The translations under genes and the position numbers were made by a program. A stretch of DNA of 64,000 nucleotides from an uncultured Gammaproteobacteria bacterium. GTDB taxonomy: Bacteria; Patescibacteriota; Microgenomatia; UBA1406; GWC2-37-13. The DNA lies in contig CAZJWN010000001.1 in NCBI GenBank assembly GCA_964550105.1, forward strand, positions 1,413 through 65,412. Direction: 5' to 3'. The stretch's first letter is position 1. Each line of letters begins with the position of its first letter. The notes under the pieces were generated by a model, which saw only the letters and a list, made by a program, of their open reading frames with translations, did not search any database and was not told the DNA's origin. Shown here in pieces: positions 1 to 64,000 of this stretch.

Positions 1-375
1 TCTTTCAAAGGTCATGTGACTGATGATGAGTTTGAGCGATTGTACAAAGGAGCTGGAGCATTTCTTTATGCATCAGTTGATGAGGACTTTGGTATGGTGC
101 CAGTAGAGGCAATGGCTCATGGCGTCCCAGTGATTGCCTATGCTTCTGGCGGTGTCAAAGAAACAGTGACCCATCTCGAGCGCGGTATACAGTACTTAGA
201 GCTTACAGCCGATGCTATGACCAAAGCCGTGAAACAATATGAGAGTCTTTCGGAAGATGATAAGTCAAGGATGATCACTAATGGATATGTATTTGCACAA
301 ATGTGTAATGAAAACACATTTATGACAAAGACTACCTCATATATAGGTTCTACCATCCATCCGAACTCTCATTGA
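1..375 (+). CDS. Glycosyltransferase family 4 (GT-B, group 1), C-terminal fragment; N-terminus lies upstream of the window
   Basis: Frame 1 is open from nt 1, so the listed GTG at 16 is internal. The translation contains EDFGMVPVEAMAHGVPVIAYASGGVKETV, the classic C-terminal group-1 glycosyltransferase signature. Confidence 0.8.
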   Translation, partial: SFKGHVTDDEFERLYKGAGAFLYASVDEDFGMVPVEAMAHGVPVIAYASGGVKETVTHLERGIQYLELTADAMTKAVKQYESLSEDDKSRMITNGYVFAQMCNENTFMTKTTSYIGSTIHPNSH

Positions 376-404
376 GCATCGTGCCCCTGATATTCTATTT
401 TGTT

Positions 405-1283
405 ATGCCTGAACTACCTGAAGTTGAAACAATTCGCAAATCACTAGAAGTCTTTTTGATTGGCAAAACGATTAGTCAGATTCGAGTATTGAAAGCTAAG
501 CAGTTCATCGGTGACCCACTCACTTTAGCGGGTTACCAGATAATGAATCTGACCCGTCACGGCAAAATCATGCACTGGCATCTAAAAACCCCTTCCACCG
601 CGACAAATGCGGTCCCCCTTCCCGATGGGAAGGATCATGCACATAATGCTTCCTTGGGGAAGCTGGCTGCGAAGCAGACTGAAGGGGTTGTAACTCGATA
701 CATCAATATCCATCTCAAGATGTCGGGTCGACTCTCTTTTATCCCAACTGAGCATACTCGTGTGACATTTGAGTTCACCGATGGTTCATATCTCTATTTC
801 AATGATCCACGGACCTTTGGCTGGGTCAAAGTCACAGACATGCCTGAGATCACTCAGGGCAAGGATATATTGTCCGCTTCGTTTACCAAAGATTATTTTA
901 TCGAGCAAGTTTCTACTCAATCGAGAGATATTAAAACAGTTCTTCTTGATCAAGACCTCGTGGCAGGTATCGGAAATATATATGCAAATGACGCGCTTTG
1001 GGAAGCTCAAATCAATCCTTTTGCAAAAGCAAAAAATATTTCACTCAAGAAACAACTCTCATTGTATAAAGCAGTCAAGCTTGTGATTGATGAAGCTGTC
1101 AAGCATGGCGGATCTTCAAAAACGTGGGTGTATCGATTGCCAAACGGTGCGAGCGGAGATTATCAAAATCATTTCCGAGTATATGATCAAGAGGGTAAAC
1201 CATGCACGCGCTGTCAAACGGTGATAAAACGCATAAGTAAAAATGGTCGAAGTAGTTTTATGTGTCCTTCCTGTCAAAAGTGA
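405..1283 (+). CDS. mutM: Formamidopyrimidine-DNA glycosylase (Fpg/MutM) carrying an internal insertion of about 35 aa
   Basis: N-terminus MPELPEVETIRKSL (catalytic Pro2/Glu3), HLKMSG motif, and a C-terminal zinc finger CTRC-x16-CPSC. ATG at 405 is preferred over the start at 372 because Fpg needs Pro at position 2. Confidence 0.9.
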   Translation: MPELPEVETIRKSLEVFLIGKTISQIRVLKAKQFIGDPLTLAGYQIMNLTRHGKIMHWHLKTPSTATNAVPLPDGKDHAHNASLGKLAAKQTEGVVTRYINIHLKMSGRLSFIPTEHTRVTFEFTDGSYLYFNDPRTFGWVKVTDMPEITQGKDILSASFTKDYFIEQVSTQSRDIKTVLLDQDLVAGIGNIYANDALWEAQINPFAKAKNISLKKQLSLYKAVKLVIDEAVKHGGSSKTWVYRLPNGASGDYQNHFRVYDQEGKPCTRCQTVIKRISKNGRSSFMCPSCQK

Positions 1284-1287
1284 CACT

Positions 1288-1348
1288 CCTCGACCCTTGT
1301 GTCGAGGTACTCGAGTGTCATCCCGGGCTTGACCCGGGATCTATTTTT
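1288..1348. terminator. Bidirectional terminator region between convergent fpg and the ABC permease gene
   Basis: Hairpin CCTCGAC-N6-GTCGAGG (1288-1307), then hairpin ATCCCGGG-CTTGA-CCCGGGAT (1320-1340), followed by CTATTTTT. Confidence 0.7.
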
Positions 1349-1360
1349 AACTTATGAAGT

Positions 1361-2572
1361 CTACTCGTACCGTATAGCTTCGATGGGCGACAAAAGCGAT
1401 GCCTTTCGGGCAGGAAAGACACCAAAGATGATGCCTATGAGTGATGATACCCCCAGTGCCAATGCGACTGACTGGAAGTTGATATATGCGGGAAAGAACT
1501 GTTGTACACCAGCGACTACCAAAAATGCGAGTCCAATCCCCAACATGCCACCAAATACCGAGAGAGTCACAGCTTCGATCAAAAACTGCCACAATATATC
1601 TGCTCTTCTTGCTCCGAGTGCACGTCTGACGCCAATTTCTTTGATACGCTCAGAGACTGAGACGTACATGATGTTCATGATGCCAACACCTCCGACTACG
1701 AGTGAGATAGCGGCGATACCAGTGAGCACCGAGCTGAGGATGCCAAATATACTTGTCACTGCACCCTGTATCTGTGAGAGCTCAACTATCGAGAAGTCGT
1801 CTTTCTTGTAGTCTCGCTCAAGTGCCTGGGATATGGCAACCTTGGCTGCTTCGAGTTTGGTGGGGTCACGCACTACCAACACACCAGCAGAAAACTTTTT
1901 ATCTGCGTTGTACACGAACCCGGTCCTAAAGGGAATGTTGATATTGTTATCATAGTCTGGACCACCAAAGCCTGCTGAGCCTACCTTTTTCAGGGTTCCG
2001 ATGACGGTGAATGTCTGTTGCTCGATTTTGATCTTCTTCCCTAAGGCATTGTCAGACTCATCAAATATCTTGCGAGCGATTTCATATCCGAGTACCGCAA
2101 CTTTTGCTCTCCGTTGGTCATCTTGCGGAGTGAACAACCTCCCTTTATCAACGATAAAATTTCTGACTATAAATACATCTGCCGTGGACATGACCACATC
2201 CACTGGTTCACTTCTTCCATTTGCAGATACTGTAGTTGCGCGTTGTACCGAAGGTATGGCATATTTGAGTTCTTTGACACGCTTCAGATTTTCTATATCT
2301 TTCTCGGTGAACCGAGTCACAGCTTGATTTGCGCCTCCCCCACCTCTAAATCTGCCATTCGCAAGTACTTGACCAGGAAAAAGTATGAGCTGTCCTGAGC
2401 CAAGTGACTCAAACTGGTCATTGATGGATTTCTTCAGTCCCAAACCAAATGCGATGATTAGAACAACAGAAAGAACACCGATTAGAATACCCAATGAAGT
2501 GAGAAGTGTGCGAACCTTATTTCGACTAAAGTCCTCTAAGCCCGAGACAAATATGGTGAAAAGGTAATACAT
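1361..2572 (-). CDS. ABC transporter permease, MacB/FtsX type (N-terminal TM, large extracytoplasmic domain, C-terminal FtsX-like 3-TM bundle)
   Basis: 403 aa. N-terminus ...NKVRTLLTSLGILIGVLSVV, a soluble domain of about 200 aa, and C-terminal TM helices containing ERIKEIGVRRALGARR. Lies directly downstream of the ATPase. Confidence 0.85.
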   Translation of the reverse strand: MYYLFTIFVSGLEDFSRNKVRTLLTSLGILIGVLSVVLIIAFGLGLKKSINDQFESLGSGQLILFPGQVLANGRFRGGGGANQAVTRFTEKDIENLKRVKELKYAIPSVQRATTVSANGRSEPVDVVMSTADVFIVRNFIVDKGRLFTPQDDQRRAKVAVLGYEIARKIFDESDNALGKKIKIEQQTFTVIGTLKKVGSAGFGGPDYDNNINIPFRTGFVYNADKKFSAGVLVVRDPTKLEAAKVAISQALERDYKKDDFSIVELSQIQGAVTSIFGILSSVLTGIAAISLVVGGVGIMNIMYVSVSERIKEIGVRRALGARRADILWQFLIEAVTLSVFGGMLGIGLAFLVVAGVQQFFPAYINFQSVALALGVSSLIGIIFGVFPARKASLLSPIEAIRYE

Positions 2573-2575
2573 AGT

Positions 2576-3250
2576 TTATGATTCGATGATTTGTCCATCT
2601 TTCATCTTGATTTGACGTTTTGCTTTTGCTGCAATGTCTGCTTCATGGGTCACAATCAGTATGGTGATTTTGTCTTGGATATTGAGCTCTTTGAAAAGTT
2701 TCATGATTTCTTCACCTGTTTTTGTATCGAGATTTCCCGTCGGTTCGTCAGCAAGGATAAAGTCTGGTTTCATGATGAGCGCACGTGCTATCGCAACACG
2801 CTGTTGTTGACCTCCCGAAATCTTGTTCGGATACGATTTTGCTTTTTCTATCAACCCAAACCGTTCAAGCAAGTACATGCCGTATTCACGTGGGTTGTAA
2901 CTGAGTTTTTTTCGAGTATATAGCGTAGGGACCAATACATTTTCAAGTATGGTAAGTTTGTTGATGAGATTGAATTGTTGAAAAACGAAACCAATATATT
3001 CGTTGCGCAATCGTGATAGCTCATTGTCAGAAAGATTCTCCGCTTCCCTGTCTCCAATCATCACCTTTCCCCTCGTAGGCTTATCAAGCAGTCCAAGTAT
3101 TTGCATACACGTTGATTTGCCACACCCAGATGGGCCAGTAATAGCTACAAACTCACCTGAATCAACTTGCAAAGAGATTCCTTTGAGCGCAATAAATTTT
3201 TCCTCGGCATTGATTTGATATTCTTTCCAAATATCCTGAAGTTCGATCAT
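2576..3250 (-). CDS. ABC transporter ATP-binding protein (MacB/LolD-like)
   Basis: Walker A GPSGCGKST, signature LSGGQQQRVAIARAL, Walker B ILADEPTGNLD, H-loop VTHE. Confidence 0.93.
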   Translation of the reverse strand: MIELQDIWKEYQINAEEKFIALKGISLQVDSGEFVAITGPSGCGKSTCMQILGLLDKPTRGKVMIGDREAENLSDNELSRLRNEYIGFVFQQFNLINKLTILENVLVPTLYTRKKLSYNPREYGMYLLERFGLIEKAKSYPNKISGGQQQRVAIARALIMKPDFILADEPTGNLDTKTGEEIMKLFKELNIQDKITILIVTHEADIAAKAKRQIKMKDGQIIES

Positions 3251-3292
3251 GATGGATACAACTTAATTACAGTTAACTGTCAGTACCTGAAG

Positions 3293-3373
3293 GATCATAT
3301 ATACAAATTTTTTCTGAATCTCTGTTTGAGCGTTAGCGAGTTAGATGAAGCAAAATAATTTGTATATATGATC
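3293..3373. repeat. Perfect 17-bp inverted repeat (GATCATATATACAAATT / AATTTGTATATATGATC) separated by 47 nt
   Basis: Arms at 3293-3309 and 3357-3373. After one mismatch the stem extends by 3 more A-T pairs. Located in the 256-bp gap between the adaptor and ATPase genes. Confidence 0.9.
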
Positions 3374-3455
3374 TGTGATTTCCTTGTACTTACATCTGTA
3401 TAGATGATGCATGTGTATTACATTAATATATATTTACTTTCTACTTATGTTCTTT

Positions 3456-3495
3456 GGATCCCGTGTCTCGCTCACGCGTATGCACGGGATGACTC
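3456..3495 (-). repeat. GC-rich hairpin element (REP-like), related to the hairpin at 1313-1342
   Basis: Minus strand reads GAGTCATCCCGTG-N17-CACGGGATCC (8-bp stem 3458-3465 / 3483-3490), immediately after the adaptor gene stop. Compare GAGTGTCATCCCGGG-CTTGA-CCCGGGATCT at 1313-1342. Confidence 0.75.
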
Positions 3496-3506
3496 ACTGA
3501 CGTTCG

Positions 3507-4532
3507 TCATTTCGTCTCGACGATGACGTCGCCCACTTTGAGTCCTGATCTGATTTCTATATCTGAGTCGCCTTCTTCACCGATTTTAACTTCAACTTTT
3601 ATTTTTTTTCCATCAGACACTTTTGTCACATATTTTTTGCCACCTTCTGTTTTCACGTATTGAGTGGGGATAGCGATGATGTTGCTTTTTTGGCGAGTAG
3701 TGAACTCGACGTCACCTGTCATCCCGATGCGGTATTTTAGATTGTTGTTTTCAGACGCAAATACCATCTTGATCTCATACACTGTGCCAGACTCGCCGGT
3801 TTTGGGTGTGAAGGCGATAGATTTCACAGTCGCTCGTATCTGTTCTTCTGGGTATGGATCGAGTATCACCTGCGCAGTCTGACCTACCGTGAGCTTTGGT
3901 ACCTCGGTTTGATCGGCAGTTGCTGCAAAATATATCGTAGAGGGGTTGATGATCTCAAAGGTGTTCGTTGGGGTGACGATGATCCCGGGCTGGGTCACCG
4001 CCATGCGGGTCACCACTCCTTCGATTGGTGTGCTCAAATATGCATACTCTCGTGCTAGCGTCTGGAGCTCGACATTGATCACGGAGTTGTTCAGCCCAAA
4101 TTGCGCCTTGTCGATGATGCGTTTCATCCGATCACCTACGTCACCATCGCGATACGGAGCATCTTTGTTGTCTTGCCTCGTCTGATCAAAGTCCCATCGG
4201 GTGATCATGTACGTATTTAGCTGACTTTCAAGACTTTTTTGCAACTCTCGCTGATCAAGACTTGCGATGCCCTGTCCCTTTTGGACATAGTCCCCCTCCT
4301 TCGCGCCAAGCCAGACGAGACGACCTCCTGACTTGAAGGCGAGCGTCACTTTCTCATCTGCATCAATCTTGCCGGATAACGTGAGCGTGTCACGGAGAGT
4401 AGTTTTCTGTACCGTAAATGGGGTCTCTCCCTCAACGGGTGTAGACGCATTCGCGATATTGGTCTTGTAGTAACGATATCCCACAAACCCAAAGATACCA
4501 AGCACAAAAAGTGTGATGATGATTTTTTTCAT
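3507..4532 (-). CDS. Efflux transporter periplasmic adaptor subunit (HlyD/MacA family)
   Basis: N-terminal TM anchor MKKIIITLFVLGIFGFVGY, then biotinyl-lipoyl-like, coiled-coil and beta-barrel segments (LSGKIDADEKVTLAFKSGGRL..., IEGVVTRMAV, GMTGDVEF). Start moved to the ATG at 4532; the longest ORF starts at 4586. Confidence 0.85.
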   Translation of the reverse strand: MKKIIITLFVLGIFGFVGYRYYKTNIANASTPVEGETPFTVQKTTLRDTLTLSGKIDADEKVTLAFKSGGRLVWLGAKEGDYVQKGQGIASLDQRELQKSLESQLNTYMITRWDFDQTRQDNKDAPYRDGDVGDRMKRIIDKAQFGLNNSVINVELQTLAREYAYLSTPIEGVVTRMAVTQPGIIVTPTNTFEIINPSTIYFAATADQTEVPKLTVGQTAQVILDPYPEEQIRATVKSIAFTPKTGESGTVYEIKMVFASENNNLKYRIGMTGDVEFTTRQKSNIIAIPTQYVKTEGGKKYVTKVSDGKKIKVEVKIGEEGDSDIEIRSGLKVGDVIVETK

Positions 4533-4561
4533 AGGAATGACGCTATAATTGAGTTTACAGT

Positions 4562-5785
4562 ATGAACCGCCTCTCGTCCAGCACAAAACAGTATCTTGTC
4601 GTCATCTGTATAACGATTGTTTCTGTTCTGATTGTTTATACACCTTTTGTCCTGCACCTCAAAGAGGTGTATTTTCTAGACCTCAAAGACTCGGGGATGC
4701 AGCAAATCTACAAAAACTGGGATGGCCCAAACTATGTACTCAACGCAATCACTCAGTATGATCCGGAGGAGATAGGAAAGAGAGCTTTTTTGGAACGGCC
4801 AAACGAGTACTACGCAGCACATTTTCCACTCTATAGTTGGCTTATCGCTCCCTTGGGTCAAATACTCGGATATTTTCCCGCAGCCCTCGTGGTGAATCTA
4901 CTCAGCAATGTTCTATTGAATATTGTGTTTTTCAACTGGATAAAGCGATATTCGAAACATCCGCTGTGGCTCACTTTTGTACTTACGATTTTTCCACCTC
5001 GGTATTGGATCGTCCGAACTGTCATCTCGCCAGAGATGTTACTGGGCGCATTGATCCTCACCGCATTGTGGAAATGGGAGCGTGGCTACTATTTACGCGC
5101 TGGCATACTCGCCTTACTCGCGGTCACTGCGAAGTTCCAAGCCGTCGTATTGATGCCTGTTTTTGCGACGACTTCACTCGTGCAAAGCCTTCCCTCGCTG
5201 TGTGCAGCTACGTGTGATTGGCGTGCGCAGTTTCATACACGTTTTAGGACCAGTATGCTCATAGCCATCATTGCTCCTCTCATTGGATACGTACTGGTTG
5301 CGAGCTTCTATCAATCAACTCTCGGGGACTTCAACGCATATTTTCGAGCACAGGCAACGGTAGGTATGGGTGCATCATATCCGTTTGCCATGTTTAACTA
5401 CGCAGCGAGATGGATACAGACTGGATGGCTCGAGCATACCGCGCTTTATTTCATAGGTATGTTTGTACTGATTGGGAAACTATGGACTCTGACAGTGGGA
5501 CGGAAAATCATCGGTCAATCACCCAGGGGCAAGGATATGGTACATCCGATATATCTTGTCTTTGCGATTTGCTACACAGCCCTCCTGTCTCTCATCCCCC
5601 AAGTTGATATCATGAGACTTGCCATGCCTCTCGCACCGATTTTCATCATGGCTTTTCATGATTTCTTTGAGTCCAAACCATTTCGTATAGGACTCATCCT
5701 CTCGCTCCCGATGCTGTATCTGTATGTGCTAAACTTCATCATGACCAATCAAGCCCCTATCAGTGACTGGGCTCTCTTCAGATAA
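4562..5785 (+). CDS. Polytopic membrane protein, GT-C-like (PIG-V/GT76-like mannosyltransferase motif)
   Basis: 407 aa, multi-TM. The first loop carries YKNWDGPNYVLNAITQYD, resembling the WDxxxY...GY motif of PIG-V-type GT-C enzymes. The family call is tentative. Confidence 0.6.
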   Translation: MNRLSSSTKQYLVVICITIVSVLIVYTPFVLHLKEVYFLDLKDSGMQQIYKNWDGPNYVLNAITQYDPEEIGKRAFLERPNEYYAAHFPLYSWLIAPLGQILGYFPAALVVNLLSNVLLNIVFFNWIKRYSKHPLWLTFVLTIFPPRYWIVRTVISPEMLLGALILTALWKWERGYYLRAGILALLAVTAKFQAVVLMPVFATTSLVQSLPSLCAATCDWRAQFHTRFRTSMLIAIIAPLIGYVLVASFYQSTLGDFNAYFRAQATVGMGASYPFAMFNYAARWIQTGWLEHTALYFIGMFVLIGKLWTLTVGRKIIGQSPRGKDMVHPIYLVFAICYTALLSLIPQVDIMRLAMPLAPIFIMAFHDFFESKPFRIGLILSLPMLYLYVLNFIMTNQAPISDWALFR

Positions 5786-5794
5786 TAAAAACCT

Positions 5795-7360
5795 ATGAAA
5801 AAAAAGTATTTCTTTTGGGGTTTTATACTTTTGCTACTCGTGGGCACCTTCTTTCTGCGCATCTATCGTATTCCCGAATATCTCACATTCTTATCAGACC
5901 AGGGTCGTGACGCAATCATCCTCAAACGCATAGTGACCCTTGAAAAGTTGGTTTTTGTTGGTCCTACCACCTCTATAGGCAATGTGTTTACTGGTCCATT
6001 TTTCTATTACCTGATGGCTCCATTTATGCTTTTGTGGAGACTTGATCCAGCAGGTCCTGCGTACGGCATAGCTATCATCAATACCATAGGACTATTTCTC
6101 ACCTTTATATTCGTATATAAAAATTTTGGTAAGGTCGTGTCGCTCATATTTTTTGTGCTGGCGGGCTTTTCAATGAATCAGATTTTGCAATCACGCTTTA
6201 GCTGGAATCCAAACCCGGTGAGCGTGTTTAGTTTTATCATACTTATTTGTTGGTACTACTCGATAAAGAGTGGGAAACTAAAATGGTTTATCGCAACAGG
6301 ACTGGTGATGGGTTTCTGCCTCCAGTTACACTATGTTAGTGTACTTCTTTTGCTTCCCATAGGTTTACTTACGATCTGGCATATCCTGAGAATCTATATT
6401 TTAAAAACTAAGCAGACTGGCAATGGGCTAGTGATGTACGTACGCAATATTTTGATCGGTATATTTGCTGGGATCCTTTCGTTCCTACCTCTCATCTTGT
6501 TTGATGTAAAGAATAATTTCATCAATCTTCAGACGCTCTTGCGGGCCTCCTCAACTGGCGAAATCCAAGCAAAGAACATCGCCTACCTTGACCGATTCAA
6601 TGACACTATCAGAAGTTTGTGGACAAATGGATTCGAATTTGATTGGAACACAGAAGTCTCGCTCATCGCGCTCTGTGGCTTGTCACTAGCGGCATTTACT
6701 TTTGCCCGAATGAGATTGACAGGTGCAAAAAGAATGTTTGTGTATGCCTGTGTCATCACGGTGTGTGCATTCGTTCCCTTGTTTGCACTACTTGAGACTG
6801 GTCGTCATGTGCACTACTACAATCATCTCTATCTCGCCTTATACTTTCTAGTTAGTCTCGTGATGGCATGGGGTATCCATCAAATCACATCAAAACTAGT
6901 GTCCCTTGGCATACCGCGGCTTGCGGCGAACCTACTGCTCGTGGGTGTTTTGGTTTTCTGCTTGACCGCGTATGTAGTATCGAACTCATCAAAACTGACT
7001 TACCTGACTGAGCCGCATAGACCGTATACTCAGTTGGGCGATGCACAAGCTGTAGCGAAATATATCATCGATCAGGGGCCCGCTGCGGAGTACCAAGTAG
7101 TAGGATTGCCGTATTATGAGACTGAGGGTCACTTCAGATACTATCTTGAGTATTATGGCAAAAGACCAATGCCCGCTGATGCACTTGGCGATCCAACCGA
7201 AATCTATGTGATCTGTCATGAAGAAACGATAAAGGCATGCCAAATAGCCGGAAACCCTCAATGGCAGCTGGCTGATTTTCAAAATAGACACCAATCATGG
7301 AAACAGGTATCGCAAAAGCGAGTGACAAATGTTTGGATTGTAAAAATAGTGCATGAGTAA
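5795..7360 (+). CDS. Polytopic GT-C-like glycosyltransferase (family A: DxxRD ... GP motif)
   Basis: 521 aa, at least 10 predicted TM segments plus a C-terminal soluble domain. The N-terminal loop LSDQGRDAIILKRI...VGPTTSIGNVFTGPFFYY is shared with the ORFs at 8234 and 29045. Confidence 0.65.
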   Translation: MKKKYFFWGFILLLLVGTFFLRIYRIPEYLTFLSDQGRDAIILKRIVTLEKLVFVGPTTSIGNVFTGPFFYYLMAPFMLLWRLDPAGPAYGIAIINTIGLFLTFIFVYKNFGKVVSLIFFVLAGFSMNQILQSRFSWNPNPVSVFSFIILICWYYSIKSGKLKWFIATGLVMGFCLQLHYVSVLLLLPIGLLTIWHILRIYILKTKQTGNGLVMYVRNILIGIFAGILSFLPLILFDVKNNFINLQTLLRASSTGEIQAKNIAYLDRFNDTIRSLWTNGFEFDWNTEVSLIALCGLSLAAFTFARMRLTGAKRMFVYACVITVCAFVPLFALLETGRHVHYYNHLYLALYFLVSLVMAWGIHQITSKLVSLGIPRLAANLLLVGVLVFCLTAYVVSNSSKLTYLTEPHRPYTQLGDAQAVAKYIIDQGPAAEYQVVGLPYYETEGHFRYYLEYYGKRPMPADALGDPTEIYVICHEETIKACQIAGNPQWQLADFQNRHQSWKQVSQKRVTNVWIVKIVHE

Positions 7361-7447
7361 ATGGTAACTCGATTTTCTATACATGAAGATATACAATACA
7401 AAAACCATCCACCATCCTTATCATATTCGGTTATTCACCGTACTCAC

Positions 7448-8212
7448 ATGAACTCAATTTCTCTAATCATCCCTTGCTACAACGAGGTTTCCAACTTCCA
7501 AAAGGGAGTGCTTGATAAGATTGGTAACTATGTCCGTGATGATGAGCGGTTTATCGAGGTCCTCATCGTAGATGATGGATCTACTGACGAATCTCGAGAC
7601 GTGATCACAAGTAAATATCTCAAGCAATTCCCCAAATTTCGACTCGTCTGTTGCTCCCATCGAGGAAAAGCACCAACGGTCATCTCAGGCATACAAGAAG
7701 CAAAGGGCAAATATGTATTCTTTACAGATGCTGACCTTGCAACACCTATAGAGGAGGTCGAAAAACTTATCGAAGTGCAGAAGTCGACTGGTACACCACT
7801 AGTCATCGGGTCTCGAGGGGCTGTCCGCCCTGATGCGCCGATCACTCGCAAGATCATGGCGCTAGGTATGATCATGGTCCGCACACTTATCGTCGGGTTG
7901 CCCGGCATCAAAGATACCCAGTGTGGATTCAAGTTGTTTGATCGAACTGTCGCACTCTCAGTCATCGATAAACTGGTAGTTTTCAAGCGAAAGACAGTCG
8001 GTCGACAGGCGTCAGTGTCTGCCATATTCGATCTTGAATTCCTCTTTATCGCAAATCGTTTGAGGTATAAGATCGTTGAGGTACCGGTATTTTGGCGGCA
8101 TGTTGAGACTCGTCGCGTGAGCTTTTTCAAAGATGTATATGAGTCATTGACTGATATGGCCCGACTGAAATGGTATGAGATGAAAGGGAGATATCAAATA
8201 ACGAACAAATAG
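7448..8212 (+). CDS. GT2 polyprenyl-phosphate hexosyltransferase (Alg5/Dpm1/GtrB-like lipid-sugar donor synthase)
   Basis: SLIIPCYNE, VDDGSTDES, FTDADL, DTQCGFKLF, FDLEFLF...VEVPVFW. No C-terminal TM segments. ATG at 7448 is preferred; the ORF is open from 7361. Confidence 0.85.
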   Translation: MNSISLIIPCYNEVSNFQKGVLDKIGNYVRDDERFIEVLIVDDGSTDESRDVITSKYLKQFPKFRLVCCSHRGKAPTVISGIQEAKGKYVFFTDADLATPIEEVEKLIEVQKSTGTPLVIGSRGAVRPDAPITRKIMALGMIMVRTLIVGLPGIKDTQCGFKLFDRTVALSVIDKLVVFKRKTVGRQASVSAIFDLEFLFIANRLRYKIVEVPVFWRHVETRRVSFFKDVYESLTDMARLKWYEMKGRYQITNK

Positions 8213-8233
8213 CATGATTCCATTTATTGCACT

Positions 8234-9778
8234 ATGACAAAAAAGCTGGACTTTTATCGATTATTTAGGTTGTTTCTGTACTTTGGAATAATCACGAATC
8301 TCTTGCTGTCTTTGTGGCTATTAACCTATCAGGATGTCATCTTTCAAACAGACATAGCCAGAGATTTTCTACTGATCGAAGATATAGTCTACAGCAATCA
8401 CCTCACCCTCCTTGGTCCAAGATCAGGTGGTATCCCTGGAGTTTTTCATGGTCCTTTGTGGCTATATCTGCAAGTCCCAGCTTTCCTACTTGCACACGGA
8501 GACCCTGCAAAAATGAGCATTTTCTGGTTTCTGCTGTGCTTGACTGGACTTTACATTGCATATCGAGTAACCAAAAAGCTTTTCGGACCTGAGGTCGCCA
8601 TTATTTCAGCCTTTCTCATCACTTGCACTATCCCCGCTACTTTACTTAGCCTTTTCAATCCATATGGTGCAGTTATTTTGGCTCCCCTTTTCTTTTATTT
8701 TTTTTATCAATATATCCAAGAAGGAGCCATGAAACATTTGATGATAGCGATTTTGTTGCTTGGCGTGATTATACAATTTCAAATGGCCTGGGGAGTGCCT
8801 ATACTAGTTCTCACACTTCCAATCGTTATAAGGCGCGTTGTGAAGACTCAAAAATGGTTGAGTTTGAGCGCATATACTGTGCTTGTCATACCGCTTGTAA
8901 CATACATCATCTTCGAGCTCCGTCACTCATTTCTCCAGCTCAGTTCTGTTCTCCATCATGTGACCGGTGGTAATAAAGATTATGGTGTAACTTCTGTTTC
9001 GTCATTTATTATATCTCGTCTAACTGGAATGTTTATAGAAGGTTGGTATCTACTCAGCAACATTCATATTTTGGTCAGTGTCATCATAGTTTGTGTTGTT
9101 GTATGGGTTGTATATAAATCATGGTACTTTTTTCCGTCAAAAACAAAAAGTTTCTATTTTTTGTTCAGTTATTTCTATTTTGGGTTCTGGGTCACCTCAT
9201 TTTTCTTTAGAGGAATTATCTGGGGTTATTATTATTGGCCTTTTCTCCACTTGACCACCATAGCACTAGGCATCTTGTGTACTCAAAAATACAAATGGCT
9301 TCTTAATATGATAGTCGTATTCATTGGTCTCTCATATTTATACTCGAATGTGAAGTATGTAAAGGACTTTGCAGATTTTTCTAACAAAGATCAATCCTCC
9401 TGGAGATTCAATGAGCAGGTGTCACAAATGGTGTTTAACGATGGTGAAAATACTTTCGGGTATTACGTATTTACTCCAGATCAATATGGATTTGCGATCA
9501 AATATGCAATGAATTATGTCCAGCGGCTGACTCCAATATCAACTTCAACTCCATACAAAAAACAAAGAGTTACTTATCTATTTATTGCCCCAGCGCCCGA
9601 CTATAGACCTGAGCTGAACGGAGATTGGTGGAAATCGGATCAGGTCAAAATCAAGCGTTCTGCTGATTACACACGAACGTATCCGAACGGCTTGAAGGTC
9701 GAAAGGTACAATTTAAGCCAGGATGAGATTGCTGTTCATTCTGATCCAAATCTTATTCAAGATCTACACTTTAGGTGA
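8234..9778 (+). CDS. Polytopic GT-C-like glycosyltransferase (family A paralog)
   Basis: 514 aa, many TM segments. Loop QTDIARDFLLIEDI...LLGPRSGGIPGVFHGPLWLY parallels the 5795 ORF. C-terminal soluble domain of about 130 aa. Confidence 0.6.
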   Translation: MTKKLDFYRLFRLFLYFGIITNLLLSLWLLTYQDVIFQTDIARDFLLIEDIVYSNHLTLLGPRSGGIPGVFHGPLWLYLQVPAFLLAHGDPAKMSIFWFLLCLTGLYIAYRVTKKLFGPEVAIISAFLITCTIPATLLSLFNPYGAVILAPLFFYFFYQYIQEGAMKHLMIAILLLGVIIQFQMAWGVPILVLTLPIVIRRVVKTQKWLSLSAYTVLVIPLVTYIIFELRHSFLQLSSVLHHVTGGNKDYGVTSVSSFIISRLTGMFIEGWYLLSNIHILVSVIIVCVVVWVVYKSWYFFPSKTKSFYFLFSYFYFGFWVTSFFFRGIIWGYYYWPFLHLTTIALGILCTQKYKWLLNMIVVFIGLSYLYSNVKYVKDFADFSNKDQSSWRFNEQVSQMVFNDGENTFGYYVFTPDQYGFAIKYAMNYVQRLTPISTSTPYKKQRVTYLFIAPAPDYRPELNGDWWKSDQVKIKRSADYTRTYPNGLKVERYNLSQDEIAVHSDPNLIQDLHFR

Positions 9779-11253
9779 GGTATACTTTCCAAATGCACTC
9801 GCTCAAGCGCCATCTTCCGCTCTTTCTCTTTATTCTCATCATAGGAGGGCTTTGGATGCGAGCCATCATCATGTCAACTGTACCTTTCTTCGATTGGGAT
9901 GAGTCTATATATGCGCAAGTCGCTCGAGAATGGCTGCGCGATCCTGGATTTACCCTCCACTATAACCTCGCGATTTGGCTTGAGAAACCACCTCTCTTAT
10001 TTGCCGTCATTGGCACACTCTTTTACCTATTTGGTACGAGTGAGTTCATCGCTCGTCTGCCATCGGTAATCGCTGCCATTTGTTGTGTGATATTGGTTTT
10101 CCAGAGTGTCAAGCACTTTACTAGAAGCCCATTGGCTCAGATGGCTGGAGTGCTGATGTTTGCGGCTACTCCTTTTTTTATCGATCGAGCTAGTATCGTC
10201 AATGTGGATATATTTCTTACTTTAGGTTGGTTGCTCTATGTCTGCGATAACACATTTCGCACTCGGCTTATCGGTACCATCATAGGTGTTTGGACAAAAT
10301 CTTTTCTTGGGTTTATCCCTCTCTGTGTAGATGTTGCTCTCTCAATTTACCATCGATCACTTACCAAGACAAAAGTGCGCGAATGGTTGGTGATCTTATC
10401 AATATCACTGATATGGCACCTCATCATGATAGTCCAATATCCGAGCCAATTCATATCCTCGCATATCAAAGACCACATGATCTCGCGCATCACTACTCCG
10501 ATAGAGCTTCATTTTGGAGGGAAGTTCTTCTATTTTGAAAAGTTATGGGCAAATTACCACTTACTTATAGTCATCGCTGGGATCGGTATCGTCATTTGGA
10601 TCGTCACCATCCTCAGACGTCGTGATTCAAAACAGATTGATATTTTCTTCCTCTTGCCGCTTGTATATCTCGCTCTGCTCACCATCAGTAGATCAAAACT
10701 ATCTTGGTACATCGTACCTATTCTCCCTTTTGTAGCCATTTGGGTTGTTTACTCGATTTCTCATATCCCCCGCAAGTCACTGCAAACGCTCTGCTATTTT
10801 GCACTGATAGTGTGGTCGGGGTATATGTTTTTACAGCAAACAATAGGCTTTACAGTGCCTAAAAATGTGATTCCTCAACAAGTCGCCCTAGCGAGATGTC
10901 AAAAGGGTATGCCTCCATTTACTAGAGTTGCATATCTCATTGCGCCAACCCAACGCAAAGATATGCAGGTCATCGAAGCGGCACAAGTTGCTATTGCGAG
11001 CTCGTTTATCTATGGATCTGCTCCTACATTTGTCTTTTATTTAGATAAGCCAGTTACATTCTTTTATAAACCAGAACAATTTCTAAATGAAGTAAGTAAA
11101 TATGACGCATACGCCATGCATATCGATGACCTCAAACTTTTAAGCAAAAATGCACAAGATGCATTTGCATCCAACTCGACCGTGATCACTGAGTGTCAGC
11201 GAGGTGAATGGATACTCTACAGCCGAGCTACAGCCTCACAAAAGCAGATGTAG
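9775..11253 (+). CDS. PMT_2/ArnT-like (GT39/GT83-type) GT-C glycosyltransferase
   Basis: 492 aa. First extracytoplasmic loop PFFDWDESIYAQVAREW carries the DE catalytic motif typical of PMT/ArnT enzymes. The GTG start overlaps the upstream TGA (GTGA); an alternative ATG lies at 9793. Confidence 0.75.
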   Translation: MRYTFQMHSLKRHLPLFLFILIIGGLWMRAIIMSTVPFFDWDESIYAQVAREWLRDPGFTLHYNLAIWLEKPPLLFAVIGTLFYLFGTSEFIARLPSVIAAICCVILVFQSVKHFTRSPLAQMAGVLMFAATPFFIDRASIVNVDIFLTLGWLLYVCDNTFRTRLIGTIIGVWTKSFLGFIPLCVDVALSIYHRSLTKTKVREWLVILSISLIWHLIMIVQYPSQFISSHIKDHMISRITTPIELHFGGKFFYFEKLWANYHLLIVIAGIGIVIWIVTILRRRDSKQIDIFFLLPLVYLALLTISRSKLSWYIVPILPFVAIWVVYSISHIPRKSLQTLCYFALIVWSGYMFLQQTIGFTVPKNVIPQQVALARCQKGMPPFTRVAYLIAPTQRKDMQVIEAAQVAIASSFIYGSAPTFVFYLDKPVTFFYKPEQFLNEVSKYDAYAMHIDDLKLLSKNAQDAFASNSTVITECQRGEWILYSRATASQKQM

Positions 11254-11283
11254 TGTTGGGTAAATAAGCTATAATCAAGATGT

Positions 11284-12852
11284 ATGTTTTCATTCACTGA
11301 TACATTCGTTCAGATTAAGCGTCGCATGTCGTGGAAATTTGCTCTTTTTCTGATATCTGTCAGCTCACTCTACTTCTTTACAAGACTGCTCAATATCCTC
11401 GCTCTTCCCATATTTGTGGATGAAGGCATATATGTTAACTGGGCACGGATCGCCGCTAATGATCCAAACTGGAGATTTATTTCACTGCTTGATGGAAAAC
11501 AGGTGCTACAAACGTGGGGAACAATCCCCTTTGTTAAATTATTTCCAGATAATTTGCTCTTCGCAGGTCGACTTTTCTCAGTATCAAGTGGGTTTATAGG
11601 AATGATTGGGATGATGAGTTTGAGTGGCTATCTATGGGGTAAACGGGCTGTTGCGATTGCCGCAATCATATATCTATTTTCGCCATTTTTTCTTTTCTAC
11701 GATCGTTTGGCTCTTGTAGATTCTGCTGTAAATGCTAGTGTCATTTGGTTGATGTTTGTATCCATATTACTAGTACGAATGAAACGATTGGATGTTGCAG
11801 TGCTTTTTGGTGCTATTGCTGGGATCGGTATGCTAGCAAAATCAAGCCTGTTCATGTTTATCGGACTGTCCTGCACAGCAATAGTGGTCTTTCAACATGG
11901 GCAAACTATTTTAAACAAAGTAGCCCATGTATGGCGCAATAAAAAAGTATTATTTGATTATATTTTCTTGTATCTTGCCGGTCTGTTCTTAGCCTTATCA
12001 ATATATCTATCACAACGATTCTTTTCGCCTTTCTTTCATAACATAGCTCAGAAAAACTTGATGTTCATTTTGACTTTTCGTGAATGGTTAGCAAATCCGT
12101 TTCAGCTAGTCATGAATAACATTCAAATAGTACCCCAGTATATTTTTTGGGAAAGCGGATGGATCATCCCTGTGCTGGGTCTCGTTGGGATATATATGTT
12201 ATGGAGGAATCATGAACCTCTCGGACACTACCTTGTCCTATGGATCATCTCCCCCTTCATCATCATAGTAATGTTTAACAAGGTGGTGTACCCGCGATAC
12301 TTGATCTTTTTTGCAGGATTACTCAGTATTGCAGCTATTTATGCTCTCAATTCTTTCTCTACAAACACCCGACGGATATTGTTACTAATCACTTCAGTTG
12401 TACTTCTGTTTATCTGCTTTCCCCAATGGTTCTCGGTAACTAGCATTTCTTTGCCACCTATTGATCGTGGGCAATATATTGAGGGTGCGTCCGCAGTGTG
12501 GGGTACTCCAGAACTTATGCAAATAATTCGTTCATCTACTACAGATGGTAAATCTGCGCTTGTCCTTGCTGAGGGAGATTTTGGGTTGATCGCAGATGTA
12601 TTGCGTGCGTACGTTAAACGGGAAGATCGTATCGATGTGCGTGGTCTTTGGCCACTCAATGAGTCAGATATCTTAACAGCCCAACAAGAAACAGTGGACA
12701 AACATGTATTCGTTGTATTTCCCCATCGAAATGATTTTCCTATCCACTGGCAACAGGATTTGATTGAGGAGGTCAAAGTATTTGGCAAACCCAACGGTAG
12801 TCCAGATAAGGTGTATCTTTTCCGGTTACGTCCTCCAGTTAGCCCTCGATGA
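11284..12852 (+). CDS. PMT_2/ArnT-like GT-C glycosyltransferase
   Basis: 522 aa, multi-TM. First loop LPIFVDEGIYVNWARIA (DE motif). C-terminal soluble domain. Confidence 0.7.
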   Translation: MFSFTDTFVQIKRRMSWKFALFLISVSSLYFFTRLLNILALPIFVDEGIYVNWARIAANDPNWRFISLLDGKQVLQTWGTIPFVKLFPDNLLFAGRLFSVSSGFIGMIGMMSLSGYLWGKRAVAIAAIIYLFSPFFLFYDRLALVDSAVNASVIWLMFVSILLVRMKRLDVAVLFGAIAGIGMLAKSSLFMFIGLSCTAIVVFQHGQTILNKVAHVWRNKKVLFDYIFLYLAGLFLALSIYLSQRFFSPFFHNIAQKNLMFILTFREWLANPFQLVMNNIQIVPQYIFWESGWIIPVLGLVGIYMLWRNHEPLGHYLVLWIISPFIIIVMFNKVVYPRYLIFFAGLLSIAAIYALNSFSTNTRRILLLITSVVLLFICFPQWFSVTSISLPPIDRGQYIEGASAVWGTPELMQIIRSSTTDGKSALVLAEGDFGLIADVLRAYVKREDRIDVRGLWPLNESDILTAQQETVDKHVFVVFPHRNDFPIHWQQDLIEEVKVFGKPNGSPDKVYLFRLRPPVSPR

Positions 12853-12858
12853 TCCATC

Positions 12859-14391
12859 ATGCTCAACGTCAATCTGATGAAGAAATTTGGTAGAAGTATC
12901 AATCTCCCGCTTCTTATTGCACTAATGGTGCTTGCGGTGACTGTTGGCCGTAATCTCAACCCATTTGCACTCGATTTCTTTTCTTATCACGATGTCACGC
13001 AGTCCTCGCGTATTGAGCAGTTTACAAAAGAACTCACCCAGCTCCACATCCCTCCTCAGATCGCACCTGACTATGCATTTGGGAATGGATACCCCGTTTT
13101 CACCTTCTACGCACCTACCGCCTACTGGATCACTAGCATGATGCATTTGATAGGATTTGAAATCAGTCAGGCGATCAAGTTGTCTTTTCTGCTCAGCATA
13201 CTCACTGCTTTTGGAGGGATGTATACGCTCGCCTCACGAGTGAGTCATGATAAAGTGTTGCGATTGGTTCCAGCTTTCCTGTATGCAGCCTCGCCGTGGA
13301 TAGCGAGTGAGATATTTGTACGCGGTAACCTTGCTGAGATTTGGTTCATCGCACTGTTGCCCTGGGGTGTGTGGGGATTGCAACAGAAAAATAGGGCTCT
13401 TATTAATTCACTTGTCCTTGCTGGGCTGTTTACGAGTCACAATGCACTTTCGCTCATCGCCATCATCTTTTGTTTTATAGTTGCCATAGTTCAAACTCAT
13501 CGCAAAGCCGCCCTACAGGTTTTCTTTATAGCCCTCGTATTGAGTGTCTACTTCTGGATACCTGTTGTATTTGGACTTTCAGGTACGTATGCACAAGATA
13601 TTGCACAGAAAACCGATTTCAGTGATCATTTCCTGTGTGTTTCACAGCTGTGGACTAGCAATAACGGGTGGGGTTATGGAGGATCAGCTCCCGGTTGTGA
13701 TCGCGATGGTATCAGCTTTATGATAGGCAAGTTTACCATCATTTTTGCTTTCGCTGTGGTATTTTTATTTATTAGTACTCTGCTTTATCAGGTGTTTTCA
13801 CGGAAACAAATTCTGAAAAGGGAGCGGCGTAGGGATATTGACCTGACGTCAATTGTGATTGTTTTATTGGGTCTTCTGAGTCTTTTTCTCACCCTCAAAG
13901 TATCTCAACCTGTGTGGGAGGGTGTATCACTGATGAAATCTTTTCAGTTTCCATGGCGATTCGTTGCATTTATACTATTTGCCGCTTCATACATCAGTGT
14001 ATATATTTTTAATTATGTTCGACTACCACTATACATCACTCGCAGCATGGTCCTAGTGATTTGTGCGGTCATACTCATACTCAATGCAAAGTTCTTTGTT
14101 GGACAGCTGATAGCTGCAGAAAAGGTTTATTCTCTCTACAGTACAGAGTTTGTTTGGGGCAAGGCAGCTTATGCTATACCTGAATATCTGCCACGCACTA
14201 TCGACCTCAGTCTATGGAACAGTCTGCGGATGAAAACGCCTATGAAAAATGAACTAGATCTCCTCAAGACTCAGTTTAATGCGTACAAACCACCAACTGT
14301 CTTGTACACTATCTCGCATGCAGTGAGCTTTGGTGCTTTGGGATACTTATTATGTCATCACATTTACAGAAAAATACAAAAAAAAGCCTAA
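12859..14391 (+). CDS. Polytopic membrane protein, GT-C/YfhO-like
   Basis: 510 aa, at least 10 TM segments. N-terminal loop FFSYHDVTQSSRIEQFTKEL. Family assignment is tentative. Confidence 0.5.
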   Translation: MLNVNLMKKFGRSINLPLLIALMVLAVTVGRNLNPFALDFFSYHDVTQSSRIEQFTKELTQLHIPPQIAPDYAFGNGYPVFTFYAPTAYWITSMMHLIGFEISQAIKLSFLLSILTAFGGMYTLASRVSHDKVLRLVPAFLYAASPWIASEIFVRGNLAEIWFIALLPWGVWGLQQKNRALINSLVLAGLFTSHNALSLIAIIFCFIVAIVQTHRKAALQVFFIALVLSVYFWIPVVFGLSGTYAQDIAQKTDFSDHFLCVSQLWTSNNGWGYGGSAPGCDRDGISFMIGKFTIIFAFAVVFLFISTLLYQVFSRKQILKRERRRDIDLTSIVIVLLGLLSLFLTLKVSQPVWEGVSLMKSFQFPWRFVAFILFAASYISVYIFNYVRLPLYITRSMVLVICAVILILNAKFFVGQLIAAEKVYSLYSTEFVWGKAAYAIPEYLPRTIDLSLWNSLRMKTPMKNELDLLKTQFNAYKPPTVLYTISHAVSFGALGYLLCHHIYRKIQKKA

Positions 14392-15641
14392 TCTCTCTTT
14401 TCTTTCAGAGTGGATATGCTGCCGTCCTTGGTCTCATTGCAAATATCATTATCACTGCACTTGAGGCAAAGGAAGTATTTGGAATATATGCAGCAACGCT
14501 TGCGACGATAGGAATATTCAACTATCTATCTGATATCGGACTTGCTGGCGCTCTCATCCAAAAAAAGGAAGTGAAGGATGAGGACCTCAGTACAGTATTT
14601 ACGATTCAACAGGCACTCATCCTGACTCTTGTTTCCCTCGGATTCGCTGCGACGAACTTTATCCGTGGCTATTATCAACTTCCGGTCAATGCAGTATACC
14701 TGTATTGGGCTGTCCTGGCAGGTTTCTTCATCTCATCTCTCAAAACAATTCCTTCAGTTTTGCTCGAGCGATCGGTCAACTTCGCAGCTATTGTCCGTAT
14801 TCAGGTCATCGAAAATACACTGTTTTATATTCTCATTTCTGTAGGAATCATTATGAATTTTGGGCTGATGAGCTTTGCATTTGCCGTCATAGTCCGTGCT
14901 GTGGTGGGTGCTATTCTCATGTATAGGTCCTCGACGTGGAGACCTGTACTGGGGGTAAATAAACAATCTCTGCATGAGTTGATTTCGTTCGGACTTCCAT
15001 TTCAGCTCAACTCACTCCTCGCACTGGTAAAGGATGAGTTTGTAGTCATTTTTTTGGGCAAAACACTTGGCCTTGCGACTCTGGGCGAGATAGCATGGGC
15101 AAAGAAGTGGGCAGAGGCGCCTATTCGTATCATCATGGATAATATTTCAAAAGTACTATTTCCGGTGCTCTCACGGCTACAGGATGACCAGGAAAAATTA
15201 AAACGCACCGTCACGATGACTATCTGGGCACAGACGTTCATCCTCGGTCCTATCTTGCTACTTTCTGCATTGGCCATGCCCTATGCAGTACAGATCATCC
15301 CCAAGTATGCAAAGTGGCAGTCGGCCGTACCGATATTTCAGTTGTTCTGTATATCGGCATTTCTTTCTACGCTATCAACTCCATTTATGAATATCTTCAA
15401 TGCGCTGAAAAAACCTCGCATTCCGCTTGCATTCATGGCCTATTGGACCGTGATGACATGGCTACTCACACCTATGTCTGTGAGAACATATGGGGCTATC
15501 GGCTTTGCATATGTCCAGATATTTCTTTCAAGTAGTTTTGTGCTGGTGATAGCGGTTGCCCAGAGATATTTGAGGCTCAACTTTTTTAGGTACTCTCCCG
15601 CCGAGATATTGAGCACGTTTATTCGTGCATTCAAAGGGTAG
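14352..15641 (+). CDS. Wzx-type oligosaccharide/polysaccharide flippase (MOP superfamily)
   Basis: 429 aa, about 12 TM segments. Shows polysaccharide-biosynthesis-protein motifs (LEAKEVFGIYAATLA...DIGLAGALIQKKE; FGLPFQLNSLL). The ATG start overlaps the upstream gene by 40 nt. Confidence 0.75.
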   Translation: MSSHLQKNTKKSLISLFFQSGYAAVLGLIANIIITALEAKEVFGIYAATLATIGIFNYLSDIGLAGALIQKKEVKDEDLSTVFTIQQALILTLVSLGFAATNFIRGYYQLPVNAVYLYWAVLAGFFISSLKTIPSVLLERSVNFAAIVRIQVIENTLFYILISVGIIMNFGLMSFAFAVIVRAVVGAILMYRSSTWRPVLGVNKQSLHELISFGLPFQLNSLLALVKDEFVVIFLGKTLGLATLGEIAWAKKWAEAPIRIIMDNISKVLFPVLSRLQDDQEKLKRTVTMTIWAQTFILGPILLLSALAMPYAVQIIPKYAKWQSAVPIFQLFCISAFLSTLSTPFMNIFNALKKPRIPLAFMAYWTVMTWLLTPMSVRTYGAIGFAYVQIFLSSSFVLVIAVAQRYLRLNFFRYSPAEILSTFIRAFKG

Positions 15642-15667
15642 AAAGCCTGTACCGGAGGACCGTGCGA

Positions 15668-16393
15668 TTACTTTCTTCTGACAAAAACCCTCCATATAAA
15701 CTGCAGAAGCCTGATCTGTCGTCGCAACCGCCATGGCTGCGCAATCAATCGATAGAGCCACTCAAGGCCAATTTTTTGAATGAGGGCTGGTGCACGTGGC
15801 ACACGCCCAGTCAGCATGTCAAATGCTCCCCCCACTCCCATGCATACTGTTTGCGATAGTGATTTCCTATTTTGCCAAATCCATTTTTCTTGAGTAGGAC
15901 TCCCAAAAGCAACAAATAACAAATCGATATTTGCATCCTTTAGGTGAATTGTGTTTGACGGATCAGTTGACTCAGATTCTGGTAGATCAACAAATCGGAC
16001 ATGCGGGCTAGACACATATTTCTTCGCAAGTATGTCACGCACCTGTCTTGCCACTCCTCCTCTTCCACCGAGGAGTCCTACAGTGACCTCACGATGATTT
16101 GCCTTTGTAATCGAGCTGATCAATCTAATCATCAGGTCTATACCGGTGACTCGCTCAAAATGGCTTTTGTTTTCTCCCGTCAGATGACTAGCCAAAAGTA
16201 TCCCCACTCCATCTATGATTTGTACCTCTGCAGTATTGAGTATCTCTTGGAAATCACTGTCGGACTGAGCGGACATGATATTCTCGGGATTGAGTGACAC
16301 AATGTGTAGGTGTCTCTTGGTCGTCAAAGCGTTTTCAACGAGTTCGACCGCAGATGTATATGAATACACGTGGGTGAGGTGGATACCAAGCAT
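15668..16393 (-). CDS. WecB/TagA/CpsF family (GT26) glycosyltransferase
   Basis: Motifs IVSLNPENIM, DGVGILLAS, LLGGRGGVA, FVAFGSPTQEKWI, GVGGAFDMLTGRVPRAP..IQKIGLEWLYRLIAQPWRLRR. Internal ATG at 16393 is preferred; the ORF is open to 16423. Confidence 0.88.
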   Translation of the reverse strand: MLGIHLTHVYSYTSAVELVENALTTKRHLHIVSLNPENIMSAQSDSDFQEILNTAEVQIIDGVGILLASHLTGENKSHFERVTGIDLMIRLISSITKANHREVTVGLLGGRGGVARQVRDILAKKYVSSPHVRFVDLPESESTDPSNTIHLKDANIDLLFVAFGSPTQEKWIWQNRKSLSQTVCMGVGGAFDMLTGRVPRAPALIQKIGLEWLYRLIAQPWRLRRQIRLLQFIWRVFVRRK

Positions 16394-16464
16394 AGTAGGA
16401 TTATACCTTGAAATCCCCCTCATCGACTAGATCAGGATCAATAAATGGTATAATCGAAATTGAT

Positions 16465-17391
16465 ATGCAAATTTCCTCGATCATAGTAGCCGAAGGAACC
16501 TGTCCCGATATTTCCCTGACCCTGAGTAGCGCGACTGATGTATCTGCCGAAGTCATTCTCATTGATATTGGACTTGATCCAGCTACCCGGATCCAGGTCG
16601 AGAATTCCCGCCCAGACCTAAAAATCATCAACTTGAACAAGCCAGAGTATGTGGAGCTTATCAGGCAAGAAACGCTTGCTCATGCGAACCATGAGTGGGT
16701 ACTTTTGCTTGATCCTGATGAGTATCTCTCGCCAGAACTGGTGAAGCTCATACGTGAATCAACCATAGAAGAGGGATATACTCATCTCAAAATTCCTCGA
16801 CAGAACTATATATTTAACAAGTGGATCTCGCATAGTCGCTGGTGGCCAGACTATCAAATCAGGTTATTCAAGAAAGATTGCATAACCTGGCCAAAAACCT
16901 TGCATGCACAGCCAGAGCTCACGGGAAAAGGGTTCATAGTTGGTGCGTTTGAGGATCAAAAGTTGGAGATGCGTGCCTGTGCCATAGTGCACCACAACTA
17001 TACCAGTATTCTCCAGTACCTCGAGAAAGCTATCCGCTATGCACGAGTCGAGGCTACAGAACTCGTCACCAAAGACGATCACTATACGATACTCGATGCC
17101 TGCAAACGAGCAACGAGTGAGTTCGTCTCGAGATTTTTTGCTGATAAAGGATATAAAGACGGAGCTCACGGACTGGTATTGGCTTTGCTACAGGTTTTTT
17201 ATAACCTGTTGGTATATATGTTTGTATGGGAAAAAAAGGGCTATCCAGAAGTGACTCAAACAAACCTCATGAAATCCACAACACAACTCTTTATCACCAC
17301 GAGCAAAGAGATTCTTTACTGGATGAGCCGTGAAAAGATCACACGAGGACCAGAAAAGGTGATGAATTGGCTTAAGCGTCAGGTGATGTAG
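16465..17391 (+). CDS. GT2 family glycosyltransferase (WWPDYQ-type; paralog of 32021-32797)
   Basis: VLLLDPDEYL (DxD), RWWPDYQIRLFKK, and a C-terminal amphipathic/helical tail. ATG at 16465 is preferred; the ORF is open from 16408. Confidence 0.8.
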   Translation: MQISSIIVAEGTCPDISLTLSSATDVSAEVILIDIGLDPATRIQVENSRPDLKIINLNKPEYVELIRQETLAHANHEWVLLLDPDEYLSPELVKLIRESTIEEGYTHLKIPRQNYIFNKWISHSRWWPDYQIRLFKKDCITWPKTLHAQPELTGKGFIVGAFEDQKLEMRACAIVHHNYTSILQYLEKAIRYARVEATELVTKDDHYTILDACKRATSEFVSRFFADKGYKDGAHGLVLALLQVFYNLLVYMFVWEKKGYPEVTQTNLMKSTTQLFITTSKEILYWMSREKITRGPEKVMNWLKRQVM

Positions 17392-17412
17392 GCTCTGCAC
17401 TACCGTTTATCT

Positions 17413-19065
17413 ATGATTCATATTCTTGCAAAACATCGAGCGACATTGATGTTCCTTGCAATCTTCACACTCTGCGCACTTGCACTCCATTTGTTTTATC
17501 TTGGTCTCCCCTCTCTCAACTCAGATGAGATAGCTCATGGTTACAATGCATATAGCGTGCTTAAAACAGGCAGAGGTGAGTTTGGTGAGCTGCCGATTCG
17601 ATTCGCTTCGTTTGGTGAAAATAAACTACCGATAACAGGATTTCTGATGATTCCAGGTATCGCACTTTTCGGCTTGCATGATTGGGTGATTCGCCTTCCT
17701 ACGCACATTATGGGGGTTTCGTTCCCAATATTATTTTTTGTATTGGCTACTCTCCTAACTCGATCGAAGAAAGTTGGTCTTCTCAGTGCGTTATTTGCCG
17801 CAACATCACCATGGTTACAGGTCACTAGTCGCCATGCCCACGAAGGGATCGTCTGTCTCTGGTTCATCATGATTGGTAGCATCGTATCTATCAGGTATGT
17901 CCAGACAAAATCAGTACGCTATCTGATAGTCGCCGGTATAGCAACAGGTATCGCCCTGTGGACATACCATCCTGCAAAACTATATGCAGTCCTTTGGATT
18001 GTTGGGATGATATATACGAATTTCTTCATTTTTCATAAGTATCGAGTTGCTCTAGTGGTATGCATCTTGTTTTGTTATGTACCATTTGTTGTTTCAGAAA
18101 TACTACTGCCAACTAATCGTATAGATTCGTTGTTATTTTTCCGTCACCCCCTTTTTATATATGCCATAGAATCAGGAAGGAATCTTGGTGGTTCACCACT
18201 CATATACAATCGCTATGTGTATGGAGTGTATGAGTTGATCCGCACTACTCTTGTTTATTTTAGTCCACAGATGATGACAATAAATGGCGATGCAAATCTA
18301 CGCTTTGGCTTTCCAGGTATGGGCCCCATTTCACTCGTGACCTATATCGGTTTTTGGTTCGGGATATCTCGTATCTTTATTTCAAATTGGCGTCGAGGGC
18401 TGATGGTGCTCTTTCTACTTGTGTTTTCTCTCATACCCGCAGTACTAGTATGGCAAAAAAATTCTATCACACGATCTCTTCTGATGAGCATGGGATGGAT
18501 CCTATTGGCGGGATATGGCTGGGATGGCTGCATAGGCTTTATGAAGAAGACACTATTGACGCTTGCTGGGGCAACCCACGCACGAATATTGAGCACGAGC
18601 ATTCTCGTACTCGTCGTGCTGCTACATATGAATCAAGATGTGCAAAGTTGGGACAAGTACTATCAATCGTACTTGGGTCAAAAAGTCGCAGACTATCCGT
18701 GGCAAGCTGGTAGTCGGGAATTTGCTGATTTTGTATGGCGAGCGTATCCAAAGTATGATCATTTTGTTATCACAAAACGCCATGGACAACCATATATATA
18801 TTTATTATTTTATGGCAAATATGATCCTAAGAAATATCACCCCCAGGCAAAACGTACGGCATATATACAGTTTGGTTTTTGGGAAAATCCGGGATTTGAT
18901 AAGTTCATATTTCCTGATCAGATGAAGGTTACTCCAAGAAAAAATACCCTATATATCGTATACCCGGATGAGGTTCCAGAAGAGCTGAAATCGAAAGCAA
19001 AACCTATCAGATATAATGGTCGTGATGTCTTCTATTATTTCACTTATGAACCTAAATCTACGTAA
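17413..19065 (+). CDS. PMT_2/ArnT-like GT-C glycosyltransferase (tandem paralog 1)
   Basis: 550 aa. Loop LNSDEIAHGYNAYSVLKTGRGEFGELPIRFASFGENKLP. C-terminal domain ...GQPYIYLLFYGKYDPKKY...FGFWENP. Clearly homologous to the next gene. Confidence 0.75.
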   Translation: MIHILAKHRATLMFLAIFTLCALALHLFYLGLPSLNSDEIAHGYNAYSVLKTGRGEFGELPIRFASFGENKLPITGFLMIPGIALFGLHDWVIRLPTHIMGVSFPILFFVLATLLTRSKKVGLLSALFAATSPWLQVTSRHAHEGIVCLWFIMIGSIVSIRYVQTKSVRYLIVAGIATGIALWTYHPAKLYAVLWIVGMIYTNFFIFHKYRVALVVCILFCYVPFVVSEILLPTNRIDSLLFFRHPLFIYAIESGRNLGGSPLIYNRYVYGVYELIRTTLVYFSPQMMTINGDANLRFGFPGMGPISLVTYIGFWFGISRIFISNWRRGLMVLFLLVFSLIPAVLVWQKNSITRSLLMSMGWILLAGYGWDGCIGFMKKTLLTLAGATHARILSTSILVLVVLLHMNQDVQSWDKYYQSYLGQKVADYPWQAGSREFADFVWRAYPKYDHFVITKRHGQPYIYLLFYGKYDPKKYHPQAKRTAYIQFGFWENPGFDKFIFPDQMKVTPRKNTLYIVYPDEVPEELKSKAKPIRYNGRDVFYYFTYEPKST

Positions 19066-19233
19066 ATTCTTTACTCTGATCCGCATTGCAGTGGCTGTGT
19101 GCATGTCAACTTTTATTGCCCAATCAAATGATTCAAAAATCAATTCTGACAATATCATTTACTCTTCAGAAAAATCAGATCAGCAGATATACCTCATCAT
19201 CCCGGCGAATAAAGTTTTTCCTGTACCTGAATC

Positions 19234-20841
19234 ATGACCAATACCACTCGATTGCTAACTATCTTGGTACTTACCATTTGCTTACTGATTGCTTTATCAT
19301 TACATCTGTTTCAGTATGGTGCTCCCGGTCTGAATGAGGATGAAGCTGCGCAGGGCTACAACACGTATTCGGTACTACAAACTGGCCGTGATGAGTATGG
19401 GAGATTCCCAATCAGGTATCTTTCTTTTGGTGAAAATAAGCTTCCGGTAACTGGTTTGCTTTCGGCACCCTTTATTGCTTTGTTTGGACTGAATGAGCAC
19501 ACGATCAGATTTCCGGTACATCTCATTGGTATCTGCATGCCTATTCTCATGTATCTTCTGTTGATGTCACTATTCAATAAAGCATCTATCGGATATGTCG
19601 GAGCTCTTTTGACTTCAACCAATGTATGGATACACACCATGTCACGTCATCAGCATGAAGCTGTCGTACTACTTGCAATCATCATGATCTACCTCATCGT
19701 GGCACTTAGTCTCAAAAGGGGTCACTCTGTTTACAGGATTGTATTATTGGCCTTACTCTATTTCTTTGGTTTATACACATATCACAGCGCCAAGGTCATC
19801 ATGCCCGTACTTGCGATATGGACATTGGTACTTGTCTGGAAAGATCCACGCTTTCGCTTGTTGCATGCATTTAGCACGATAGTTGCGACTGGAGTATTTA
19901 TATTTACTGAGTACCTCGCTCCAAATACTCGCTTGAGTCAACTCTCATATTTTTCTTCTTCGGCATTTATCTATGCGATCGAGGAAGGACGACGTACCGG
20001 TGGATCACCATTTCTTTACAATAAATTGAGCTTTGCGATATATACCGTTGTATCTAGACTTGTCTATTACTTGAGTCCCTCATTTCTCATATTCGGGAAT
20101 GACGCAAACCCACGATATGGTGATATGCATATTAGCCTGGTTACTTACGTAGAGTATTTATTCGCATCGATTGGGTTGATTATTTATTGGATCAAGAAGC
20201 AAGCGCATCGGATCGCAATTGCATCGTTGTTGGTGATATCTATCGCCCCAGCAATAGCGACGATATCCTCTCAAACGAGCACGCGGAACTTTACGCTTGT
20301 TTTGCCAATCATGATACTGGCCAGTTACGGACTTGTTCAAATGATGAGCCGTATCCCCAATCAAAAACTTAGATTTGGTTTTTGGCTAATCTTGATAGGT
20401 ATCCATGTGTCTACACTCTACACTTCGTGGCACTACTATTTCGACAAATACCTTACAAGTCCAAGAACGCTTTCGGCCACGCAGGCAGGGATGAAGCAGG
20501 TCGCTCAGACCGCATGGTCGCTGAGTCAGCGATACAGGACTGTGTATGTTACAAATAAGTTCGGCCAAGCATATATATATTTACTTACATTTGGAGGACC
20601 TATGGATCCCAAAAAATATCAAGCAATCGCAAGGATTCAGCCATACAACGAGTATGGATTTTGGGAACAACCAAAGCTGACGGATAAATTCATTTTTCAT
20701 ATCCCTACTTCGCCCGTTACTGATGCGGTGATCATCGTCTCAGCTGATGAGGTGAATAAATATTCCTATCTAGCTGTGAAACCCTCACAAACTATTGCTC
20801 ACGCTGGTCATCCCCTGTTTTATGTGTATCTTTTTGATTGA
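19234..20841 (+). CDS. PMT_2/ArnT-like GT-C glycosyltransferase (tandem paralog 2)
   Basis: 535 aa. Loop LNEDEAAQGYNTYSVLQTGRDEYGRFPIRYLSFGENKLP. C-terminal ...GQAYIYLLTFGGPMDPKKY...YGFWEQP. Confidence 0.75.
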   Translation: MTNTTRLLTILVLTICLLIALSLHLFQYGAPGLNEDEAAQGYNTYSVLQTGRDEYGRFPIRYLSFGENKLPVTGLLSAPFIALFGLNEHTIRFPVHLIGICMPILMYLLLMSLFNKASIGYVGALLTSTNVWIHTMSRHQHEAVVLLAIIMIYLIVALSLKRGHSVYRIVLLALLYFFGLYTYHSAKVIMPVLAIWTLVLVWKDPRFRLLHAFSTIVATGVFIFTEYLAPNTRLSQLSYFSSSAFIYAIEEGRRTGGSPFLYNKLSFAIYTVVSRLVYYLSPSFLIFGNDANPRYGDMHISLVTYVEYLFASIGLIIYWIKKQAHRIAIASLLVISIAPAIATISSQTSTRNFTLVLPIMILASYGLVQMMSRIPNQKLRFGFWLILIGIHVSTLYTSWHYYFDKYLTSPRTLSATQAGMKQVAQTAWSLSQRYRTVYVTNKFGQAYIYLLTFGGPMDPKKYQAIARIQPYNEYGFWEQPKLTDKFIFHIPTSPVTDAVIIVSADEVNKYSYLAVKPSQTIAHAGHPLFYVYLFD

Positions 20842-21130
20842 TCCAAAGATCTGCGTCTTCGTTTGATATCGATCTAGTAAACCCTGACGATGGGATACAA
20901 CTGACACTATCTCCATATCTAAGATCTTTCGTTCGTAAATACACATACCCTACCAAAGGGGATACTTTCGCATAGATAAGATCTGAGTGCTTTTTTGACG
21001 CGACCTGTAAGCGATATTTAACAGATTTAGTTAGGTTTCTTTTGATACAATCAAGATATCTCTAAAGGTGTTTTGGACATTTGATTGATATTTGTTTGGG
21101 TCTTTGTAATTGGAATTCGAACTTTCAACT

Positions 21131-22033
21131 ATGTTAGCTATTATAACTGTCGTCTATCAGAATTACACGATTCTGGATGATTTTTTTGCTAGTCTCAAAT
21201 CGCAATACGACACTGCTTTCAGGGTATTTGTAGTCGATTTGACACCTCGCAAAAATCTTCAGATCATCACATTTCCAGATGATCGGTATACCCTCATCCG
21301 TGGAGAAAATAAAGGATATGCACATGGAGTAAACCTCGGGATGAAAGCAGCCAAGTCCCTGGAAATTGCTCGATTTGCAGTCGTCAATCCCGATATCATC
21401 TTTGACACCTATTTTACTCAGTCGTGTAAACATGCTCTGAATCAGTTTCCAGGCTCAATCATCGGTGGGAAAATCTATTATGCACCAGGATACGAATATT
21501 ATAAAAAGGAAATACCAAGTACCAAGTACCAAGTACCAAAGGATCTCCAACTATCTCAGCCAAAGGCAGATCCGCCTCTGGCGGAAACTATCAACTATCA
21601 ACTATCAGCTCATTTGCCTTTCACCATCTGGTATGCAGGCGGTCGTATTGATTGGGCTCATGCCACATCTCATCATGTTGGCGTGGACGATCTAGACCAT
21701 CCCATGTATGACGAAGCCGGCTTGACAGATTTCGTGACTGGCTGTTGTATGGTATACGACACATCGGTCTACGAGAAAATCGGGAAATGGGATGAGGCAT
21801 ACTTCATGTACTTCGAAGATGCTGACTACTGCATGCGTGCAAAGAAAAAAGGTGTTCCAATCAGATACGAACCTAGGATAAAGCTCTGGCACAAAAACGC
21901 ACAAAGTACCGGTGGCTCAGGATCAGATTTTCATATGAAGGCTATGGTACGATCTCGGACTCGTTTTGCAGTGAAATATGCCCCGTGGAGAACTAAACTA
22001 CATATTATCAAAAATACGTTTTTAAGCCTGTGA
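21131..22033 (+). CDS. GT2 family glycosyltransferase (WbbL/rhamnosyltransferase-like) with a low-complexity internal insertion
   Basis: AIITVVYQNY, VVDLT, GENKGYAHGVN, NPDIIF, FVTGCCMVY, YFMYFEDADYCMRAKKKG. ATG at 21131 is preferred over TTG at 21110. Confidence 0.82.
   Translation: MLAIITVVYQNYTILDDFFASLKSQYDTAFRVFVVDLTPRKNLQIITFPDDRYTLIRGENKGYAHGVNLGMKAAKSLEIARFAVVNPDIIFDTYFTQSCKHALNQFPGSIIGGKIYYAPGYEYYKKEIPSTKYQVPKDLQLSQPKADPPLAETINYQLSAHLPFTIWYAGGRIDWAHATSHHVGVDDLDHPMYDEAGLTDFVTGCCMVYDTSVYEKIGKWDEAYFMYFEDADYCMRAKKKGVPIRYEPRIKLWHKNAQSTGGSGSDFHMKAMVRSRTRFAVKYAPWRTKLHIIKNTFLSL
21513..21540 (+). repeat. Heptanucleotide tandem repeat (TACCAAG)x3 plus an imperfect fourth unit TACCAAA, inside the GT2 CDS
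   Basis: Read directly: units at 21513-19, 21520-26 and 21527-33 are identical; 21534-40 matches 6 of 7. Confidence 0.95.
21586..21607 (+). repeat. Heptanucleotide tandem repeat (AACTATC)x3 inside the GT2 CDS, with a solitary copy at 21549-21555
   Basis: Read directly: units at 21586-92, 21593-99 and 21600-06 are identical. Confidence 0.95.
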
Positions 22034-23583
22034 TCAAGGCATCGTGTACGGCTCTTTGTGGCAAATGGATCGGATGGGTGCTACTTTTGATTATTCTTGC
22101 TGCCTCTTCTTTCCAATCCTATCGCTTCATCACCATGTTCAAGTTTGTGGATGAATATAACAACTGGGTTCCTGCGGCATTGATGCATCAGGGTAAGATG
22201 CTGTATACAGATATATTCTTCAATCGCATGCCGTTGCCGGCATATATTAGCTATGTCCTGCAATTTCTTCTCTCTCCACAAGCTGACTATTATCGCGTAA
22301 TCCAGCTCCATCGAGTGTTTATGATCATTTTTTCTGCAGGTTGGATAAGCTTTATGTACTGGCAGTTCAAAAGAAACTGGGTGTTGATCTTTGCCCTCAT
22401 GTTTGAGCTATTGAAGCCTTATTTCTTTGGATTTTCGTTCCAAGCTGAGGCCATGGTCGTCTATCCTCTTGTGTATCTATTTATTTTGAGTATCTCATCT
22501 CAGAGCTGGTCTCGACGTACCTTGCTTTTCTCAGGCGTATGTATGTGGTTCATCATATTTTCACGGGAAACAACTCTCGTGACTGTTTTGATCATATTTA
22601 TTGCACTGTGTATACGGATTCGAGATTATCGAAAAATAATATATCTCATTGCTCCATTCTTCATCCTTTCCATCTTTACTCTCGCAAGTATGAATCTAAA
22701 TGAGTGGTTTTTTCAGATGATTACCGTGAACAAAATCAGCTTTCAGACTGATATATCAAAAGCATCTGGTGTGGGTGGAGTTTTTGGTTCGCTACTGCTC
22801 CCATTTCAATATGTTTTCACTATTTTCAATTCCGAGTCATCCAGTTTCCAGCGCACGATTGGACTCCAGGTAATATTTTTGCTCGTGATAATTCATAAAT
22901 ATATTTCAATAAAGACTATAAATTGGTCACGCTCCGTATTATTTATAATCTATTTGTTGCTCCTTTTATTCACAAGTGCACTTCGTTCACAGACGCCAGA
23001 GAGAGAACTCTGGGCAATATATCGACTCATCCCGTGGATAGGAATATTACTTTCGATCCTAGCTTATTTGGTCGGTGAGTATACGTCAAAATATCGAGCG
23101 ATAGCTATTACTTTGTGTGTTTTGTTTGCCGTATCCTACTACCTTCATCCAAACTCGCTGCTACTTAAACAGATTAGTAGAGAGGAAGAATATAATATCT
23201 CATATTTTACGGACATATCTTATGCACATGCCATAGAGGAGTCGACCATTGCAAAAGATACTATTTTTGTTATCGGATATGGCTCCCACATATACATGCT
23301 TAGTCATCGGAAGTCAGCATATCCGTACACATTTTTTTATCCCGTACAAGGTGCTATTCCGGTCTATCAAAAATTGATGTGGGAGATGTTTCGAACCAAC
23401 GCACCAACGTTCGTATATGCTACTGACTGTGATGTAGTTGGAGAAGTAGTGATGAATAGTGCAGAGATTGAGAAGAAGTACACCAGACTAGTCAAATCAA
23501 ATAAACCTTCATGTCTATACGTGAGAAATGATAGGCTGGCCAGAACACTCTCAACGTTAGAAAATAGAGGTTTCAGCAAGTAG
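22030..23583 (+). CDS. Polytopic GT-C-like membrane protein (family C: DE(Y/F)xN...GKxxYxDxF...MP)
   Basis: 517 aa, multi-TM. Loop FVDEYNNWVPAALMHQGKMLYTDIFFNRMPLPAYI parallels the ORF at 27380. GTG start overlaps the upstream stop. Confidence 0.6.
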   Translation: MIKASCTALCGKWIGWVLLLIILAASSFQSYRFITMFKFVDEYNNWVPAALMHQGKMLYTDIFFNRMPLPAYISYVLQFLLSPQADYYRVIQLHRVFMIIFSAGWISFMYWQFKRNWVLIFALMFELLKPYFFGFSFQAEAMVVYPLVYLFILSISSQSWSRRTLLFSGVCMWFIIFSRETTLVTVLIIFIALCIRIRDYRKIIYLIAPFFILSIFTLASMNLNEWFFQMITVNKISFQTDISKASGVGGVFGSLLLPFQYVFTIFNSESSSFQRTIGLQVIFLLVIIHKYISIKTINWSRSVLFIIYLLLLLFTSALRSQTPERELWAIYRLIPWIGILLSILAYLVGEYTSKYRAIAITLCVLFAVSYYLHPNSLLLKQISREEEYNISYFTDISYAHAIEESTIAKDTIFVIGYGSHIYMLSHRKSAYPYTFFYPVQGAIPVYQKLMWEMFRTNAPTFVYATDCDVVGEVVMNSAEIEKKYTRLVKSNKPSCLYVRNDRLARTLSTLENRGFSK

Positions 23584-23584
23584 C

Positions 23585-25339
23585 TCACGTCTTCTTAAGT
23601 ATATGGACTTCTTCGTTCTCAAAAAGTGATACGACACTTGAGCCTATTCGAGCGATAAACTTTTTATAATCCGGATGCTGTTTATACAGGTATAAATACC
23701 TGACAGGCACATATTTGATGTTGGTTGACAGGATATTCTTAAGTAGTTGTGTGCGTTTTTTATGATCAATCCCCGTGATATCAAGTTGCTGGAGATTTGC
23801 CTCATAAAGTTGTTGTTTTCCAAAAGCTGCCACCAATGCAGTGTCGTTTGTTTTCCATAGTTGTTTTACTTTTCTATCGTCATAGATTGGCGTAAATGGA
23901 AATGTGTAAGTGACTCCAGGTGGTAACTTACTTAGATAAGATAGCGCTTTAATTTCCGCACTAGAAATATATATTTTTGGCTGAAATATTTTGTGTATAG
24001 TACTATTTGCAGGAATAAAATAGTCTTTGCCGTACTCCATCACTGGATTGAGTGAGCCAATCAATGTCAAAATTACAACTACTATTGCTAATACCAGATA
24101 CCTCTTGTTATTTGAGCTGAGCAAATAGACGATAAATATCGATAGAGCTAACTGAAAAAGAAATTGTCCATAACCGAGGAACTGGATAGTATTGAACCAG
24201 TCGCCGCCCTTCTGTGTAAACAGTGTCGCAAAAATAATCGAAATAAAACTGGATGCAAATATTGCAATGCGTATCGGCGACCTATTTGATTTTATAAAAA
24301 GTAGTGACAGAGCAAATAACCTTGTCCCAAATGCTACCATCGTATATAGTGATAATGAAATTAATTCTATTGCTAATATAATTGGTGCAAATATATAGGG
24401 GTGTTCGTATAGTTTATATCTCAGCCTTGCAAGCTTGAGAATCTGAAACAGGCTTGGATCCTCAATGATTGGATGAATTGTCTTGAATGGTTCTAGACTA
24501 AAAATTCCACTAGTTCCAGAACCTACAAACGGGTTGTAAAAAAATAACACAGCAATTGTGCTCGACAAAAAAGTTACAAAGTAGATAGATACTAAACTTT
24601 TTAAACTCAATTGTTTATTATGTGTTTTTATAGCTAAGAATATCCAAATGAATGTAAAACCTATTACACCGCCATAAAATTTTGCCCCCCACAAAAGAAA
24701 AGTAAGAATAGTCAAAATAAAAGTTAAGGTGGTACTGCTTTTGACTCTTAACAATACATAGATGATCGCTTGTAACAACAGGATAGAGAGTGCAAGTGTT
24801 GGATTGATCATGTACTCTGCGGGTTGATTACTAAACCACCCAATATCGTTCCAAAATGATCCTGTGCTTTTCAAGCTTAAGATAAACGAGAGGTTACTAG
24901 AAAAATATGAGAAAAATAAAAAAATTGGTATAGCCCTCTTATCACTAAACAGTGCCCTCGATATTGCTACCGTGAAAGATGTGTAGATGATAAACCAGAT
25001 CATTGGTAACACTAGATAATAGCCACTCAGGACTGAAAAACCTGTCTTCGTCACCAGCATCAGTATATAGCTATATAAGAAGTGGTAGCCTCTCAGTGCC
25101 TCTCCATAAAATACTGGCATCCGAAATGGATAGCTATCAAAAGCAACTTGTGCAAGGGACATGTGCCACAAGTCATCTCTCGCACGGAATATGTTATTAA
25201 ACAATATTCCACATTGGTTTGATATACATCTCTCGCCGAGTCCGGAAGTTAAGCTAGGCAGCATTAGAAATACGAAGCCAGCCAAGATGATGACTACGGA
25301 CGATATAAGTACTAAATGCCTAGACGTTTTTGCTTTCAT
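23585..25339 (-). CDS. Polytopic membrane protein, candidate Wzy-like polymerase or GT-C enzyme
   Basis: 584 aa, about 12-14 TM segments, with a C-terminal soluble domain of about 150 aa. AT-rich gene. No diagnostic motif recognised. Confidence 0.45.
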   Translation of the reverse strand: MKAKTSRHLVLISSVVIILAGFVFLMLPSLTSGLGERCISNQCGILFNNIFRARDDLWHMSLAQVAFDSYPFRMPVFYGEALRGYHFLYSYILMLVTKTGFSVLSGYYLVLPMIWFIIYTSFTVAISRALFSDKRAIPIFLFFSYFSSNLSFILSLKSTGSFWNDIGWFSNQPAEYMINPTLALSILLLQAIIYVLLRVKSSTTLTFILTILTFLLWGAKFYGGVIGFTFIWIFLAIKTHNKQLSLKSLVSIYFVTFLSSTIAVLFFYNPFVGSGTSGIFSLEPFKTIHPIIEDPSLFQILKLARLRYKLYEHPYIFAPIILAIELISLSLYTMVAFGTRLFALSLLFIKSNRSPIRIAIFASSFISIIFATLFTQKGGDWFNTIQFLGYGQFLFQLALSIFIVYLLSSNNKRYLVLAIVVVILTLIGSLNPVMEYGKDYFIPANSTIHKIFQPKIYISSAEIKALSYLSKLPPGVTYTFPFTPIYDDRKVKQLWKTNDTALVAAFGKQQLYEANLQQLDITGIDHKKRTQLLKNILSTNIKYVPVRYLYLYKQHPDYKKFIARIGSSVVSLFENEEVHILKKT

Positions 25340-27356
25340 GAGGAGTCAATAAATGCCCTAACAAAATGAATAGTGGTAGTGTATTTAGTAACATAACCCA
25401 TCCAAATTCGTTACTGGTCACGATAAGTGATAGCTTTCTCCATAATATTGTCAGTAATGTTATTGGGTTTCGAAGGAGTCTTGACTTATCAATCTGGTAC
25501 ACGGTCAACAACTCTGTCTGAGGATTACTAATCACCGTATAGTCATCAGGCGACGCTCGAAGTGACTCAAACTTCACGATATATGCCCTGCCTTTACTGT
25601 ATTTTTGTTGGGGAAAACCAAAAGGATAAGGGTGAGACTCAGCTCCGAATCTCCATCCATTGTATTCGTTGGACGATATTACGTTTTGGCTAGCGATATC
25701 TACAACTGTTACACGCAGCGCATGAGACGTATCTTTGACATCTCCTAAGGGTGCAGTTTTGTTGCCGATATATTGAATTGGAAATGAAAAAATGCCGAAA
25801 TTATCATCCGTTGCCTTTATCTGGAATATAAGTTCTTTCGAATCAGCAAATGAAACTGATTTTTCAGTGACTGGGGTGATAAAACGAGTGCTCGTTTCTC
25901 GATGAGTAACAGAAGTTAGTGAATATTCCTTCTGAAGTCCTGCGCCAATAAGTAAAAAATAGACGATCAATAAAACTACGCCAAACTTCTTAGAAGTTGT
26001 TAGTCTAGCAAAATCTACTGCATGTTGATTTACTTGAGAGACTATTGATTTGCGTCTGCTTTCGAAATAAGGTTTTTCAAGTAACTCATATAGCAATTTT
26101 GCGAGTCCTATTGACAATAAGATTGATAGGCAGACATATATCAAAACTTGTGGGCCAGCCCATGCAGTGGATATTTGTTCTCCTCCCCGTAACAACTCGA
26201 TGACGATCGTGTGTGTAAGATAGAGCGAATAACTCACTGTACCTGTCCATACGAGTACCCGTGATTGAAAAAATGTATTAATTATGTTGCCGTTCCTCAG
26301 ACAATAGATAAGCGCTAATAGTGGAAATGGATAAAAGAACATGAATCCGGCGATATTATCTCTACTTTTTAGGTATGTTGAAATAAGCGTTGGGAATACT
26401 AGAAAAGCTATTATAGTGACAGTTGGTATCCAGATATCAATGCGAACTTTTTTTTGATATCTATCAAGGGTTTGCTGGATTTTAGTATTATATTGTGATG
26501 CAAGATTGCCAAGGTAAAAATAGAACCAAAAGAATGGATACAAACCATTGAAACCAAGCAACTGTTTGAAGACAATTGTTAGTGTGATCAAAATACACAA
26601 TACTGTGATTGTTGTGGTCAATAATTTTAGTTTTGATGCATTACCTAGTCGTCCCATGAGTGGAACGATTAGTATTGGGTAAAGAGCGTAGTACAGTATC
26701 TCTGGCGCAAGGCTCCAAAATGAACCATTGGTAAGCGGTATATATGTACCAAATGTAGAAGTAAGGGTAGTGTTGACTAAGCCTGTGAATATTTGCAGTG
26801 TCGTTTGATTACTATTGATGTTAGCTGCAGGATTGCGCATCACAATAAATACGTATACAGCCGCAATAGCTACTTGAGAATAGATAAATATTCTAAAAAG
26901 TACTTTTCCGGTTGTGATGGTTCGAAGCTTGAGATATAGTCGCCAAATAAACCCGCCTAAAAGGGTGATTCCAAGTAATATGCTCACGATCAATGGAATA
27001 TTTTTTTCTATGCTTGGACTACCTTTTATCACTGAATAGTAAAAATAGGTATAAAAAATTGATACACAGATAAAGACCGGAAATAATCTCGTATATCTCT
27101 TCTGCATAAAACTCGACCATGAAGTAACAGTGGGATAATGAGTAGACATGAGGTATCCGGTAAGCACAAAGAGAATCGCAACATAGAATGTCCCCCCCGA
27201 TACAAATGGTTGGATTAAATACCACACCCACGGAGCAAATCGATTTACCGTTGACTGGTCAAGATTCAGATGAGCTAGTACAACCATAAGCGCGCTGAAG
27301 CCTCGCAACCCATCTAGTGCAGTATTCCTGTGTTTCGCTGGTTGACTGTTTTGCAT
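25320..27356 (-). CDS. Acyltransferase family 3 (OafA/YrhL-type) membrane O-acyltransferase fused to an unassigned extracytoplasmic domain
   Basis: N-terminus ALDGLRGFSALMVVLAHL plus about 10 TM segments, as in AT3. A linker TM follows, then about 180 aa of soluble domain with no GDS(L)/SGNH motif, then a final TM. Confidence 0.8.
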   Translation of the reverse strand: MQNSQPAKHRNTALDGLRGFSALMVVLAHLNLDQSTVNRFAPWVWYLIQPFVSGGTFYVAILFVLTGYLMSTHYPTVTSWSSFMQKRYTRLFPVFICVSIFYTYFYYSVIKGSPSIEKNIPLIVSILLGITLLGGFIWRLYLKLRTITTGKVLFRIFIYSQVAIAAVYVFIVMRNPAANINSNQTTLQIFTGLVNTTLTSTFGTYIPLTNGSFWSLAPEILYYALYPILIVPLMGRLGNASKLKLLTTTITVLCILITLTIVFKQLLGFNGLYPFFWFYFYLGNLASQYNTKIQQTLDRYQKKVRIDIWIPTVTIIAFLVFPTLISTYLKSRDNIAGFMFFYPFPLLALIYCLRNGNIINTFFQSRVLVWTGTVSYSLYLTHTIVIELLRGGEQISTAWAGPQVLIYVCLSILLSIGLAKLLYELLEKPYFESRRKSIVSQVNQHAVDFARLTTSKKFGVVLLIVYFLLIGAGLQKEYSLTSVTHRETSTRFITPVTEKSVSFADSKELIFQIKATDDNFGIFSFPIQYIGNKTAPLGDVKDTSHALRVTVVDIASQNVISSNEYNGWRFGAESHPYPFGFPQQKYSKGRAYIVKFESLRASPDDYTVISNPQTELLTVYQIDKSRLLRNPITLLTILWRKLSLIVTSNEFGWVMLLNTLPLFILLGHLLTPHESKNV

Positions 27357-27379
27357 ATGCTATAACCGCGTCCTACCTA

Positions 27380-29029
27380 TTACATTTGCTTGAAGAGGTC
27401 TTTATTGTCTAGGCGAAGATACACATCCTCATGGACACTGATCCCTCTCACTACACTTTTACACTCGACCTTTGCCTCAACACAATTCACATATTTTCCT
27501 TTCATCCAGTCGAGGAAAAATGCGCCAAACTCATTTGCGGGTGTTTGAAAAATTGATGACTCGTGATGAAAAATGATCATCTTTGGATTTGCGTTTTCCA
27601 TCTCGTACAAAAAATCATTCTTCAAGAAGTCATTCTCACGAAACTGGGGAAGGAGTGATGGATACTTGCCGGCAGTTTGCCCATTTTTTACAAAAAATGC
27701 ATGATGTGCTTCAAATGGTCCTATCCAATACGTATCACTTGGCTCAATCCAGCGAGTAGCGAAATCTGCAATATCAGAAATATTGGCCGTTGGAGGTAAC
27801 ATGCCCATATATCGCTGGTAGCGTATGCTAAGAGTATTTTGAAACATAAACGCGAGTGAAAACGCAAAATACATAAGCAAGAAGAAACACACGATACTCC
27901 GCCAAAATTTGACAAAGAATGATTTTGTATCGAGATCGTACAGAAGCTGATAAAGTGCAAATGCAGCACTTATCGTACCCATGATGATAAATAGGCCCAT
28001 TTGATAATCTGTTTGTTTCATATCGACAAACTGACTACTACGAGGAGCTGAAAAAGATAGTAACGCCAAGTAGATCAGTCCAAATAATGGCTTTTTGTAG
28101 CACAGATACAACGCAGTCATCAGGGTACCAAGCGCAACCAGTCGAGTGATCGGACTATAGAATGACAGATACGCAAGCTGACTCAATAGGGGTAGGTATG
28201 ACTGCCAAAAGTTATTGATGACTGTCAAGGCAAATCGAAGTGGATTGAAAGAGCTTGTGACTGCTGAATAGTTGGTTATGTTGATATAGAGCTTAGTATT
28301 GTAGGTAAAGTTCGCAAACCAAAAATCGTTTGCTGTTCCTGTTATCAGTAAGTAAAGCGCATAGAGGACGTATGGTGCACTGACTACAATCATGAGTAAC
28401 AATACTTCTCGCATGCGATGAGCACTATGTACGGTCCTGTGCATGTGCATGTTGAGAGTGAGTAACCCAATCCATGCATACATGATGAGACCGATATATA
28501 CATATGATAATGACGAAAAAATCATGAGTGATATAAGCCAGGTGATGCCGATTCGTATCCACCTGACGTGTGTCGGGTAAAAAGTTTCGAGCAGTAAAAG
28601 CCAAATCGCTCCCGAAAAGAACCAAACCGCCAGAGAGTCACCAAGAAATAGATGAAGCCAAAAATACATTGCGGCCGAAGCATACAATACCGCCCATAGT
28701 GCATATATGAGTGCAAACCTAGGATATTTTCGAATAATCAAAAGTCCAAGAAGCACTACTCCAACAGCTTGGATCAAGCCCCACCCAATGCGAAATAAGA
28801 TGTAGTTTTGCTTTGTGAAGAGTAAGATTGCGGATGCGAGATACCATGCAAAAGGCATGTGATGATCGAAAAAATCACGATAGGGCAACTTGCCGAGCGT
28901 GATCGCTCGTCCCCCAAGAATATTAATAAACTCGTCGGGGTATGACACATATGTTGAATTGAGGAAAAATACAAATGCAGCTATACCCAGGAGGGCAATG
29001 CCCAACTTATTTAAAGTGTTAAGTTTCAT
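27380..29029 (-). CDS. Polytopic GT-C-like membrane protein (family C paralog)
   Basis: 549 aa. Loop YPDEFINILGGRAITLGKLPYRDFFDHHMPFAWYL. C-terminal soluble domain of about 130 aa. Confidence 0.6.
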   Translation of the reverse strand: MKLNTLNKLGIALLGIAAFVFFLNSTYVSYPDEFINILGGRAITLGKLPYRDFFDHHMPFAWYLASAILLFTKQNYILFRIGWGLIQAVGVVLLGLLIIRKYPRFALIYALWAVLYASAAMYFWLHLFLGDSLAVWFFSGAIWLLLLETFYPTHVRWIRIGITWLISLMIFSSLSYVYIGLIMYAWIGLLTLNMHMHRTVHSAHRMREVLLLMIVVSAPYVLYALYLLITGTANDFWFANFTYNTKLYINITNYSAVTSSFNPLRFALTVINNFWQSYLPLLSQLAYLSFYSPITRLVALGTLMTALYLCYKKPLFGLIYLALLSFSAPRSSQFVDMKQTDYQMGLFIIMGTISAAFALYQLLYDLDTKSFFVKFWRSIVCFFLLMYFAFSLAFMFQNTLSIRYQRYMGMLPPTANISDIADFATRWIEPSDTYWIGPFEAHHAFFVKNGQTAGKYPSLLPQFRENDFLKNDFLYEMENANPKMIIFHHESSIFQTPANEFGAFFLDWMKGKYVNCVEAKVECKSVVRGISVHEDVYLRLDNKDLFKQM

Positions 29030-29044
29030 AAATTTATACTCCTT

Positions 29045-30328
29045 CTAATCGTTCGGTTTTATTTTCTTATGTACAGAGTACCATTGATACAGATAGGAAT
29101 CCATTTTTCCTTCTTCCCATTCGATCACTTGGCCAGCTTTGACCCGTGACAACATGTCGTCTTTCTGCTTTTGGAAACTATTATTCACCTGAGAGACAAG
29201 CTGTGGTCTGACATTGACATATGCATTTATCAGAACAAAAATCCCAAAAAATGCAAGACAAATTCTCTGATGGGGATGGGGTATATGACGATATAGTAGA
29301 CTGCCCACGTACCAGAGCATTGAAACTATGATTGGAAATTGGAAAAGGTAATAATACTCCGAGATTGTTCCCCCATAAATCGAGTACCCTATTGAAGGGA
29401 TTCCTATGAGAAATATCGCTAGGAATACAATTCTTTTTGTCTGTTCAGTAGATCTGTGAACATATGCCAAAATACCGAACAAGATCACAAATAGGTATTT
29501 TAATATCCAGCCAAACTTGCTTGATATGGTTTTTTCGATCATGATCAAGTTATATGGCAGTCTATGTAGGAAAAACTGCAGATGAAATCCGATAAAGTAA
29601 TTATTCCAAAAGTCTTTGTATCTGTTTGCATCGGAGTTGTGATCTATGATTTCTGCATATATGTTGCCACTCATAAAAACTATCATCACTACAAGCCCTA
29701 GAAGTAGATGAAAGAATGCCACCCTTGTCCTTCCAAAAAATATATATAGTGCAAAGAGCAGTGGTAAATAAAAAATAAAAGAAAAGTGGGAATGAAAATA
29801 TAGCCCAATAAGAGCTCCCAACCATGCTAAATAATATGGTTTTTGCGTACTCATATACCTCATAGCTACATAAAATATCCATAGTCCCACAGCAATTCCC
29901 ATAGTGACATTCCACGGATTGCGGCTTATCTCAGCTAGATATTCATTGAAGCAATACATGTACGTTGCAAATAGTGCAGCTTTGTTTCCAAATAGTTTTT
30001 TGAAAACTACTGCCGCTGATACTAAGTTCACTATGTTGATAACAATTGCATAGTAATGAGCAGCTATAGGATCACGATCAGTCAGAAAATAAAATGGGGC
30101 AAGTGAATAATAATGCAGCACACCAATATGCATGTGACCTATACCCGTTCGAGGACCTTGAAAGTGCAGCTTGCCATCAAGAATATCATTGACTTTTTGT
30201 GCATCTCGGGCTTGGTCCCATCCAAACTCATTCAGTCGGTGGGGTGAGTCATAGAATCGGATGAAAAGTGTCGCAATTATCATCAAGGCAATGGCTATGT
30301 TGACTTTTGAAGAGAACAGTCTTTTCAT
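29045..30328 (-). CDS. Polytopic GT-C-like glycosyltransferase (family A paralog)
   Basis: Loop FGWDQARDAQKVNDILDGKLHFQGPRTGIGHMHIGVLHYY matches the 5795 and 8234 family. ATG at 30328 (MKRLFSSKVNIAIAL...) is preferred; the ORF is open to 30406. Confidence 0.6.
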   Translation of the reverse strand: MKRLFSSKVNIAIALMIIATLFIRFYDSPHRLNEFGWDQARDAQKVNDILDGKLHFQGPRTGIGHMHIGVLHYYSLAPFYFLTDRDPIAAHYYAIVINIVNLVSAAVVFKKLFGNKAALFATYMYCFNEYLAEISRNPWNVTMGIAVGLWIFYVAMRYMSTQKPYYLAWLGALIGLYFHSHFSFIFYLPLLFALYIFFGRTRVAFFHLLLGLVVMIVFMSGNIYAEIIDHNSDANRYKDFWNNYFIGFHLQFFLHRLPYNLIMIEKTISSKFGWILKYLFVILFGILAYVHRSTEQTKRIVFLAIFLIGIPSIGYSIYGGTISEYYYLFQFPIIVSMLWYVGSLLYRHIPHPHQRICLAFFGIFVLINAYVNVRPQLVSQVNNSFQKQKDDMLSRVKAGQVIEWEEGKMDSYLYQWYSVHKKIKPND

Positions 30329-30434
30329 CGACAAGCGAATGTTCAACTTGGGTCTCTGTGCGACATGCAAATGCATGATGGAATGATACATGAATTTTAT
30401 TGACAAACAAATTTATCGCTGCTGCGAACCCACA

Positions 30435-31652
30435 TTATCTGGATTTTCTTTTCCAGGCGGGTGAGACTTTGCGCAAAAAAACTATAGCTATCAGTATGAG
30501 ATTGATGCTGAAAGTAATGAGCATGATTGTCCTTTTGAGCCCAATATCTCCTCCCTGCCCCCACTCTCCTCCTACAACATATGGATGATAGCTCACGAGC
30601 AAGCCAATGTAGAACACTTGCCAGAGCTTCACCAATTCATACAGAAATGGAGTGAATACAAATAGATTGAGGATATACCACGAGTGTAATTCACCAGAGC
30701 CGGCAACGTATGCAATAAGTCCGACTACCCCAAAAAGGGCACAATAGGCAAGATTTTTTTGTGAAAATAGTTTGGTTAATATTTTTTGCTTCGTATTTGA
30801 GAATCGTAATGAAGGAAAAATATATTTTCCAATGAGCAGACCAGAGGGGATTACCATGAGGGGTAAGGTGAAGTATTTAACAAAACCCGATGCAATCATG
30901 AGTATGAGTGCGCGCCACAGATAGCCTCGATGGATACAGTACATACCGATGATCCCAAGGCCCACTGCCACAAAGTCATTGTGCGTACTCATGAGCCCCT
31001 CGACGAGCACCAAAGGAGCAGTGGCAAAAAAGATTGCTGCAGCTGGCTTGATTTTATAAATGCACCAGACTGATAATGCATAAAGGCAAACATGCATACT
31101 CTTAAACAGAAAGAATGCAAGAGAAAATTTGCCCAGACTTAAAAATGACGGGATGAAGCTGATTAACAAATATATCGGCCCGTAAGGATATGTTCGATGT
31201 ATCCAGTGCATAAATCGCAAGTTTTCATCGACAGGAAAATCCATAGCCCGCATGAGATAGGGATTTTTCCCATAAAAAGTAAATATCTTGGCATCAAAGA
31301 TGTAATTGAAGAGATCTCGAGAAAGCGCAGGGTATGAGAAAATACCCGCAATGACTCCAATGATGACAGTGATCATCATCACCTTCTTCAGAGTGAGTGT
31401 GGGAACCTTTCCGATAATCAATAGGTGTAAAGCTGTCAGAAGCGCAATACAGGACAAGTATAGCTGTGCTGACAATGGCCGATCAAAAAGACCTACGGCA
31501 ATCATCCGCTCTCGGAAGATTGCCCAATTGGGGTGATTATAGAGTGTAAAATTCGGATCAATCATCACCCACGTCCACGCAGCACAGGCCAATACAGAAA
31601 TAGCAAACAGGGCAAAAAGTACTTTGTATGTTTGCAAATATCTTGAGGTCAT
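30435..31652 (-). CDS. Polytopic membrane protein, GT87/DUF2029-like GT-C candidate
   Basis: 405 aa, about 11 TM segments. Loop SRDLFNYIFDAKIFTFYGKNPY resembles the D-x3-Y...G-x-NPY loop of polyprenyl-phosphate-mannose-dependent mannosyltransferases. Tentative call. Confidence 0.5.
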   Translation of the reverse strand: MTSRYLQTYKVLFALFAISVLACAAWTWVMIDPNFTLYNHPNWAIFRERMIAVGLFDRPLSAQLYLSCIALLTALHLLIIGKVPTLTLKKVMMITVIIGVIAGIFSYPALSRDLFNYIFDAKIFTFYGKNPYLMRAMDFPVDENLRFMHWIHRTYPYGPIYLLISFIPSFLSLGKFSLAFFLFKSMHVCLYALSVWCIYKIKPAAAIFFATAPLVLVEGLMSTHNDFVAVGLGIIGMYCIHRGYLWRALILMIASGFVKYFTLPLMVIPSGLLIGKYIFPSLRFSNTKQKILTKLFSQKNLAYCALFGVVGLIAYVAGSGELHSWYILNLFVFTPFLYELVKLWQVFYIGLLVSYHPYVVGGEWGQGGDIGLKRTIMLITFSINLILIAIVFLRKVSPAWKRKSR

Positions 31653-32020
31653 AAATAGTCACTTTCATTATACTGCTTGTCCCTTATTTCGCACAGATGT
31701 GTTTCTTAGAGTATTTGTACCCACTTCTCACAAACAAAATCGAATGCAGATTGAACTGTTCTGCTAAAGTAGAGCATTCTTTGCGAGAAAATCAGTATTG
31801 AACTACTACGAGATATTCAGGAGGTCATAAGGCGTGATATGGCGATAGGTCCTCTTGCATATATGAGTGCGCAGCGGCAAACCTATCAAAGGAGAGGTGT
31901 GATCTATCTGCATCGGTCATCGAATATCCAAACACGTTGACCTGTGTACAAAATTCTGGTAGGAATACTCCAAGACCTCCATATCATATAGTGACGGGAT
32001 TGAGTTATAATCTACCTCGC

Positions 32021-32797
32021 ATGATCACTGTCATCATCAACTCGCACAACAATGAGGATCTCATCTCAGACTGTATTGCATCAGCGAGATTACTTGCTGA
32101 AAAAGTAATCGTGGTCGATATGCAAAGTACTGATAGGACCATAGAGATCGCTCGACACCTAGGTGCAAAAGTGCACTCTTTTCCACCATCGAGATATGTT
32201 GAACCAGCACGTATGTTTGGAGTCGATCAGGCTTCTACTGAGTGGGTATTCATCCTTGATACGGATGAGCGAATCACAACAACGCTTGCTGCAGAGATCA
32301 AAGATGCTTTAGCTGGAACTACGAACAAGCATCCGACACATTTCAGGATACCCCGTCAGAATATGTTTGCGCATACTACCTGGCTGAAGCACGGAGGCTG
32401 GTGGCCAGACCACCAGGTCAGACTGATCAAAAAAAATGCGCTGCGCAGCTGGCCTGCACGCATACACTCAACTCCAGACATAACTGGATCATCTGCTACG
32501 CTGAACTCACCCCTCATTCACTATTTTCATACTGATGTGTCTGGCATGGTCAAAAAAACGATTATATTCGAAGATGTTGAGTCAGACCTTTTATATTCTG
32601 CAGGTCGCAAAGTGAGTGTGTTGACTTTTTTCCGCAAATATTGTGGTGAGCTCATTCGCCGACTTATTTTGAAACAAGGCTTCAGAGATGGAGTATACGG
32701 ATGGCTTGAGTCGATATATCAAGCCTACTCCAAGACCATCACCTGGCTCTATGTGTACGAGAAAAAGTATATTACTAGTAGTACTCTAAACAAATGA
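32021..32797 (+). CDS. GT2 family glycosyltransferase (WWPDHQ-type; paralog of 16465-17391)
   Basis: ITVIINSHNNE, VVDMQSTD, FILDTDE, GGWWPDHQVRLIKK. ATG at 32021 is preferred; TTG at 31937 gives the longest ORF. Confidence 0.8.
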   Translation: MITVIINSHNNEDLISDCIASARLLAEKVIVVDMQSTDRTIEIARHLGAKVHSFPPSRYVEPARMFGVDQASTEWVFILDTDERITTTLAAEIKDALAGTTNKHPTHFRIPRQNMFAHTTWLKHGGWWPDHQVRLIKKNALRSWPARIHSTPDITGSSATLNSPLIHYFHTDVSGMVKKTIIFEDVESDLLYSAGRKVSVLTFFRKYCGELIRRLILKQGFRDGVYGWLESIYQAYSKTITWLYVYEKKYITSSTLNK

Positions 32798-33870
32798 AAA
32801 AAATACTTTTGTGGAATCCGTACCTAGACACCTGTGGTGGTGGTGAGCGCCACATGATACAAATATGTCAGTACTACATATCAAAAGGGTATGAGCTGAC
32901 CATCAGTTGGGAAAAAGATATCACTAAAGATCTTGAGCGTAAGCTCAGACTCAACCTACCTCCTCAAATCACCTGGATCCCCAAACTCGCTACATATTCA
33001 CTGTTTCAGAAGATGCTACTTCTGCGGAAATATGACATATTGCTCTATGCGACCGATGGATCGTACTTCTTCTCAACAGCAAAGAAAACTATCTGTTTTG
33101 CTATGGTCCCCAATCGACAGCTTTATCAGATGGATCTCATAAATCGTCTCAAGACACGCGGGTGGCGATGGATAGCCAATTCGAAATTCACTCAAGGAAA
33201 TCTGAAGCGGTATGGCGTCTCAGCACATATCGTCTATCCGATCATCGACGTTCCCACAGACTGTCTCCCTCTCTCCAAGCCAGTCACTGGAACTGCGTTA
33301 ACACTGGTGTCTGTTGGTAGATTCTTTAGACATCTTCATTCAAAAAGGCATGATGTTGCTATCGCATGGTTTGTACATTTCCTCGATACCTATCCCCAAT
33401 ACTCTGGCAGCAAACTGATTCTAGTGGGGGGTCTAAAGCAAGAAGACAAAAAATACTACGATTCGCTGAAAAAGCTTGCAGTCGAGCACCCGCATATCAT
33501 ATTTAAGCCAAATATCTCCTACGAGGAACTGCATCATATTTATCGCACTGGGGATTTTTATCTTCATTTTGCAGGTTGGGGTATCAACGAGAAATCCCAT
33601 CCAGAACGTACAGAGCACCTCGGGATCACTCCACTTGAAGCGATGTCGTATGGTTGCATACCACTGTGCTATGCCAGTGGTGGCATACCTGAGATAGTCA
33701 AAGACGGGGTGACAGGGCACACGTTCATCAGTCGTGATGAACTCTCACAAAAACTAGTCAAGCTCAGTCGCGATCCTACACAACAAGAAAAAATGAGGAC
33801 TGAGGGACTCAAGCTACTCAACAATATGTTCACTCGTGACGCATTCAATCATTCGCTGAGTCAACTATGA
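32794..33870 (+). CDS. GT4 (group 1, GT-B) glycosyltransferase
   Basis: 358 aa. C-terminal EHLGITPLEAMSYGCIPLCYASGGIPEIVKDGVTG signature. ATGA start overlaps the upstream stop. Confidence 0.85.
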   Translation: MKKILLWNPYLDTCGGGERHMIQICQYYISKGYELTISWEKDITKDLERKLRLNLPPQITWIPKLATYSLFQKMLLLRKYDILLYATDGSYFFSTAKKTICFAMVPNRQLYQMDLINRLKTRGWRWIANSKFTQGNLKRYGVSAHIVYPIIDVPTDCLPLSKPVTGTALTLVSVGRFFRHLHSKRHDVAIAWFVHFLDTYPQYSGSKLILVGGLKQEDKKYYDSLKKLAVEHPHIIFKPNISYEELHHIYRTGDFYLHFAGWGINEKSHPERTEHLGITPLEAMSYGCIPLCYASGGIPEIVKDGVTGHTFISRDELSQKLVKLSRDPTQQEKMRTEGLKLLNNMFTRDAFNHSLSQL

Positions 33871-34676
33871 TTTCTGTCATCATCCCCGTATATAAGCAAA
33901 AGGAATTGTTTCTGACGAACCTCGCGCACAATCTACCTTTTTTTTCAGGACACGAAGTCATCATAGTGAACGATGATCCTGAGACTCAAATCAAGAATGA
34001 AGTTGCAAAATTGTTCACCGAACATAGCTGGCCAGACTCTAGCTACAGTCTGGTTGAACACTCAAAGAACCAGGGTTTTTCTGCCAGTGTCAACGATGGT
34101 GTTGCTCGAGCGGCTGGAGACTATATACTCCTCCTCAATACCGATGTGGTCCTGCATGACCAGAGTTGGGAGCGGGCTGAGTCATATCTTCAGTCTCATC
34201 CTCAGATATTTGCAGTTGGTTTTGCTCAACATGAGCGAAACGGTGCCCTAGTAGGCCGCAACGCTATATATTTCAAATCAGGATTGTTTCATCACAAAGC
34301 ACTTTCTTTCAGCACCGAGACAACTGTGCTATCGACCGCATGGGCTGAAGGTGGGTCAAGTCTCTTTAGAAAAAGTATGTGGCGATTATTGGGAGGGTTT
34401 GATATTGCGTATTCTCCTTTTTATTGGGAAGATGTAGATCTGGGATATCGGGCACGGCTCCGTGGATGGGAGAGCGTCTTTGATCCAGCTATCAGAGTAG
34501 ATCATCAGCATGGTGGGACTACGACTGCACACTTTCACACAGATCAAGTCAAATCTATCGCCTACCAACATCAGCTATATTTCACCAAAAAATTTGCAAA
34601 AGGTGCACAGAAGGTCGCCTATTATCTCTATCTGCTCAAGCGGATGCTTGGTCCAAGAAGCGGAACGTCTACTTGA
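33867..34676 (+). CDS. GT2 family glycosyltransferase (WbbL-like)
   Basis: ISVIIPVYK, VNDDPE, NQGFSASVNDG, LLLNTDV, FYWEDVDLGYRARLRGW. Confidence 0.85.
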   Translation: MISVIIPVYKQKELFLTNLAHNLPFFSGHEVIIVNDDPETQIKNEVAKLFTEHSWPDSSYSLVEHSKNQGFSASVNDGVARAAGDYILLLNTDVVLHDQSWERAESYLQSHPQIFAVGFAQHERNGALVGRNAIYFKSGLFHHKALSFSTETTVLSTAWAEGGSSLFRKSMWRLLGGFDIAYSPFYWEDVDLGYRARLRGWESVFDPAIRVDHQHGGTTTAHFHTDQVKSIAYQHQLYFTKKFAKGAQKVAYYLYLLKRMLGPRSGTST

Positions 34677-34682
34677 GTAGAC
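34667..34682. other. Palindrome GTCTAC-TTGA-GTAGAC containing the stop codons of both convergent, overlapping genes
   Basis: The plus-strand TGA (34674-76) lies in the loop. The minus-strand TAG (complement of 34669-71) lies in the left arm. Confidence 0.9.
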
Positions 34683-35322
34683 TCATCATGATAAATACGT
34701 ATATCACCCGAACGACCATAGCTGAAAGAAGACTTTTCCTTTGGAGGAATACAAAGGTGACTATGAAACTGAGAAACACCTCAGCAACCATAGCATAGAG
34801 AAGCCGGTCGCCAAATAAGCTGGGCATAGTCATCACCCGTGGGATACGCAAGAATAGATGGAGGATGCTCGACTGCAACAATGTTTTCATGAAGTTTCCT
34901 GTCTCCTCATAGATGCGTACTGCTATCAATCCACGAGAAAGTATTTCTTCTGTTATTGCGGTGGCTGTTGCGAGGATGAGGATCAGTGGGATATCGTGAG
35001 CAGTTGATCTGCCGGTGAAAACCAGTATGAGATAAAACACAACGAGTGGTACACATATCAACCCCGCGTAGATGAGATCTTTACGCCAGTGTGTGAACCT
35101 CAACCAAATGCTATGAAAAAATACCTTGTGTTCGTAGTTGACGATGAAAAAATACACGGGCCAAATAAAGACAAGCGGCTTGAAGATCAACTCGTCAAAT
35201 ATGAGTGGAGCCTCGCGACCTATGGTACCGCGGTATACAGCCCAAATAGCCAATATGATTCCCCACACATTGAAGGCTCTCTGCGTAGGTGAGACTGTGC
35301 GCGTGGACATGGCCCACATCAT
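34669..35322 (-). CDS. CPBP family intramembrane glutamic endopeptidase (CAAX protease-like)
   Basis: 217 aa, multi-TM. Motif 1 TEEILSRGL (EExxxR) and a later conserved His region SILHLFLR. Confidence 0.75.
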   Translation of the reverse strand: MMWAMSTRTVSPTQRAFNVWGIILAIWAVYRGTIGREAPLIFDELIFKPLVFIWPVYFFIVNYEHKVFFHSIWLRFTHWRKDLIYAGLICVPLVVFYLILVFTGRSTAHDIPLILILATATAITEEILSRGLIAVRIYEETGNFMKTLLQSSILHLFLRIPRVMTMPSLFGDRLLYAMVAEVFLSFIVTFVFLQRKSLLSAMVVRVIYVFIMMSLLK

Positions 35323-35358
35323 AGCAATCTCACAAGATATTCACAAGCTGATCATCGG

Positions 35359-36798
35359 TCATTCGAGGTAGTCGCGGAGTTTTCTCGCACGAGTCGGGTG
35401 TTTGAGTTTACGGATAGCTTTGGCTTCGATCTGACGGATGCGCTCACGAGTGACTTTGAACTCTTTACCCACTTCCTCGAGTGTTTTTGACTTTCCATCT
35501 TCTAGACCAAAGCGCATGATGAGTACTTTCTGCTCACGAGGTGATAGCGTCTCAAGCACATCGGTGACGGCCTCTTTCAATAGCTCCCTACTGACACGAT
35601 CATACATGGTTGGCTGACTTGTATCTGCTACAAATTGTTCAAGTGTTGCCTCTTTATCCTCACCTACTGGTGTTGAAAGACTCTTGGGTTGCTGTGATAT
35701 CTTGACAAGATTTTCGACCTCCTCCACAGACATCTCCATCTCCTTGGCAATCTGTTTGAGTTCAGGCTCTTTGCCAAGTTTTTGCGCAAGTCTTCGCTGT
35801 GTTTTATAAAATCGATTTATCTGGTCCACCATGTGTACTGGAATACGGATTGTTCGAGACTGATCTGCGATGGCGCGGGTGATAGCCTGTCTGATCCACC
35901 ACGTAGCATATGTTGAAAACTTGAACCCTCGTTTCCAGTCATATTTTTCGACACCACGGATCAGACCTTTGTTACCCTCTTGGATCAGATCCAAAAATGA
36001 GAGTCTGCGACCAAGGTATTTTTTTGCTATAGAAACTACGAGTCGTAGATTGGATCGGGTCAACTTTTCTTTGGCTACGAGATCACCTTTGGCGTATTTT
36101 TGTGCAAGTTCTACTTCTTGTTCAAAAGTCAAAAGAGGTGTCCGCCCAATTTCTTTCAGATATTTTTTGATGGGATCAAGAGATTCTCCATGTCTGACGA
36201 CCACCAATGATTCGAGTTCTTTTTCTATATCTTCAGCTGACTTAAACACGTCAGAATCATCACGAGTGGAAATCGTTTCAAATATGTCGATACCTTTCTC
36301 AAATGCCTGGATGAAAAACTCGTCAACCTCATCTATACAGGTCTCTGGCTCAGAAAATACCATGAGTATGTCGTCCTGGACAAGAAAGCCGTCATCCTTG
36401 CCTTGGATGAGTAGATCGCGCGCTTGCTTATGGAGTTTGACGGGCGCATGTATTGTAGGTTTGCCTACATGGATGGGTGCCACGACTACGATCGTCTTTT
36501 TCTCTACGATTGTTTTGGCTTTTGTTGGTGTTTTTACAGCGATTTTTTCCTTATTTTTTGGCTTTTCCGTGTTCTTGTTTTTAGGTACGATAGTCACACG
36601 AGTGGGCTTGGGTGCGGTCACTTTTTTTCCTATTTGAGCGTTTTTTCTGGTAATGCCTTTTTTTGCTTTTGCAGTAGTTTTTGCTGCTGTAGTTGGTTTC
36701 GCTGAAGATTTTTTTGTTGGCATACGCTTTGGTATAGATCCTGCAGGGGTAGCCTGAACATCCGCCACATCAAATCGGGCATAGCGTTCAACGCTCAA
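35359..36798 (-). CDS. rpoD: RNA polymerase sigma factor RpoD (sigma-70 group 1) with a lysine-rich N-terminal extension
   Basis: Region 2: [12 protein letters not shown]..., [44 protein letters not shown]. Region 4: [33 protein letters not shown] start at 36798; an alternative ATG lies at 36723. Confidence 0.93.
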
Positions 36799-36860
36799 GG
36801 ATAGATACTATCTTTGGGCGTGCGCTCCCAATGCAGGGAATTTGCGATGCAGAGATTATA

Positions 36861-38648
36861 CTATGCGCGGAGGGCTTTTTCCAGGGCAGCTAGTCGTTTT
36901 TGAGAGTTGACTGAGTCGTCTTCATGACCCAACTCTTCCGTCGATATTGCTGTTTTTAGAGAGTCAGTGGTAGCTATCTTTGCAAACTCGATCACCATCT
37001 TCTCGAAAGACTTCACGCCTACCTCTGCAGTGATCATGGAAGCATATAGATATGTCTCGTGGTATACGTCTTTTAGGTGGGAAGGGATGTTGCCCTCTTG
37101 AAGTGTAGTGGTTGCGGGCTGATCATGAACTAGCTCGACCAAATAGGTATACATCTTCATATATGATGATTGTGTGAAATCAGTTGGGAGCAGATACTGA
37201 GAGGTGATCGCCATGAGCGGTCGTATGTCATCGCTGGTCACAAGAGTTGCGAGAATGAATCGCTGAAGTAGTTCGCGACGAGATCCTGATGCTGCTGGTG
37301 TGTCAGTATTTTCGATAATAGCCATTTTGGGGACTTTACGCTTTTTCCTGATCGATAAGATCACTGAGTTTACACTTTCCATACCTACATCCATGATCTG
37401 GGCTATTTTTTTGATGTAGTGTTGTTTCACTATCGGATTTTGTATCGGTTCGATATAGGGGATCACTGTTTCGGCAAAGGTATTTTTCGAAAATGGATCA
37501 GATAGATTGAGTGATTTTGATTGAAGTTCAATGACATAGTCATATATCGTGACGATGTCTTCGAGCGATCGCTTAAATGCAGGAAAGTCATGACGCACTG
37601 CCTCGTCAGGGTCCTTTCCCCCAGGTATGCGACAGACATACATTTCAAAATCATATCCCTCTGCAGCCAAGGCAGTTTTTTTTAGTGCATCTATTCCTGC
37701 TGCATCTGCATCAAGTGCAAAGATCAATTTTTGACAATATCTGCGAAGGATTTTCAGTTGTTCCTCCGTGAAAGCTGAGCCTTTGATGGCTACGATATTT
37801 TCGATGCCATGGCTATACGGCGTGATCATGTCAAACTCACCTTCAACTACGATGACGCTCCCGGACTTGCGTATCGCCTCCTTTGCTTTGTGGATGCCAT
37901 ACAAGCTCTCTCTCTTGTGGTAGACGAGTGTCTCAGGTGTGTTGACATATTTTGCCGCTTCTACACCATCTCCCGCTGGTTTGATCAGACGGCCTGAAAA
38001 ACCGATTGTGTCATTTTGTGCGTTATAGATAGGAAACATGAGTCTCCCGCGAAATCGGTCATACAGCCCTCGTTGACCTTCAACAAATAGTCCTGACCCT
38101 ATGAGCGAAGCATCGCTGAACTTTTTTTTGCGGAGATACTGCAATAGATTGTCCCAACTATCAGGTGCATATCCCAGCACAAAAGCATCTCTTGTCCGAT
38201 CATTGACCTGTCTGTCTCCAAGATATGTTCGGGCGATAGCACCGACGGGTGACTGCGTCAGGATATAGTGATAATATTTTGCCGCCAGATCGTTGATTTC
38301 AAGTATTGCTTTTTTATGTAGAGTATCTGTGTCTGATGCTGAAATCGTACTCGACAGCTCATGCGGAGGTATCCCGGCCTGCTTGCCCAACTCAAGTATC
38401 GCTTCTGGAAAAGTGGTGTGGTGATATTTCATCACAAACGAGAAGATGTCTCCCCCTTCATGACATGACCCAAAACAATGCCACCGTTGTCTCTCTGGTG
38501 ACACGACAAATGATGGAGTTTTTTCTTGATGAAATGGACAGGGAGCCTTGAAGTACTTCCCCATTTTCTTTAAAGTCACTACAGAGCCGACAACATCAAC
38601 GATATCGAGCGTCTCTCTGATCCGATCAATCACCTCTTTGCTTGCCAT
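36861..38648 (-). CDS. dnaG: DNA primase DnaG
   Basis: Zinc finger [25 protein letters not shown], RNA-polymerase core, and TOPRIM segment VVEGEFDMI...LDADAAG. ATG at 38648 ([10 protein letters not shown]...) is preferred; the ORF is open to 38813. Confidence 0.9.
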   Translation of the reverse strand: [595 protein letters not shown]

Positions 38649-38788
38649 GTATGTGCAGATTTTACCATGAGAACCGTCGCGGAATACGAGTGAGTCAAAG
38701 AAAGCATCAGCCTCGGGCTCAATATACCCTTGATCATACATGTGATCTTTGTCTTGTATTTCGATCTGCTTTGTTCTACTATGTGGAT

Positions 38789-40315
38789 ATGTTGTATGTT
38801 TTTGTTGAACCAAAGCAGATCAAGATCGTCAGTGTCAAAAAAGGTCTTCTTGGCTCTGTAGAGACTACATGGACTACGTACACACCCTCGAAAAAGATCA
38901 GCGATGAGGAAACTTTAGTCGGTACAGAAGTGATAGTAGATGTTTTGAGAAGCGCGATTGAAACTCTTCCCAAGAAAAACAGTGAGGACCAGCTCGTCAT
39001 CGTGCTCGAGCATACTCTCTACGGTTTCGCACGGATTGAGATCCCTGGCGATGTACAAAAGACAGCATACAATGACTTTGTCCGGGAAAAACTCCACTCG
39101 GTGTATAAAAAGAAACTGAGTGAGTACCATGTCGACTTTTTCATCGCCCAATATGATGGACGTACCACGGCGTTTGCATATTCCATACCACAAAAAACAC
39201 TTCAAACACTGAAGGAGGCCACAGAGACTCTTGAGCTTGTCGGTGAGGCAGTCGTCCCAGAACAGCTGGCTTACTATACCTTGTTTGAAAAGACAGTCCG
39301 TTTCGATAAGCGTGAAAACATCTTGTACGCGATATATGACACTGATATTCTCAAGGGATTCTTCTTTGATACATTTGGTCCGGTTGAGGAACCAAAACCA
39401 TGGCGACTGGTAGATATTGACGCCAAAGATCTTGAGTCAAAACTCAGGGAAAAAGCAGAAAAGTCCACTGCTGATGGTTTCAAGCTCAACAGGGTGATCC
39501 TTTCGGGGAGCGCGACTGAGAAGATACGCCAGGATACATTTACCAAAAATGTAGGTGTCTGGACCAATCCACTCAAGCGTATCGTACCGAACTTTTATCA
39601 TGAGTATATGACCCAGATCCATGGCAAGTCAGCGACTGACATGCTCCCTATTTTGACTTATGACATGCTTTTGGGCGCATACATCTGTCATGCTGAGAAT
39701 AAATCATTTGCATTTGGTAAAATTGGCACATCCCAAAAGACTATTGCGTATAAACAAACCGTTACTAGTTCGGCCACCCCATCCAAACCTATGGTTCAAA
39801 TCTCCGAGACAAACCAATCACGCAAATCTATACCATTCATGAGAGAAATTGTGTTATTTTTGGTGATATTTGGCGTTGTGTTTTCGGCATTGTATTTCCT
39901 CCTCCAAGGCAAAACGGGAACGGGTGTGAACTTGCCTTCGTTCTTAGCAACCGCCAGTCCAACGCTTACGCCTACGCTCGAGCCGACGGTAGCTCCTCCA
40001 ACACCTACACCTACTGTTGAGGTGAAGCGAGATGAAATCAAAGTAAGAGTACTAAATGGCACCGGTGTGAGTGGTCAAGCGGCAGGTATTAGTCAACTAC
40101 TTTCCAAAAAAGGCTACACCTCGGTAGCGCTTGGTAACGCATCGAGTTTTGACTACACCGTGTCTGAAGTGAATATCAATGCAGACAAGATGGAGTTGCT
40201 CAAAGGTACGATCATAGAAGACATCAAAGACAGTGTGGTCAAGCCGAAGATCGGTGAACTCGAGGCTACTGATACGGTCGATGTCGAGATCATACTTGGT
40301 ACAGACGCGAACTGA
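38789..40315 (+). CDS. Membrane protein with a cytoplasmic PilM/FtsA-like N-terminal region, one TM, a Pro/Thr linker and a C-terminal LytR_C domain
   Basis: TM segment EIVLFLVIFGVVFSALYFLL, linker ATASPTLTPTLEPTVAPPTPTPTV, and a LytR_C-type tail KVRVLNGTGVSGQAAGISQLLSKKGYTSVALGNAS...VEIILGTD. ATG at 38789 is preferred. The N-terminal fold call is tentative. Confidence 0.6.
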   Translation: MLYVFVEPKQIKIVSVKKGLLGSVETTWTTYTPSKKISDEETLVGTEVIVDVLRSAIETLPKKNSEDQLVIVLEHTLYGFARIEIPGDVQKTAYNDFVREKLHSVYKKKLSEYHVDFFIAQYDGRTTAFAYSIPQKTLQTLKEATETLELVGEAVVPEQLAYYTLFEKTVRFDKRENILYAIYDTDILKGFFFDTFGPVEEPKPWRLVDIDAKDLESKLREKAEKSTADGFKLNRVILSGSATEKIRQDTFTKNVGVWTNPLKRIVPNFYHEYMTQIHGKSATDMLPILTYDMLLGAYICHAENKSFAFGKIGTSQKTIAYKQTVTSSATPSKPMVQISETNQSRKSIPFMREIVLFLVIFGVVFSALYFLLQGKTGTGVNLPSFLATASPTLTPTLEPTVAPPTPTPTVEVKRDEIKVRVLNGTGVSGQAAGISQLLSKKGYTSVALGNASSFDYTVSEVNINADKMELLKGTIIEDIKDSVVKPKIGELEATDTVDVEIILGTDAN

Positions 40316-40458
40316 TTCACCCCCAATCGTTTGCGTGTCTGGCGGCCGTTACTTAGCGACCATGTGCGGGATTATTGAGATCATCATGACTCACAGAGCT
40401 CCCGATTCATATCTTCCGATAGTCACAAGTTCGAGGTCGTGATATACTTTGCTCACAT

Positions 40459-41463
40459 ATGTCTTCCCTTTCTGACAGCCTCAAAGCCATACTCGCCCAC
40501 GTAAACATCCCTTCGAAAAAAGAACAGATAAAGATACTTGAGGCACTGACATACAATGCTGATTTTTGGGCTGATCCTCAAAAATCTGCAGAAACCATGA
40601 AGGAGATCAATAATCTCAAAAAAACAGTAGATGAGGTGGAGATGATGCAGATCCTCATGGAGGAGGGACAGGAAAAAGAAGCTGAGCCACTCATACAGGC
40701 GTACGAGGTACGCCTTTTCTTATCAGGACCACATGATGCGGGCGGGTGTATCTTTTCGATACATTCAGGTCAGGGCGGAACTGAGGCTATGGACTGGGCT
40801 TCTATCTTGTATCGTATGTATTCGCGGTACATCGAGTTAAAGGGGTGGTCGACAGAGACGCTTGATTGGGTAGATGGAGAGGAAGCTGGTGTCAAAGAGG
40901 TTACTATGAACGTACATGGTGAGTTTGCATATGGGATGCTCAAGTGTGAAGCGGGCGTCCATCGCCTGGTCAGACTATCCCCTTTCAATGCTGATAGCTT
41001 GAGACAGACTTCGTTTGCACTCGTTGAGGTTCTGCCGATAGTCCAGAATACCGAAGTCGACATCAAAGAATCTGATCTTGAATGGGAATTCTTTCGGGCT
41101 GGGGGACACGGTGGTCAGAATGTCAACAAAGTTTCCTCTGCAGTCAGACTGCTCCACAAACCATCGCAGATCATCGTCACTTGCCAGACCGAAAGAGAAC
41201 AACGTCAAAACCGTGACACTGCGCTCAAGATACTCAGATCCAAACTATGGCAAAGACAGCAAGATGAGCATGCTTCTGAACAGGCAAGTTTCAAGACTGA
41301 GAAAATCGCAGGCTGGGGACGTCAAATACGGTCCTATGTATTGCATCCGTATCGGATGGTCAAAGACCTGCGGACTGAATACGAGACATCTGATACGGTT
41401 GGAGTGCTCGATGGCAAGATTGATCCATTTATCGAGGCTTACCTCAAAAAACCTGCGAAATAA
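40459..41463 (+). CDS. prfB: Peptide chain release factor 2, encoded in a single frame with no programmed +1 frameshift
   Basis: SPF tripeptide (RLSPFN), GGQ motif ([17 protein letters not shown]), and [10 protein letters not shown]. The codon region equivalent to the E. coli CUU-UGA-C shift site reads CTT TCT GAC. Confidence 0.92.
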
Positions 41464-41590
41464 TTAAGAAGTATTTTGTCCGAAATGAGAGCGTTTGCTT
41501 GCTACTTGTAGCTTGTAGCTACCTAGGTCATATCAACTCAGGTTATCTCCCCTTCCATCTCGTGACATTTTTTGATATGCTTATTGCATC

Positions 41591-42079
41591 ATGATATCCG
41601 ATTCATCAACGAATCATATTCATCCTATCAATACTGAAGCTGATCAGCCTATCAGCGCAATACCTATGAGTCCATCTGTGTCCAAATCAATCATGTTATT
41701 CGTGCTCATTGGATCGCTCGTGCTCGGTGCATTTACGGGTTGGACTGCATACCGTATCAATACCAAAAAAGCGGTGACCGATACGCAAAAGCCCGGGACA
41801 AATACGGTCCAAAAAACTACCAATGTCAATCAGACTGGTGTCGTTGACAAAAAAACGTTTAAAGATACTGCAACTGGTATCCTTCGCGTAGGAGGAATAG
41901 AAGGTGAGGGTAGCCATCAACTTGAAAGAGGTGCTAAAGACCAAACCGCATATCTCACATCAAGCGTGCTAGATCTGTCAAAGTTTGAAGGGAAAAAAGT
42001 CCAGGTGTGGGGAGCTACATACAAAGGACAAAAGGCGGGTTGGCTCATGGACGTTGGCTTGATTGAGGCGATCAAATAA
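41591..42079 (+). CDS. Hypothetical single-pass membrane protein; first gene of the ftsEX-linked operon
   Basis: 162 aa. TM segment IMLFVLIGSLVLGAFTGWTAY followed by a soluble domain of about 100 aa. No recognisable motif. Confidence 0.5.
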   Translation: MISDSSTNHIHPINTEADQPISAIPMSPSVSKSIMLFVLIGSLVLGAFTGWTAYRINTKKAVTDTQKPGTNTVQKTTNVNQTGVVDKKTFKDTATGILRVGGIEGEGSHQLERGAKDQTAYLTSSVLDLSKFEGKKVQVWGATYKGQKAGWLMDVGLIEAIK

Positions 42080-42083
42080 CCAT

Positions 42084-42767
42084 ATGATTTCGTTTCACAA
42101 TGTCACCATATCATTTGGCAATGGAGTGACCGCCCTGAGCGGAGTGTCTTTTGAGATACCCAAAAATGACTTCGTCTTTCTTGTCGGCCAATCTGGGGCT
42201 GGTAAAAGTACCGTACTCAACTCCATCATGGGATCGCATCGACCCAAGTCTGGCACGATCGAGGTGGGTTCTTCTGGTACCAAGGTGGGGCGTATCGGAG
42301 GAAAAAAGCTTGCCATGCTGAGACAAGAAATCGGTTTTGTGTTTCAAGACTTCAAGATCATTCCCCACAAAAATGTCTTTGAAAATGTATTGGTTGCCCT
42401 GACGATCAAAGGCATATCTCCATCTTTTTACCAGCCAGAAGTCATGTCAGTCCTCCACAGCGTAGGTCTAGAGAACCGCGTATTTGAGTTCCCTTCTCAG
42501 CTATCGGCTGGAGAGCAGCAGCGCGTTGCGATCGCGCGTGCACTCGCTGGAGGTAGACAAATCATCTTGGCTGATGAGCCTACCGGCAACCTAGATCCAA
42601 AAACTACGTGGGAAATCATGCGCATATTCACGAGTCTCGCTGGACAGCGTACAGTCATGATTGCCACTCACAACAATGACGTGGTAAATAGTCTAAAAAA
42701 GCGCATCATCACCCTTGAGCAGGGCCACATCATATCTGACATCGCCAATTTGCCTACCAAATCATGA
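42084..42767 (+). CDS. ftsE: Cell division ATP-binding protein FtsE
   Basis: Walker A GQSGAGKST, signature LSAGEQQRVAIARAL, Walker B ILADEPTGNLD. Directly followed by ftsX. ATG at 42084 is preferred over TTG at 42063. Confidence 0.88.
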   Translation: MISFHNVTISFGNGVTALSGVSFEIPKNDFVFLVGQSGAGKSTVLNSIMGSHRPKSGTIEVGSSGTKVGRIGGKKLAMLRQEIGFVFQDFKIIPHKNVFENVLVALTIKGISPSFYQPEVMSVLHSVGLENRVFEFPSQLSAGEQQRVAIARALAGGRQIILADEPTGNLDPKTTWEIMRIFTSLAGQRTVMIATHNNDVVNSLKKRIITLEQGHIISDIANLPTKS

Positions 42768-43660
42768 AAGAGTCCCTCATCAACATCCGACGCACTCCGT
42801 TTCAATCGATGAGCATGCTCATGATCCAAGTGTTTGTAACATTTCTCATACTAGTTGTGAGCACGGGGACCATGTTTATACTCTCGACCCTCAACTCAGT
42901 GGAATCAGAACCCAAAATCATAGTGTATTTTCAGCCAAGTACCCCTGAGGCAGATATATTTCGTATTCGTGAGTTTCTTGCAGGATCTGATAAAGCCGCT
43001 GATATCACCTACATAAACAAAGAACAGGCATACGAAATATATCGGCAGCAGGCGGGAGCAAATCAACTCCTGATCGAAGATACTTCACCTGATATATTTC
43101 CGCCATCACTTGAAATCAAGGCGAAAAATGCCGCCTATCTTGAGGAGATGTCGACATACTTGAAAAAGCAAGCTGGTGTAGACGAAGTCCAATATCAAAA
43201 AGCCACCATCACTCGCCTCCTTTCAATCACTTCAATCATCCGCAATAGCACCATGATATTTGTGGGATATCTCGCACTCATGACTACGTTGATTCTTGCA
43301 ACCATGATCTCATTCAAGATCGCGATGCGCAAAGAAGAGATTGAGATATTTGAACTACTGGGGGCTACCACAGGTTATATCACTAAGCCATTTTTCTTGG
43401 AAAGCTACTTGGTGACGACTTTTTCCACTCTGATTGGCTGTGGGCTCTTTGGGCTCGGACTCGCCTATATGTATGAAGGCATGGTGTCATATCTAAAAGG
43501 CATCACCACACTCACCCTGGTCATCCGTGAGTTCACCCTAGTCATTTGGCCTCTCAATGTGACTTTCATTGCGGTTGTCTGCGTATGTACCTGGCTGCTC
43601 ATGATGATTATCAGCGGTATCTCTACCAAAATAGCTACACAAAAGTTCTTGATTCGGTGA
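42764..43660 (+). CDS. ftsX: Cell division permease FtsX
   Basis: 298 aa. N-terminal TM, an extracytoplasmic domain (IVYFQPSTPEADIFRIREFL...SLEIKAKN) and a C-terminal 3-TM FtsX domain (EIEIFELLGAT.GYI). Overlaps ftsE by 4 nt. Confidence 0.88.
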   Translation: MKESLINIRRTPFQSMSMLMIQVFVTFLILVVSTGTMFILSTLNSVESEPKIIVYFQPSTPEADIFRIREFLAGSDKAADITYINKEQAYEIYRQQAGANQLLIEDTSPDIFPPSLEIKAKNAAYLEEMSTYLKKQAGVDEVQYQKATITRLLSITSIIRNSTMIFVGYLALMTTLILATMISFKIAMRKEEIEIFELLGATTGYITKPFFLESYLVTTFSTLIGCGLFGLGLAYMYEGMVSYLKGITTLTLVIREFTLVIWPLNVTFIAVVCVCTWLLMMIISGISTKIATQKFLIR

Positions 43661-43715
43661 TTAGAAAGGTATTTTCAAAGTTGTCTTTCTTGGCTATATA
43701 TGCTACTGTGATGGG

Positions 43716-44945
43716 GTGAAACTCGCGCAACTATTTCTTCTTGCTACTGTTTTCCTCAGGATGATCCTGAGTTCTGTCCCCGCTCACGCACAAGAGAATA
43801 CGCCTACCCCAAGCATAGTGCCAAGTCCGACCAGTCCCACGGCAGAAGAGCAGTCAAAACTTGAAAACAAAATAAACGAGTATCAAAAGCAACTTGACGA
43901 GGCGCGTTCAAAGCGAAGTACCTTGGCCGGTGAGCTGCAGTATCTCGATACACAGGCATACATCACCCAGCTGCGTATTGAAAAACTTGAGGCCCAGGTC
44001 ATCAGTATTCAGAATGAAGTCGAGTTGCTCGGTGAAAGAATAGAGTCGCTCGACGGCAAGCTTGATCTGCAGCTGAAAAGCTTCTTAGATACGGCGCGTG
44101 AGAGGTACAAGAAAAGATCAGTGACTATCTTGGACTACCTACTTGGAGCAGAAAATGCAACGGATCTGCTCACATCGCTCAAATACCACCAAGTAGCGGA
44201 AGCGCGTGCACAGGCAATAGTTCTACAAACTGAGGAAACAAAACAAAACTTCGAAGAGCAAAAACAGCTACGCGAAAAGAGAAAGGAAGAGCTTGCAGAA
44301 ACACAATCACAACTGCAAGCTCAAAAAAATGATCTGCTCAGTCAACAGCAGTCAAAGCGAGTGCTGATATCGGTCACGCGTAATCAAGAGTCCGAGTATC
44401 AAGCCAAAATTGCCGAAGCACGTTTACAGATACAATCACTCAAAAGCTTCCGTATCTCCACGGGCGCTGATGTGATTGCGGCCGGTAGTTTGGGCACAGG
44501 CGAAGGCGGATATTACTACTCGCAGCGTGATGCACGGTGGGCCGGTATACAGATGGGCAATTCGAATGAATCAGTACTTGACGTTGGATGTTTCATCACT
44601 TCGCTATCGATGGTGCTCACCTACTATGGACACACGACTACCCCAGTCTTTTTTGCATCCAATCCACAATATTTTTTACCATATAGTGCCTGGGCATATA
44701 CTCCAGGAGTATTCAACGGATCCTGGCCGGGTGGTCTGAACTATCGTGAGATCCCCAACTCTGAAATTGATGGATTTCTATCTCGAGGTATACCAGTCAT
44801 CAGCTCTGTGCGTGGACAGAGTCACTATGTCGTGCTGAAGAAAAAAGTTGACGGTGAATATATTATGAACGATCCGATCTATGGACCTGATTTGAAACTC
44901 TCGCAGTATTACTCATTGTCGGGACGTGCTGCAGTGTTTGAGTAA
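43716..44945 (+). CDS. Secreted coiled-coil protein with a C-terminal papain-fold (Peptidase_C39_2-like) cysteine peptidase domain; a PcsB/EnvC-type FtsEX partner candidate
   Basis: Signal peptide MKLAQLFLLATVFLRMILSSVPAHA. About 230 aa of heptad-rich, Q/E/K/L-rich sequence. C-terminus YYYSQRDARWAG...VGCFITSLSMVLTYYGH...SHYVVLKK..NDP gives candidate Gln/Cys/His/Asp residues. GTG start. Confidence 0.7.
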   Translation: MKLAQLFLLATVFLRMILSSVPAHAQENTPTPSIVPSPTSPTAEEQSKLENKINEYQKQLDEARSKRSTLAGELQYLDTQAYITQLRIEKLEAQVISIQNEVELLGERIESLDGKLDLQLKSFLDTARERYKKRSVTILDYLLGAENATDLLTSLKYHQVAEARAQAIVLQTEETKQNFEEQKQLREKRKEELAETQSQLQAQKNDLLSQQQSKRVLISVTRNQESEYQAKIAEARLQIQSLKSFRISTGADVIAAGSLGTGEGGYYYSQRDARWAGIQMGNSNESVLDVGCFITSLSMVLTYYGHTTTPVFFASNPQYFLPYSAWAYTPGVFNGSWPGGLNYREIPNSEIDGFLSRGIPVISSVRGQSHYVVLKKKVDGEYIMNDPIYGPDLKLSQYYSLSGRAAVFE

Positions 44946-44947
44946 AC

Positions 44948-46729
44948 ATGCGTCATATCAGACTCATCACCTGTATACACATATTCGCACTTCTCTTTTG
45001 TACAACTCCTTCGTATGCATCGATTATCGTGAGCGAATTCGCAATTGATACTCCACAAAAAGTTGAAGTGTCTAATACTGGCCCGGCAGTCGTCGATATA
45101 TCAGGATGGTATATCGACGATGACGGAGGTAGTAGTGCTTATTTTACTATTCCCATCAACACAAGTATTTCACCCAATCAATGTATAGTTTTTAGTGGGA
45201 CTTTCAATCTGAATACCGCCTCCACAGATCAAATCAGATTGTTTGATCAGTCTGCACCTCCCTCAGCGGTGGGTGCACAGCTTGTCGATAGTCACTCCTA
45301 TACAGGTTCACCAGGGACTGGCAAATCATATTCGCGTAATCCACACACATCAAGCACCTGGGTCGCTCAGACAACAAGTTTTGGATTGTTCAACGATAGT
45401 CTCGCAGACTGCAGTACAGTGAGCATCAGTCCAACACCCACAGCTACTCCAACTGATGTGCAGATACTTTCCCCAACACCATCATATAGCCCTACTCCCC
45501 TTCCTACATCGACGCCCACCCCGACAGTCATCCCGATACCAAAAGTGTATCTCAGCGAAGTATATGCCAATCCGACTGATGACCAAGATGAGTGGATCGA
45601 GCTCTACAACGACTCAGAGTACGTGGTCGATCTCCAGGGCTGGTTTGTAGACGATATTGAGGGAGGAGGATCGAGTCCCGTCGCACTCACCGGGTCTATA
45701 AGTCCCAAGCAGTTGTATGTTGTGGTGATGACCAAGACTATATTTAACAATACAAATGACAGCGTCCGCCTCATCACCAATCAAGCAAATGTCCTTGAGG
45801 TTTTCATGTATGACCACACTGACGTAGCTATGAGTTGGGCAAAGCCGTATCCCGAATCTACCTATTTCTGTACACAATCACCTACACGTGGCCAGCAAAA
45901 TCATGCGTGCAGTACCACCGATGGGACTACATCTACTCAAGCAGCTCAAGTGACGCCCTCAGCGATCCCCACTCCTACGCCGACCATAGACATGCCTGAT
46001 CAGATTTTTCTCTCAGAAATATTTCCCCAACCCTCCAGCGACGACAGTGAGTGGGTCGAATTGTTCAATGATTCTGATTCGACCGCATATTTGAGAGATT
46101 GGTACATTGATGATATTTCGAACGGAGGAGCTGCCCCTCGTATTTTTTCTATGAATATTGCATCAAAAAGCTTTGGTGTGATTGAATTTAGTCAGCAATT
46201 GATGAACAATGATGGAGATACTATACAGCTATTGGATCCACGAAAAACACTTGTTGAGACATTTACATACACGAGTTCAGACGAAGGTTTATCAATCGCA
46301 AAGTCATCACTTGAAGGATCGTCCTGGTGTTTTCAGGTACCAACACGCAATGGACCAAACACGAGTTGCATCGCTCCGAGTCCCACCCCTACACATCGAC
46401 CGACAACTACCCCAAAACCGACAGTGACGCCTCGGGTCGCAGTGAGCAAAAGCAACTCTGACTCCTCTGTCCTAGGCAAGACGACAAGTAGTACTAGTTC
46501 CGGCTCGACTCGTCAAAGTTCATCTCGTACACCTGTCGAGGAGATTGCGTTTGACGACAGAAAGTCGGTGACTGAATTTGATGATATACCAGAACCTGGA
46601 GCTGAAACACAACCTATCTCTACGCTCGCAAAAGGCCCAAAAACTACGATCATCGATACCTTGCAGGTCATACTTGGTATGATTATGGGCACAGCTATAT
46701 GGCAAATCATGAAAAGGCCCCCCTCTTAA
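44948..46729 (+). CDS. Secreted, membrane-anchored protein with three lamin-tail domains (LTD) joined by Pro/Thr-rich linkers
   Basis: Signal peptide, then three repeats: IIVSEFA...VEVSNTG..VDISGWYIDDDGG; VYLSEVYANPTDDQDEWIELYNDSEYVVDLQGWFVDDIEGGG; IFLSEIFPQPSSDDSEWVELFNDSDSTAYLRDWYIDDISNGG. PT-rich linkers separate them. C-terminal TM LQVILGMIMGTAIWQI. Confidence 0.8.
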   Translation: MRHIRLITCIHIFALLFCTTPSYASIIVSEFAIDTPQKVEVSNTGPAVVDISGWYIDDDGGSSAYFTIPINTSISPNQCIVFSGTFNLNTASTDQIRLFDQSAPPSAVGAQLVDSHSYTGSPGTGKSYSRNPHTSSTWVAQTTSFGLFNDSLADCSTVSISPTPTATPTDVQILSPTPSYSPTPLPTSTPTPTVIPIPKVYLSEVYANPTDDQDEWIELYNDSEYVVDLQGWFVDDIEGGGSSPVALTGSISPKQLYVVVMTKTIFNNTNDSVRLITNQANVLEVFMYDHTDVAMSWAKPYPESTYFCTQSPTRGQQNHACSTTDGTTSTQAAQVTPSAIPTPTPTIDMPDQIFLSEIFPQPSSDDSEWVELFNDSDSTAYLRDWYIDDISNGGAAPRIFSMNIASKSFGVIEFSQQLMNNDGDTIQLLDPRKTLVETFTYTSSDEGLSIAKSSLEGSSWCFQVPTRNGPNTSCIAPSPTPTHRPTTTPKPTVTPRVAVSKSNSDSSVLGKTTSSTSSGSTRQSSSRTPVEEIAFDDRKSVTEFDDIPEPGAETQPISTLAKGPKTTIIDTLQVILGMIMGTAIWQIMKRPPS

Positions 46730-47133
46730 GACGAATCATCCGTTGGATCCCTTCTGCATGTGTCATGGTAGTGATTTTTTTTGCCTCAAGCCGAACACGT
46801 GTCCAGGCGAGTGAGGCTCCTTTGTATAACTTTATGATATTGAAGTCCCTTCACGCCTGTGGATATGCCCTGTTGACCCTCACCAACGCCTACGCCTTGA
46901 GTACCTCTATGAAAGGCCCTGCACTGTGGCTCACTGCGGCATTTTTGGCCTTTGTATACTCGCTCTCCGATGAGTTGCACCAACTCTCGATCCCCACTCG
47001 CTCAGGAAGTGTCCGTGATATCGGTATTGACCTGATCGGAATCATATCTGTATACTGGTTAGGCAAAGCAGGATATGTATATACACTTCAAAAAGACATT
47101 GCGTCATATTTTCGTGCCAGGAAGACACAATAA
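46699..47133 (+). CDS. VanZ-like family membrane protein
   Basis: 144 aa, 4 TM segments. Characteristic SDELHQLSIPTRSGSVRDIGIDLIGI. Overlaps the upstream gene by 31 nt. Confidence 0.75.
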   Translation: MANHEKAPLLRRIIRWIPSACVMVVIFFASSRTRVQASEAPLYNFMILKSLHACGYALLTLTNAYALSTSMKGPALWLTAAFLAFVYSLSDELHQLSIPTRSGSVRDIGIDLIGIISVYWLGKAGYVYTLQKDIASYFRARKTQ

Positions 47134-48082
47134 TCATCAAGCTTCTTCTGTATCTCATACGTCGCTTACTGCATATCTATGTCTCGCTATAGTGAGCTTT
47201 GTGGTTTTACGCAACTTGAGCGCTCAGACTGGAAATGTGCTTGGATTTGCCACTGATGTGAGCTCAGATCGGTTGCTGGTGCTCACCAACGAGCAGCGTG
47301 CATCCAATGGACTTTCAGCACTCAGTTACAATCAACAGCTCTCGGCAGCAGCTGCAGCAAAGGCACAAGATATGTTTTCAAAGGGGTATTGGGCGCATTT
47401 TGGCCCAAATGGTGAAAGTCCATGGAATTTCATACTTGGTGCTGGGTATCAGTATGACTCTGCAGGCGAAAATCTAGCCAAAAATTATGCCTCGAGTGGT
47501 GATGTGGTGAATGCATGGATGAACTCGCCGACACACCGCGATAATATACTCAAATCGAATTATCAGGATATTGGTTTTGCAGTGGTAAACGGTACGCTGC
47601 AAGGAGAAGAGACGACGCTTGTGGTCCAGATGTTTGGGAGCCACTCTGCGTTTGTACCGTTACCAACGGTTGCCCAATCATCCATATCTATTGATGATAC
47701 TGAGCTTGTGCAGGTTGCTGCCATTGTGCCTACCAGCACACTGCCTACAGTCACCCCACTCCCAACGGCTACGATTGCGCCAGAGGTACTGTCCGAGATA
47801 GATCAAGACCAAACAGGTGACAGCACCAATCAAGACTTTGCACAAATCAAACAAGAGATCAATCAAACGCCACGAACAACTCCTTCTCTGAATCTGTATC
47901 CAGCATTTCGTGTCATCATTGCCCTTCTCGTTGGGTTTTTGATTATTGCATTTGTGATCGACCTTTACCATATAAGCAGGTCAGGTGAATATCACCATCG
48001 TGGCAAACATTTGGCCCACGTGATATTCTTGATCGCCATACTGATCGGCATGTTCTTTTTGGGTCGTGGAAGCATTTTATAA
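47075..48082 (+). CDS. CAP/SCP (YkwD-like) domain protein with N- and C-terminal TM anchors
   Basis: NEQRASNGLSALSYNQQLSAAAAAKAQDM...YWAHFGPNG...AGENLAKNY...VVNAWMNSPTHRDNIL..YQDIGFAV. PT-rich linker PTSTLPTVTPLPTATIAP. C-terminal TM segments. Confidence 0.8.
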   Translation: MYIHFKKTLRHIFVPGRHNNHQASSVSHTSLTAYLCLAIVSFVVLRNLSAQTGNVLGFATDVSSDRLLVLTNEQRASNGLSALSYNQQLSAAAAAKAQDMFSKGYWAHFGPNGESPWNFILGAGYQYDSAGENLAKNYASSGDVVNAWMNSPTHRDNILKSNYQDIGFAVVNGTLQGEETTLVVQMFGSHSAFVPLPTVAQSSISIDDTELVQVAAIVPTSTLPTVTPLPTATIAPEVLSEIDQDQTGDSTNQDFAQIKQEINQTPRTTPSLNLYPAFRVIIALLVGFLIIAFVIDLYHISRSGEYHHRGKHLAHVIFLIAILIGMFFLGRGSIL

Positions 48083-48094
48083 AGTCAACTATTT

Positions 48095-48379
48095 ATGAAC
48101 CATCTTATCCGATTTATCCACCATGAGATCTGGCATAGACATCTGTTTGACTATATGCTCATTGTGATATCTGCAGTGCTGTTTGTGCTCGGGATGCAGC
48201 TATTTTCAGGACAGAGACAGGCGCAGTTCTTTTGTATCGTGGCTTTCACCGCCTGGTACATAGTTTGGGGGGTATACCACCATATCCTGACTCGGACATT
48301 GCGCATACGCATCCTCATCGAGTATATCCTGATTGGATTTGCCATCCTTTTTTTCTCTCTCACCTTGGCTTTTCCCTAA
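48095..48379 (+). CDS. Small hypothetical membrane protein (3 TM segments)
   Basis: 94 aa, hydrophobic, co-directional, and 12 nt downstream of the CAP gene. Confidence 0.45.
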   Translation: MNHLIRFIHHEIWHRHLFDYMLIVISAVLFVLGMQLFSGQRQAQFFCIVAFTAWYIVWGVYHHILTRTLRIRILIEYILIGFAILFFSLTLAFP

Positions 48380-48463
48380 TCAGCCGACTCCAAGTCATTT
48401 TACATTTCACACATCAGGGTTTACAATCAATCTGAATATTCTTGATAGTTCATTTGTACTCAT

Positions 48464-49195
48464 ATGAAAGGTATCATCCTGGCTGGTGGCAATGCAACCC
48501 GATTGCGTCCATTGACGAAGATCACTTCGAAGCAGCTTCTGCCCGTGTACAACAAACCTATGATTTTCTACCCCATTGAGACGTTGCGTCAAGCTGGGGT
48601 CACCGAGATACTCATCATCATTGCTCCCCAGTACGCAGGGCAATTTCTCAATCTGCTGGGGTCAGGACGAGATTTTGGCTGTAAGTTCACCTACGAGATA
48701 CAGGAAGAGCCACGTGGTCTCGCCGATGCTTTCATCCTCGGCGAGCACTTTATCGCAGGTGACGATGTGATGATGGTCCTTGGCGATAATATATTTGATG
48801 AAGACTTCTCAGCTACGGTAAAAGGATTCAAGCGCGGGGGGCATGTCTTCGCCAAAGAAGTCCACGATCCACAAAGATATGGCGTGATTGAGTTTGATGC
48901 TCAAATGAACGTGAAATCAATCGTCGAGAAGCCATCTGAGCCAAAAAGCAACTATGCTATGGTTGGGTTGTATATTCTCGATGACCGTGCGTCTGAATAC
49001 GCTAAAAGGGTAAAACCTTCCAATCGAGGCGAAATAGAGATACCCGATGTCATCAATCAGTACCTCGCTACAGATGAGCTCAAAGTATCAGTCCTCAAAG
49101 GTATTTGGGAAGACGCAGGCACATTCGACTCGCTGATCCGAGCAAACCAATATTGGGCAAAAAAATCTCAGACCTCACCAATCCCTTCGAAGTAG
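48464..49195 (+). CDS. Sugar-phosphate nucleotidyltransferase (short-form glucose-1-phosphate thymidylyl/uridylyltransferase, RmlA-like)
   Basis: MKGIILAGGNATRLRPLTKITSKQLLPVYNKPMIFYPIETL, EEPRGLADAF, VLGDNIF, VEKP..PKSNYA.VGLY. Confidence 0.85.
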   Translation: MKGIILAGGNATRLRPLTKITSKQLLPVYNKPMIFYPIETLRQAGVTEILIIIAPQYAGQFLNLLGSGRDFGCKFTYEIQEEPRGLADAFILGEHFIAGDDVMMVLGDNIFDEDFSATVKGFKRGGHVFAKEVHDPQRYGVIEFDAQMNVKSIVEKPSEPKSNYAMVGLYILDDRASEYAKRVKPSNRGEIEIPDVINQYLATDELKVSVLKGIWEDAGTFDSLIRANQYWAKKSQTSPIPSK

Positions 49196-49217
49196 GTAAG
49201 CAGGAGATAGAATCAGT

Positions 49218-49245
49218 TTGACACTGGGTAATCTTTCTGTATAAT
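49218..49245 (+). promoter_or_regulatory. Consensus sigma-70-type promoter upstream of rpoB
   Basis: TTGACA (49218-23), a 16-nt spacer, then TATAAT (49240-45) with TG immediately upstream. Lies about 75 nt before the rpoB ATG. Confidence 0.6.
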
Positions 49246-49319
49246 GTTGTCCTAGCCGGCACTATTTTGAGCGGTTTTTGTTGTTAAAAAAATTTGCACA
49301 ACCTGCTTCCGCAAGCGAT

Positions 49320-52300
49320 ATGGCAAAACCTCGAGATCCCCAAAACCCTGCGTTATCAACCCTTCTTTTAGGAACTCCTGAGAAGAACCTTGAAAAGGTT
49401 GATCTCATCGAGATTCAGAAGACGTCATGGAAGGATTTTGAAGATAGGCTATTTAAACAAACCGTTGCGAACTTCTTCCCTATCGAGGACTATACAGGTA
49501 AAAAGTTTTCGCTCACGTTCCAAGACCTCTCATACGGAAAACCACGCTACGATATCGAGCTCTGCAAAACAAAGAAACTCACCTACGATCGTCCAGTCTA
49601 CGCAAAGCTGGAACTCCATAATAAACGCGAGGATCAGCTCAAATCTCAAGAAGTCTATCTATGTAATCTGCCCATCATGACCAGTCGAGGGACTTTTATC
49701 ATCAATGGTATTGAGCGCGCAGTCATCAGCCAAATCGTTCGGTCACCTGGCGCATATTTGACTGCAGAAATAGACAAAGCCACTGGCTTGACCCTGTACA
49801 ACGCTGAGATTCGCCCATACATCGGAGCCTGGCTTGACTTTACCATCAACAAGCAGGGTGTCATCGAAGCAAAAATCAATCGTAAGCGCAAGATGCTTGC
49901 GACCGTATTTTTGCGATTGTTTGACGGTGACGACAATGCAGGTATTCGCAACATGTTCCAAGATATTGATCAGGAACTTGTGGAAAAATACCTTGTCCCA
50001 ACGCTCAAGAAAGATCGCACTCATTCCCGTGAGGATGCGGTGATGGAGTTTTATCGTAAAGTGAAACCAGGAGAGCCATTGGTAGTGGAAAACGCCTATA
50101 AAACGCTCAATATGATCTTCTTCGATCAGAAGCGATACTCACTCGGTGAGGTTGGTCGTTACAAGCTGAATCGAAGACTCGGCACCACTGCTGAAAATAG
50201 TCCTGAAAACCATCTTCTGTCGAAGGAAGATGTCATAGCTGCAATCAAAAAACTGTTGCTCTTGACCAAACACGAAACTACTTTTGATAATATCGACCAC
50301 CTCGGCAATAGACGACTCCGCACAGTCGGTGAAATCATCGCACTGTATGGGGCACGTGTCGGCATGGTTCGTGCAGAAAAAGAAGTCCGTGAGCGGATGA
50401 GTCTCGTGGCATCGGAAACGCAGGTTGCTCCCTCACAAGTCATCAATACAAAGCCCATCGCCACAGCACTCAATAGCTTCTTCCGCACCTCTCAATTGTC
50501 CAATATCATCGATCAGACCAATCTACTCGCCGAACTAGACAACCTCCGTCGTATCACCGTAGCTGGACCTGGAGGTATCGAAAAAGAGCGCGCAAGCTTC
50601 TCCATCCGTGATATCGGCGCGTCTCAATATGGTCGTATCTGCCCTATCAGATCACCTGAAGGACCAAACATCGGAGTTGTCACCTACTTGGCTATGTATG
50701 CAAAGGTGAATAAATACGGTTTCCTCGAAGCACCCTACCGCAAGGTTGTCGCAAAGGGCAAAAAGATGTTCCCTACCGATGAGATAGTATTTTTCCAAGC
50801 TGATGACGAAGACCAATACTACATCACTGCTGCAAACGTGAACTACAACGATGACGGTTCTATAAAAGACGATGTGGTTGTAGCTCGACATATGGGTGAG
50901 GTAGCGGAAGTACCGGTATCACAGATTCAATATATTGATATTTCTCCGCGAGAAGCCATAGGAGTATCAGCTGCGCTGATACCTTTCATCCAAAATGACG
51001 ATGCCTCACGTGCGCTCATGGGTACCCACATGCAATGTCAAGCGGTACCACTCATCAAGCCAGCAGCTCCATACGTTGGAACCAGTATGGAAGGTCCCAT
51101 CTCAACTGCTCTTGGTCGTACGGTACATGCTCCCGAAGATGCAACTGTTGAGTATATCGATGCAAAAAAGGTCGTACTAAAAGGTAAGTCAGGCCAAACA
51201 TACACATACGATCTCGAGCGCTTCAATAGAACCAACAAAGATGTATGCTTTGATCAGAGACCCCGAGTAGAGCCAAAGCAAAAAATCAAAAAAGGACAAC
51301 TTGTCATCGATGGTCCTGGTACGGACAATGGCCGATTGGCCCTGGGTCAAAACCTGACCATAGCCTACACCTCTCTCCATGGATACGGATATGAGGACGG
51401 CTTTGTGATTTCGCAGCGACTACTCAAAGAAGACATTCTCACCTCTATCACCATGGAAGAGTTCGTTGCAGATGTCGTCGATACTAAACTTGGCCCCGAA
51501 GAGCTCACTCGTGATATCCCAAATGTCCGTGAAGAGCTACTTGCAAATCTTGACAAAGATGGGTATATCGTCGAAGGTACCTCTGTCAAAGGTGGTGATG
51601 TGCTCGTCGGTAAGGTTGCCTCAAAGGGTGAGCGTGAACTCACCGCAGAGGAAAGGCTCCTTCGAGCTATCTTCGGTGAAAAAGCAAAAGATGTCAAAGA
51701 CACCAGTCTTCGTGTGCCCTATGGTAAACGTGGTGTCGTGGTGAACGTAGACACGATCGATGGCCAAAAAGACCCCAACGAACTTGAGCCATCTGTTCTC
51801 AAACGTGTTCTCGTCTATACGGCCAACTTACGCAAGGTACAAGTCGGCGACAAGCTAGCCGGTCGTCATGGAAACAAAGGTGTCATTGCCAAGATATTAC
51901 CCGAGTATGACATGCCATACCTTGAGGATGGCACACCCGTTGATATCATCATCTCACCTGCCTCTATCCTTGCCCGTATGAATATGGGCCAGATATTTGA
52001 AGCAATACTCGCAAAGATTGCTCAAAAAACAGGGATGCGCATCGATGCACCCGTATTTGAACGTATCAAAGAAGAATTCATCAGAGGTGAGCTCAAGAAG
52101 CTTGGACTCCCACTCGATGGCAAACAAAAGCTCATCGATGGTCGCACCGGGCAGGCATTTGATCGACAGGTGTTGGTTGGAGTTGGATACATTCTGAAAC
52201 TCATCCACATGGTCGAGGACAAGTTCCATGCTCGATCTGTTGGACCATACTCCCTCGTAACTCAACAACCACTCGGTGGAAAGAGTCAGATGGGTGGTCA

Positions 52301-52532
52301 AAGATTCGGAGAGATGGAAGTCTGGGCACTCGAGGCTCATCGTGTACCACACGTATTGCAGGAGATGTTGACGATCAAATCAGACGATGTCCGAGGACGT
52401 CAGAAGGCATTTGAGTCTATCATCAAGGGTATAGATATACCTCAATCATCTGTTCCTGAATCATTCAATGTGCTCGTGAAAGAGTTGAATGCGCTTGGAC
52501 TATCAGTTGATTATATCGGTTCAGAAAATTAA
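49320..52532 (+). CDS. rpoB: DNA-directed RNA polymerase subunit beta (compact form)
   Basis: Conserved blocks GTFIINGIERAVISQIVRSPG, RRLRTVGE, FFRTSQLSNIIDQTN, SPEGPNIG, NMGQIFE, GGQRFGEMEVWALEAH. ATG at 49320 is preferred; TTG at 49278 is possible. Confidence 0.95.
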   Translation: MAKPRDPQNPALSTLLLGTPEKNLEKVDLIEIQKTSWKDFEDRLFKQTVANFFPIEDYTGKKFSLTFQDLSYGKPRYDIELCKTKKLTYDRPVYAKLELHNKREDQLKSQEVYLCNLPIMTSRGTFIINGIERAVISQIVRSPGAYLTAEIDKATGLTLYNAEIRPYIGAWLDFTINKQGVIEAKINRKRKMLATVFLRLFDGDDNAGIRNMFQDIDQELVEKYLVPTLKKDRTHSREDAVMEFYRKVKPGEPLVVENAYKTLNMIFFDQKRYSLGEVGRYKLNRRLGTTAENSPENHLLSKEDVIAAIKKLLLLTKHETTFDNIDHLGNRRLRTVGEIIALYGARVGMVRAEKEVRERMSLVASETQVAPSQVINTKPIATALNSFFRTSQLSNIIDQTNLLAELDNLRRITVAGPGGIEKERASFSIRDIGASQYGRICPIRSPEGPNIGVVTYLAMYAKVNKYGFLEAPYRKVVAKGKKMFPTDEIVFFQADDEDQYYITAANVNYNDDGSIKDDVVVARHMGEVAEVPVSQIQYIDISPREAIGVSAALIPFIQNDDASRALMGTHMQCQAVPLIKPAAPYVGTSMEGPISTALGRTVHAPEDATVEYIDAKKVVLKGKSGQTYTYDLERFNRTNKDVCFDQRPRVEPKQKIKKGQLVIDGPGTDNGRLALGQNLTIAYTSLHGYGYEDGFVISQRLLKEDILTSITMEEFVADVVDTKLGPEELTRDIPNVREELLANLDKDGYIVEGTSVKGGDVLVGKVASKGERELTAEERLLRAIFGEKAKDVKDTSLRVPYGKRGVVVNVDTIDGQKDPNELEPSVLKRVLVYTANLRKVQVGDKLAGRHGNKGVIAKILPEYDMPYLEDGTPVDIIISPASILARMNMGQIFEAILAKIAQKTGMRIDAPVFERIKEEFIRGELKKLGLPLDGKQKLIDGRTGQAFDRQVLVGVGYILKLIHMVEDKFHARSVGPYSLVTQQPLGGKSQMGGQRFGEMEVWALEAHRVPHVLQEMLTIKSDDVRGRQKAFESIIKGIDIPQSSVPESFNVLVKELNALGLSVDYIGSEN

Positions 52533-52569
52533 TTCGCTCATTCGTATTTATATACCAATACCTACACCT

Positions 52570-55500
52570 ATGGATGATCAAAAACCAAACATCAACTTTG
52601 CTGGACTCCGCATCCGCCTCGCATCACCTGCTGATATTGAGAAGTGGTCAAAGGGAGAAGTGACAAAGCCAGAAACCATCAACTACCGCACTTTCCGACC
52701 TGAGAAAGACGGTCTGTTTGATGAGCGTATTTTTGGTCCTACCAAAGACTACGAATGTTATTGTGGCAAATATAAGCGTATCCGATACAAGGGTATCATC
52801 TGTGATCGCTGTGGCGTAGAAGTGACAACTGCTGTGGTGCGTCGTGAACGCATGGGACATATCAAGCTTTCTACACCGATTGCCCACGTGTGGTACTTCA
52901 AAGGAGCAAATTCTCCTCTCGCTACTCTCCTTGACATACCGGTACAGATGCTTGAGCGCATCATCTACTATGCTGCCTATCTGGTAACAGGAATCCATAA
53001 GGAAAACCAAAAGAGTTCCCAGGAGGCACTCGATAAGCTGAAGGCTGTTGAGATAGCTCAAATTGAAGCCCAGTTTGAGGTCAAGCGTGCTGCTTTGACT
53101 AAAGATTTTGAAAAACAAAAGGCCGACACAACCAAAAAGATAACAAAAGCTGAACAACGAGACATCACTCTTTCTGAAATCGATTTGCGCGAGCGTGAGT
53201 CTCAAAAGAGACTGTCAGATGCATTTGTTGAGCGCAAAGCACAGGTAAGCGCTACATTTGATCGCGTCATCAAACTAGTCAAAGAAGCGACCATTCATAG
53301 TGTTCTTGAAGAAGAAGATTTCCTCTTCCTTCGTGAGAAAGAGCTCGATGGATTCGCAGAGGTGGGTATGGGTGCAGAAGTACTCTATCAGATGCTTGAG
53401 CAGTTTGACCTCCATGAGGCGCTCACAGAGGTTCAGAAACTACTCTCTGAAGCAAAAGGCGAAAGACGAACAAAGCTTTTGAAAAAATCACGAGTCATCG
53501 AATCATTCGTCAAAAGCAAGATCAAGCCAAGTTGTATGATGTTTACGCTGCTTCCCGTGATCCCTCCAGATCTTCGACCTGTAGTGCAACTATCCGGTGG
53601 AAAGTTTGCCACATCAGATCTCAATGATCTATATCGCCGTGTCATCAACCGCAACAATCGTCTCAAGCAGCTCCTCGATCTCGGTGCTCCTGAGATCATC
53701 TTGCGCAACGAAAAGCGTATGTTGCAAGAAGCTGTAGATTCTTTGATAGATCTGCAAAAATCACGGGGCAAATCTAGAGTGGTCGGGTCGTCACAAGCAA
53801 AAGCGCTCAAGTCACTTTCTGACGTGCTGCGTGGTAAGCAAGGACGATTTAGACAAAACCTATTGGGTAAACGTGTCGATTATTCTGCACGGTCAACCAT
53901 CACTGTAGGTCCAAATCTCAAAATCGATCAGTGTGGCTTGCCAAAAGATATGGCACTCGAGATATTTAAGCCCTTCTTACTTCATGAAATCATGATTCGT
54001 GGACTTGCTCCAAACATCAAGGCAGCCAAAAACTTTCTCGATGAAAAGCAGCCAGTCGTGTATGACATCCTCGAACAGGTAGTCAAGGGACATCCTGTCC
54101 TCATGAACCGTGCACCTACTCTTCACAAGCTTTCAATGCTTGCCTTCTATCCCGTGCTTATCGATGACACTGCAATCCGACTACATCCCACGGTCTGTGC
54201 AGGATTCAATGCAGATTTTGATGGAGATGCCATGGGTGTATTTGTTCCACTTTCCAAAGAATCGATCGAGGAAGTGAAGTCAAAGATGCTTGCAAAGCAC
54301 AATCTATTGAAGCCTGCAGATGGATCTCCAATCGTCATCCCAAACAAAGAGATGGCTATAGGAGTGTATTACATGACTTCGATGGATCAAATATACATAA
54401 ACAAAAAAGACGAGAATCTTCCGCTGTGTGAATCAATAGATACGGCTGTCAGTCTTTACAACCTCGGCAAGCTTGAGCTCAGAGAGCCTATACATGCACG
54501 TATTGCTGGAGTGACCCTAAAGACTACAGTAGGACGTATCATGTTCAATGCACTTCTCCCCTCTGAACTACAGTTCATCAACCAAGAAGTGAAAGCCAGT
54601 GATATCAAGTCGCTTATCACCAAAGCGGTGAGATTGTTTAATGACCATGACAGAGTTGGCGAGCTCATTGATAATATCAAGTCTATCGGCTTCTGGGCGT
54701 CAACCATATCTGGAGGTCTCTCAGTATCTATCTTTGATTGTATAGTGGCAGAAGGCAAGCAGGCGGTACTTGATGAGGCACAAAAGCAAGTCAAGGTCAT
54801 CGACTCAAATTATCAAGAAGGTCTGTTGACTCTTGATGAAAAGCGTCGTTACTCAAATAAGCTCTGGATGGAAACGACCGAGCAGTTGGCCGACATGACA
54901 TGGAATGCGATCGATGAAGAGAATCCTGTCAAGATGATTATTAAGTCTGGAGGAGCTCGTGCTTCTCGTGAGCAACTAAAGCAACTTTCGGCCATCAAAG
55001 GACTTGTTGTTGATCCTATGGGTAAGATCATCGATGTGCCGACCAAATCAAACTACCGTGATGGTCTTGGTATTTTTGAATATGTCATCTCAGCACGCGG
55101 AGCACGCAAGGGTCTCACCGACTCAGCACTCAAAACAGCTGATGCAGGATACCTGACTCGTCGTCTGCATGATGTCGCACACGATATGATTATCCGTGAA
55201 GAAGCAAGTGAGATGACTCAATACCTAACCATAACGACCAAAGGTGATCGAGGCGAGAAGTTCCCTCTACGTATCTATGGACGTTTTGCAGCCAACGATA
55301 TAAAGTCAAATGATACGGTCATCGTCGCAAAGAACGAGCTCATCACCGAAGAAAAAGTGGCAGAGATCGTCAAGGCTGGAGTGCATAGTGTTGACGTTTA
55401 CTCACCACTCTTTAGTACTTCAAAGCAAGGTTTGTGTCGTCTTTCATACGGTGTCGACCTATCCAATAATCAGCTCGCAGAAATCGGTCTACCTGCCGGA

Positions 55501-56334
55501 GTCGTTGCTGCTCAATCTATCGGAGAGCCAGGGACACAGCTGACCATGCGTGTTCGACATTTCGGAGGTATCGTCATCTCTGACGTGACCCAAGGACTTC
55601 CACGAGTTGAAGAGCTATTCGAAACACGAACTCCAAAAATCATCTCGCCTATCGTCAGCATCAGTGGACGCGCAACTGTCACCGAAGACACTGCCAAAGA
55701 AACCTACTCAATCAAGGTGACCTCAACTGAAGGCGAGGAAGAAGAGTACAGTGTGCCAATGTCTCAGAAGCTCAAGGTCAAAGATGGTGATCTGATCACT
55801 GCTGGACAATCACTTTCTGAAGGGTACCTCGATCTGGCTGATGTTCTCGCTATACGCGGACTTGCAGCAGCACAACAATACCTCGTTGATGAAATCCAAA
55901 AAGTGTACGAATCACAGGGTATCACTATCCATGATAAGCACTTTGAGATCATCATACGCAAGATGTCAGACAAGATCATCATCGAAGAAGAGGGTGATAC
56001 AGCGCTCGTCAAAGGTGAGACAGTTTCACGACTCAGATATGACATCGAGAACCGCAAGGTTCTGGCTCTTGGCGCACGACCAGCCACTGGCAAGGTCATC
56101 ATACTTGGCATCACCAGAGCAGCTATCTTTACAGAAAGCTGGCTCTCAGCGGCCTCATTCGAGCAGACCACCACTGTTTTGAGCAGAGCAGCAATCCAAG
56201 GACAGACAGACTACTTGCTGGGCCTCAAAGAAAATGTTATAATCGGACGCTTGATTCCGGTCAACCAAGATCTTATTACTGAATACAATCAGAAATTCCA
56301 AACAGCATATGCCAACAATCAACCAGCTAATTAA
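52570..56334 (+). CDS. rpoC: DNA-directed RNA polymerase subunit beta'
   Basis: Zn motif [48 protein letters not shown], active site NADFDGDAM, and [14 protein letters not shown] at 52570 ([10 protein letters not shown]...). Confidence 0.95.
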
Positions 56335-56755
56335 GAAAAAAACGAAGCGCACACAGCGTGTTCATAAATCACGCTCTATTGCTCTCCAGTTGGTTTTCAA
56401 TGGTGTGAAGCGCAGATACGTCCCAACACTCAGTCCATTTAAGCGTGGAGTGTGTACCGTTGTCCGCACGATGACCCCAAAAAAACCAAACTCAGCACTC
56501 CGCAAGGTCGCTCGTGTCAGACTTTCAAACAAACAAGAAGTCACGGCCTACATCCCCGGTATTGGTCATAATCTTGCTGAGCACTCAATCGTGCTGGTTC
56601 GTGGTGGACGTGTCAAAGACCTCCCTGGTGTGAAATATCACATCGTCCGCGGGAAATTTGACACACAAGGCGTCACTACCCAAGGTACCCCATCATCAAA
56701 AGATCCTCGACGCCAAAGCAGAAGTAAATATGGGACAAAAAAGCCAAAAGCCTAA
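56309..56755 (+). CDS. rpsL: 30S ribosomal protein S12, with a basic C-terminal tail
   Basis: [11 protein letters not shown]..., [58 protein letters not shown]. The ATG lies 26 nt inside the 3' end of rpoC, in another frame. Confidence 0.93.
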
Positions 56756-56763
56756 TACAACCT

Positions 56764-57120
56764 ATGACAGAAACAACAACTCCAAAGCCGTTTGATGAAC
56801 ATGCATACATAGTCTGGATGCATATTTCCCAATTGGCTTGCTTTGTCGGAGTACCTTCGTTTCTGATCCCACTGATCATGTGGATCTCTAAAAAGGATCA
56901 ATATCCCTTGATCGACACACATGGCAAGGACATCATGAACTTTCAGATTACATTGGTTATTGCTTGTGCAATAGCTGTTCCGCTCTGTTTCATACTTATT
57001 GGCATTCCCTTGTTGCTTGCCTTACTCGTAGTTCAGTGTATCGTGCCCATCATCGCAGCGAGTAAAGTACGTAGTGGTGAACTCTATCGTTATCCGTTTG
57101 CGATACAGTTTTTGAAGTAA
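56764..57120 (+). CDS. DUF4870-like small membrane protein inserted between rpsL and rpsG
   Basis: 118 aa, 3-4 TM segments. HISQLACFVGVPSFLIPLIMWISKKDQYPLIDTHGKDIMNFQITLVI resembles the DUF4870/Tic20-like pattern. Confidence 0.6.
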   Translation: MTETTTPKPFDEHAYIVWMHISQLACFVGVPSFLIPLIMWISKKDQYPLIDTHGKDIMNFQITLVIACAIAVPLCFILIGIPLLLALLVVQCIVPIIAASKVRSGELYRYPFAIQFLK

Positions 57121-57216
57121 AACGGCCCTCTTGCAGAGAGTAGTTTGTAGGCGACGAATTTTATTTTTTATCTGCAATAGTGTGTGTGGACGCTTACAAG
57201 CTCGTTAGTTACCTAT

Positions 57217-57690
57217 ATGCCACGTCATAGTTACAAACGCCGAAACCCTTCGGCTGATCCAATCCACGATAGTTTAGAAGTTTCAAAACTCATCAACTAC
57301 ATCATGTATGATGGGAAAAAAGATGTTGCCGAAGGCATCGTCTACGAAGTGATCGAACGTCTCAGAGAAGTTGACCCAGATCCTCTCAAAGCACTTCAGA
57401 AGGCTATCGGTAACGTATCCCCTACCATGGAAGTCAGACCTCGACGTCTCGGTGGAGCATCGTATATGGTGCCAACTGAGGTCCGAAAGGTGCGCCGACT
57501 CTTCCTCGCGCTCAACTGGATCGTTGATGGTGCACGCACTCGCTCAAACAAAGAGTTCAAATCATTTGCTGACAAACTTTTTACTGAGATAAAAGAAGCG
57601 TATGCAGGTAATGGGTATGCCATGACTAAAAAGCAAAATATCGAGAAACAGGCTGAGCAAAATAAAGCATTTGCTCACCTCAAGTGGTAA
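57217..57690 (+). CDS. rpsG: 30S ribosomal protein S7
   Basis: MPRHSYKRRNPSADPIH.S..V.KLINYIMYDGKK..AE.IVY, EVRPRRLGGASYMVP.EV, and the C-terminus NKAFAHLKW. Confidence 0.93.
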   Translation: MPRHSYKRRNPSADPIHDSLEVSKLINYIMYDGKKDVAEGIVYEVIERLREVDPDPLKALQKAIGNVSPTMEVRPRRLGGASYMVPTEVRKVRRLFLALNWIVDGARTRSNKEFKSFADKLFTEIKEAYAGNGYAMTKKQNIEKQAEQNKAFAHLKW

Positions 57691-57806
57691 TCGAACAGTC
57701 ATAGGAATCATGATGAATTGATATGAATCATGAGTCCGTATGATGTATCATTTACCGTTGATAATACTTTTGGTATTTGGAATTTGTTAATTGGAATTTA
57801 AACACT

Positions 57807-59906
57807 ATGGCTGCACAACCAATCAAGACTCAAAACCGCAATGTCTCAATCGATAAAATCAGAAACTTTGGTGTCATAGCACATATTGATTCTGGAAAAA
57901 CGACCACTTCTGAGCGTATCCTTTTTTATACAGGACGCACATACAAAATCGGAGACATCGATGAGGGCAATACTCAGCTTGATTGGATGGAACAGGAAAA
58001 AGAGCGCGGAATCACGATCGTTTCTGCTGCAACAACTACCTTTTGGAAAGGATATCGATTCAACTTGATCGATACACCGGGCCATGTAGATTTTACTGCA
58101 GAAGTGGAGCGTTCTCTGAGAGTGTTAGATGGCGGTATAGTCGTTTTTGACGCTGAAGAGGGTGTTCAGTCACAATCAGAAACAGTATGGCGCCAGGCAG
58201 ACAAGTACAAGGTACCTCGTCTCGTTTTCATCAATAAAATGGACAAGCTCGGTGCTGATTTTGAGGGTACTTTGGGTGAGATTGCTGATCGCCTCGGTGG
58301 AAACCCAGTGGCTATCACCTACCCTATTGGTAAAGAGAGCGATTTTGTTGGTCTTGTACATCTTATCGACATGCAAGCAATCATCTACGATAAAAGTCCA
58401 GACGGCACTGACTACACAATCACCAGTGAAATACCTGAAAATCTAAAGGCAAAGGTAGCCGAGTATCGTGCTAAATTGGTAGAAAAAGTCTCTGAGACCG
58501 ATGATGTGCTCATGGAGAAGTATCTTGCCGGGACCGAAATCACGAATGATGAAATAAGAGCGGCACTCCGCAGAGCAACGATCGCATATAAAATCGTTCC
58601 TACCTTCTGTGGTACTTCTTTACGTAACAAAGGTGTCCAGCCTGTTTTGGATGCCGTTGTTGACTTCCTTCCATCACCTCAAGATTTGGTCAAAGTCATC
58701 GGACACAACGTGAATGATCCCGAGAAGCTTGAGGAGCGTTTGCTCAAGCCAGATGAGCGTTTTTCTGCGCTCGCATTCAAGATCCAGCTCGATCAGCACG
58801 TCGGGAAGCTCACCTATACGCGTATTTACTCAGGTACACTCGAATCGGGTAGTTATATCTACAACACTAACCGTGGCCTCAAAGAGCGGGTCTCTCGCAT
58901 CATGCTCATGCATGCCAACTCACGCGAAGAGATCGACACCGCATATGCTGGTGAAATAGTAGCTCTTGTAGGTCCAAAAGACTCTCGAACAGGTGATACT
59001 CTCGCTGATGAGAATCATCCTCTCCTCCTTGAGCAGATTTCATTCCCAGAGCCTGTCATCTCACTTGCGATCGAACCAAAAACAAAAGCTGATCAAGAAA
59101 AGCTTGGTTTCTGTCTCCAAAGACTTGCCGAAGAAGATCCAACGTTCCGAGTGAAAGTGAATCATGAAACAGGTCAAACGATCATGTCTGGTATGGGAGA
59201 GCTTCATCTAGAGATATTGGTTGATCGTATGAAGCGTGAGATGGGTCTTGATGCCAACACGGGCAAGCCACAAGTAGCATACAAAGAAGCTATCAAAAAA
59301 GAAGCACGAGGAGAGATGAAGTACGTGAAGCAAACCGGAGGTCGAGGTCAATATGGCCATGTCATCTGTAGCGTCAAGCCACTACCACGTGGAGAAGGAT
59401 TCAAGTTCCTGAACGTGGTCAAAGGTGGTCACATTCCCAATGAATATATAGGCTCAGTCGAAAAAGGTGTCAAAGAAGCGCTTGAGAAAGGTGTCTTGCT
59501 TGGATTCCCTATGGTCGACGTAGAGTTCACCCTCATTGACGGGTCGTACCACGAAGTAGACTCATCAGATATTGCATTTAAAATCGCTGGATCGATGGCA
59601 TTTGTTGATGCATGTAAAGCTGCAGGCATTTCGCTTCTTGAGCCAATCATGCGCATGGAAATCAACGTGCCTGATGAGTTCATGGGTACGGTCATCGGTG
59701 ATATTTCTTCAAAGCGAGGGAGTATCGCAAGTACTGAGAAAAAAGGTAAGACAACCATCATCAAAGCGGTTGCTCCACTCTCAGAACTGTCTGGATACGT
59801 CACCACTCTCCGCTCACTGACACAAGGTCGCGGAACTTCATACATGGAGCCTTCCCACTATGAGGAAGTGCCGATGAATATCGTGAAAGAGATGCAGGAG
59901 AAATGA
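57807..59906 (+). CDS. fusA: Elongation factor G
   Basis: IRNFGVIAHIDSGKTTTSERILFYTG, DWMEQEKERGITI, LIDTPGHVDF, INKMDK, plus conserved domains III-V. ATG at 57807. Confidence 0.95.
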   Translation: MAAQPIKTQNRNVSIDKIRNFGVIAHIDSGKTTTSERILFYTGRTYKIGDIDEGNTQLDWMEQEKERGITIVSAATTTFWKGYRFNLIDTPGHVDFTAEVERSLRVLDGGIVVFDAEEGVQSQSETVWRQADKYKVPRLVFINKMDKLGADFEGTLGEIADRLGGNPVAITYPIGKESDFVGLVHLIDMQAIIYDKSPDGTDYTITSEIPENLKAKVAEYRAKLVEKVSETDDVLMEKYLAGTEITNDEIRAALRRATIAYKIVPTFCGTSLRNKGVQPVLDAVVDFLPSPQDLVKVIGHNVNDPEKLEERLLKPDERFSALAFKIQLDQHVGKLTYTRIYSGTLESGSYIYNTNRGLKERVSRIMLMHANSREEIDTAYAGEIVALVGPKDSRTGDTLADENHPLLLEQISFPEPVISLAIEPKTKADQEKLGFCLQRLAEEDPTFRVKVNHETGQTIMSGMGELHLEILVDRMKREMGLDANTGKPQVAYKEAIKKEARGEMKYVKQTGGRGQYGHVICSVKPLPRGEGFKFLNVVKGGHIPNEYIGSVEKGVKEALEKGVLLGFPMVDVEFTLIDGSYHEVDSSDIAFKIAGSMAFVDACKAAGISLLEPIMRMEINVPDEFMGTVIGDISSKRGSIASTEKKGKTTIIKAVAPLSELSGYVTTLRSLTQGRGTSYMEPSHYEEVPMNIVKEMQEK

Positions 59907-60081
59907 TCATGTGATGTGATTGAAACGCAATGGCTAGTGGCGCTGGCATCTGTCTAAACTTGTCTTGTATGTATGTGCTGTACATAGCTTGTCTTGTAGC
60001 CCATACTTCCTATTTCACATCGTCGAGTCGACAACTTGAATCACCAAGAGCTTACACATTCTTATCTGATAAAATCTCCTT

Positions 60082-60747
60082 ATGTCTACGACACTCGTCA
60101 TCTCCGATATCCATCTGAGCAATCCATATGAGCCAAAAAAACATGCTTTTTTGCAAAAACTATTTGAGCAACATGATCGAATCATCCTCAATGGAGATTT
60201 TTGGGAGGGGTATAGGTATTCATTTGATGAGTTTCTTTGTTCAAAGTGGGCCAGTCTTTTTCCTATTCTGAAGAAGAAGCAAGCTATCTACATATATGGT
60301 AATCATGATAGGGAAATGTATTCCGACAGTAGGCGAGAAAAATTTTGTAGTTGGGCTGGATGGCGATATGAAGAAAAAATTGGTGGTATACAATACATTT
60401 TTGAACACGGAAATAGACTTGCGCTCAAGTTTGATGAGAAAACTCACATACAGCGAGTAAGTAAAGTTCTTTTCATTCCGTTTAATCTAACTGAGATGTT
60501 TATTGTCCGTGTTCTTGGCTTGAAGTACTTTCATCTTATTTTTGGCAAACTCAATCGTGACATAAAAAACCTCATCAAGCATGAGTTGAAAGACGGTGAA
60601 ATATTTGTCTGTGGACATACTCATGTGAGAGAATATGCACCAGGCAGTCAGTTTATCAACACAGGAGTGAACAAGTATGGCTTCAGCGAGTATGGGATCA
60701 TCGATGAATCAGGTGTTATGACGCTCCACACACGAAGATACGACTGA
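60082..60747 (+). CDS. Metallophosphoesterase (calcineurin-like, LpxH/YaeI-type fold)
   Basis: LVISDIHLS, ILNGDFWE, YGNHD, EHGN, CGHTH motifs in the canonical order. Confidence 0.75.
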   Translation: MSTTLVISDIHLSNPYEPKKHAFLQKLFEQHDRIILNGDFWEGYRYSFDEFLCSKWASLFPILKKKQAIYIYGNHDREMYSDSRREKFCSWAGWRYEEKIGGIQYIFEHGNRLALKFDEKTHIQRVSKVLFIPFNLTEMFIVRVLGLKYFHLIFGKLNRDIKNLIKHELKDGEIFVCGHTHVREYAPGSQFINTGVNKYGFSEYGIIDESGVMTLHTRRYD

Positions 60748-60749
60748 CG

Positions 60750-61391
60750 CTATATACAGCTCCAAAGTGGACATACTGGACATGATTTGCAATGCGCAGG
60801 GCAGTAATTTCTGCCATACCAAATCATACGATTTGTGAATCCTATCCACTCAGTTCGTGGGATGATATCCATCAGATCTTTTTCAATCATGCGCGCGTCA
60901 TGATGTTGAGTCAAATAGTATTTTTGACATAATCTGATCATGTGTGTGTCTACGGCTATTCCCTCTGCTTTTCCATACAGTTGCCCAAGCACCACACTTG
61001 CAGTTTTTCGTCCCACTCCTGGCAGTGATATAAGCTCATCGAGTGTAGCGGGGACTTCACCGTAGAAGTCATGGAGTAGTCTGACAGCCGTTGCACATAT
61101 ATTTTTTGCCTTATTTCGATAGAGACCGATTGATGATATGTCTTTTTCAAATAGAGACAAATCAGCATGTGCGAAGTCTGCGAGTGTGCAATATTTTGTG
61201 AATAATCCTTTGGTGACTTTATTTACCTGCTTATCAGTAGTCTGTGCAGACATGATCACGGCAAACAAAAATTCATATGGGTGAGTATAGTCCAGAGCAG
61301 ATTTTGCGTTGGGAAAAAGACGCTTGAGTTTTGCGTTGATTCGTATTGCTCGGGCAATGCGCGCTGGTCTTGTCAATATTGGCTTTTTCAT
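60750..61391 (-). CDS. nth: Endonuclease III (HhH-GPD DNA glycosylase/AP lyase with a Cys cluster)
   Basis: MSAQTTDKQVNKVT, HhH LPGVGRKTASVVL, catalytic-region VDTHMIRL, and a C-terminal Cys cluster YCPAHCKSCPVCPLWSC. Confidence 0.88.
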   Translation of the reverse strand: MKKPILTRPARIARAIRINAKLKRLFPNAKSALDYTHPYEFLFAVIMSAQTTDKQVNKVTKGLFTKYCTLADFAHADLSLFEKDISSIGLYRNKAKNICATAVRLLHDFYGEVPATLDELISLPGVGRKTASVVLGQLYGKAEGIAVDTHMIRLCQKYYLTQHHDARMIEKDLMDIIPRTEWIGFTNRMIWYGRNYCPAHCKSCPVCPLWSCI

Positions 61392-62200
61392 TGTATGAGC
61401 CCTTCACGTTGTAACTGCTTCAAAATATCTTTCTCTTTTTGATTAGAGATTCGCATGACAGTACCTGATAAATACTCACGCAAGATCCTGCCACGAATCT
61501 CCCTATCAGATCCGGCAAATTTAGACTGCTTTACATAGTGTTTGCTTTTGGTGTTTGGGTTAGTGATGACAGTTGAGAGAAAGCTGCCATAATCCATGAG
61601 GGCATAATACCACTCACGTGGATTTTCATAATCAAGAGTGTCACGAATTAGGGGTAACAGCTCAGAATCATCTACTTCAGCTCGATCAGCAAGAAAGTGG
61701 TGGATAAAGACCTTGCGTATATTTGTCTCGATGAAGACAGCTGGTCGATTATAAGTAAAACAATATATTGAAGCTGCAGTTGCTGGTCCAATCCCTGGAA
61801 GGGCATCCAGTTCCTGAACAGTGAGTTGAGACAGATTGGGTGATCGGCTTGAGGCTAAACCATCTCGCCTCTCTTTGATTGTTGTTGTCAGAGTCTGCGC
61901 CGCTTCCCACAAGTATTTTCCCCGACGATTGTATCCTAAGCCTTGCCACACCTTAAGCACATCGACCATGTTTGCCTTTGACAAGTCAGGCAAACTCGGA
62001 AATTTATCTATAAATTCCATGAATTTCACCTTCACTCGTGCAACTTGTGTCTGCTGGAGCATGACCTCAGAGACCAATACACGGTACAGATCCAAGTGTC
62101 CTCGTTTGTCTAGTTTCAGAGCGGGTGTTCGCCATGGCAAATCACGTTTATATGTACGTGCGAAATCCTTGATCTTCGTGATAAAAACTGACGTTTTCAT
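61388..62200 (-). CDS. MutY-like HhH-GPD glycosylase lacking the Fe-S cysteines and the NUDIX-like domain
   Basis: RDLPWRT...DLYRVLVSEVMLQQTQVARV, VWQGLGYNRRGKYLWEAA, LPGIGPATAASIYCF, FIETNIRKV. The C-terminus ALMDYGSFL...FAGSDREIRGRILR has no CX6CX2CX5C. ATG at 62200 is preferred; the ORF is open to 62335, which would overlap the upstream gene. Confidence 0.7.
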   Translation of the reverse strand: MKTSVFITKIKDFARTYKRDLPWRTPALKLDKRGHLDLYRVLVSEVMLQQTQVARVKVKFMEFIDKFPSLPDLSKANMVDVLKVWQGLGYNRRGKYLWEAAQTLTTTIKERRDGLASSRSPNLSQLTVQELDALPGIGPATAASIYCFTYNRPAVFIETNIRKVFIHHFLADRAEVDDSELLPLIRDTLDYENPREWYYALMDYGSFLSTVITNPNTKSKHYVKQSKFAGSDREIRGRILREYLSGTVMRISNQKEKDILKQLQREGLIQ

Positions 62201-62252
62201 ACTAGGGTTCACAGAAAGTGGTGGTGATGCGTCTGGAGTCCTATCATGATGT

Positions 62253-63512
62253 TCATCCTGATTTCTTCTGCTTATATTTTTCTTCCATACGCTGTCGTGC
62301 TGATGTATCAAACTCTTGCCACGTCTCGTGTTCACTACGAAATATGGCTATGGCTTTACTGATCGGCAGAATCTGTAAATACGATTTGAGATCGACCAGT
62401 CTTCGCAAATACCAGATGAGTCTGCCCGAAAGATGCAACTTTCCCTTGACAAAAAGCGACCAATCTCTGCCCATCGCTATGATATAACCGAGGTTCTTTG
62501 GTCTATAGGTGTGAAGTGATCTCCGCTGTATGTGTGCGATGATATTTTGAGCAATCGCATGGCCATCATGATGTGCCGTTTGAGCCAGACCTGAGTATTC
62601 AGTACATGCTAAATCTCCCCCCACAAACACACTATCTACCACTGTTCCATCATCAAGCTTTGCACGGAGATATTCATCAACTATCATTTTTCCACGCTTA
62701 TCTTTCTGAAACCCCGTCAATTGGCTTGCCAATGGCGCAAGCTTCATACCAGTAGACCAGATTACTAAACGGTTTTTAGATGCGACATCAGGCATGAGCT
62801 CATTTTTCATCTCGTCTGGAGTCACTCGCTTATTGTAAACAACATCTACTCCAAGACTCACTAGTTTTTTATGCAAAATATCTGACACCTGAGCATCGAA
62901 CATCGGGGTCACACGATCTCCAGATACATAGAGACTCGTATGGACTGTTGTCGGATCGATCTGATATGCATCAGCCACTTGTTTTACTAGAATAGCCACT
63001 TCTGCTGCTGACTCAGTCCCATTTGGTCCTCCACCAATGACGATAACTTCCCCACCGGGGGAAGATTTTGACTGGTCAAAATGGCTGATAGTCAACATCT
63101 CATGAATACTTCGTCGCAGCTCAAGCACATCGTCTACGGTTGTCACCGTATGTAGTTTATCTTTGAATTCTCCCATGTCGAAATAGTTCGTCACTGATCC
63201 TGGTGCAAGCACCAGATAATCAAAGTGGATTTCTGTGTCTTTTCCTGTGCAAATATATTTTTTAAATTGATTGATACTCGTCACTTCAGTTTTTTCATGG
63301 ATAATACCCGTTCCTTCAAAAATATAGTCGTATGGTATTGCAAGTTGCTTCACTGAAAAGCCTGTCAAAAGGTGAAAAAGTCCAGGATAGTAATCAAAAT
63401 AACTTCGGGGTGTTACTAGAGTGATTTTAATATCCTTCAGCCTTTTCTTGGCGATATCTACCGCAGTAGTTACTCCGGTGAATCCTCCACCAACGATAAC
63501 GATATGTTTCAT
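62253..63512 (-). CDS. FAD/NAD(P)-binding oxidoreductase, type II NADH dehydrogenase (NDH-2)-like
   Basis: KHIVIVGGGFTGV (first Rossmann fold) and VIVIGGGPNGTESAAE (second), with overall pyridine nucleotide-disulfide oxidoreductase architecture. Confidence 0.75.
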   Translation of the reverse strand: MKHIVIVGGGFTGVTTAVDIAKKRLKDIKITLVTPRSYFDYYPGLFHLLTGFSVKQLAIPYDYIFEGTGIIHEKTEVTSINQFKKYICTGKDTEIHFDYLVLAPGSVTNYFDMGEFKDKLHTVTTVDDVLELRRSIHEMLTISHFDQSKSSPGGEVIVIGGGPNGTESAAEVAILVKQVADAYQIDPTTVHTSLYVSGDRVTPMFDAQVSDILHKKLVSLGVDVVYNKRVTPDEMKNELMPDVASKNRLVIWSTGMKLAPLASQLTGFQKDKRGKMIVDEYLRAKLDDGTVVDSVFVGGDLACTEYSGLAQTAHHDGHAIAQNIIAHIQRRSLHTYRPKNLGYIIAMGRDWSLFVKGKLHLSGRLIWYLRRLVDLKSYLQILPISKAIAIFRSEHETWQEFDTSARQRMEEKYKQKKSG

Positions 63513-64000
63513 ATGTGAAGTGATTTCAGTCTCTGGATACGCTCAGCAAGTGGCGGATGAGTAGAGAACAAACTTCGGATAAAAGATGCTTCAAAAGGAT
63601 TGATGATGAAAAGATGCGCTGAAGATTGTTCTGCTGACGATCCAAGTAAAGGGCGTTTTGCTGCCACACCACCCAAGATGGCTAGAGCACTGGCAAGATC
63701 TTGGGGTTTGCGTGTCAATCTCGCACTGTATTCATCTGCCGCATATTCACGCTGTCGTGATATAGCCATATGCAAGAGTGTGCCTATGAGCGGAGTGATA
63801 ATGATGATAAACAAAAGCGAAAGTGGGTTCCCTCCTCTATCTCCTGAGTCACTATTTCTTCGGAAATTGCCAAATGAAGCAATTTGTGCCATATAGGATA
63901 GCGCGCCAGCGAGTGTCGCTGCCATAGAAGAAAGCAAAATATCCCGATTTTTCACATGGCCGAGTTCGTGTGCAAGCACTCCGGTCAGCTCATCCTCAGT
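63509..64000 (-). CDS. htpX: M48 family zinc metalloprotease HtpX, C-terminal part; N-terminus lies beyond the window end
   Basis: The frame stays open to nt 64000 (..TEDELTGVLAHELGHVKNRD = HExxH). TM helices follow, then REYAADEYSARLT and STHPPLAERI. Confidence 0.85.
   Translation of the reverse strand, partial: TEDELTGVLAHELGHVKNRDILLSSMAATLAGALSYMAQIASFGNFRRNSDSGDRGGNPLSLLFIIIITPLIGTLLHMAISRQREYAADEYSARLTRKPQDLASALAILGGVAAKRPLLGSSAEQSSAHLFIINPFEASFIRSLFSTHPPLAERIQRLKSLHI

Follow-up and report, generated by a model that had tools for sequence, protein, structure and literature searches.

Multi-component transmembrane glycosylation systems couple a GT2 enzyme with a GT-C enzyme, as described in PMC8035078 and PMC11127046. 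The three-component systems GtrA/GtrB/Gtr*, CsbB-GtcA-YfhO and ArnC-ArnE/F-ArnT are 1:1:1 modules. In the eukaryotic ER, the dolichol-linked N-glycan precursor is made with cytosolic ALG glycosyltransferases, RFT1, DPM1/ALG5, ALG3/9/12/6/8/10 on the lumenal side and OST, and PMC13503287 assigns the assembly in the lumen to ALG3/9/12. Mycobacterial and corynebacterial arabinogalactan and LM/LAM are built by many GT-Cs (EmbA/B/C, AftA-D, MptA/B/C, PimE) that form an outer relay on one polymer. Mycobacteria have their GT-C genes at several loci; the locus analysed here packs 13 such genes into one 30-kb island. The Wzx/Wzy loci for O-antigen, capsule or teichuronic acid normally hold one or two polytopic enzymes against these 13. 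The locus lies at positions 4562-34676 of a 64-kb stretch of DNA, the window, taken from a source contig of at least 111 kb. We conclude that the span is probably a gene island for the envelope glycan of an uncultured CPR bacterium close to Candidatus Roizmanbacteria, in which a lipid-linked glycan flipped by Wzx is extended or decorated by GT-Cs at the outer face.

The ORF map showed 22 genes in succession, back to back, exactly in the number and composition given by a sequence-only reading of the DNA. Besides the 13 polytopic membrane proteins, nine genes encode one Dpm1/Alg5-like GT2, four other GT2s, a GT4, a TagA/WecG-type GT26, a Wzx flippase and an AT3 acyltransferase. The genes are packed like an operon with overlapping or nearly abutting ends and are placed between fpg and rpoD. 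Since no comparable polytopic proteins were found in the window beyond the island and the island recurs in many relatives, it is not a chance cluster. The alternative starts at 7448, 16465, 21131, 32021 and 30328 proposed earlier are all ATG, and with the first four the protein lengths come closer to those of the homologues than with the longest ORFs. On the right-hand side, the conserved neighbour is a gene for an Rce1-like CAAX/CPBP intramembrane protease (34669..35322, minus strand; PF02517, E 9e-7), which adjoins the island and rpoD in five related loci (L005, L007, L009, L023, L032). A LytR_C protein is also a conserved neighbour. Genes for secreted proteins with three Lamin Tail Domains, a CAP domain and a C39-like peptidase lie at 43716-48082.

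A Dpm1/Alg5/GtrB-like GT2 is encoded at 7361..8212 on the plus strand (likely start 7448, 254 aa; Glycos_transf_2, E 6e-23). Its best PDB match was the Pyrococcus dolichol-phosphate mannose synthase 5mlz (E 2e-14), followed by weaker matches to ArnC and GtrB (sll0501), and the NCBIfam scan gave weak matches to ArnC and PpgS. The protein contains the motif DTQCGFKLF and has an orthologue with 59% identity at the same position in CP066689.1. Judged by its sequence, it is probably a polyprenyl-phosphate hexose synthase, and it is the only clear polyprenyl-phosphate sugar synthase in the island. With a Dpm1/GtrB/ArnC-like GT2 and outer-face GT-Cs in their predicted roles, the island resembles the three-component systems. 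However, it has 13 GT-Cs for one clear synthase, and this synthase has no transmembrane domain, unlike GtrB and the Pyrococcus enzyme. The window yielded no small GtrA-type flippase for a polyprenyl-phosphate sugar, and its intergenic gaps are too small for one. The island also adds a complete cytoplasmic GT set and a Wzx, which the three-component systems do not have.

The 13 membrane proteins have 405-584 aa and, in a Kyte-Doolittle scan, 5-10 predicted hydrophobic segments each. An acidic motif shortly past the first transmembrane helix could be read from all 13 sequences; it is DE in 9775, 11284, 17413, 19234, 22030 and 27380, DD in 23585, HD in 12859 and WDG in 4562. The same scan showed a C-terminal non-hydrophobic domain of about 95-230 aa in nine proteins and none in 4562, 12859, 29045 and 30435. 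Both features, which had been ascribed to most of the proteins, are therefore present in 13/13 and 9/13, respectively.

PMT_2 was matched by seven of the 13, directly or via profile links (cutoff 26.1 bits). Four reached the cutoff: the ArnT-like 9775..11253 (plus strand, 492 aa; 41.3 bits, E 2e-10), which has a weak NCBIfam ArnT match and carries a DWDE motif, 17413..19065 (plus, 550 aa; 38.1 bits), whose Roizmanbacteria homologues bear GT39-family or ArnT-like annotations, 11284..12852 (plus, 522 aa; 30.4 bits) and, at the cutoff, 29045..30406 (minus, 453 aa, or 427 aa if the ATG at 30328 is the start; 26.6 bits). Just below were 8234..9778 (plus, 514 aa; 25.3 bits) and 19234..20841 (plus, 535 aa; 25.1 bits), a paralogue of 17413 with 35% identity (E 2e-103). 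The protein at 5795..7360 (plus, 521 aa) was sub-threshold for both PMT_2 (17.7 bits) and PMT (20.4 bits). In hhalign, the other six were all linked to the 17413 profile with at least 93% probability (11284 with 98% over 395 columns, 5795 with 96%, 8234 with 93%), and the 5795, 8234 and 29045 families to each other with 99%. The negative controls Wzx and AT3 did not exceed 2%.

These matches raise the question of protein O-glycosylation. The PMT_2-type enzymes would then be protein O-mannosyltransferases (GT39, TMTC-like), each modifying its own set of secreted or surface proteins, such as pilins, S-layer proteins or adhesins emerging from the membrane, with the polyprenyl-phosphate hexose of the Dpm1-like GT2 as donor. 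PMT_2 includes ArnT-type lipid and glycan transferases, so that a match is silent on the acceptor, and the one PMT match is below its cutoff of 22.7 bits. The mannose synthase that heads the PDB matches of the GT2, the C-terminal soluble domains, which could bind acceptors, and the secreted-protein genes close by would fit such a role, and bacterial PMT homologues are common and scarcely studied according to PMC11727336. Still, the Wzx, TagA-like, GT4, extra GT2 and AT3 genes would be left unexplained, and we regard this explanation as unlikely.

Two of the other membrane proteins, neither with a Pfam match of its own, were analysed with AF2 models and Foldseek. For 12859..14391 (plus, 510 aa), PF10131 (PTPS_related) was found on most of the 120 homologues listed out of 293 found, and D45 and R51 are invariant in the family. 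Its model (pLDDT 94.7, pTM 0.94) gave 22 top PDB matches that were all GT-C enzymes, including AftD as the best, STT3, ArnT, PglB and AglB, nearly all with a probability of 1.00. The protein at 23585..25339 (minus, 584 aa) belongs to a family with 21 homologues, all without a Pfam match and so far mainly from CPR (Microgenomates) records. Its model (pLDDT 81, pTM 0.85) matched GT-C enzymes at all seven top positions, among them STT3 (E 3e-6), ALG12, DPY19, ArnT and AftA, with a probability of 1.00 and TM values of 0.35-0.52. The sole WWDYG-like stretch, found in this protein, sits within the transmembrane region, and no oligosaccharyltransferase signature was detected. From the models we are confident that both proteins are GT-C enzymes. 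They are closer to STT3, ArnT, AftD, AftA and ALG12 than to PMT1/2/4, which also speaks against protein O-glycosylation.

The protein at 4562..5785 (plus, 407 aa) had no Pfam or NCBIfam match. It shows the motif NWDGPNY after TM1, and D54 is invariant in its family (209 representative homologues). The family profile matched the GPI mannosyltransferase 1 (PIG-M) in the PDB over about 230 residues (E 3e-4) and was linked to the 17413 family with 84.5%, compared with at most 0.5% in controls. Seven of 56 family members matched PMT_2, two of 56 EpsG, and others GT87, DUF2079 and Mannosyl_trans4. The protein is a probable GT-C; given the EpsG matches, it could instead be a Wzy-type polymerase and not dependent on a sugar-monophosphate lipid. 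The protein at 30435..31652 (minus, 405 aa) is MptA/GT87-like (TIGR03459, alpha-1,6-mannopyranosyltransferase A, E 2.4e-9), with 36.6 bits far under the equivalog cutoff of 439, and PF26314 (MptA_B_family) was found on its homologues.

These likenesses bear on a mycobacterial type of lipoglycan assembly, as for LM/LAM or arabinogalactan. A glycolipid or wall-linked polysaccharide would be polymerised wholly outside the membrane by a GT-C relay like that of MptA/MptB/MptC, Emb, Aft and PimE, and the linker flipped by Wzx would serve as the anchor only. The relay of many GT-Cs, the structural matches to AftD, AftA and EmbB, the PIG-M match and the MptA/B-like 30435 with its homologues agree with this, as do the rhamnosyltransferase-like GT2 at 21110 and the TagA-like enzyme, which recall wall linkage units, and the LytR_C neighbour. 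All matches are at the superfamily level, however, and there is no orthology to the mycobacterial proteins, the scores being far under the equivalog cutoffs. The host is a CPR bacterium of about 1 Mb with a Wzx flippase and not an ABC transporter, and decaprenyl-phosphate arabinose pathway genes, phosphatidylinositol mannosyltransferases and an LCP catalytic domain were not detected in the window. We consider such a product improbable; its mechanism overlaps that of the Wzx-flipped glycan extended by GT-Cs, and the product is the chief difference.

The remaining membrane proteins, 22030..23583 (plus, 517 aa) and 27380..29029 (minus, 549 aa), had no Pfam or NCBIfam match, and 27380 had no PDB sequence match. 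Their families are collinear (hhalign 62-76%; hmmsearch, HMM positions 36-458). The 22030 protein showed weak in-register matches to PTPS_related members, and 27380 has the motif PDEF..G.LPYRDFFDHHMP in common with L039, a distant homologue whose PMT_2 score exceeds the cutoff. The invariant residues include D41 and E42 in the 22030 family and D32 and E33 in the 27380 family. Both are probably divergent GT-Cs, related to each other and weakly tied to GT-C families. The proposal of 13 GT-C-like proteins thus stands for 11, where direct or profile evidence backs the fold, and is weaker for these two. None of the 13 resembles a transporter: 12859 and 23585 matched only GT-C enzymes, and nine more are linked by profiles. 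The 17413/19234 pair is the only one to reach 35% identity, most other pairs being invisible to BLASTP, and the identity to orthologues from other genomes is 26-90%. The 13 GT-Cs are not recent duplicates but long-established families that have diverged from one another and have their own orthologues, so they most likely carry out separate steps.

The Wzx/MOP-family flippase is encoded at 14352..15641 (plus; Polysacc_synt_3, E 3e-44; NCBIfam MOP flippase, E 4e-35) and the GT26 WecG/TagA/TarA-like transferase at 15668..16423 (minus; Glyco_tran_WecG, E 2e-44; TarA, E 5e-40). A GT2 with a C-terminal hydrophobic helix follows at 16408..17391 (plus, likely start 16465; Glycos_transf_2, E 2.5e-5) and the rhamnosyltransferase-like GT2 at 21110..22033 (plus, likely start 21131; Glyco_tranf_2_3, E 6.5e-8; TIGR01556, E 5e-10). 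The GT2 at 31937..32797 (plus, likely start 32021; Glycos_transf_2, E 9e-12), which appears paralogous to the 16408 GT2, opens a conserved GT2-GT4-GT2 core with orthologues 54-57% identical across Microgenomates; the core continues with a cytoplasmic GT4 of the GT-B fold (32794..33870, plus; Glycos_transf_1, E 6e-21) and a cytoplasmic GT2 (33867..34676, plus; Glyco_tranf_2_3, E 5e-15). The AT3 protein (25320..27356, minus, 678 aa; Acyl_transf_3 at residues 12-419, E 7.5e-25) has a C-terminal extension and is probably a glycan O-acetyltransferase, as predicted from its sequence.

With Wzx, a TagA/WecG-type second transferase, GT2, GT4 and AT3 in an operon-like cluster, the island shares much with Wzx/Wzy loci, but it has no recognisable Wzy, Wzz or ligase family. 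Pfam and NCBIfam scans detected no phosphoglycosyltransferase, Wzz, Wzm/Wzt or Wzy_C/ligase family among the window ORFs, in agreement with the sequence-only reading, and no priming phosphoglycosyltransferase was found in related loci. GT26 WecG/TagA enzymes act on Und-PP-GlcNAc, which is made by a WecA/TagO enzyme. Since this enzyme is commonly encoded elsewhere and 64 kb of at least 111 kb were in view, the missing priming enzyme is not the anomaly it was taken for. The TagA-like gene is kept in close relatives and missing from several more distant islands (L009, L016, L019, L023, L027), so the lipid-linked primer may vary from genome to genome, or the products may be separate for the cytoplasmic and the extracytoplasmic part.

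Homologues came from Roizmanbacteria, Woesebacteria and Patescibacteria. In the complete Roizmanbacteria chromosome CP066689.1, the island is collinear end to end from fpg to rpoD at 26-59% protein identity, takes up about 30 kb of 1,103,789 bp (about 2.7% of the genome) and has 11 polytopic GT-C-like genes. It is present in many other Microgenomates, with a smaller core in distant ones. The island is thus ancient and collinear across the lineage, as its reading as one linked locus implied. Among relatives at 66-81% identity, GT-C genes were gained and lost, which suggests that the surface structure differs from strain to strain. Their extra GT-C genes (567 aa; 607-630 aa) sit exactly at the longest intergenic gaps of the plus-strand block in the window. 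This turnover would also be expected if there were no single pathway and the fpg-rpoD region were a hotspot gathering independent GT2 and GT-C modules, each adding one variable side-branch for strain-level surface variation (evasion of phage or host recognition), comparable to serotype-converting gtr clusters. In most loci covering the region, the 16408-type GT2 lies between Wzx and a 17413-like GT-C, sometimes with the TagA-like gene between Wzx and GT2, and the 21110-type nearly always adjoins a 23585-, 27380- or 22030-type GT-C. These conserved pairs, a G+C content of 0.37-0.39 at 22-30 kb of the window compared with 0.44-0.46 in the flanks and a transposase remnant in one related island (L001) point the same way. 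However, the paired GT2s are not Dpm1/GtrB-like, there is just one clear polyprenyl-phosphate sugar synthase, and the backbone order kept in CP066689.1 argues for a long-standing integrated unit rather than a random collection. A hotspot of this kind is therefore very doubtful.

We favour a Wzx-type lipid-linked glycan route joined to extracytoplasmic GT-C glycosylation. Undecaprenyl phosphate would be primed by a WecA/TagO-type enzyme encoded elsewhere, and the TagA-like and GT2/GT4 enzymes would build a short lipid-linked glycan at the cytoplasmic face, which Wzx would flip. The Dpm1-like GT2 would charge polyprenyl phosphate with hexose. At the outer face, the GT-Cs, each with its own specificity, would use polyprenyl-phosphate sugars as donors and lengthen, branch or decorate the glycan with them; surface proteins or glycolipids may be further targets. 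The AT3 enzyme would O-acetylate the product. Which sugars are donated, what accepts them and in which order the steps run are inferred from the genes. The division of labour may be likened to the ER pathway, with GT-A/GT-B enzymes in the cytoplasm, a candidate flippase of the MOP type, a Dpm1/Alg5-like donor synthase and far-side GT-Cs, and the top structural matches of 23585 include ALG12 and STT3; the analogy covers the layout only, and an en-bloc transfer to protein is unsupported for the island.

That the architecture matches no standard pathway was overstated, since Wzx with GT2/GT4/GT26, the Dpm1-like synthase with GT-Cs, and AT3 all follow known logic. The unusual feature is the number of GT-Cs and not novel machinery. 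The view that the system is undescribed held, as no paper on the island was found in the literature searched. A genome of about 1 Mb that devotes about 30 kb to one conserved GT-C island indicates an unusually elaborate, so far undescribed cell-surface glycan.

The ORF map of the island between fpg and rpoD (4562-34676 of the window) showed 22 tightly packed genes. Adjacent genes share 4-40 nt or lie less than 110 nt apart, except at three gaps of 168, 289 and 368 nt. In a Kyte-Doolittle scan, 13 ORFs (405-584 aa) have 5-10 hydrophobic segments each; these polytopic proteins are named here by their gene starts at 4562, 5795, 8234, 9775, 11284, 12859, 17413, 19234, 22030, 23585, 27380, 29045 and 30435. 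All of them have an acidic motif soon after TM1, which would be placed in the first extracytoplasmic loop, and 9 of the 13 end in a soluble domain of roughly 95-230 aa. The nine other genes were identified with Pfam and NCBIfam: a Dpm1-like GT2 (7361/7448-8212), a Wzx/MOP flippase (14352-15641; Polysacc_synt_3 E 3e-44, MOP flippase E 4e-35), a WecG/TagA/TarA GT26 on the minus strand (15668-16423, E 2e-44), four further GT2s starting at 16408, 21110, 31937 and 33867, a GT4 starting at 32794 and a 678-aa AT3 acyltransferase on the minus strand (25320-27356). By the ORF map, Pfam/NCBIfam and the hydrophobicity scan, the gene inventory of the sequence-only reading was accurate. The shorter starts that it had proposed are all ATG codons, and 7448, 16465, 21131 and 32021 give lengths similar to those of the homologues. 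A tRNA scan and an Rfam scan of the window were both empty.

Two gene starts deserve a comment. The NCBI-derived protein record of 23585 (23585-25339), P0041, has 525 aa; the start in this record probably lies too far into the gene, since the homologues support a 584-aa form that includes TM1 and an RARDD motif. The stretch that separates fpg from the island (1361-4586) encodes a MacB-type permease, an ABC ATPase and a HlyD-like adaptor. Taken at their longest, the ORFs of the HlyD-like gene on the minus strand and of 4562 on the plus strand share 25 nt at the 5' ends, which makes it probable that one of them starts further in. In the complete Roizmanbacteria chromosome CP066689.1, a 4562-like gene immediately follows fpg.

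The relation of the 13 proteins to the membrane glycosyltransferase superfamily GT-C was most direct for PMT_2 (PF13231; ArnT/GT39/GT83-like), which has a curated gathering threshold of 26.1 bits. This was reached by 9775 (41.3 bits), 17413 (38.1), 11284 (30.4) and 29045 (26.6), and 8234 (25.3) and 19234 (25.1) were within 1 bit of it; 19234 is also 35% identical to 17413. No PMT_2 match was reported by Pfam for 4562, 12859, 22030, 23585, 27380 and 30435. Profile evidence was obtained for a further three. 5795 has sub-threshold matches to PMT (20.4 bits) and PMT_2 (17.7 bits) and is linked by hhalign at 99% to the families of 8234 and 29045. 30435 matches the MptA model TIGR03459 with 36.6 bits (E 2.4e-9), far below the equivalog cutoff of 439, and its homologues carry PF26314 (MptA_B_family); from these scores it would be a relative of MptA at the superfamily level only. 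In the family of 4562, 7 of 56 members match PMT_2 and others match EpsG (2 of 56), GT87, DUF2079 or Mannosyl_trans4. The family profile found PIG-M in the PDB at E 3e-4 and is linked to the 17413 family at 84.5% by hhalign. The EpsG relatives are among the likenesses of 4562, which may act as a Wzy-type polymerase. When all families were compared by hhalign, the 17413 profile was tied to six others at 93% or more, and the Wzx and AT3 controls stayed at 2% or less.

For 12859 and 23585, the GT-C likeness emerged from fold comparison only; PDB sequence searches with the family profiles of 12859, 23585 and 27380 gave nothing useful. The AlphaFold models of 12859 (pLDDT 94.7) and 23585 (pLDDT 81, pTM 0.85) are helical bundles. 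With the 12859 model, the top 22 PDB matches in Foldseek were all GT-C enzymes, including AftD, STT3, ArnT, PglB, AglB, Emb and Pmt4; most of its homologues listed (120 of the 293 found) carry PF10131 (PTPS_related). The 23585 model matched STT3, ALG12, DPY19, ArnT and AftA in its top 7 PDB matches, with a probability of 1.00. Its 21 homologues come from Roizmanbacteria, Woesebacteria and Patescibacteria, and none has a Pfam domain. A transporter fold, the outcome named beforehand as speaking against GT-C, was not found for these two modelled proteins: MFS, GPCR and LeuT entries had probabilities of at most 0.33 and TM scores of about 0.1, below all GT-C matches. An oligosaccharyltransferase function of 23585, whose best match is STT3, was not supported, as no WWDYG-type motif follows its last TM helix.

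The weakest cases are 22030 and 27380, which on sequence grounds are probable GT-C proteins. The two are homologous along a collinear alignment and have a common motif, [YF]xDE[FY]xN...G.xxY.D.F..[HR]MP, in which the D-E pair is invariant. The motif recurs in a distant homologue (L039) that scores above the PMT_2 cutoff, and the 22030 profile has weak in-register matches to PTPS_related proteins. An acidic residue is invariant across the homologues of 4562 (D54), 12859 (D45), 27380 (D32/E33) and 22030 (D41/E42). Of the earlier count of 13 GT-C-like proteins, 11 are supported, two by fold and nine by sequence or profile, and the last two are probable. At least two GT-C families, 23585 and 22030/27380, have no Pfam model, and 4562 would make a third.

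The PMT match of 5795 is the only one to the domain of GT39 protein O-mannosyltransferases, and bears on the idea that the island is a protein O-glycosylation system. Its 20.4 bits are below the cutoff of 22.7, and Pfam reported no MIR domain in any protein; we regard such a system as unlikely. Downstream of the island, 43716-49195 encodes a run of probable secreted proteins (one Peptidase_C39_2-like, one of 593 aa that carries three Lamin Tail Domains, and one with a CAP domain) and, after them, a sugar-1-phosphate nucleotidyltransferase (NTP_transferase, E 4e-62). Possibly, the secreted proteins are glycosylation targets and the nucleotidyltransferase supplies donors.

The 13 proteins do not come from recent tandem duplication, as a single pair, 17413 and 19234, reaches as much as 35% identity. 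These two were the sole clear paralogues in BLASTP; 5795, 8234 and 29045 form a group of distant relatives, and most other pairs were undetectable. Each of the 13 has its own orthologues elsewhere at 26-90% identity. They are therefore old and separate lineages, and this speaks for differing activities. The window proteins are singletons at 90% identity that occur on a single NCBI contig of 111 kb, and their nearest homologues are found in Candidatus Roizmanbacteria (Microgenomates, CPR).

Contigs of relatives were recovered by an alignment-based search; a single-protein scan of contigs found none. Close relatives (contigs of 66-81% identity) have kept the gene order and contain additional GT-C genes. 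In L001, L003, L010 and L013, these are a gene for a 567-aa PMT-like protein and a 23585 paralogue of 607-630 aa. The extra genes of the relatives map exactly to the window gaps 19065-19234 (168 nt) and 20841-21131 (289 nt), the two longest in the plus-strand block, which suggests deletions in the lineage of the window or insertions in the others. Six loci of more distant genomes (L012, L014, L016, L019, L023 and L027) have 8-11 polytopic GT-C-like genes each on about 21 kb with the same backbone. Woesebacteria and other Microgenomates have a smaller core, in the order MptA-like, PMT_2, GT2, GT4, GT2, PMT_2, beside the genes for Rce1-like, RpoD, DnaG and LytR_C proteins. In CP066689.1 (1,103,789 bp), the island is collinear from fpg to rpoD, two genes that flank it in the window as well; it occupies about 30 kb or 2.7% of the genome and has 11 polytopic GT-C-like genes. 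Orthologues are present there for 4562 (31% identity), 5795 (28%), 11284 (44%), 12859 (39%), 23585 (31%), 30435 (38%), the Dpm1-like GT2 (59%), Wzx (52%) and the GT2s 16408 (40%) and 21110 (46%), and also for 9775, 17413 and the GT2-GT4-GT2 block. The TagA-like gene is absent from several related islands. Scattering of the genes in related genomes, the second outcome that would have spoken against a locus, is clearly refuted by these islands in close and distant relatives and in the complete chromosome. The gain or loss of single GT-C genes might indicate a hotspot of independent decoration modules; set beside the shared backbone, we consider this very unlikely.

Several other features of these loci were observed. 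The right flank, with an Rce1-like CAAX/CPBP protease, rpoD, dnaG and a LytR_C protein, is conserved across Microgenomates (34669-40315 of the window; L005, L006, L009, L023, L032); in the LytR_C protein (38642-40315, 557 aa), no family match covers the N-terminal stretch of about 460 residues. The G+C content is 0.37-0.39 over the 22030-29045 block (22000-30000), against 0.44-0.47 in the flanks, reminiscent of O-antigen clusters, whose variable parts are low in G+C. A small protein of 170-275 aa, with at most one predicted TM segment and no Pfam match, repeatedly adjoins a polytopic GT-C-like protein of 546-579 aa (L012 17983-18810, L014 15879-16400, L016 7619-8344, L023 12437-13042, L027 5538-6125, L028 2547-3140). 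Its partner in L023 is weakly PTPS_related-like, and the window has no counterpart of the small protein. In L001/L002 (1-2367), a transposase-like ORF with a weak Transposase_mut match apparently interrupts an AT3 gene, which points to mobile elements having been active in this island. L010 (CAZIUF010000002.1), L016 (JBGSBR010000015.1), L017, L022, L025 and L027 belong to public MAGs titled 'uncultured Gammaproteobacteria' or 'Weeksellaceae bacterium'. These labels look wrong, as the loci are syntenic, up to 81% identical and clearly Roizmanbacteria/Microgenomates-like.

The donor of the GT-C enzymes would be a polyprenyl-phosphate- or diphosphate-linked sugar, for which the Dpm1-like GT2 in the locus is circumstantial evidence. 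Its best PDB match is the Pyrococcus dolichol-phosphate mannose synthase (5mlz, E 2e-14), followed by ArnC and GtrB at weaker scores; it has a DTQCGFKLF motif and no TM domain, and among the genes of the island it alone is a clear candidate polyprenyl-phosphate sugar synthase. The GT2s 16408 and 31937 are of a different type without PDB relatives, and 21110 is rhamnosyltransferase-like and paired with a 23585-, 27380- or 22030-type GT-C in most loci. In agreement with the sequence-only reading, Pfam and NCBIfam found in the window no initiating phosphoglycosyltransferase (Bac_transf, Glycos_transf_4), no chain-length regulator (Wzz), no ABC exporter (Wzm/Wzt) and no Wzy_C or ligase. The small single-TM ORFs of related islands included no priming enzyme, but one methyltransferase and one HTH protein. 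In clusters based on Und-PP-GlcNAc, WecA or TagO is often encoded elsewhere, so the missing primer is not unusual. A GtrA-type small flippase was not found among the scanned window ORFs, and the intergenic gaps, including the 368-bp divergent gap 31652-32021, contain no small ORF of this kind; its gene could lie in another part of the genome.

The island differs from the Wzx/Wzy pathway, of which it has the Wzx but, within the window, no recognisable Wzy, chain-length regulator or initiating enzyme, and from the GtrABC-type three-component system, of which it has a synthase-like GT2 by sequence likeness but no GtrA-type flippase. The glycosylation outside the cytoplasm by several components, GT2 and GT-C, is a known logic (PMC8035078, PMC11127046). 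In layout, the island is similar to mycobacterial arabinan and mannan assembly and to the ER-lumen assembly by ALG3/9/12 (PMC13503287). A lipoglycan as the product would fit the first likeness and the distant relation of 30435 to MptA, whose equivalog cutoff is far from reached; we think it improbable. This and the two other alternatives are set apart chiefly by the acceptor and by how far the pathway is integrated.

Best supported is a combination of two known logics, the Wzx-type lipid-linked assembly and the multi-component GT2/GT-C glycosylation. The analyses establish the enzyme classes, the conserved linkage and, by modelling, the fold of two proteins; donors, acceptors, step order and topology we infer. 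The TagA-like, GT2 and GT4 enzymes would build a lipid-linked glycan at the cytoplasmic side of the membrane, and Wzx would flip it. Outside the membrane, the GT-C enzymes would extend, branch or decorate it with polyprenyl-phosphate sugars from the Dpm1-like enzyme, and the AT3 enzyme would then O-acetylate it. Every component falls into a known superfamily, so the machinery itself is not of a new kind. The earlier claim of an undescribed system stands to the extent that literature searches found no published description of the island or of a GT-C expansion in CPR, Patescibacteria or Roizmanbacteria. All that came up were brief remarks on multiple "dolichol-phosphate mannosyltransferase" annotations in Peregrinibacteria and Saccharibacteria. 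In a survey of CPR protein families, membrane families enriched in Microgenomates were noted, most of them hypothetical, and a possible role in transport was suggested for CPR-enriched families with more than 4 TM helices (PMC6744442). These Microgenomates-enriched families might include glycosyltransferases like those of the island.

Three features of the island are unusual: 11-15 GT-C genes in one ancient collinear locus of genomes of about 1 Mb, GT-C families without a Pfam model, and the turnover of individual GT-C genes between close relatives. As one joint and tentative proposal, the main surface polymer of Microgenomates may be made by an assembly line outside the membrane, with at least 10 dedicated GT-C enzymes acting on a Wzx-flipped lipid-linked primer. 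It would be a bacterial counterpart of the synthesis of the ER-lumen N-glycan precursor or of mycobacterial arabinan and mannan, encoded in one ancient fpg-rpoD island and including GT-C families absent from current databases (23585; 22030/27380). Its product would be a strain-variable structure for host attachment or for the protection of wall-exposed ultra-small cells. CPR bacteria make up a large share of bacterial diversity and most are uncultured; to our knowledge, essentially nothing is known of their envelopes and host-contact surfaces. An island that takes up about 2.7% of a 1.1-Mb genome and is collinear across the whole class must encode something central, and it opens a concrete and experimentally testable route to the CPR surface.
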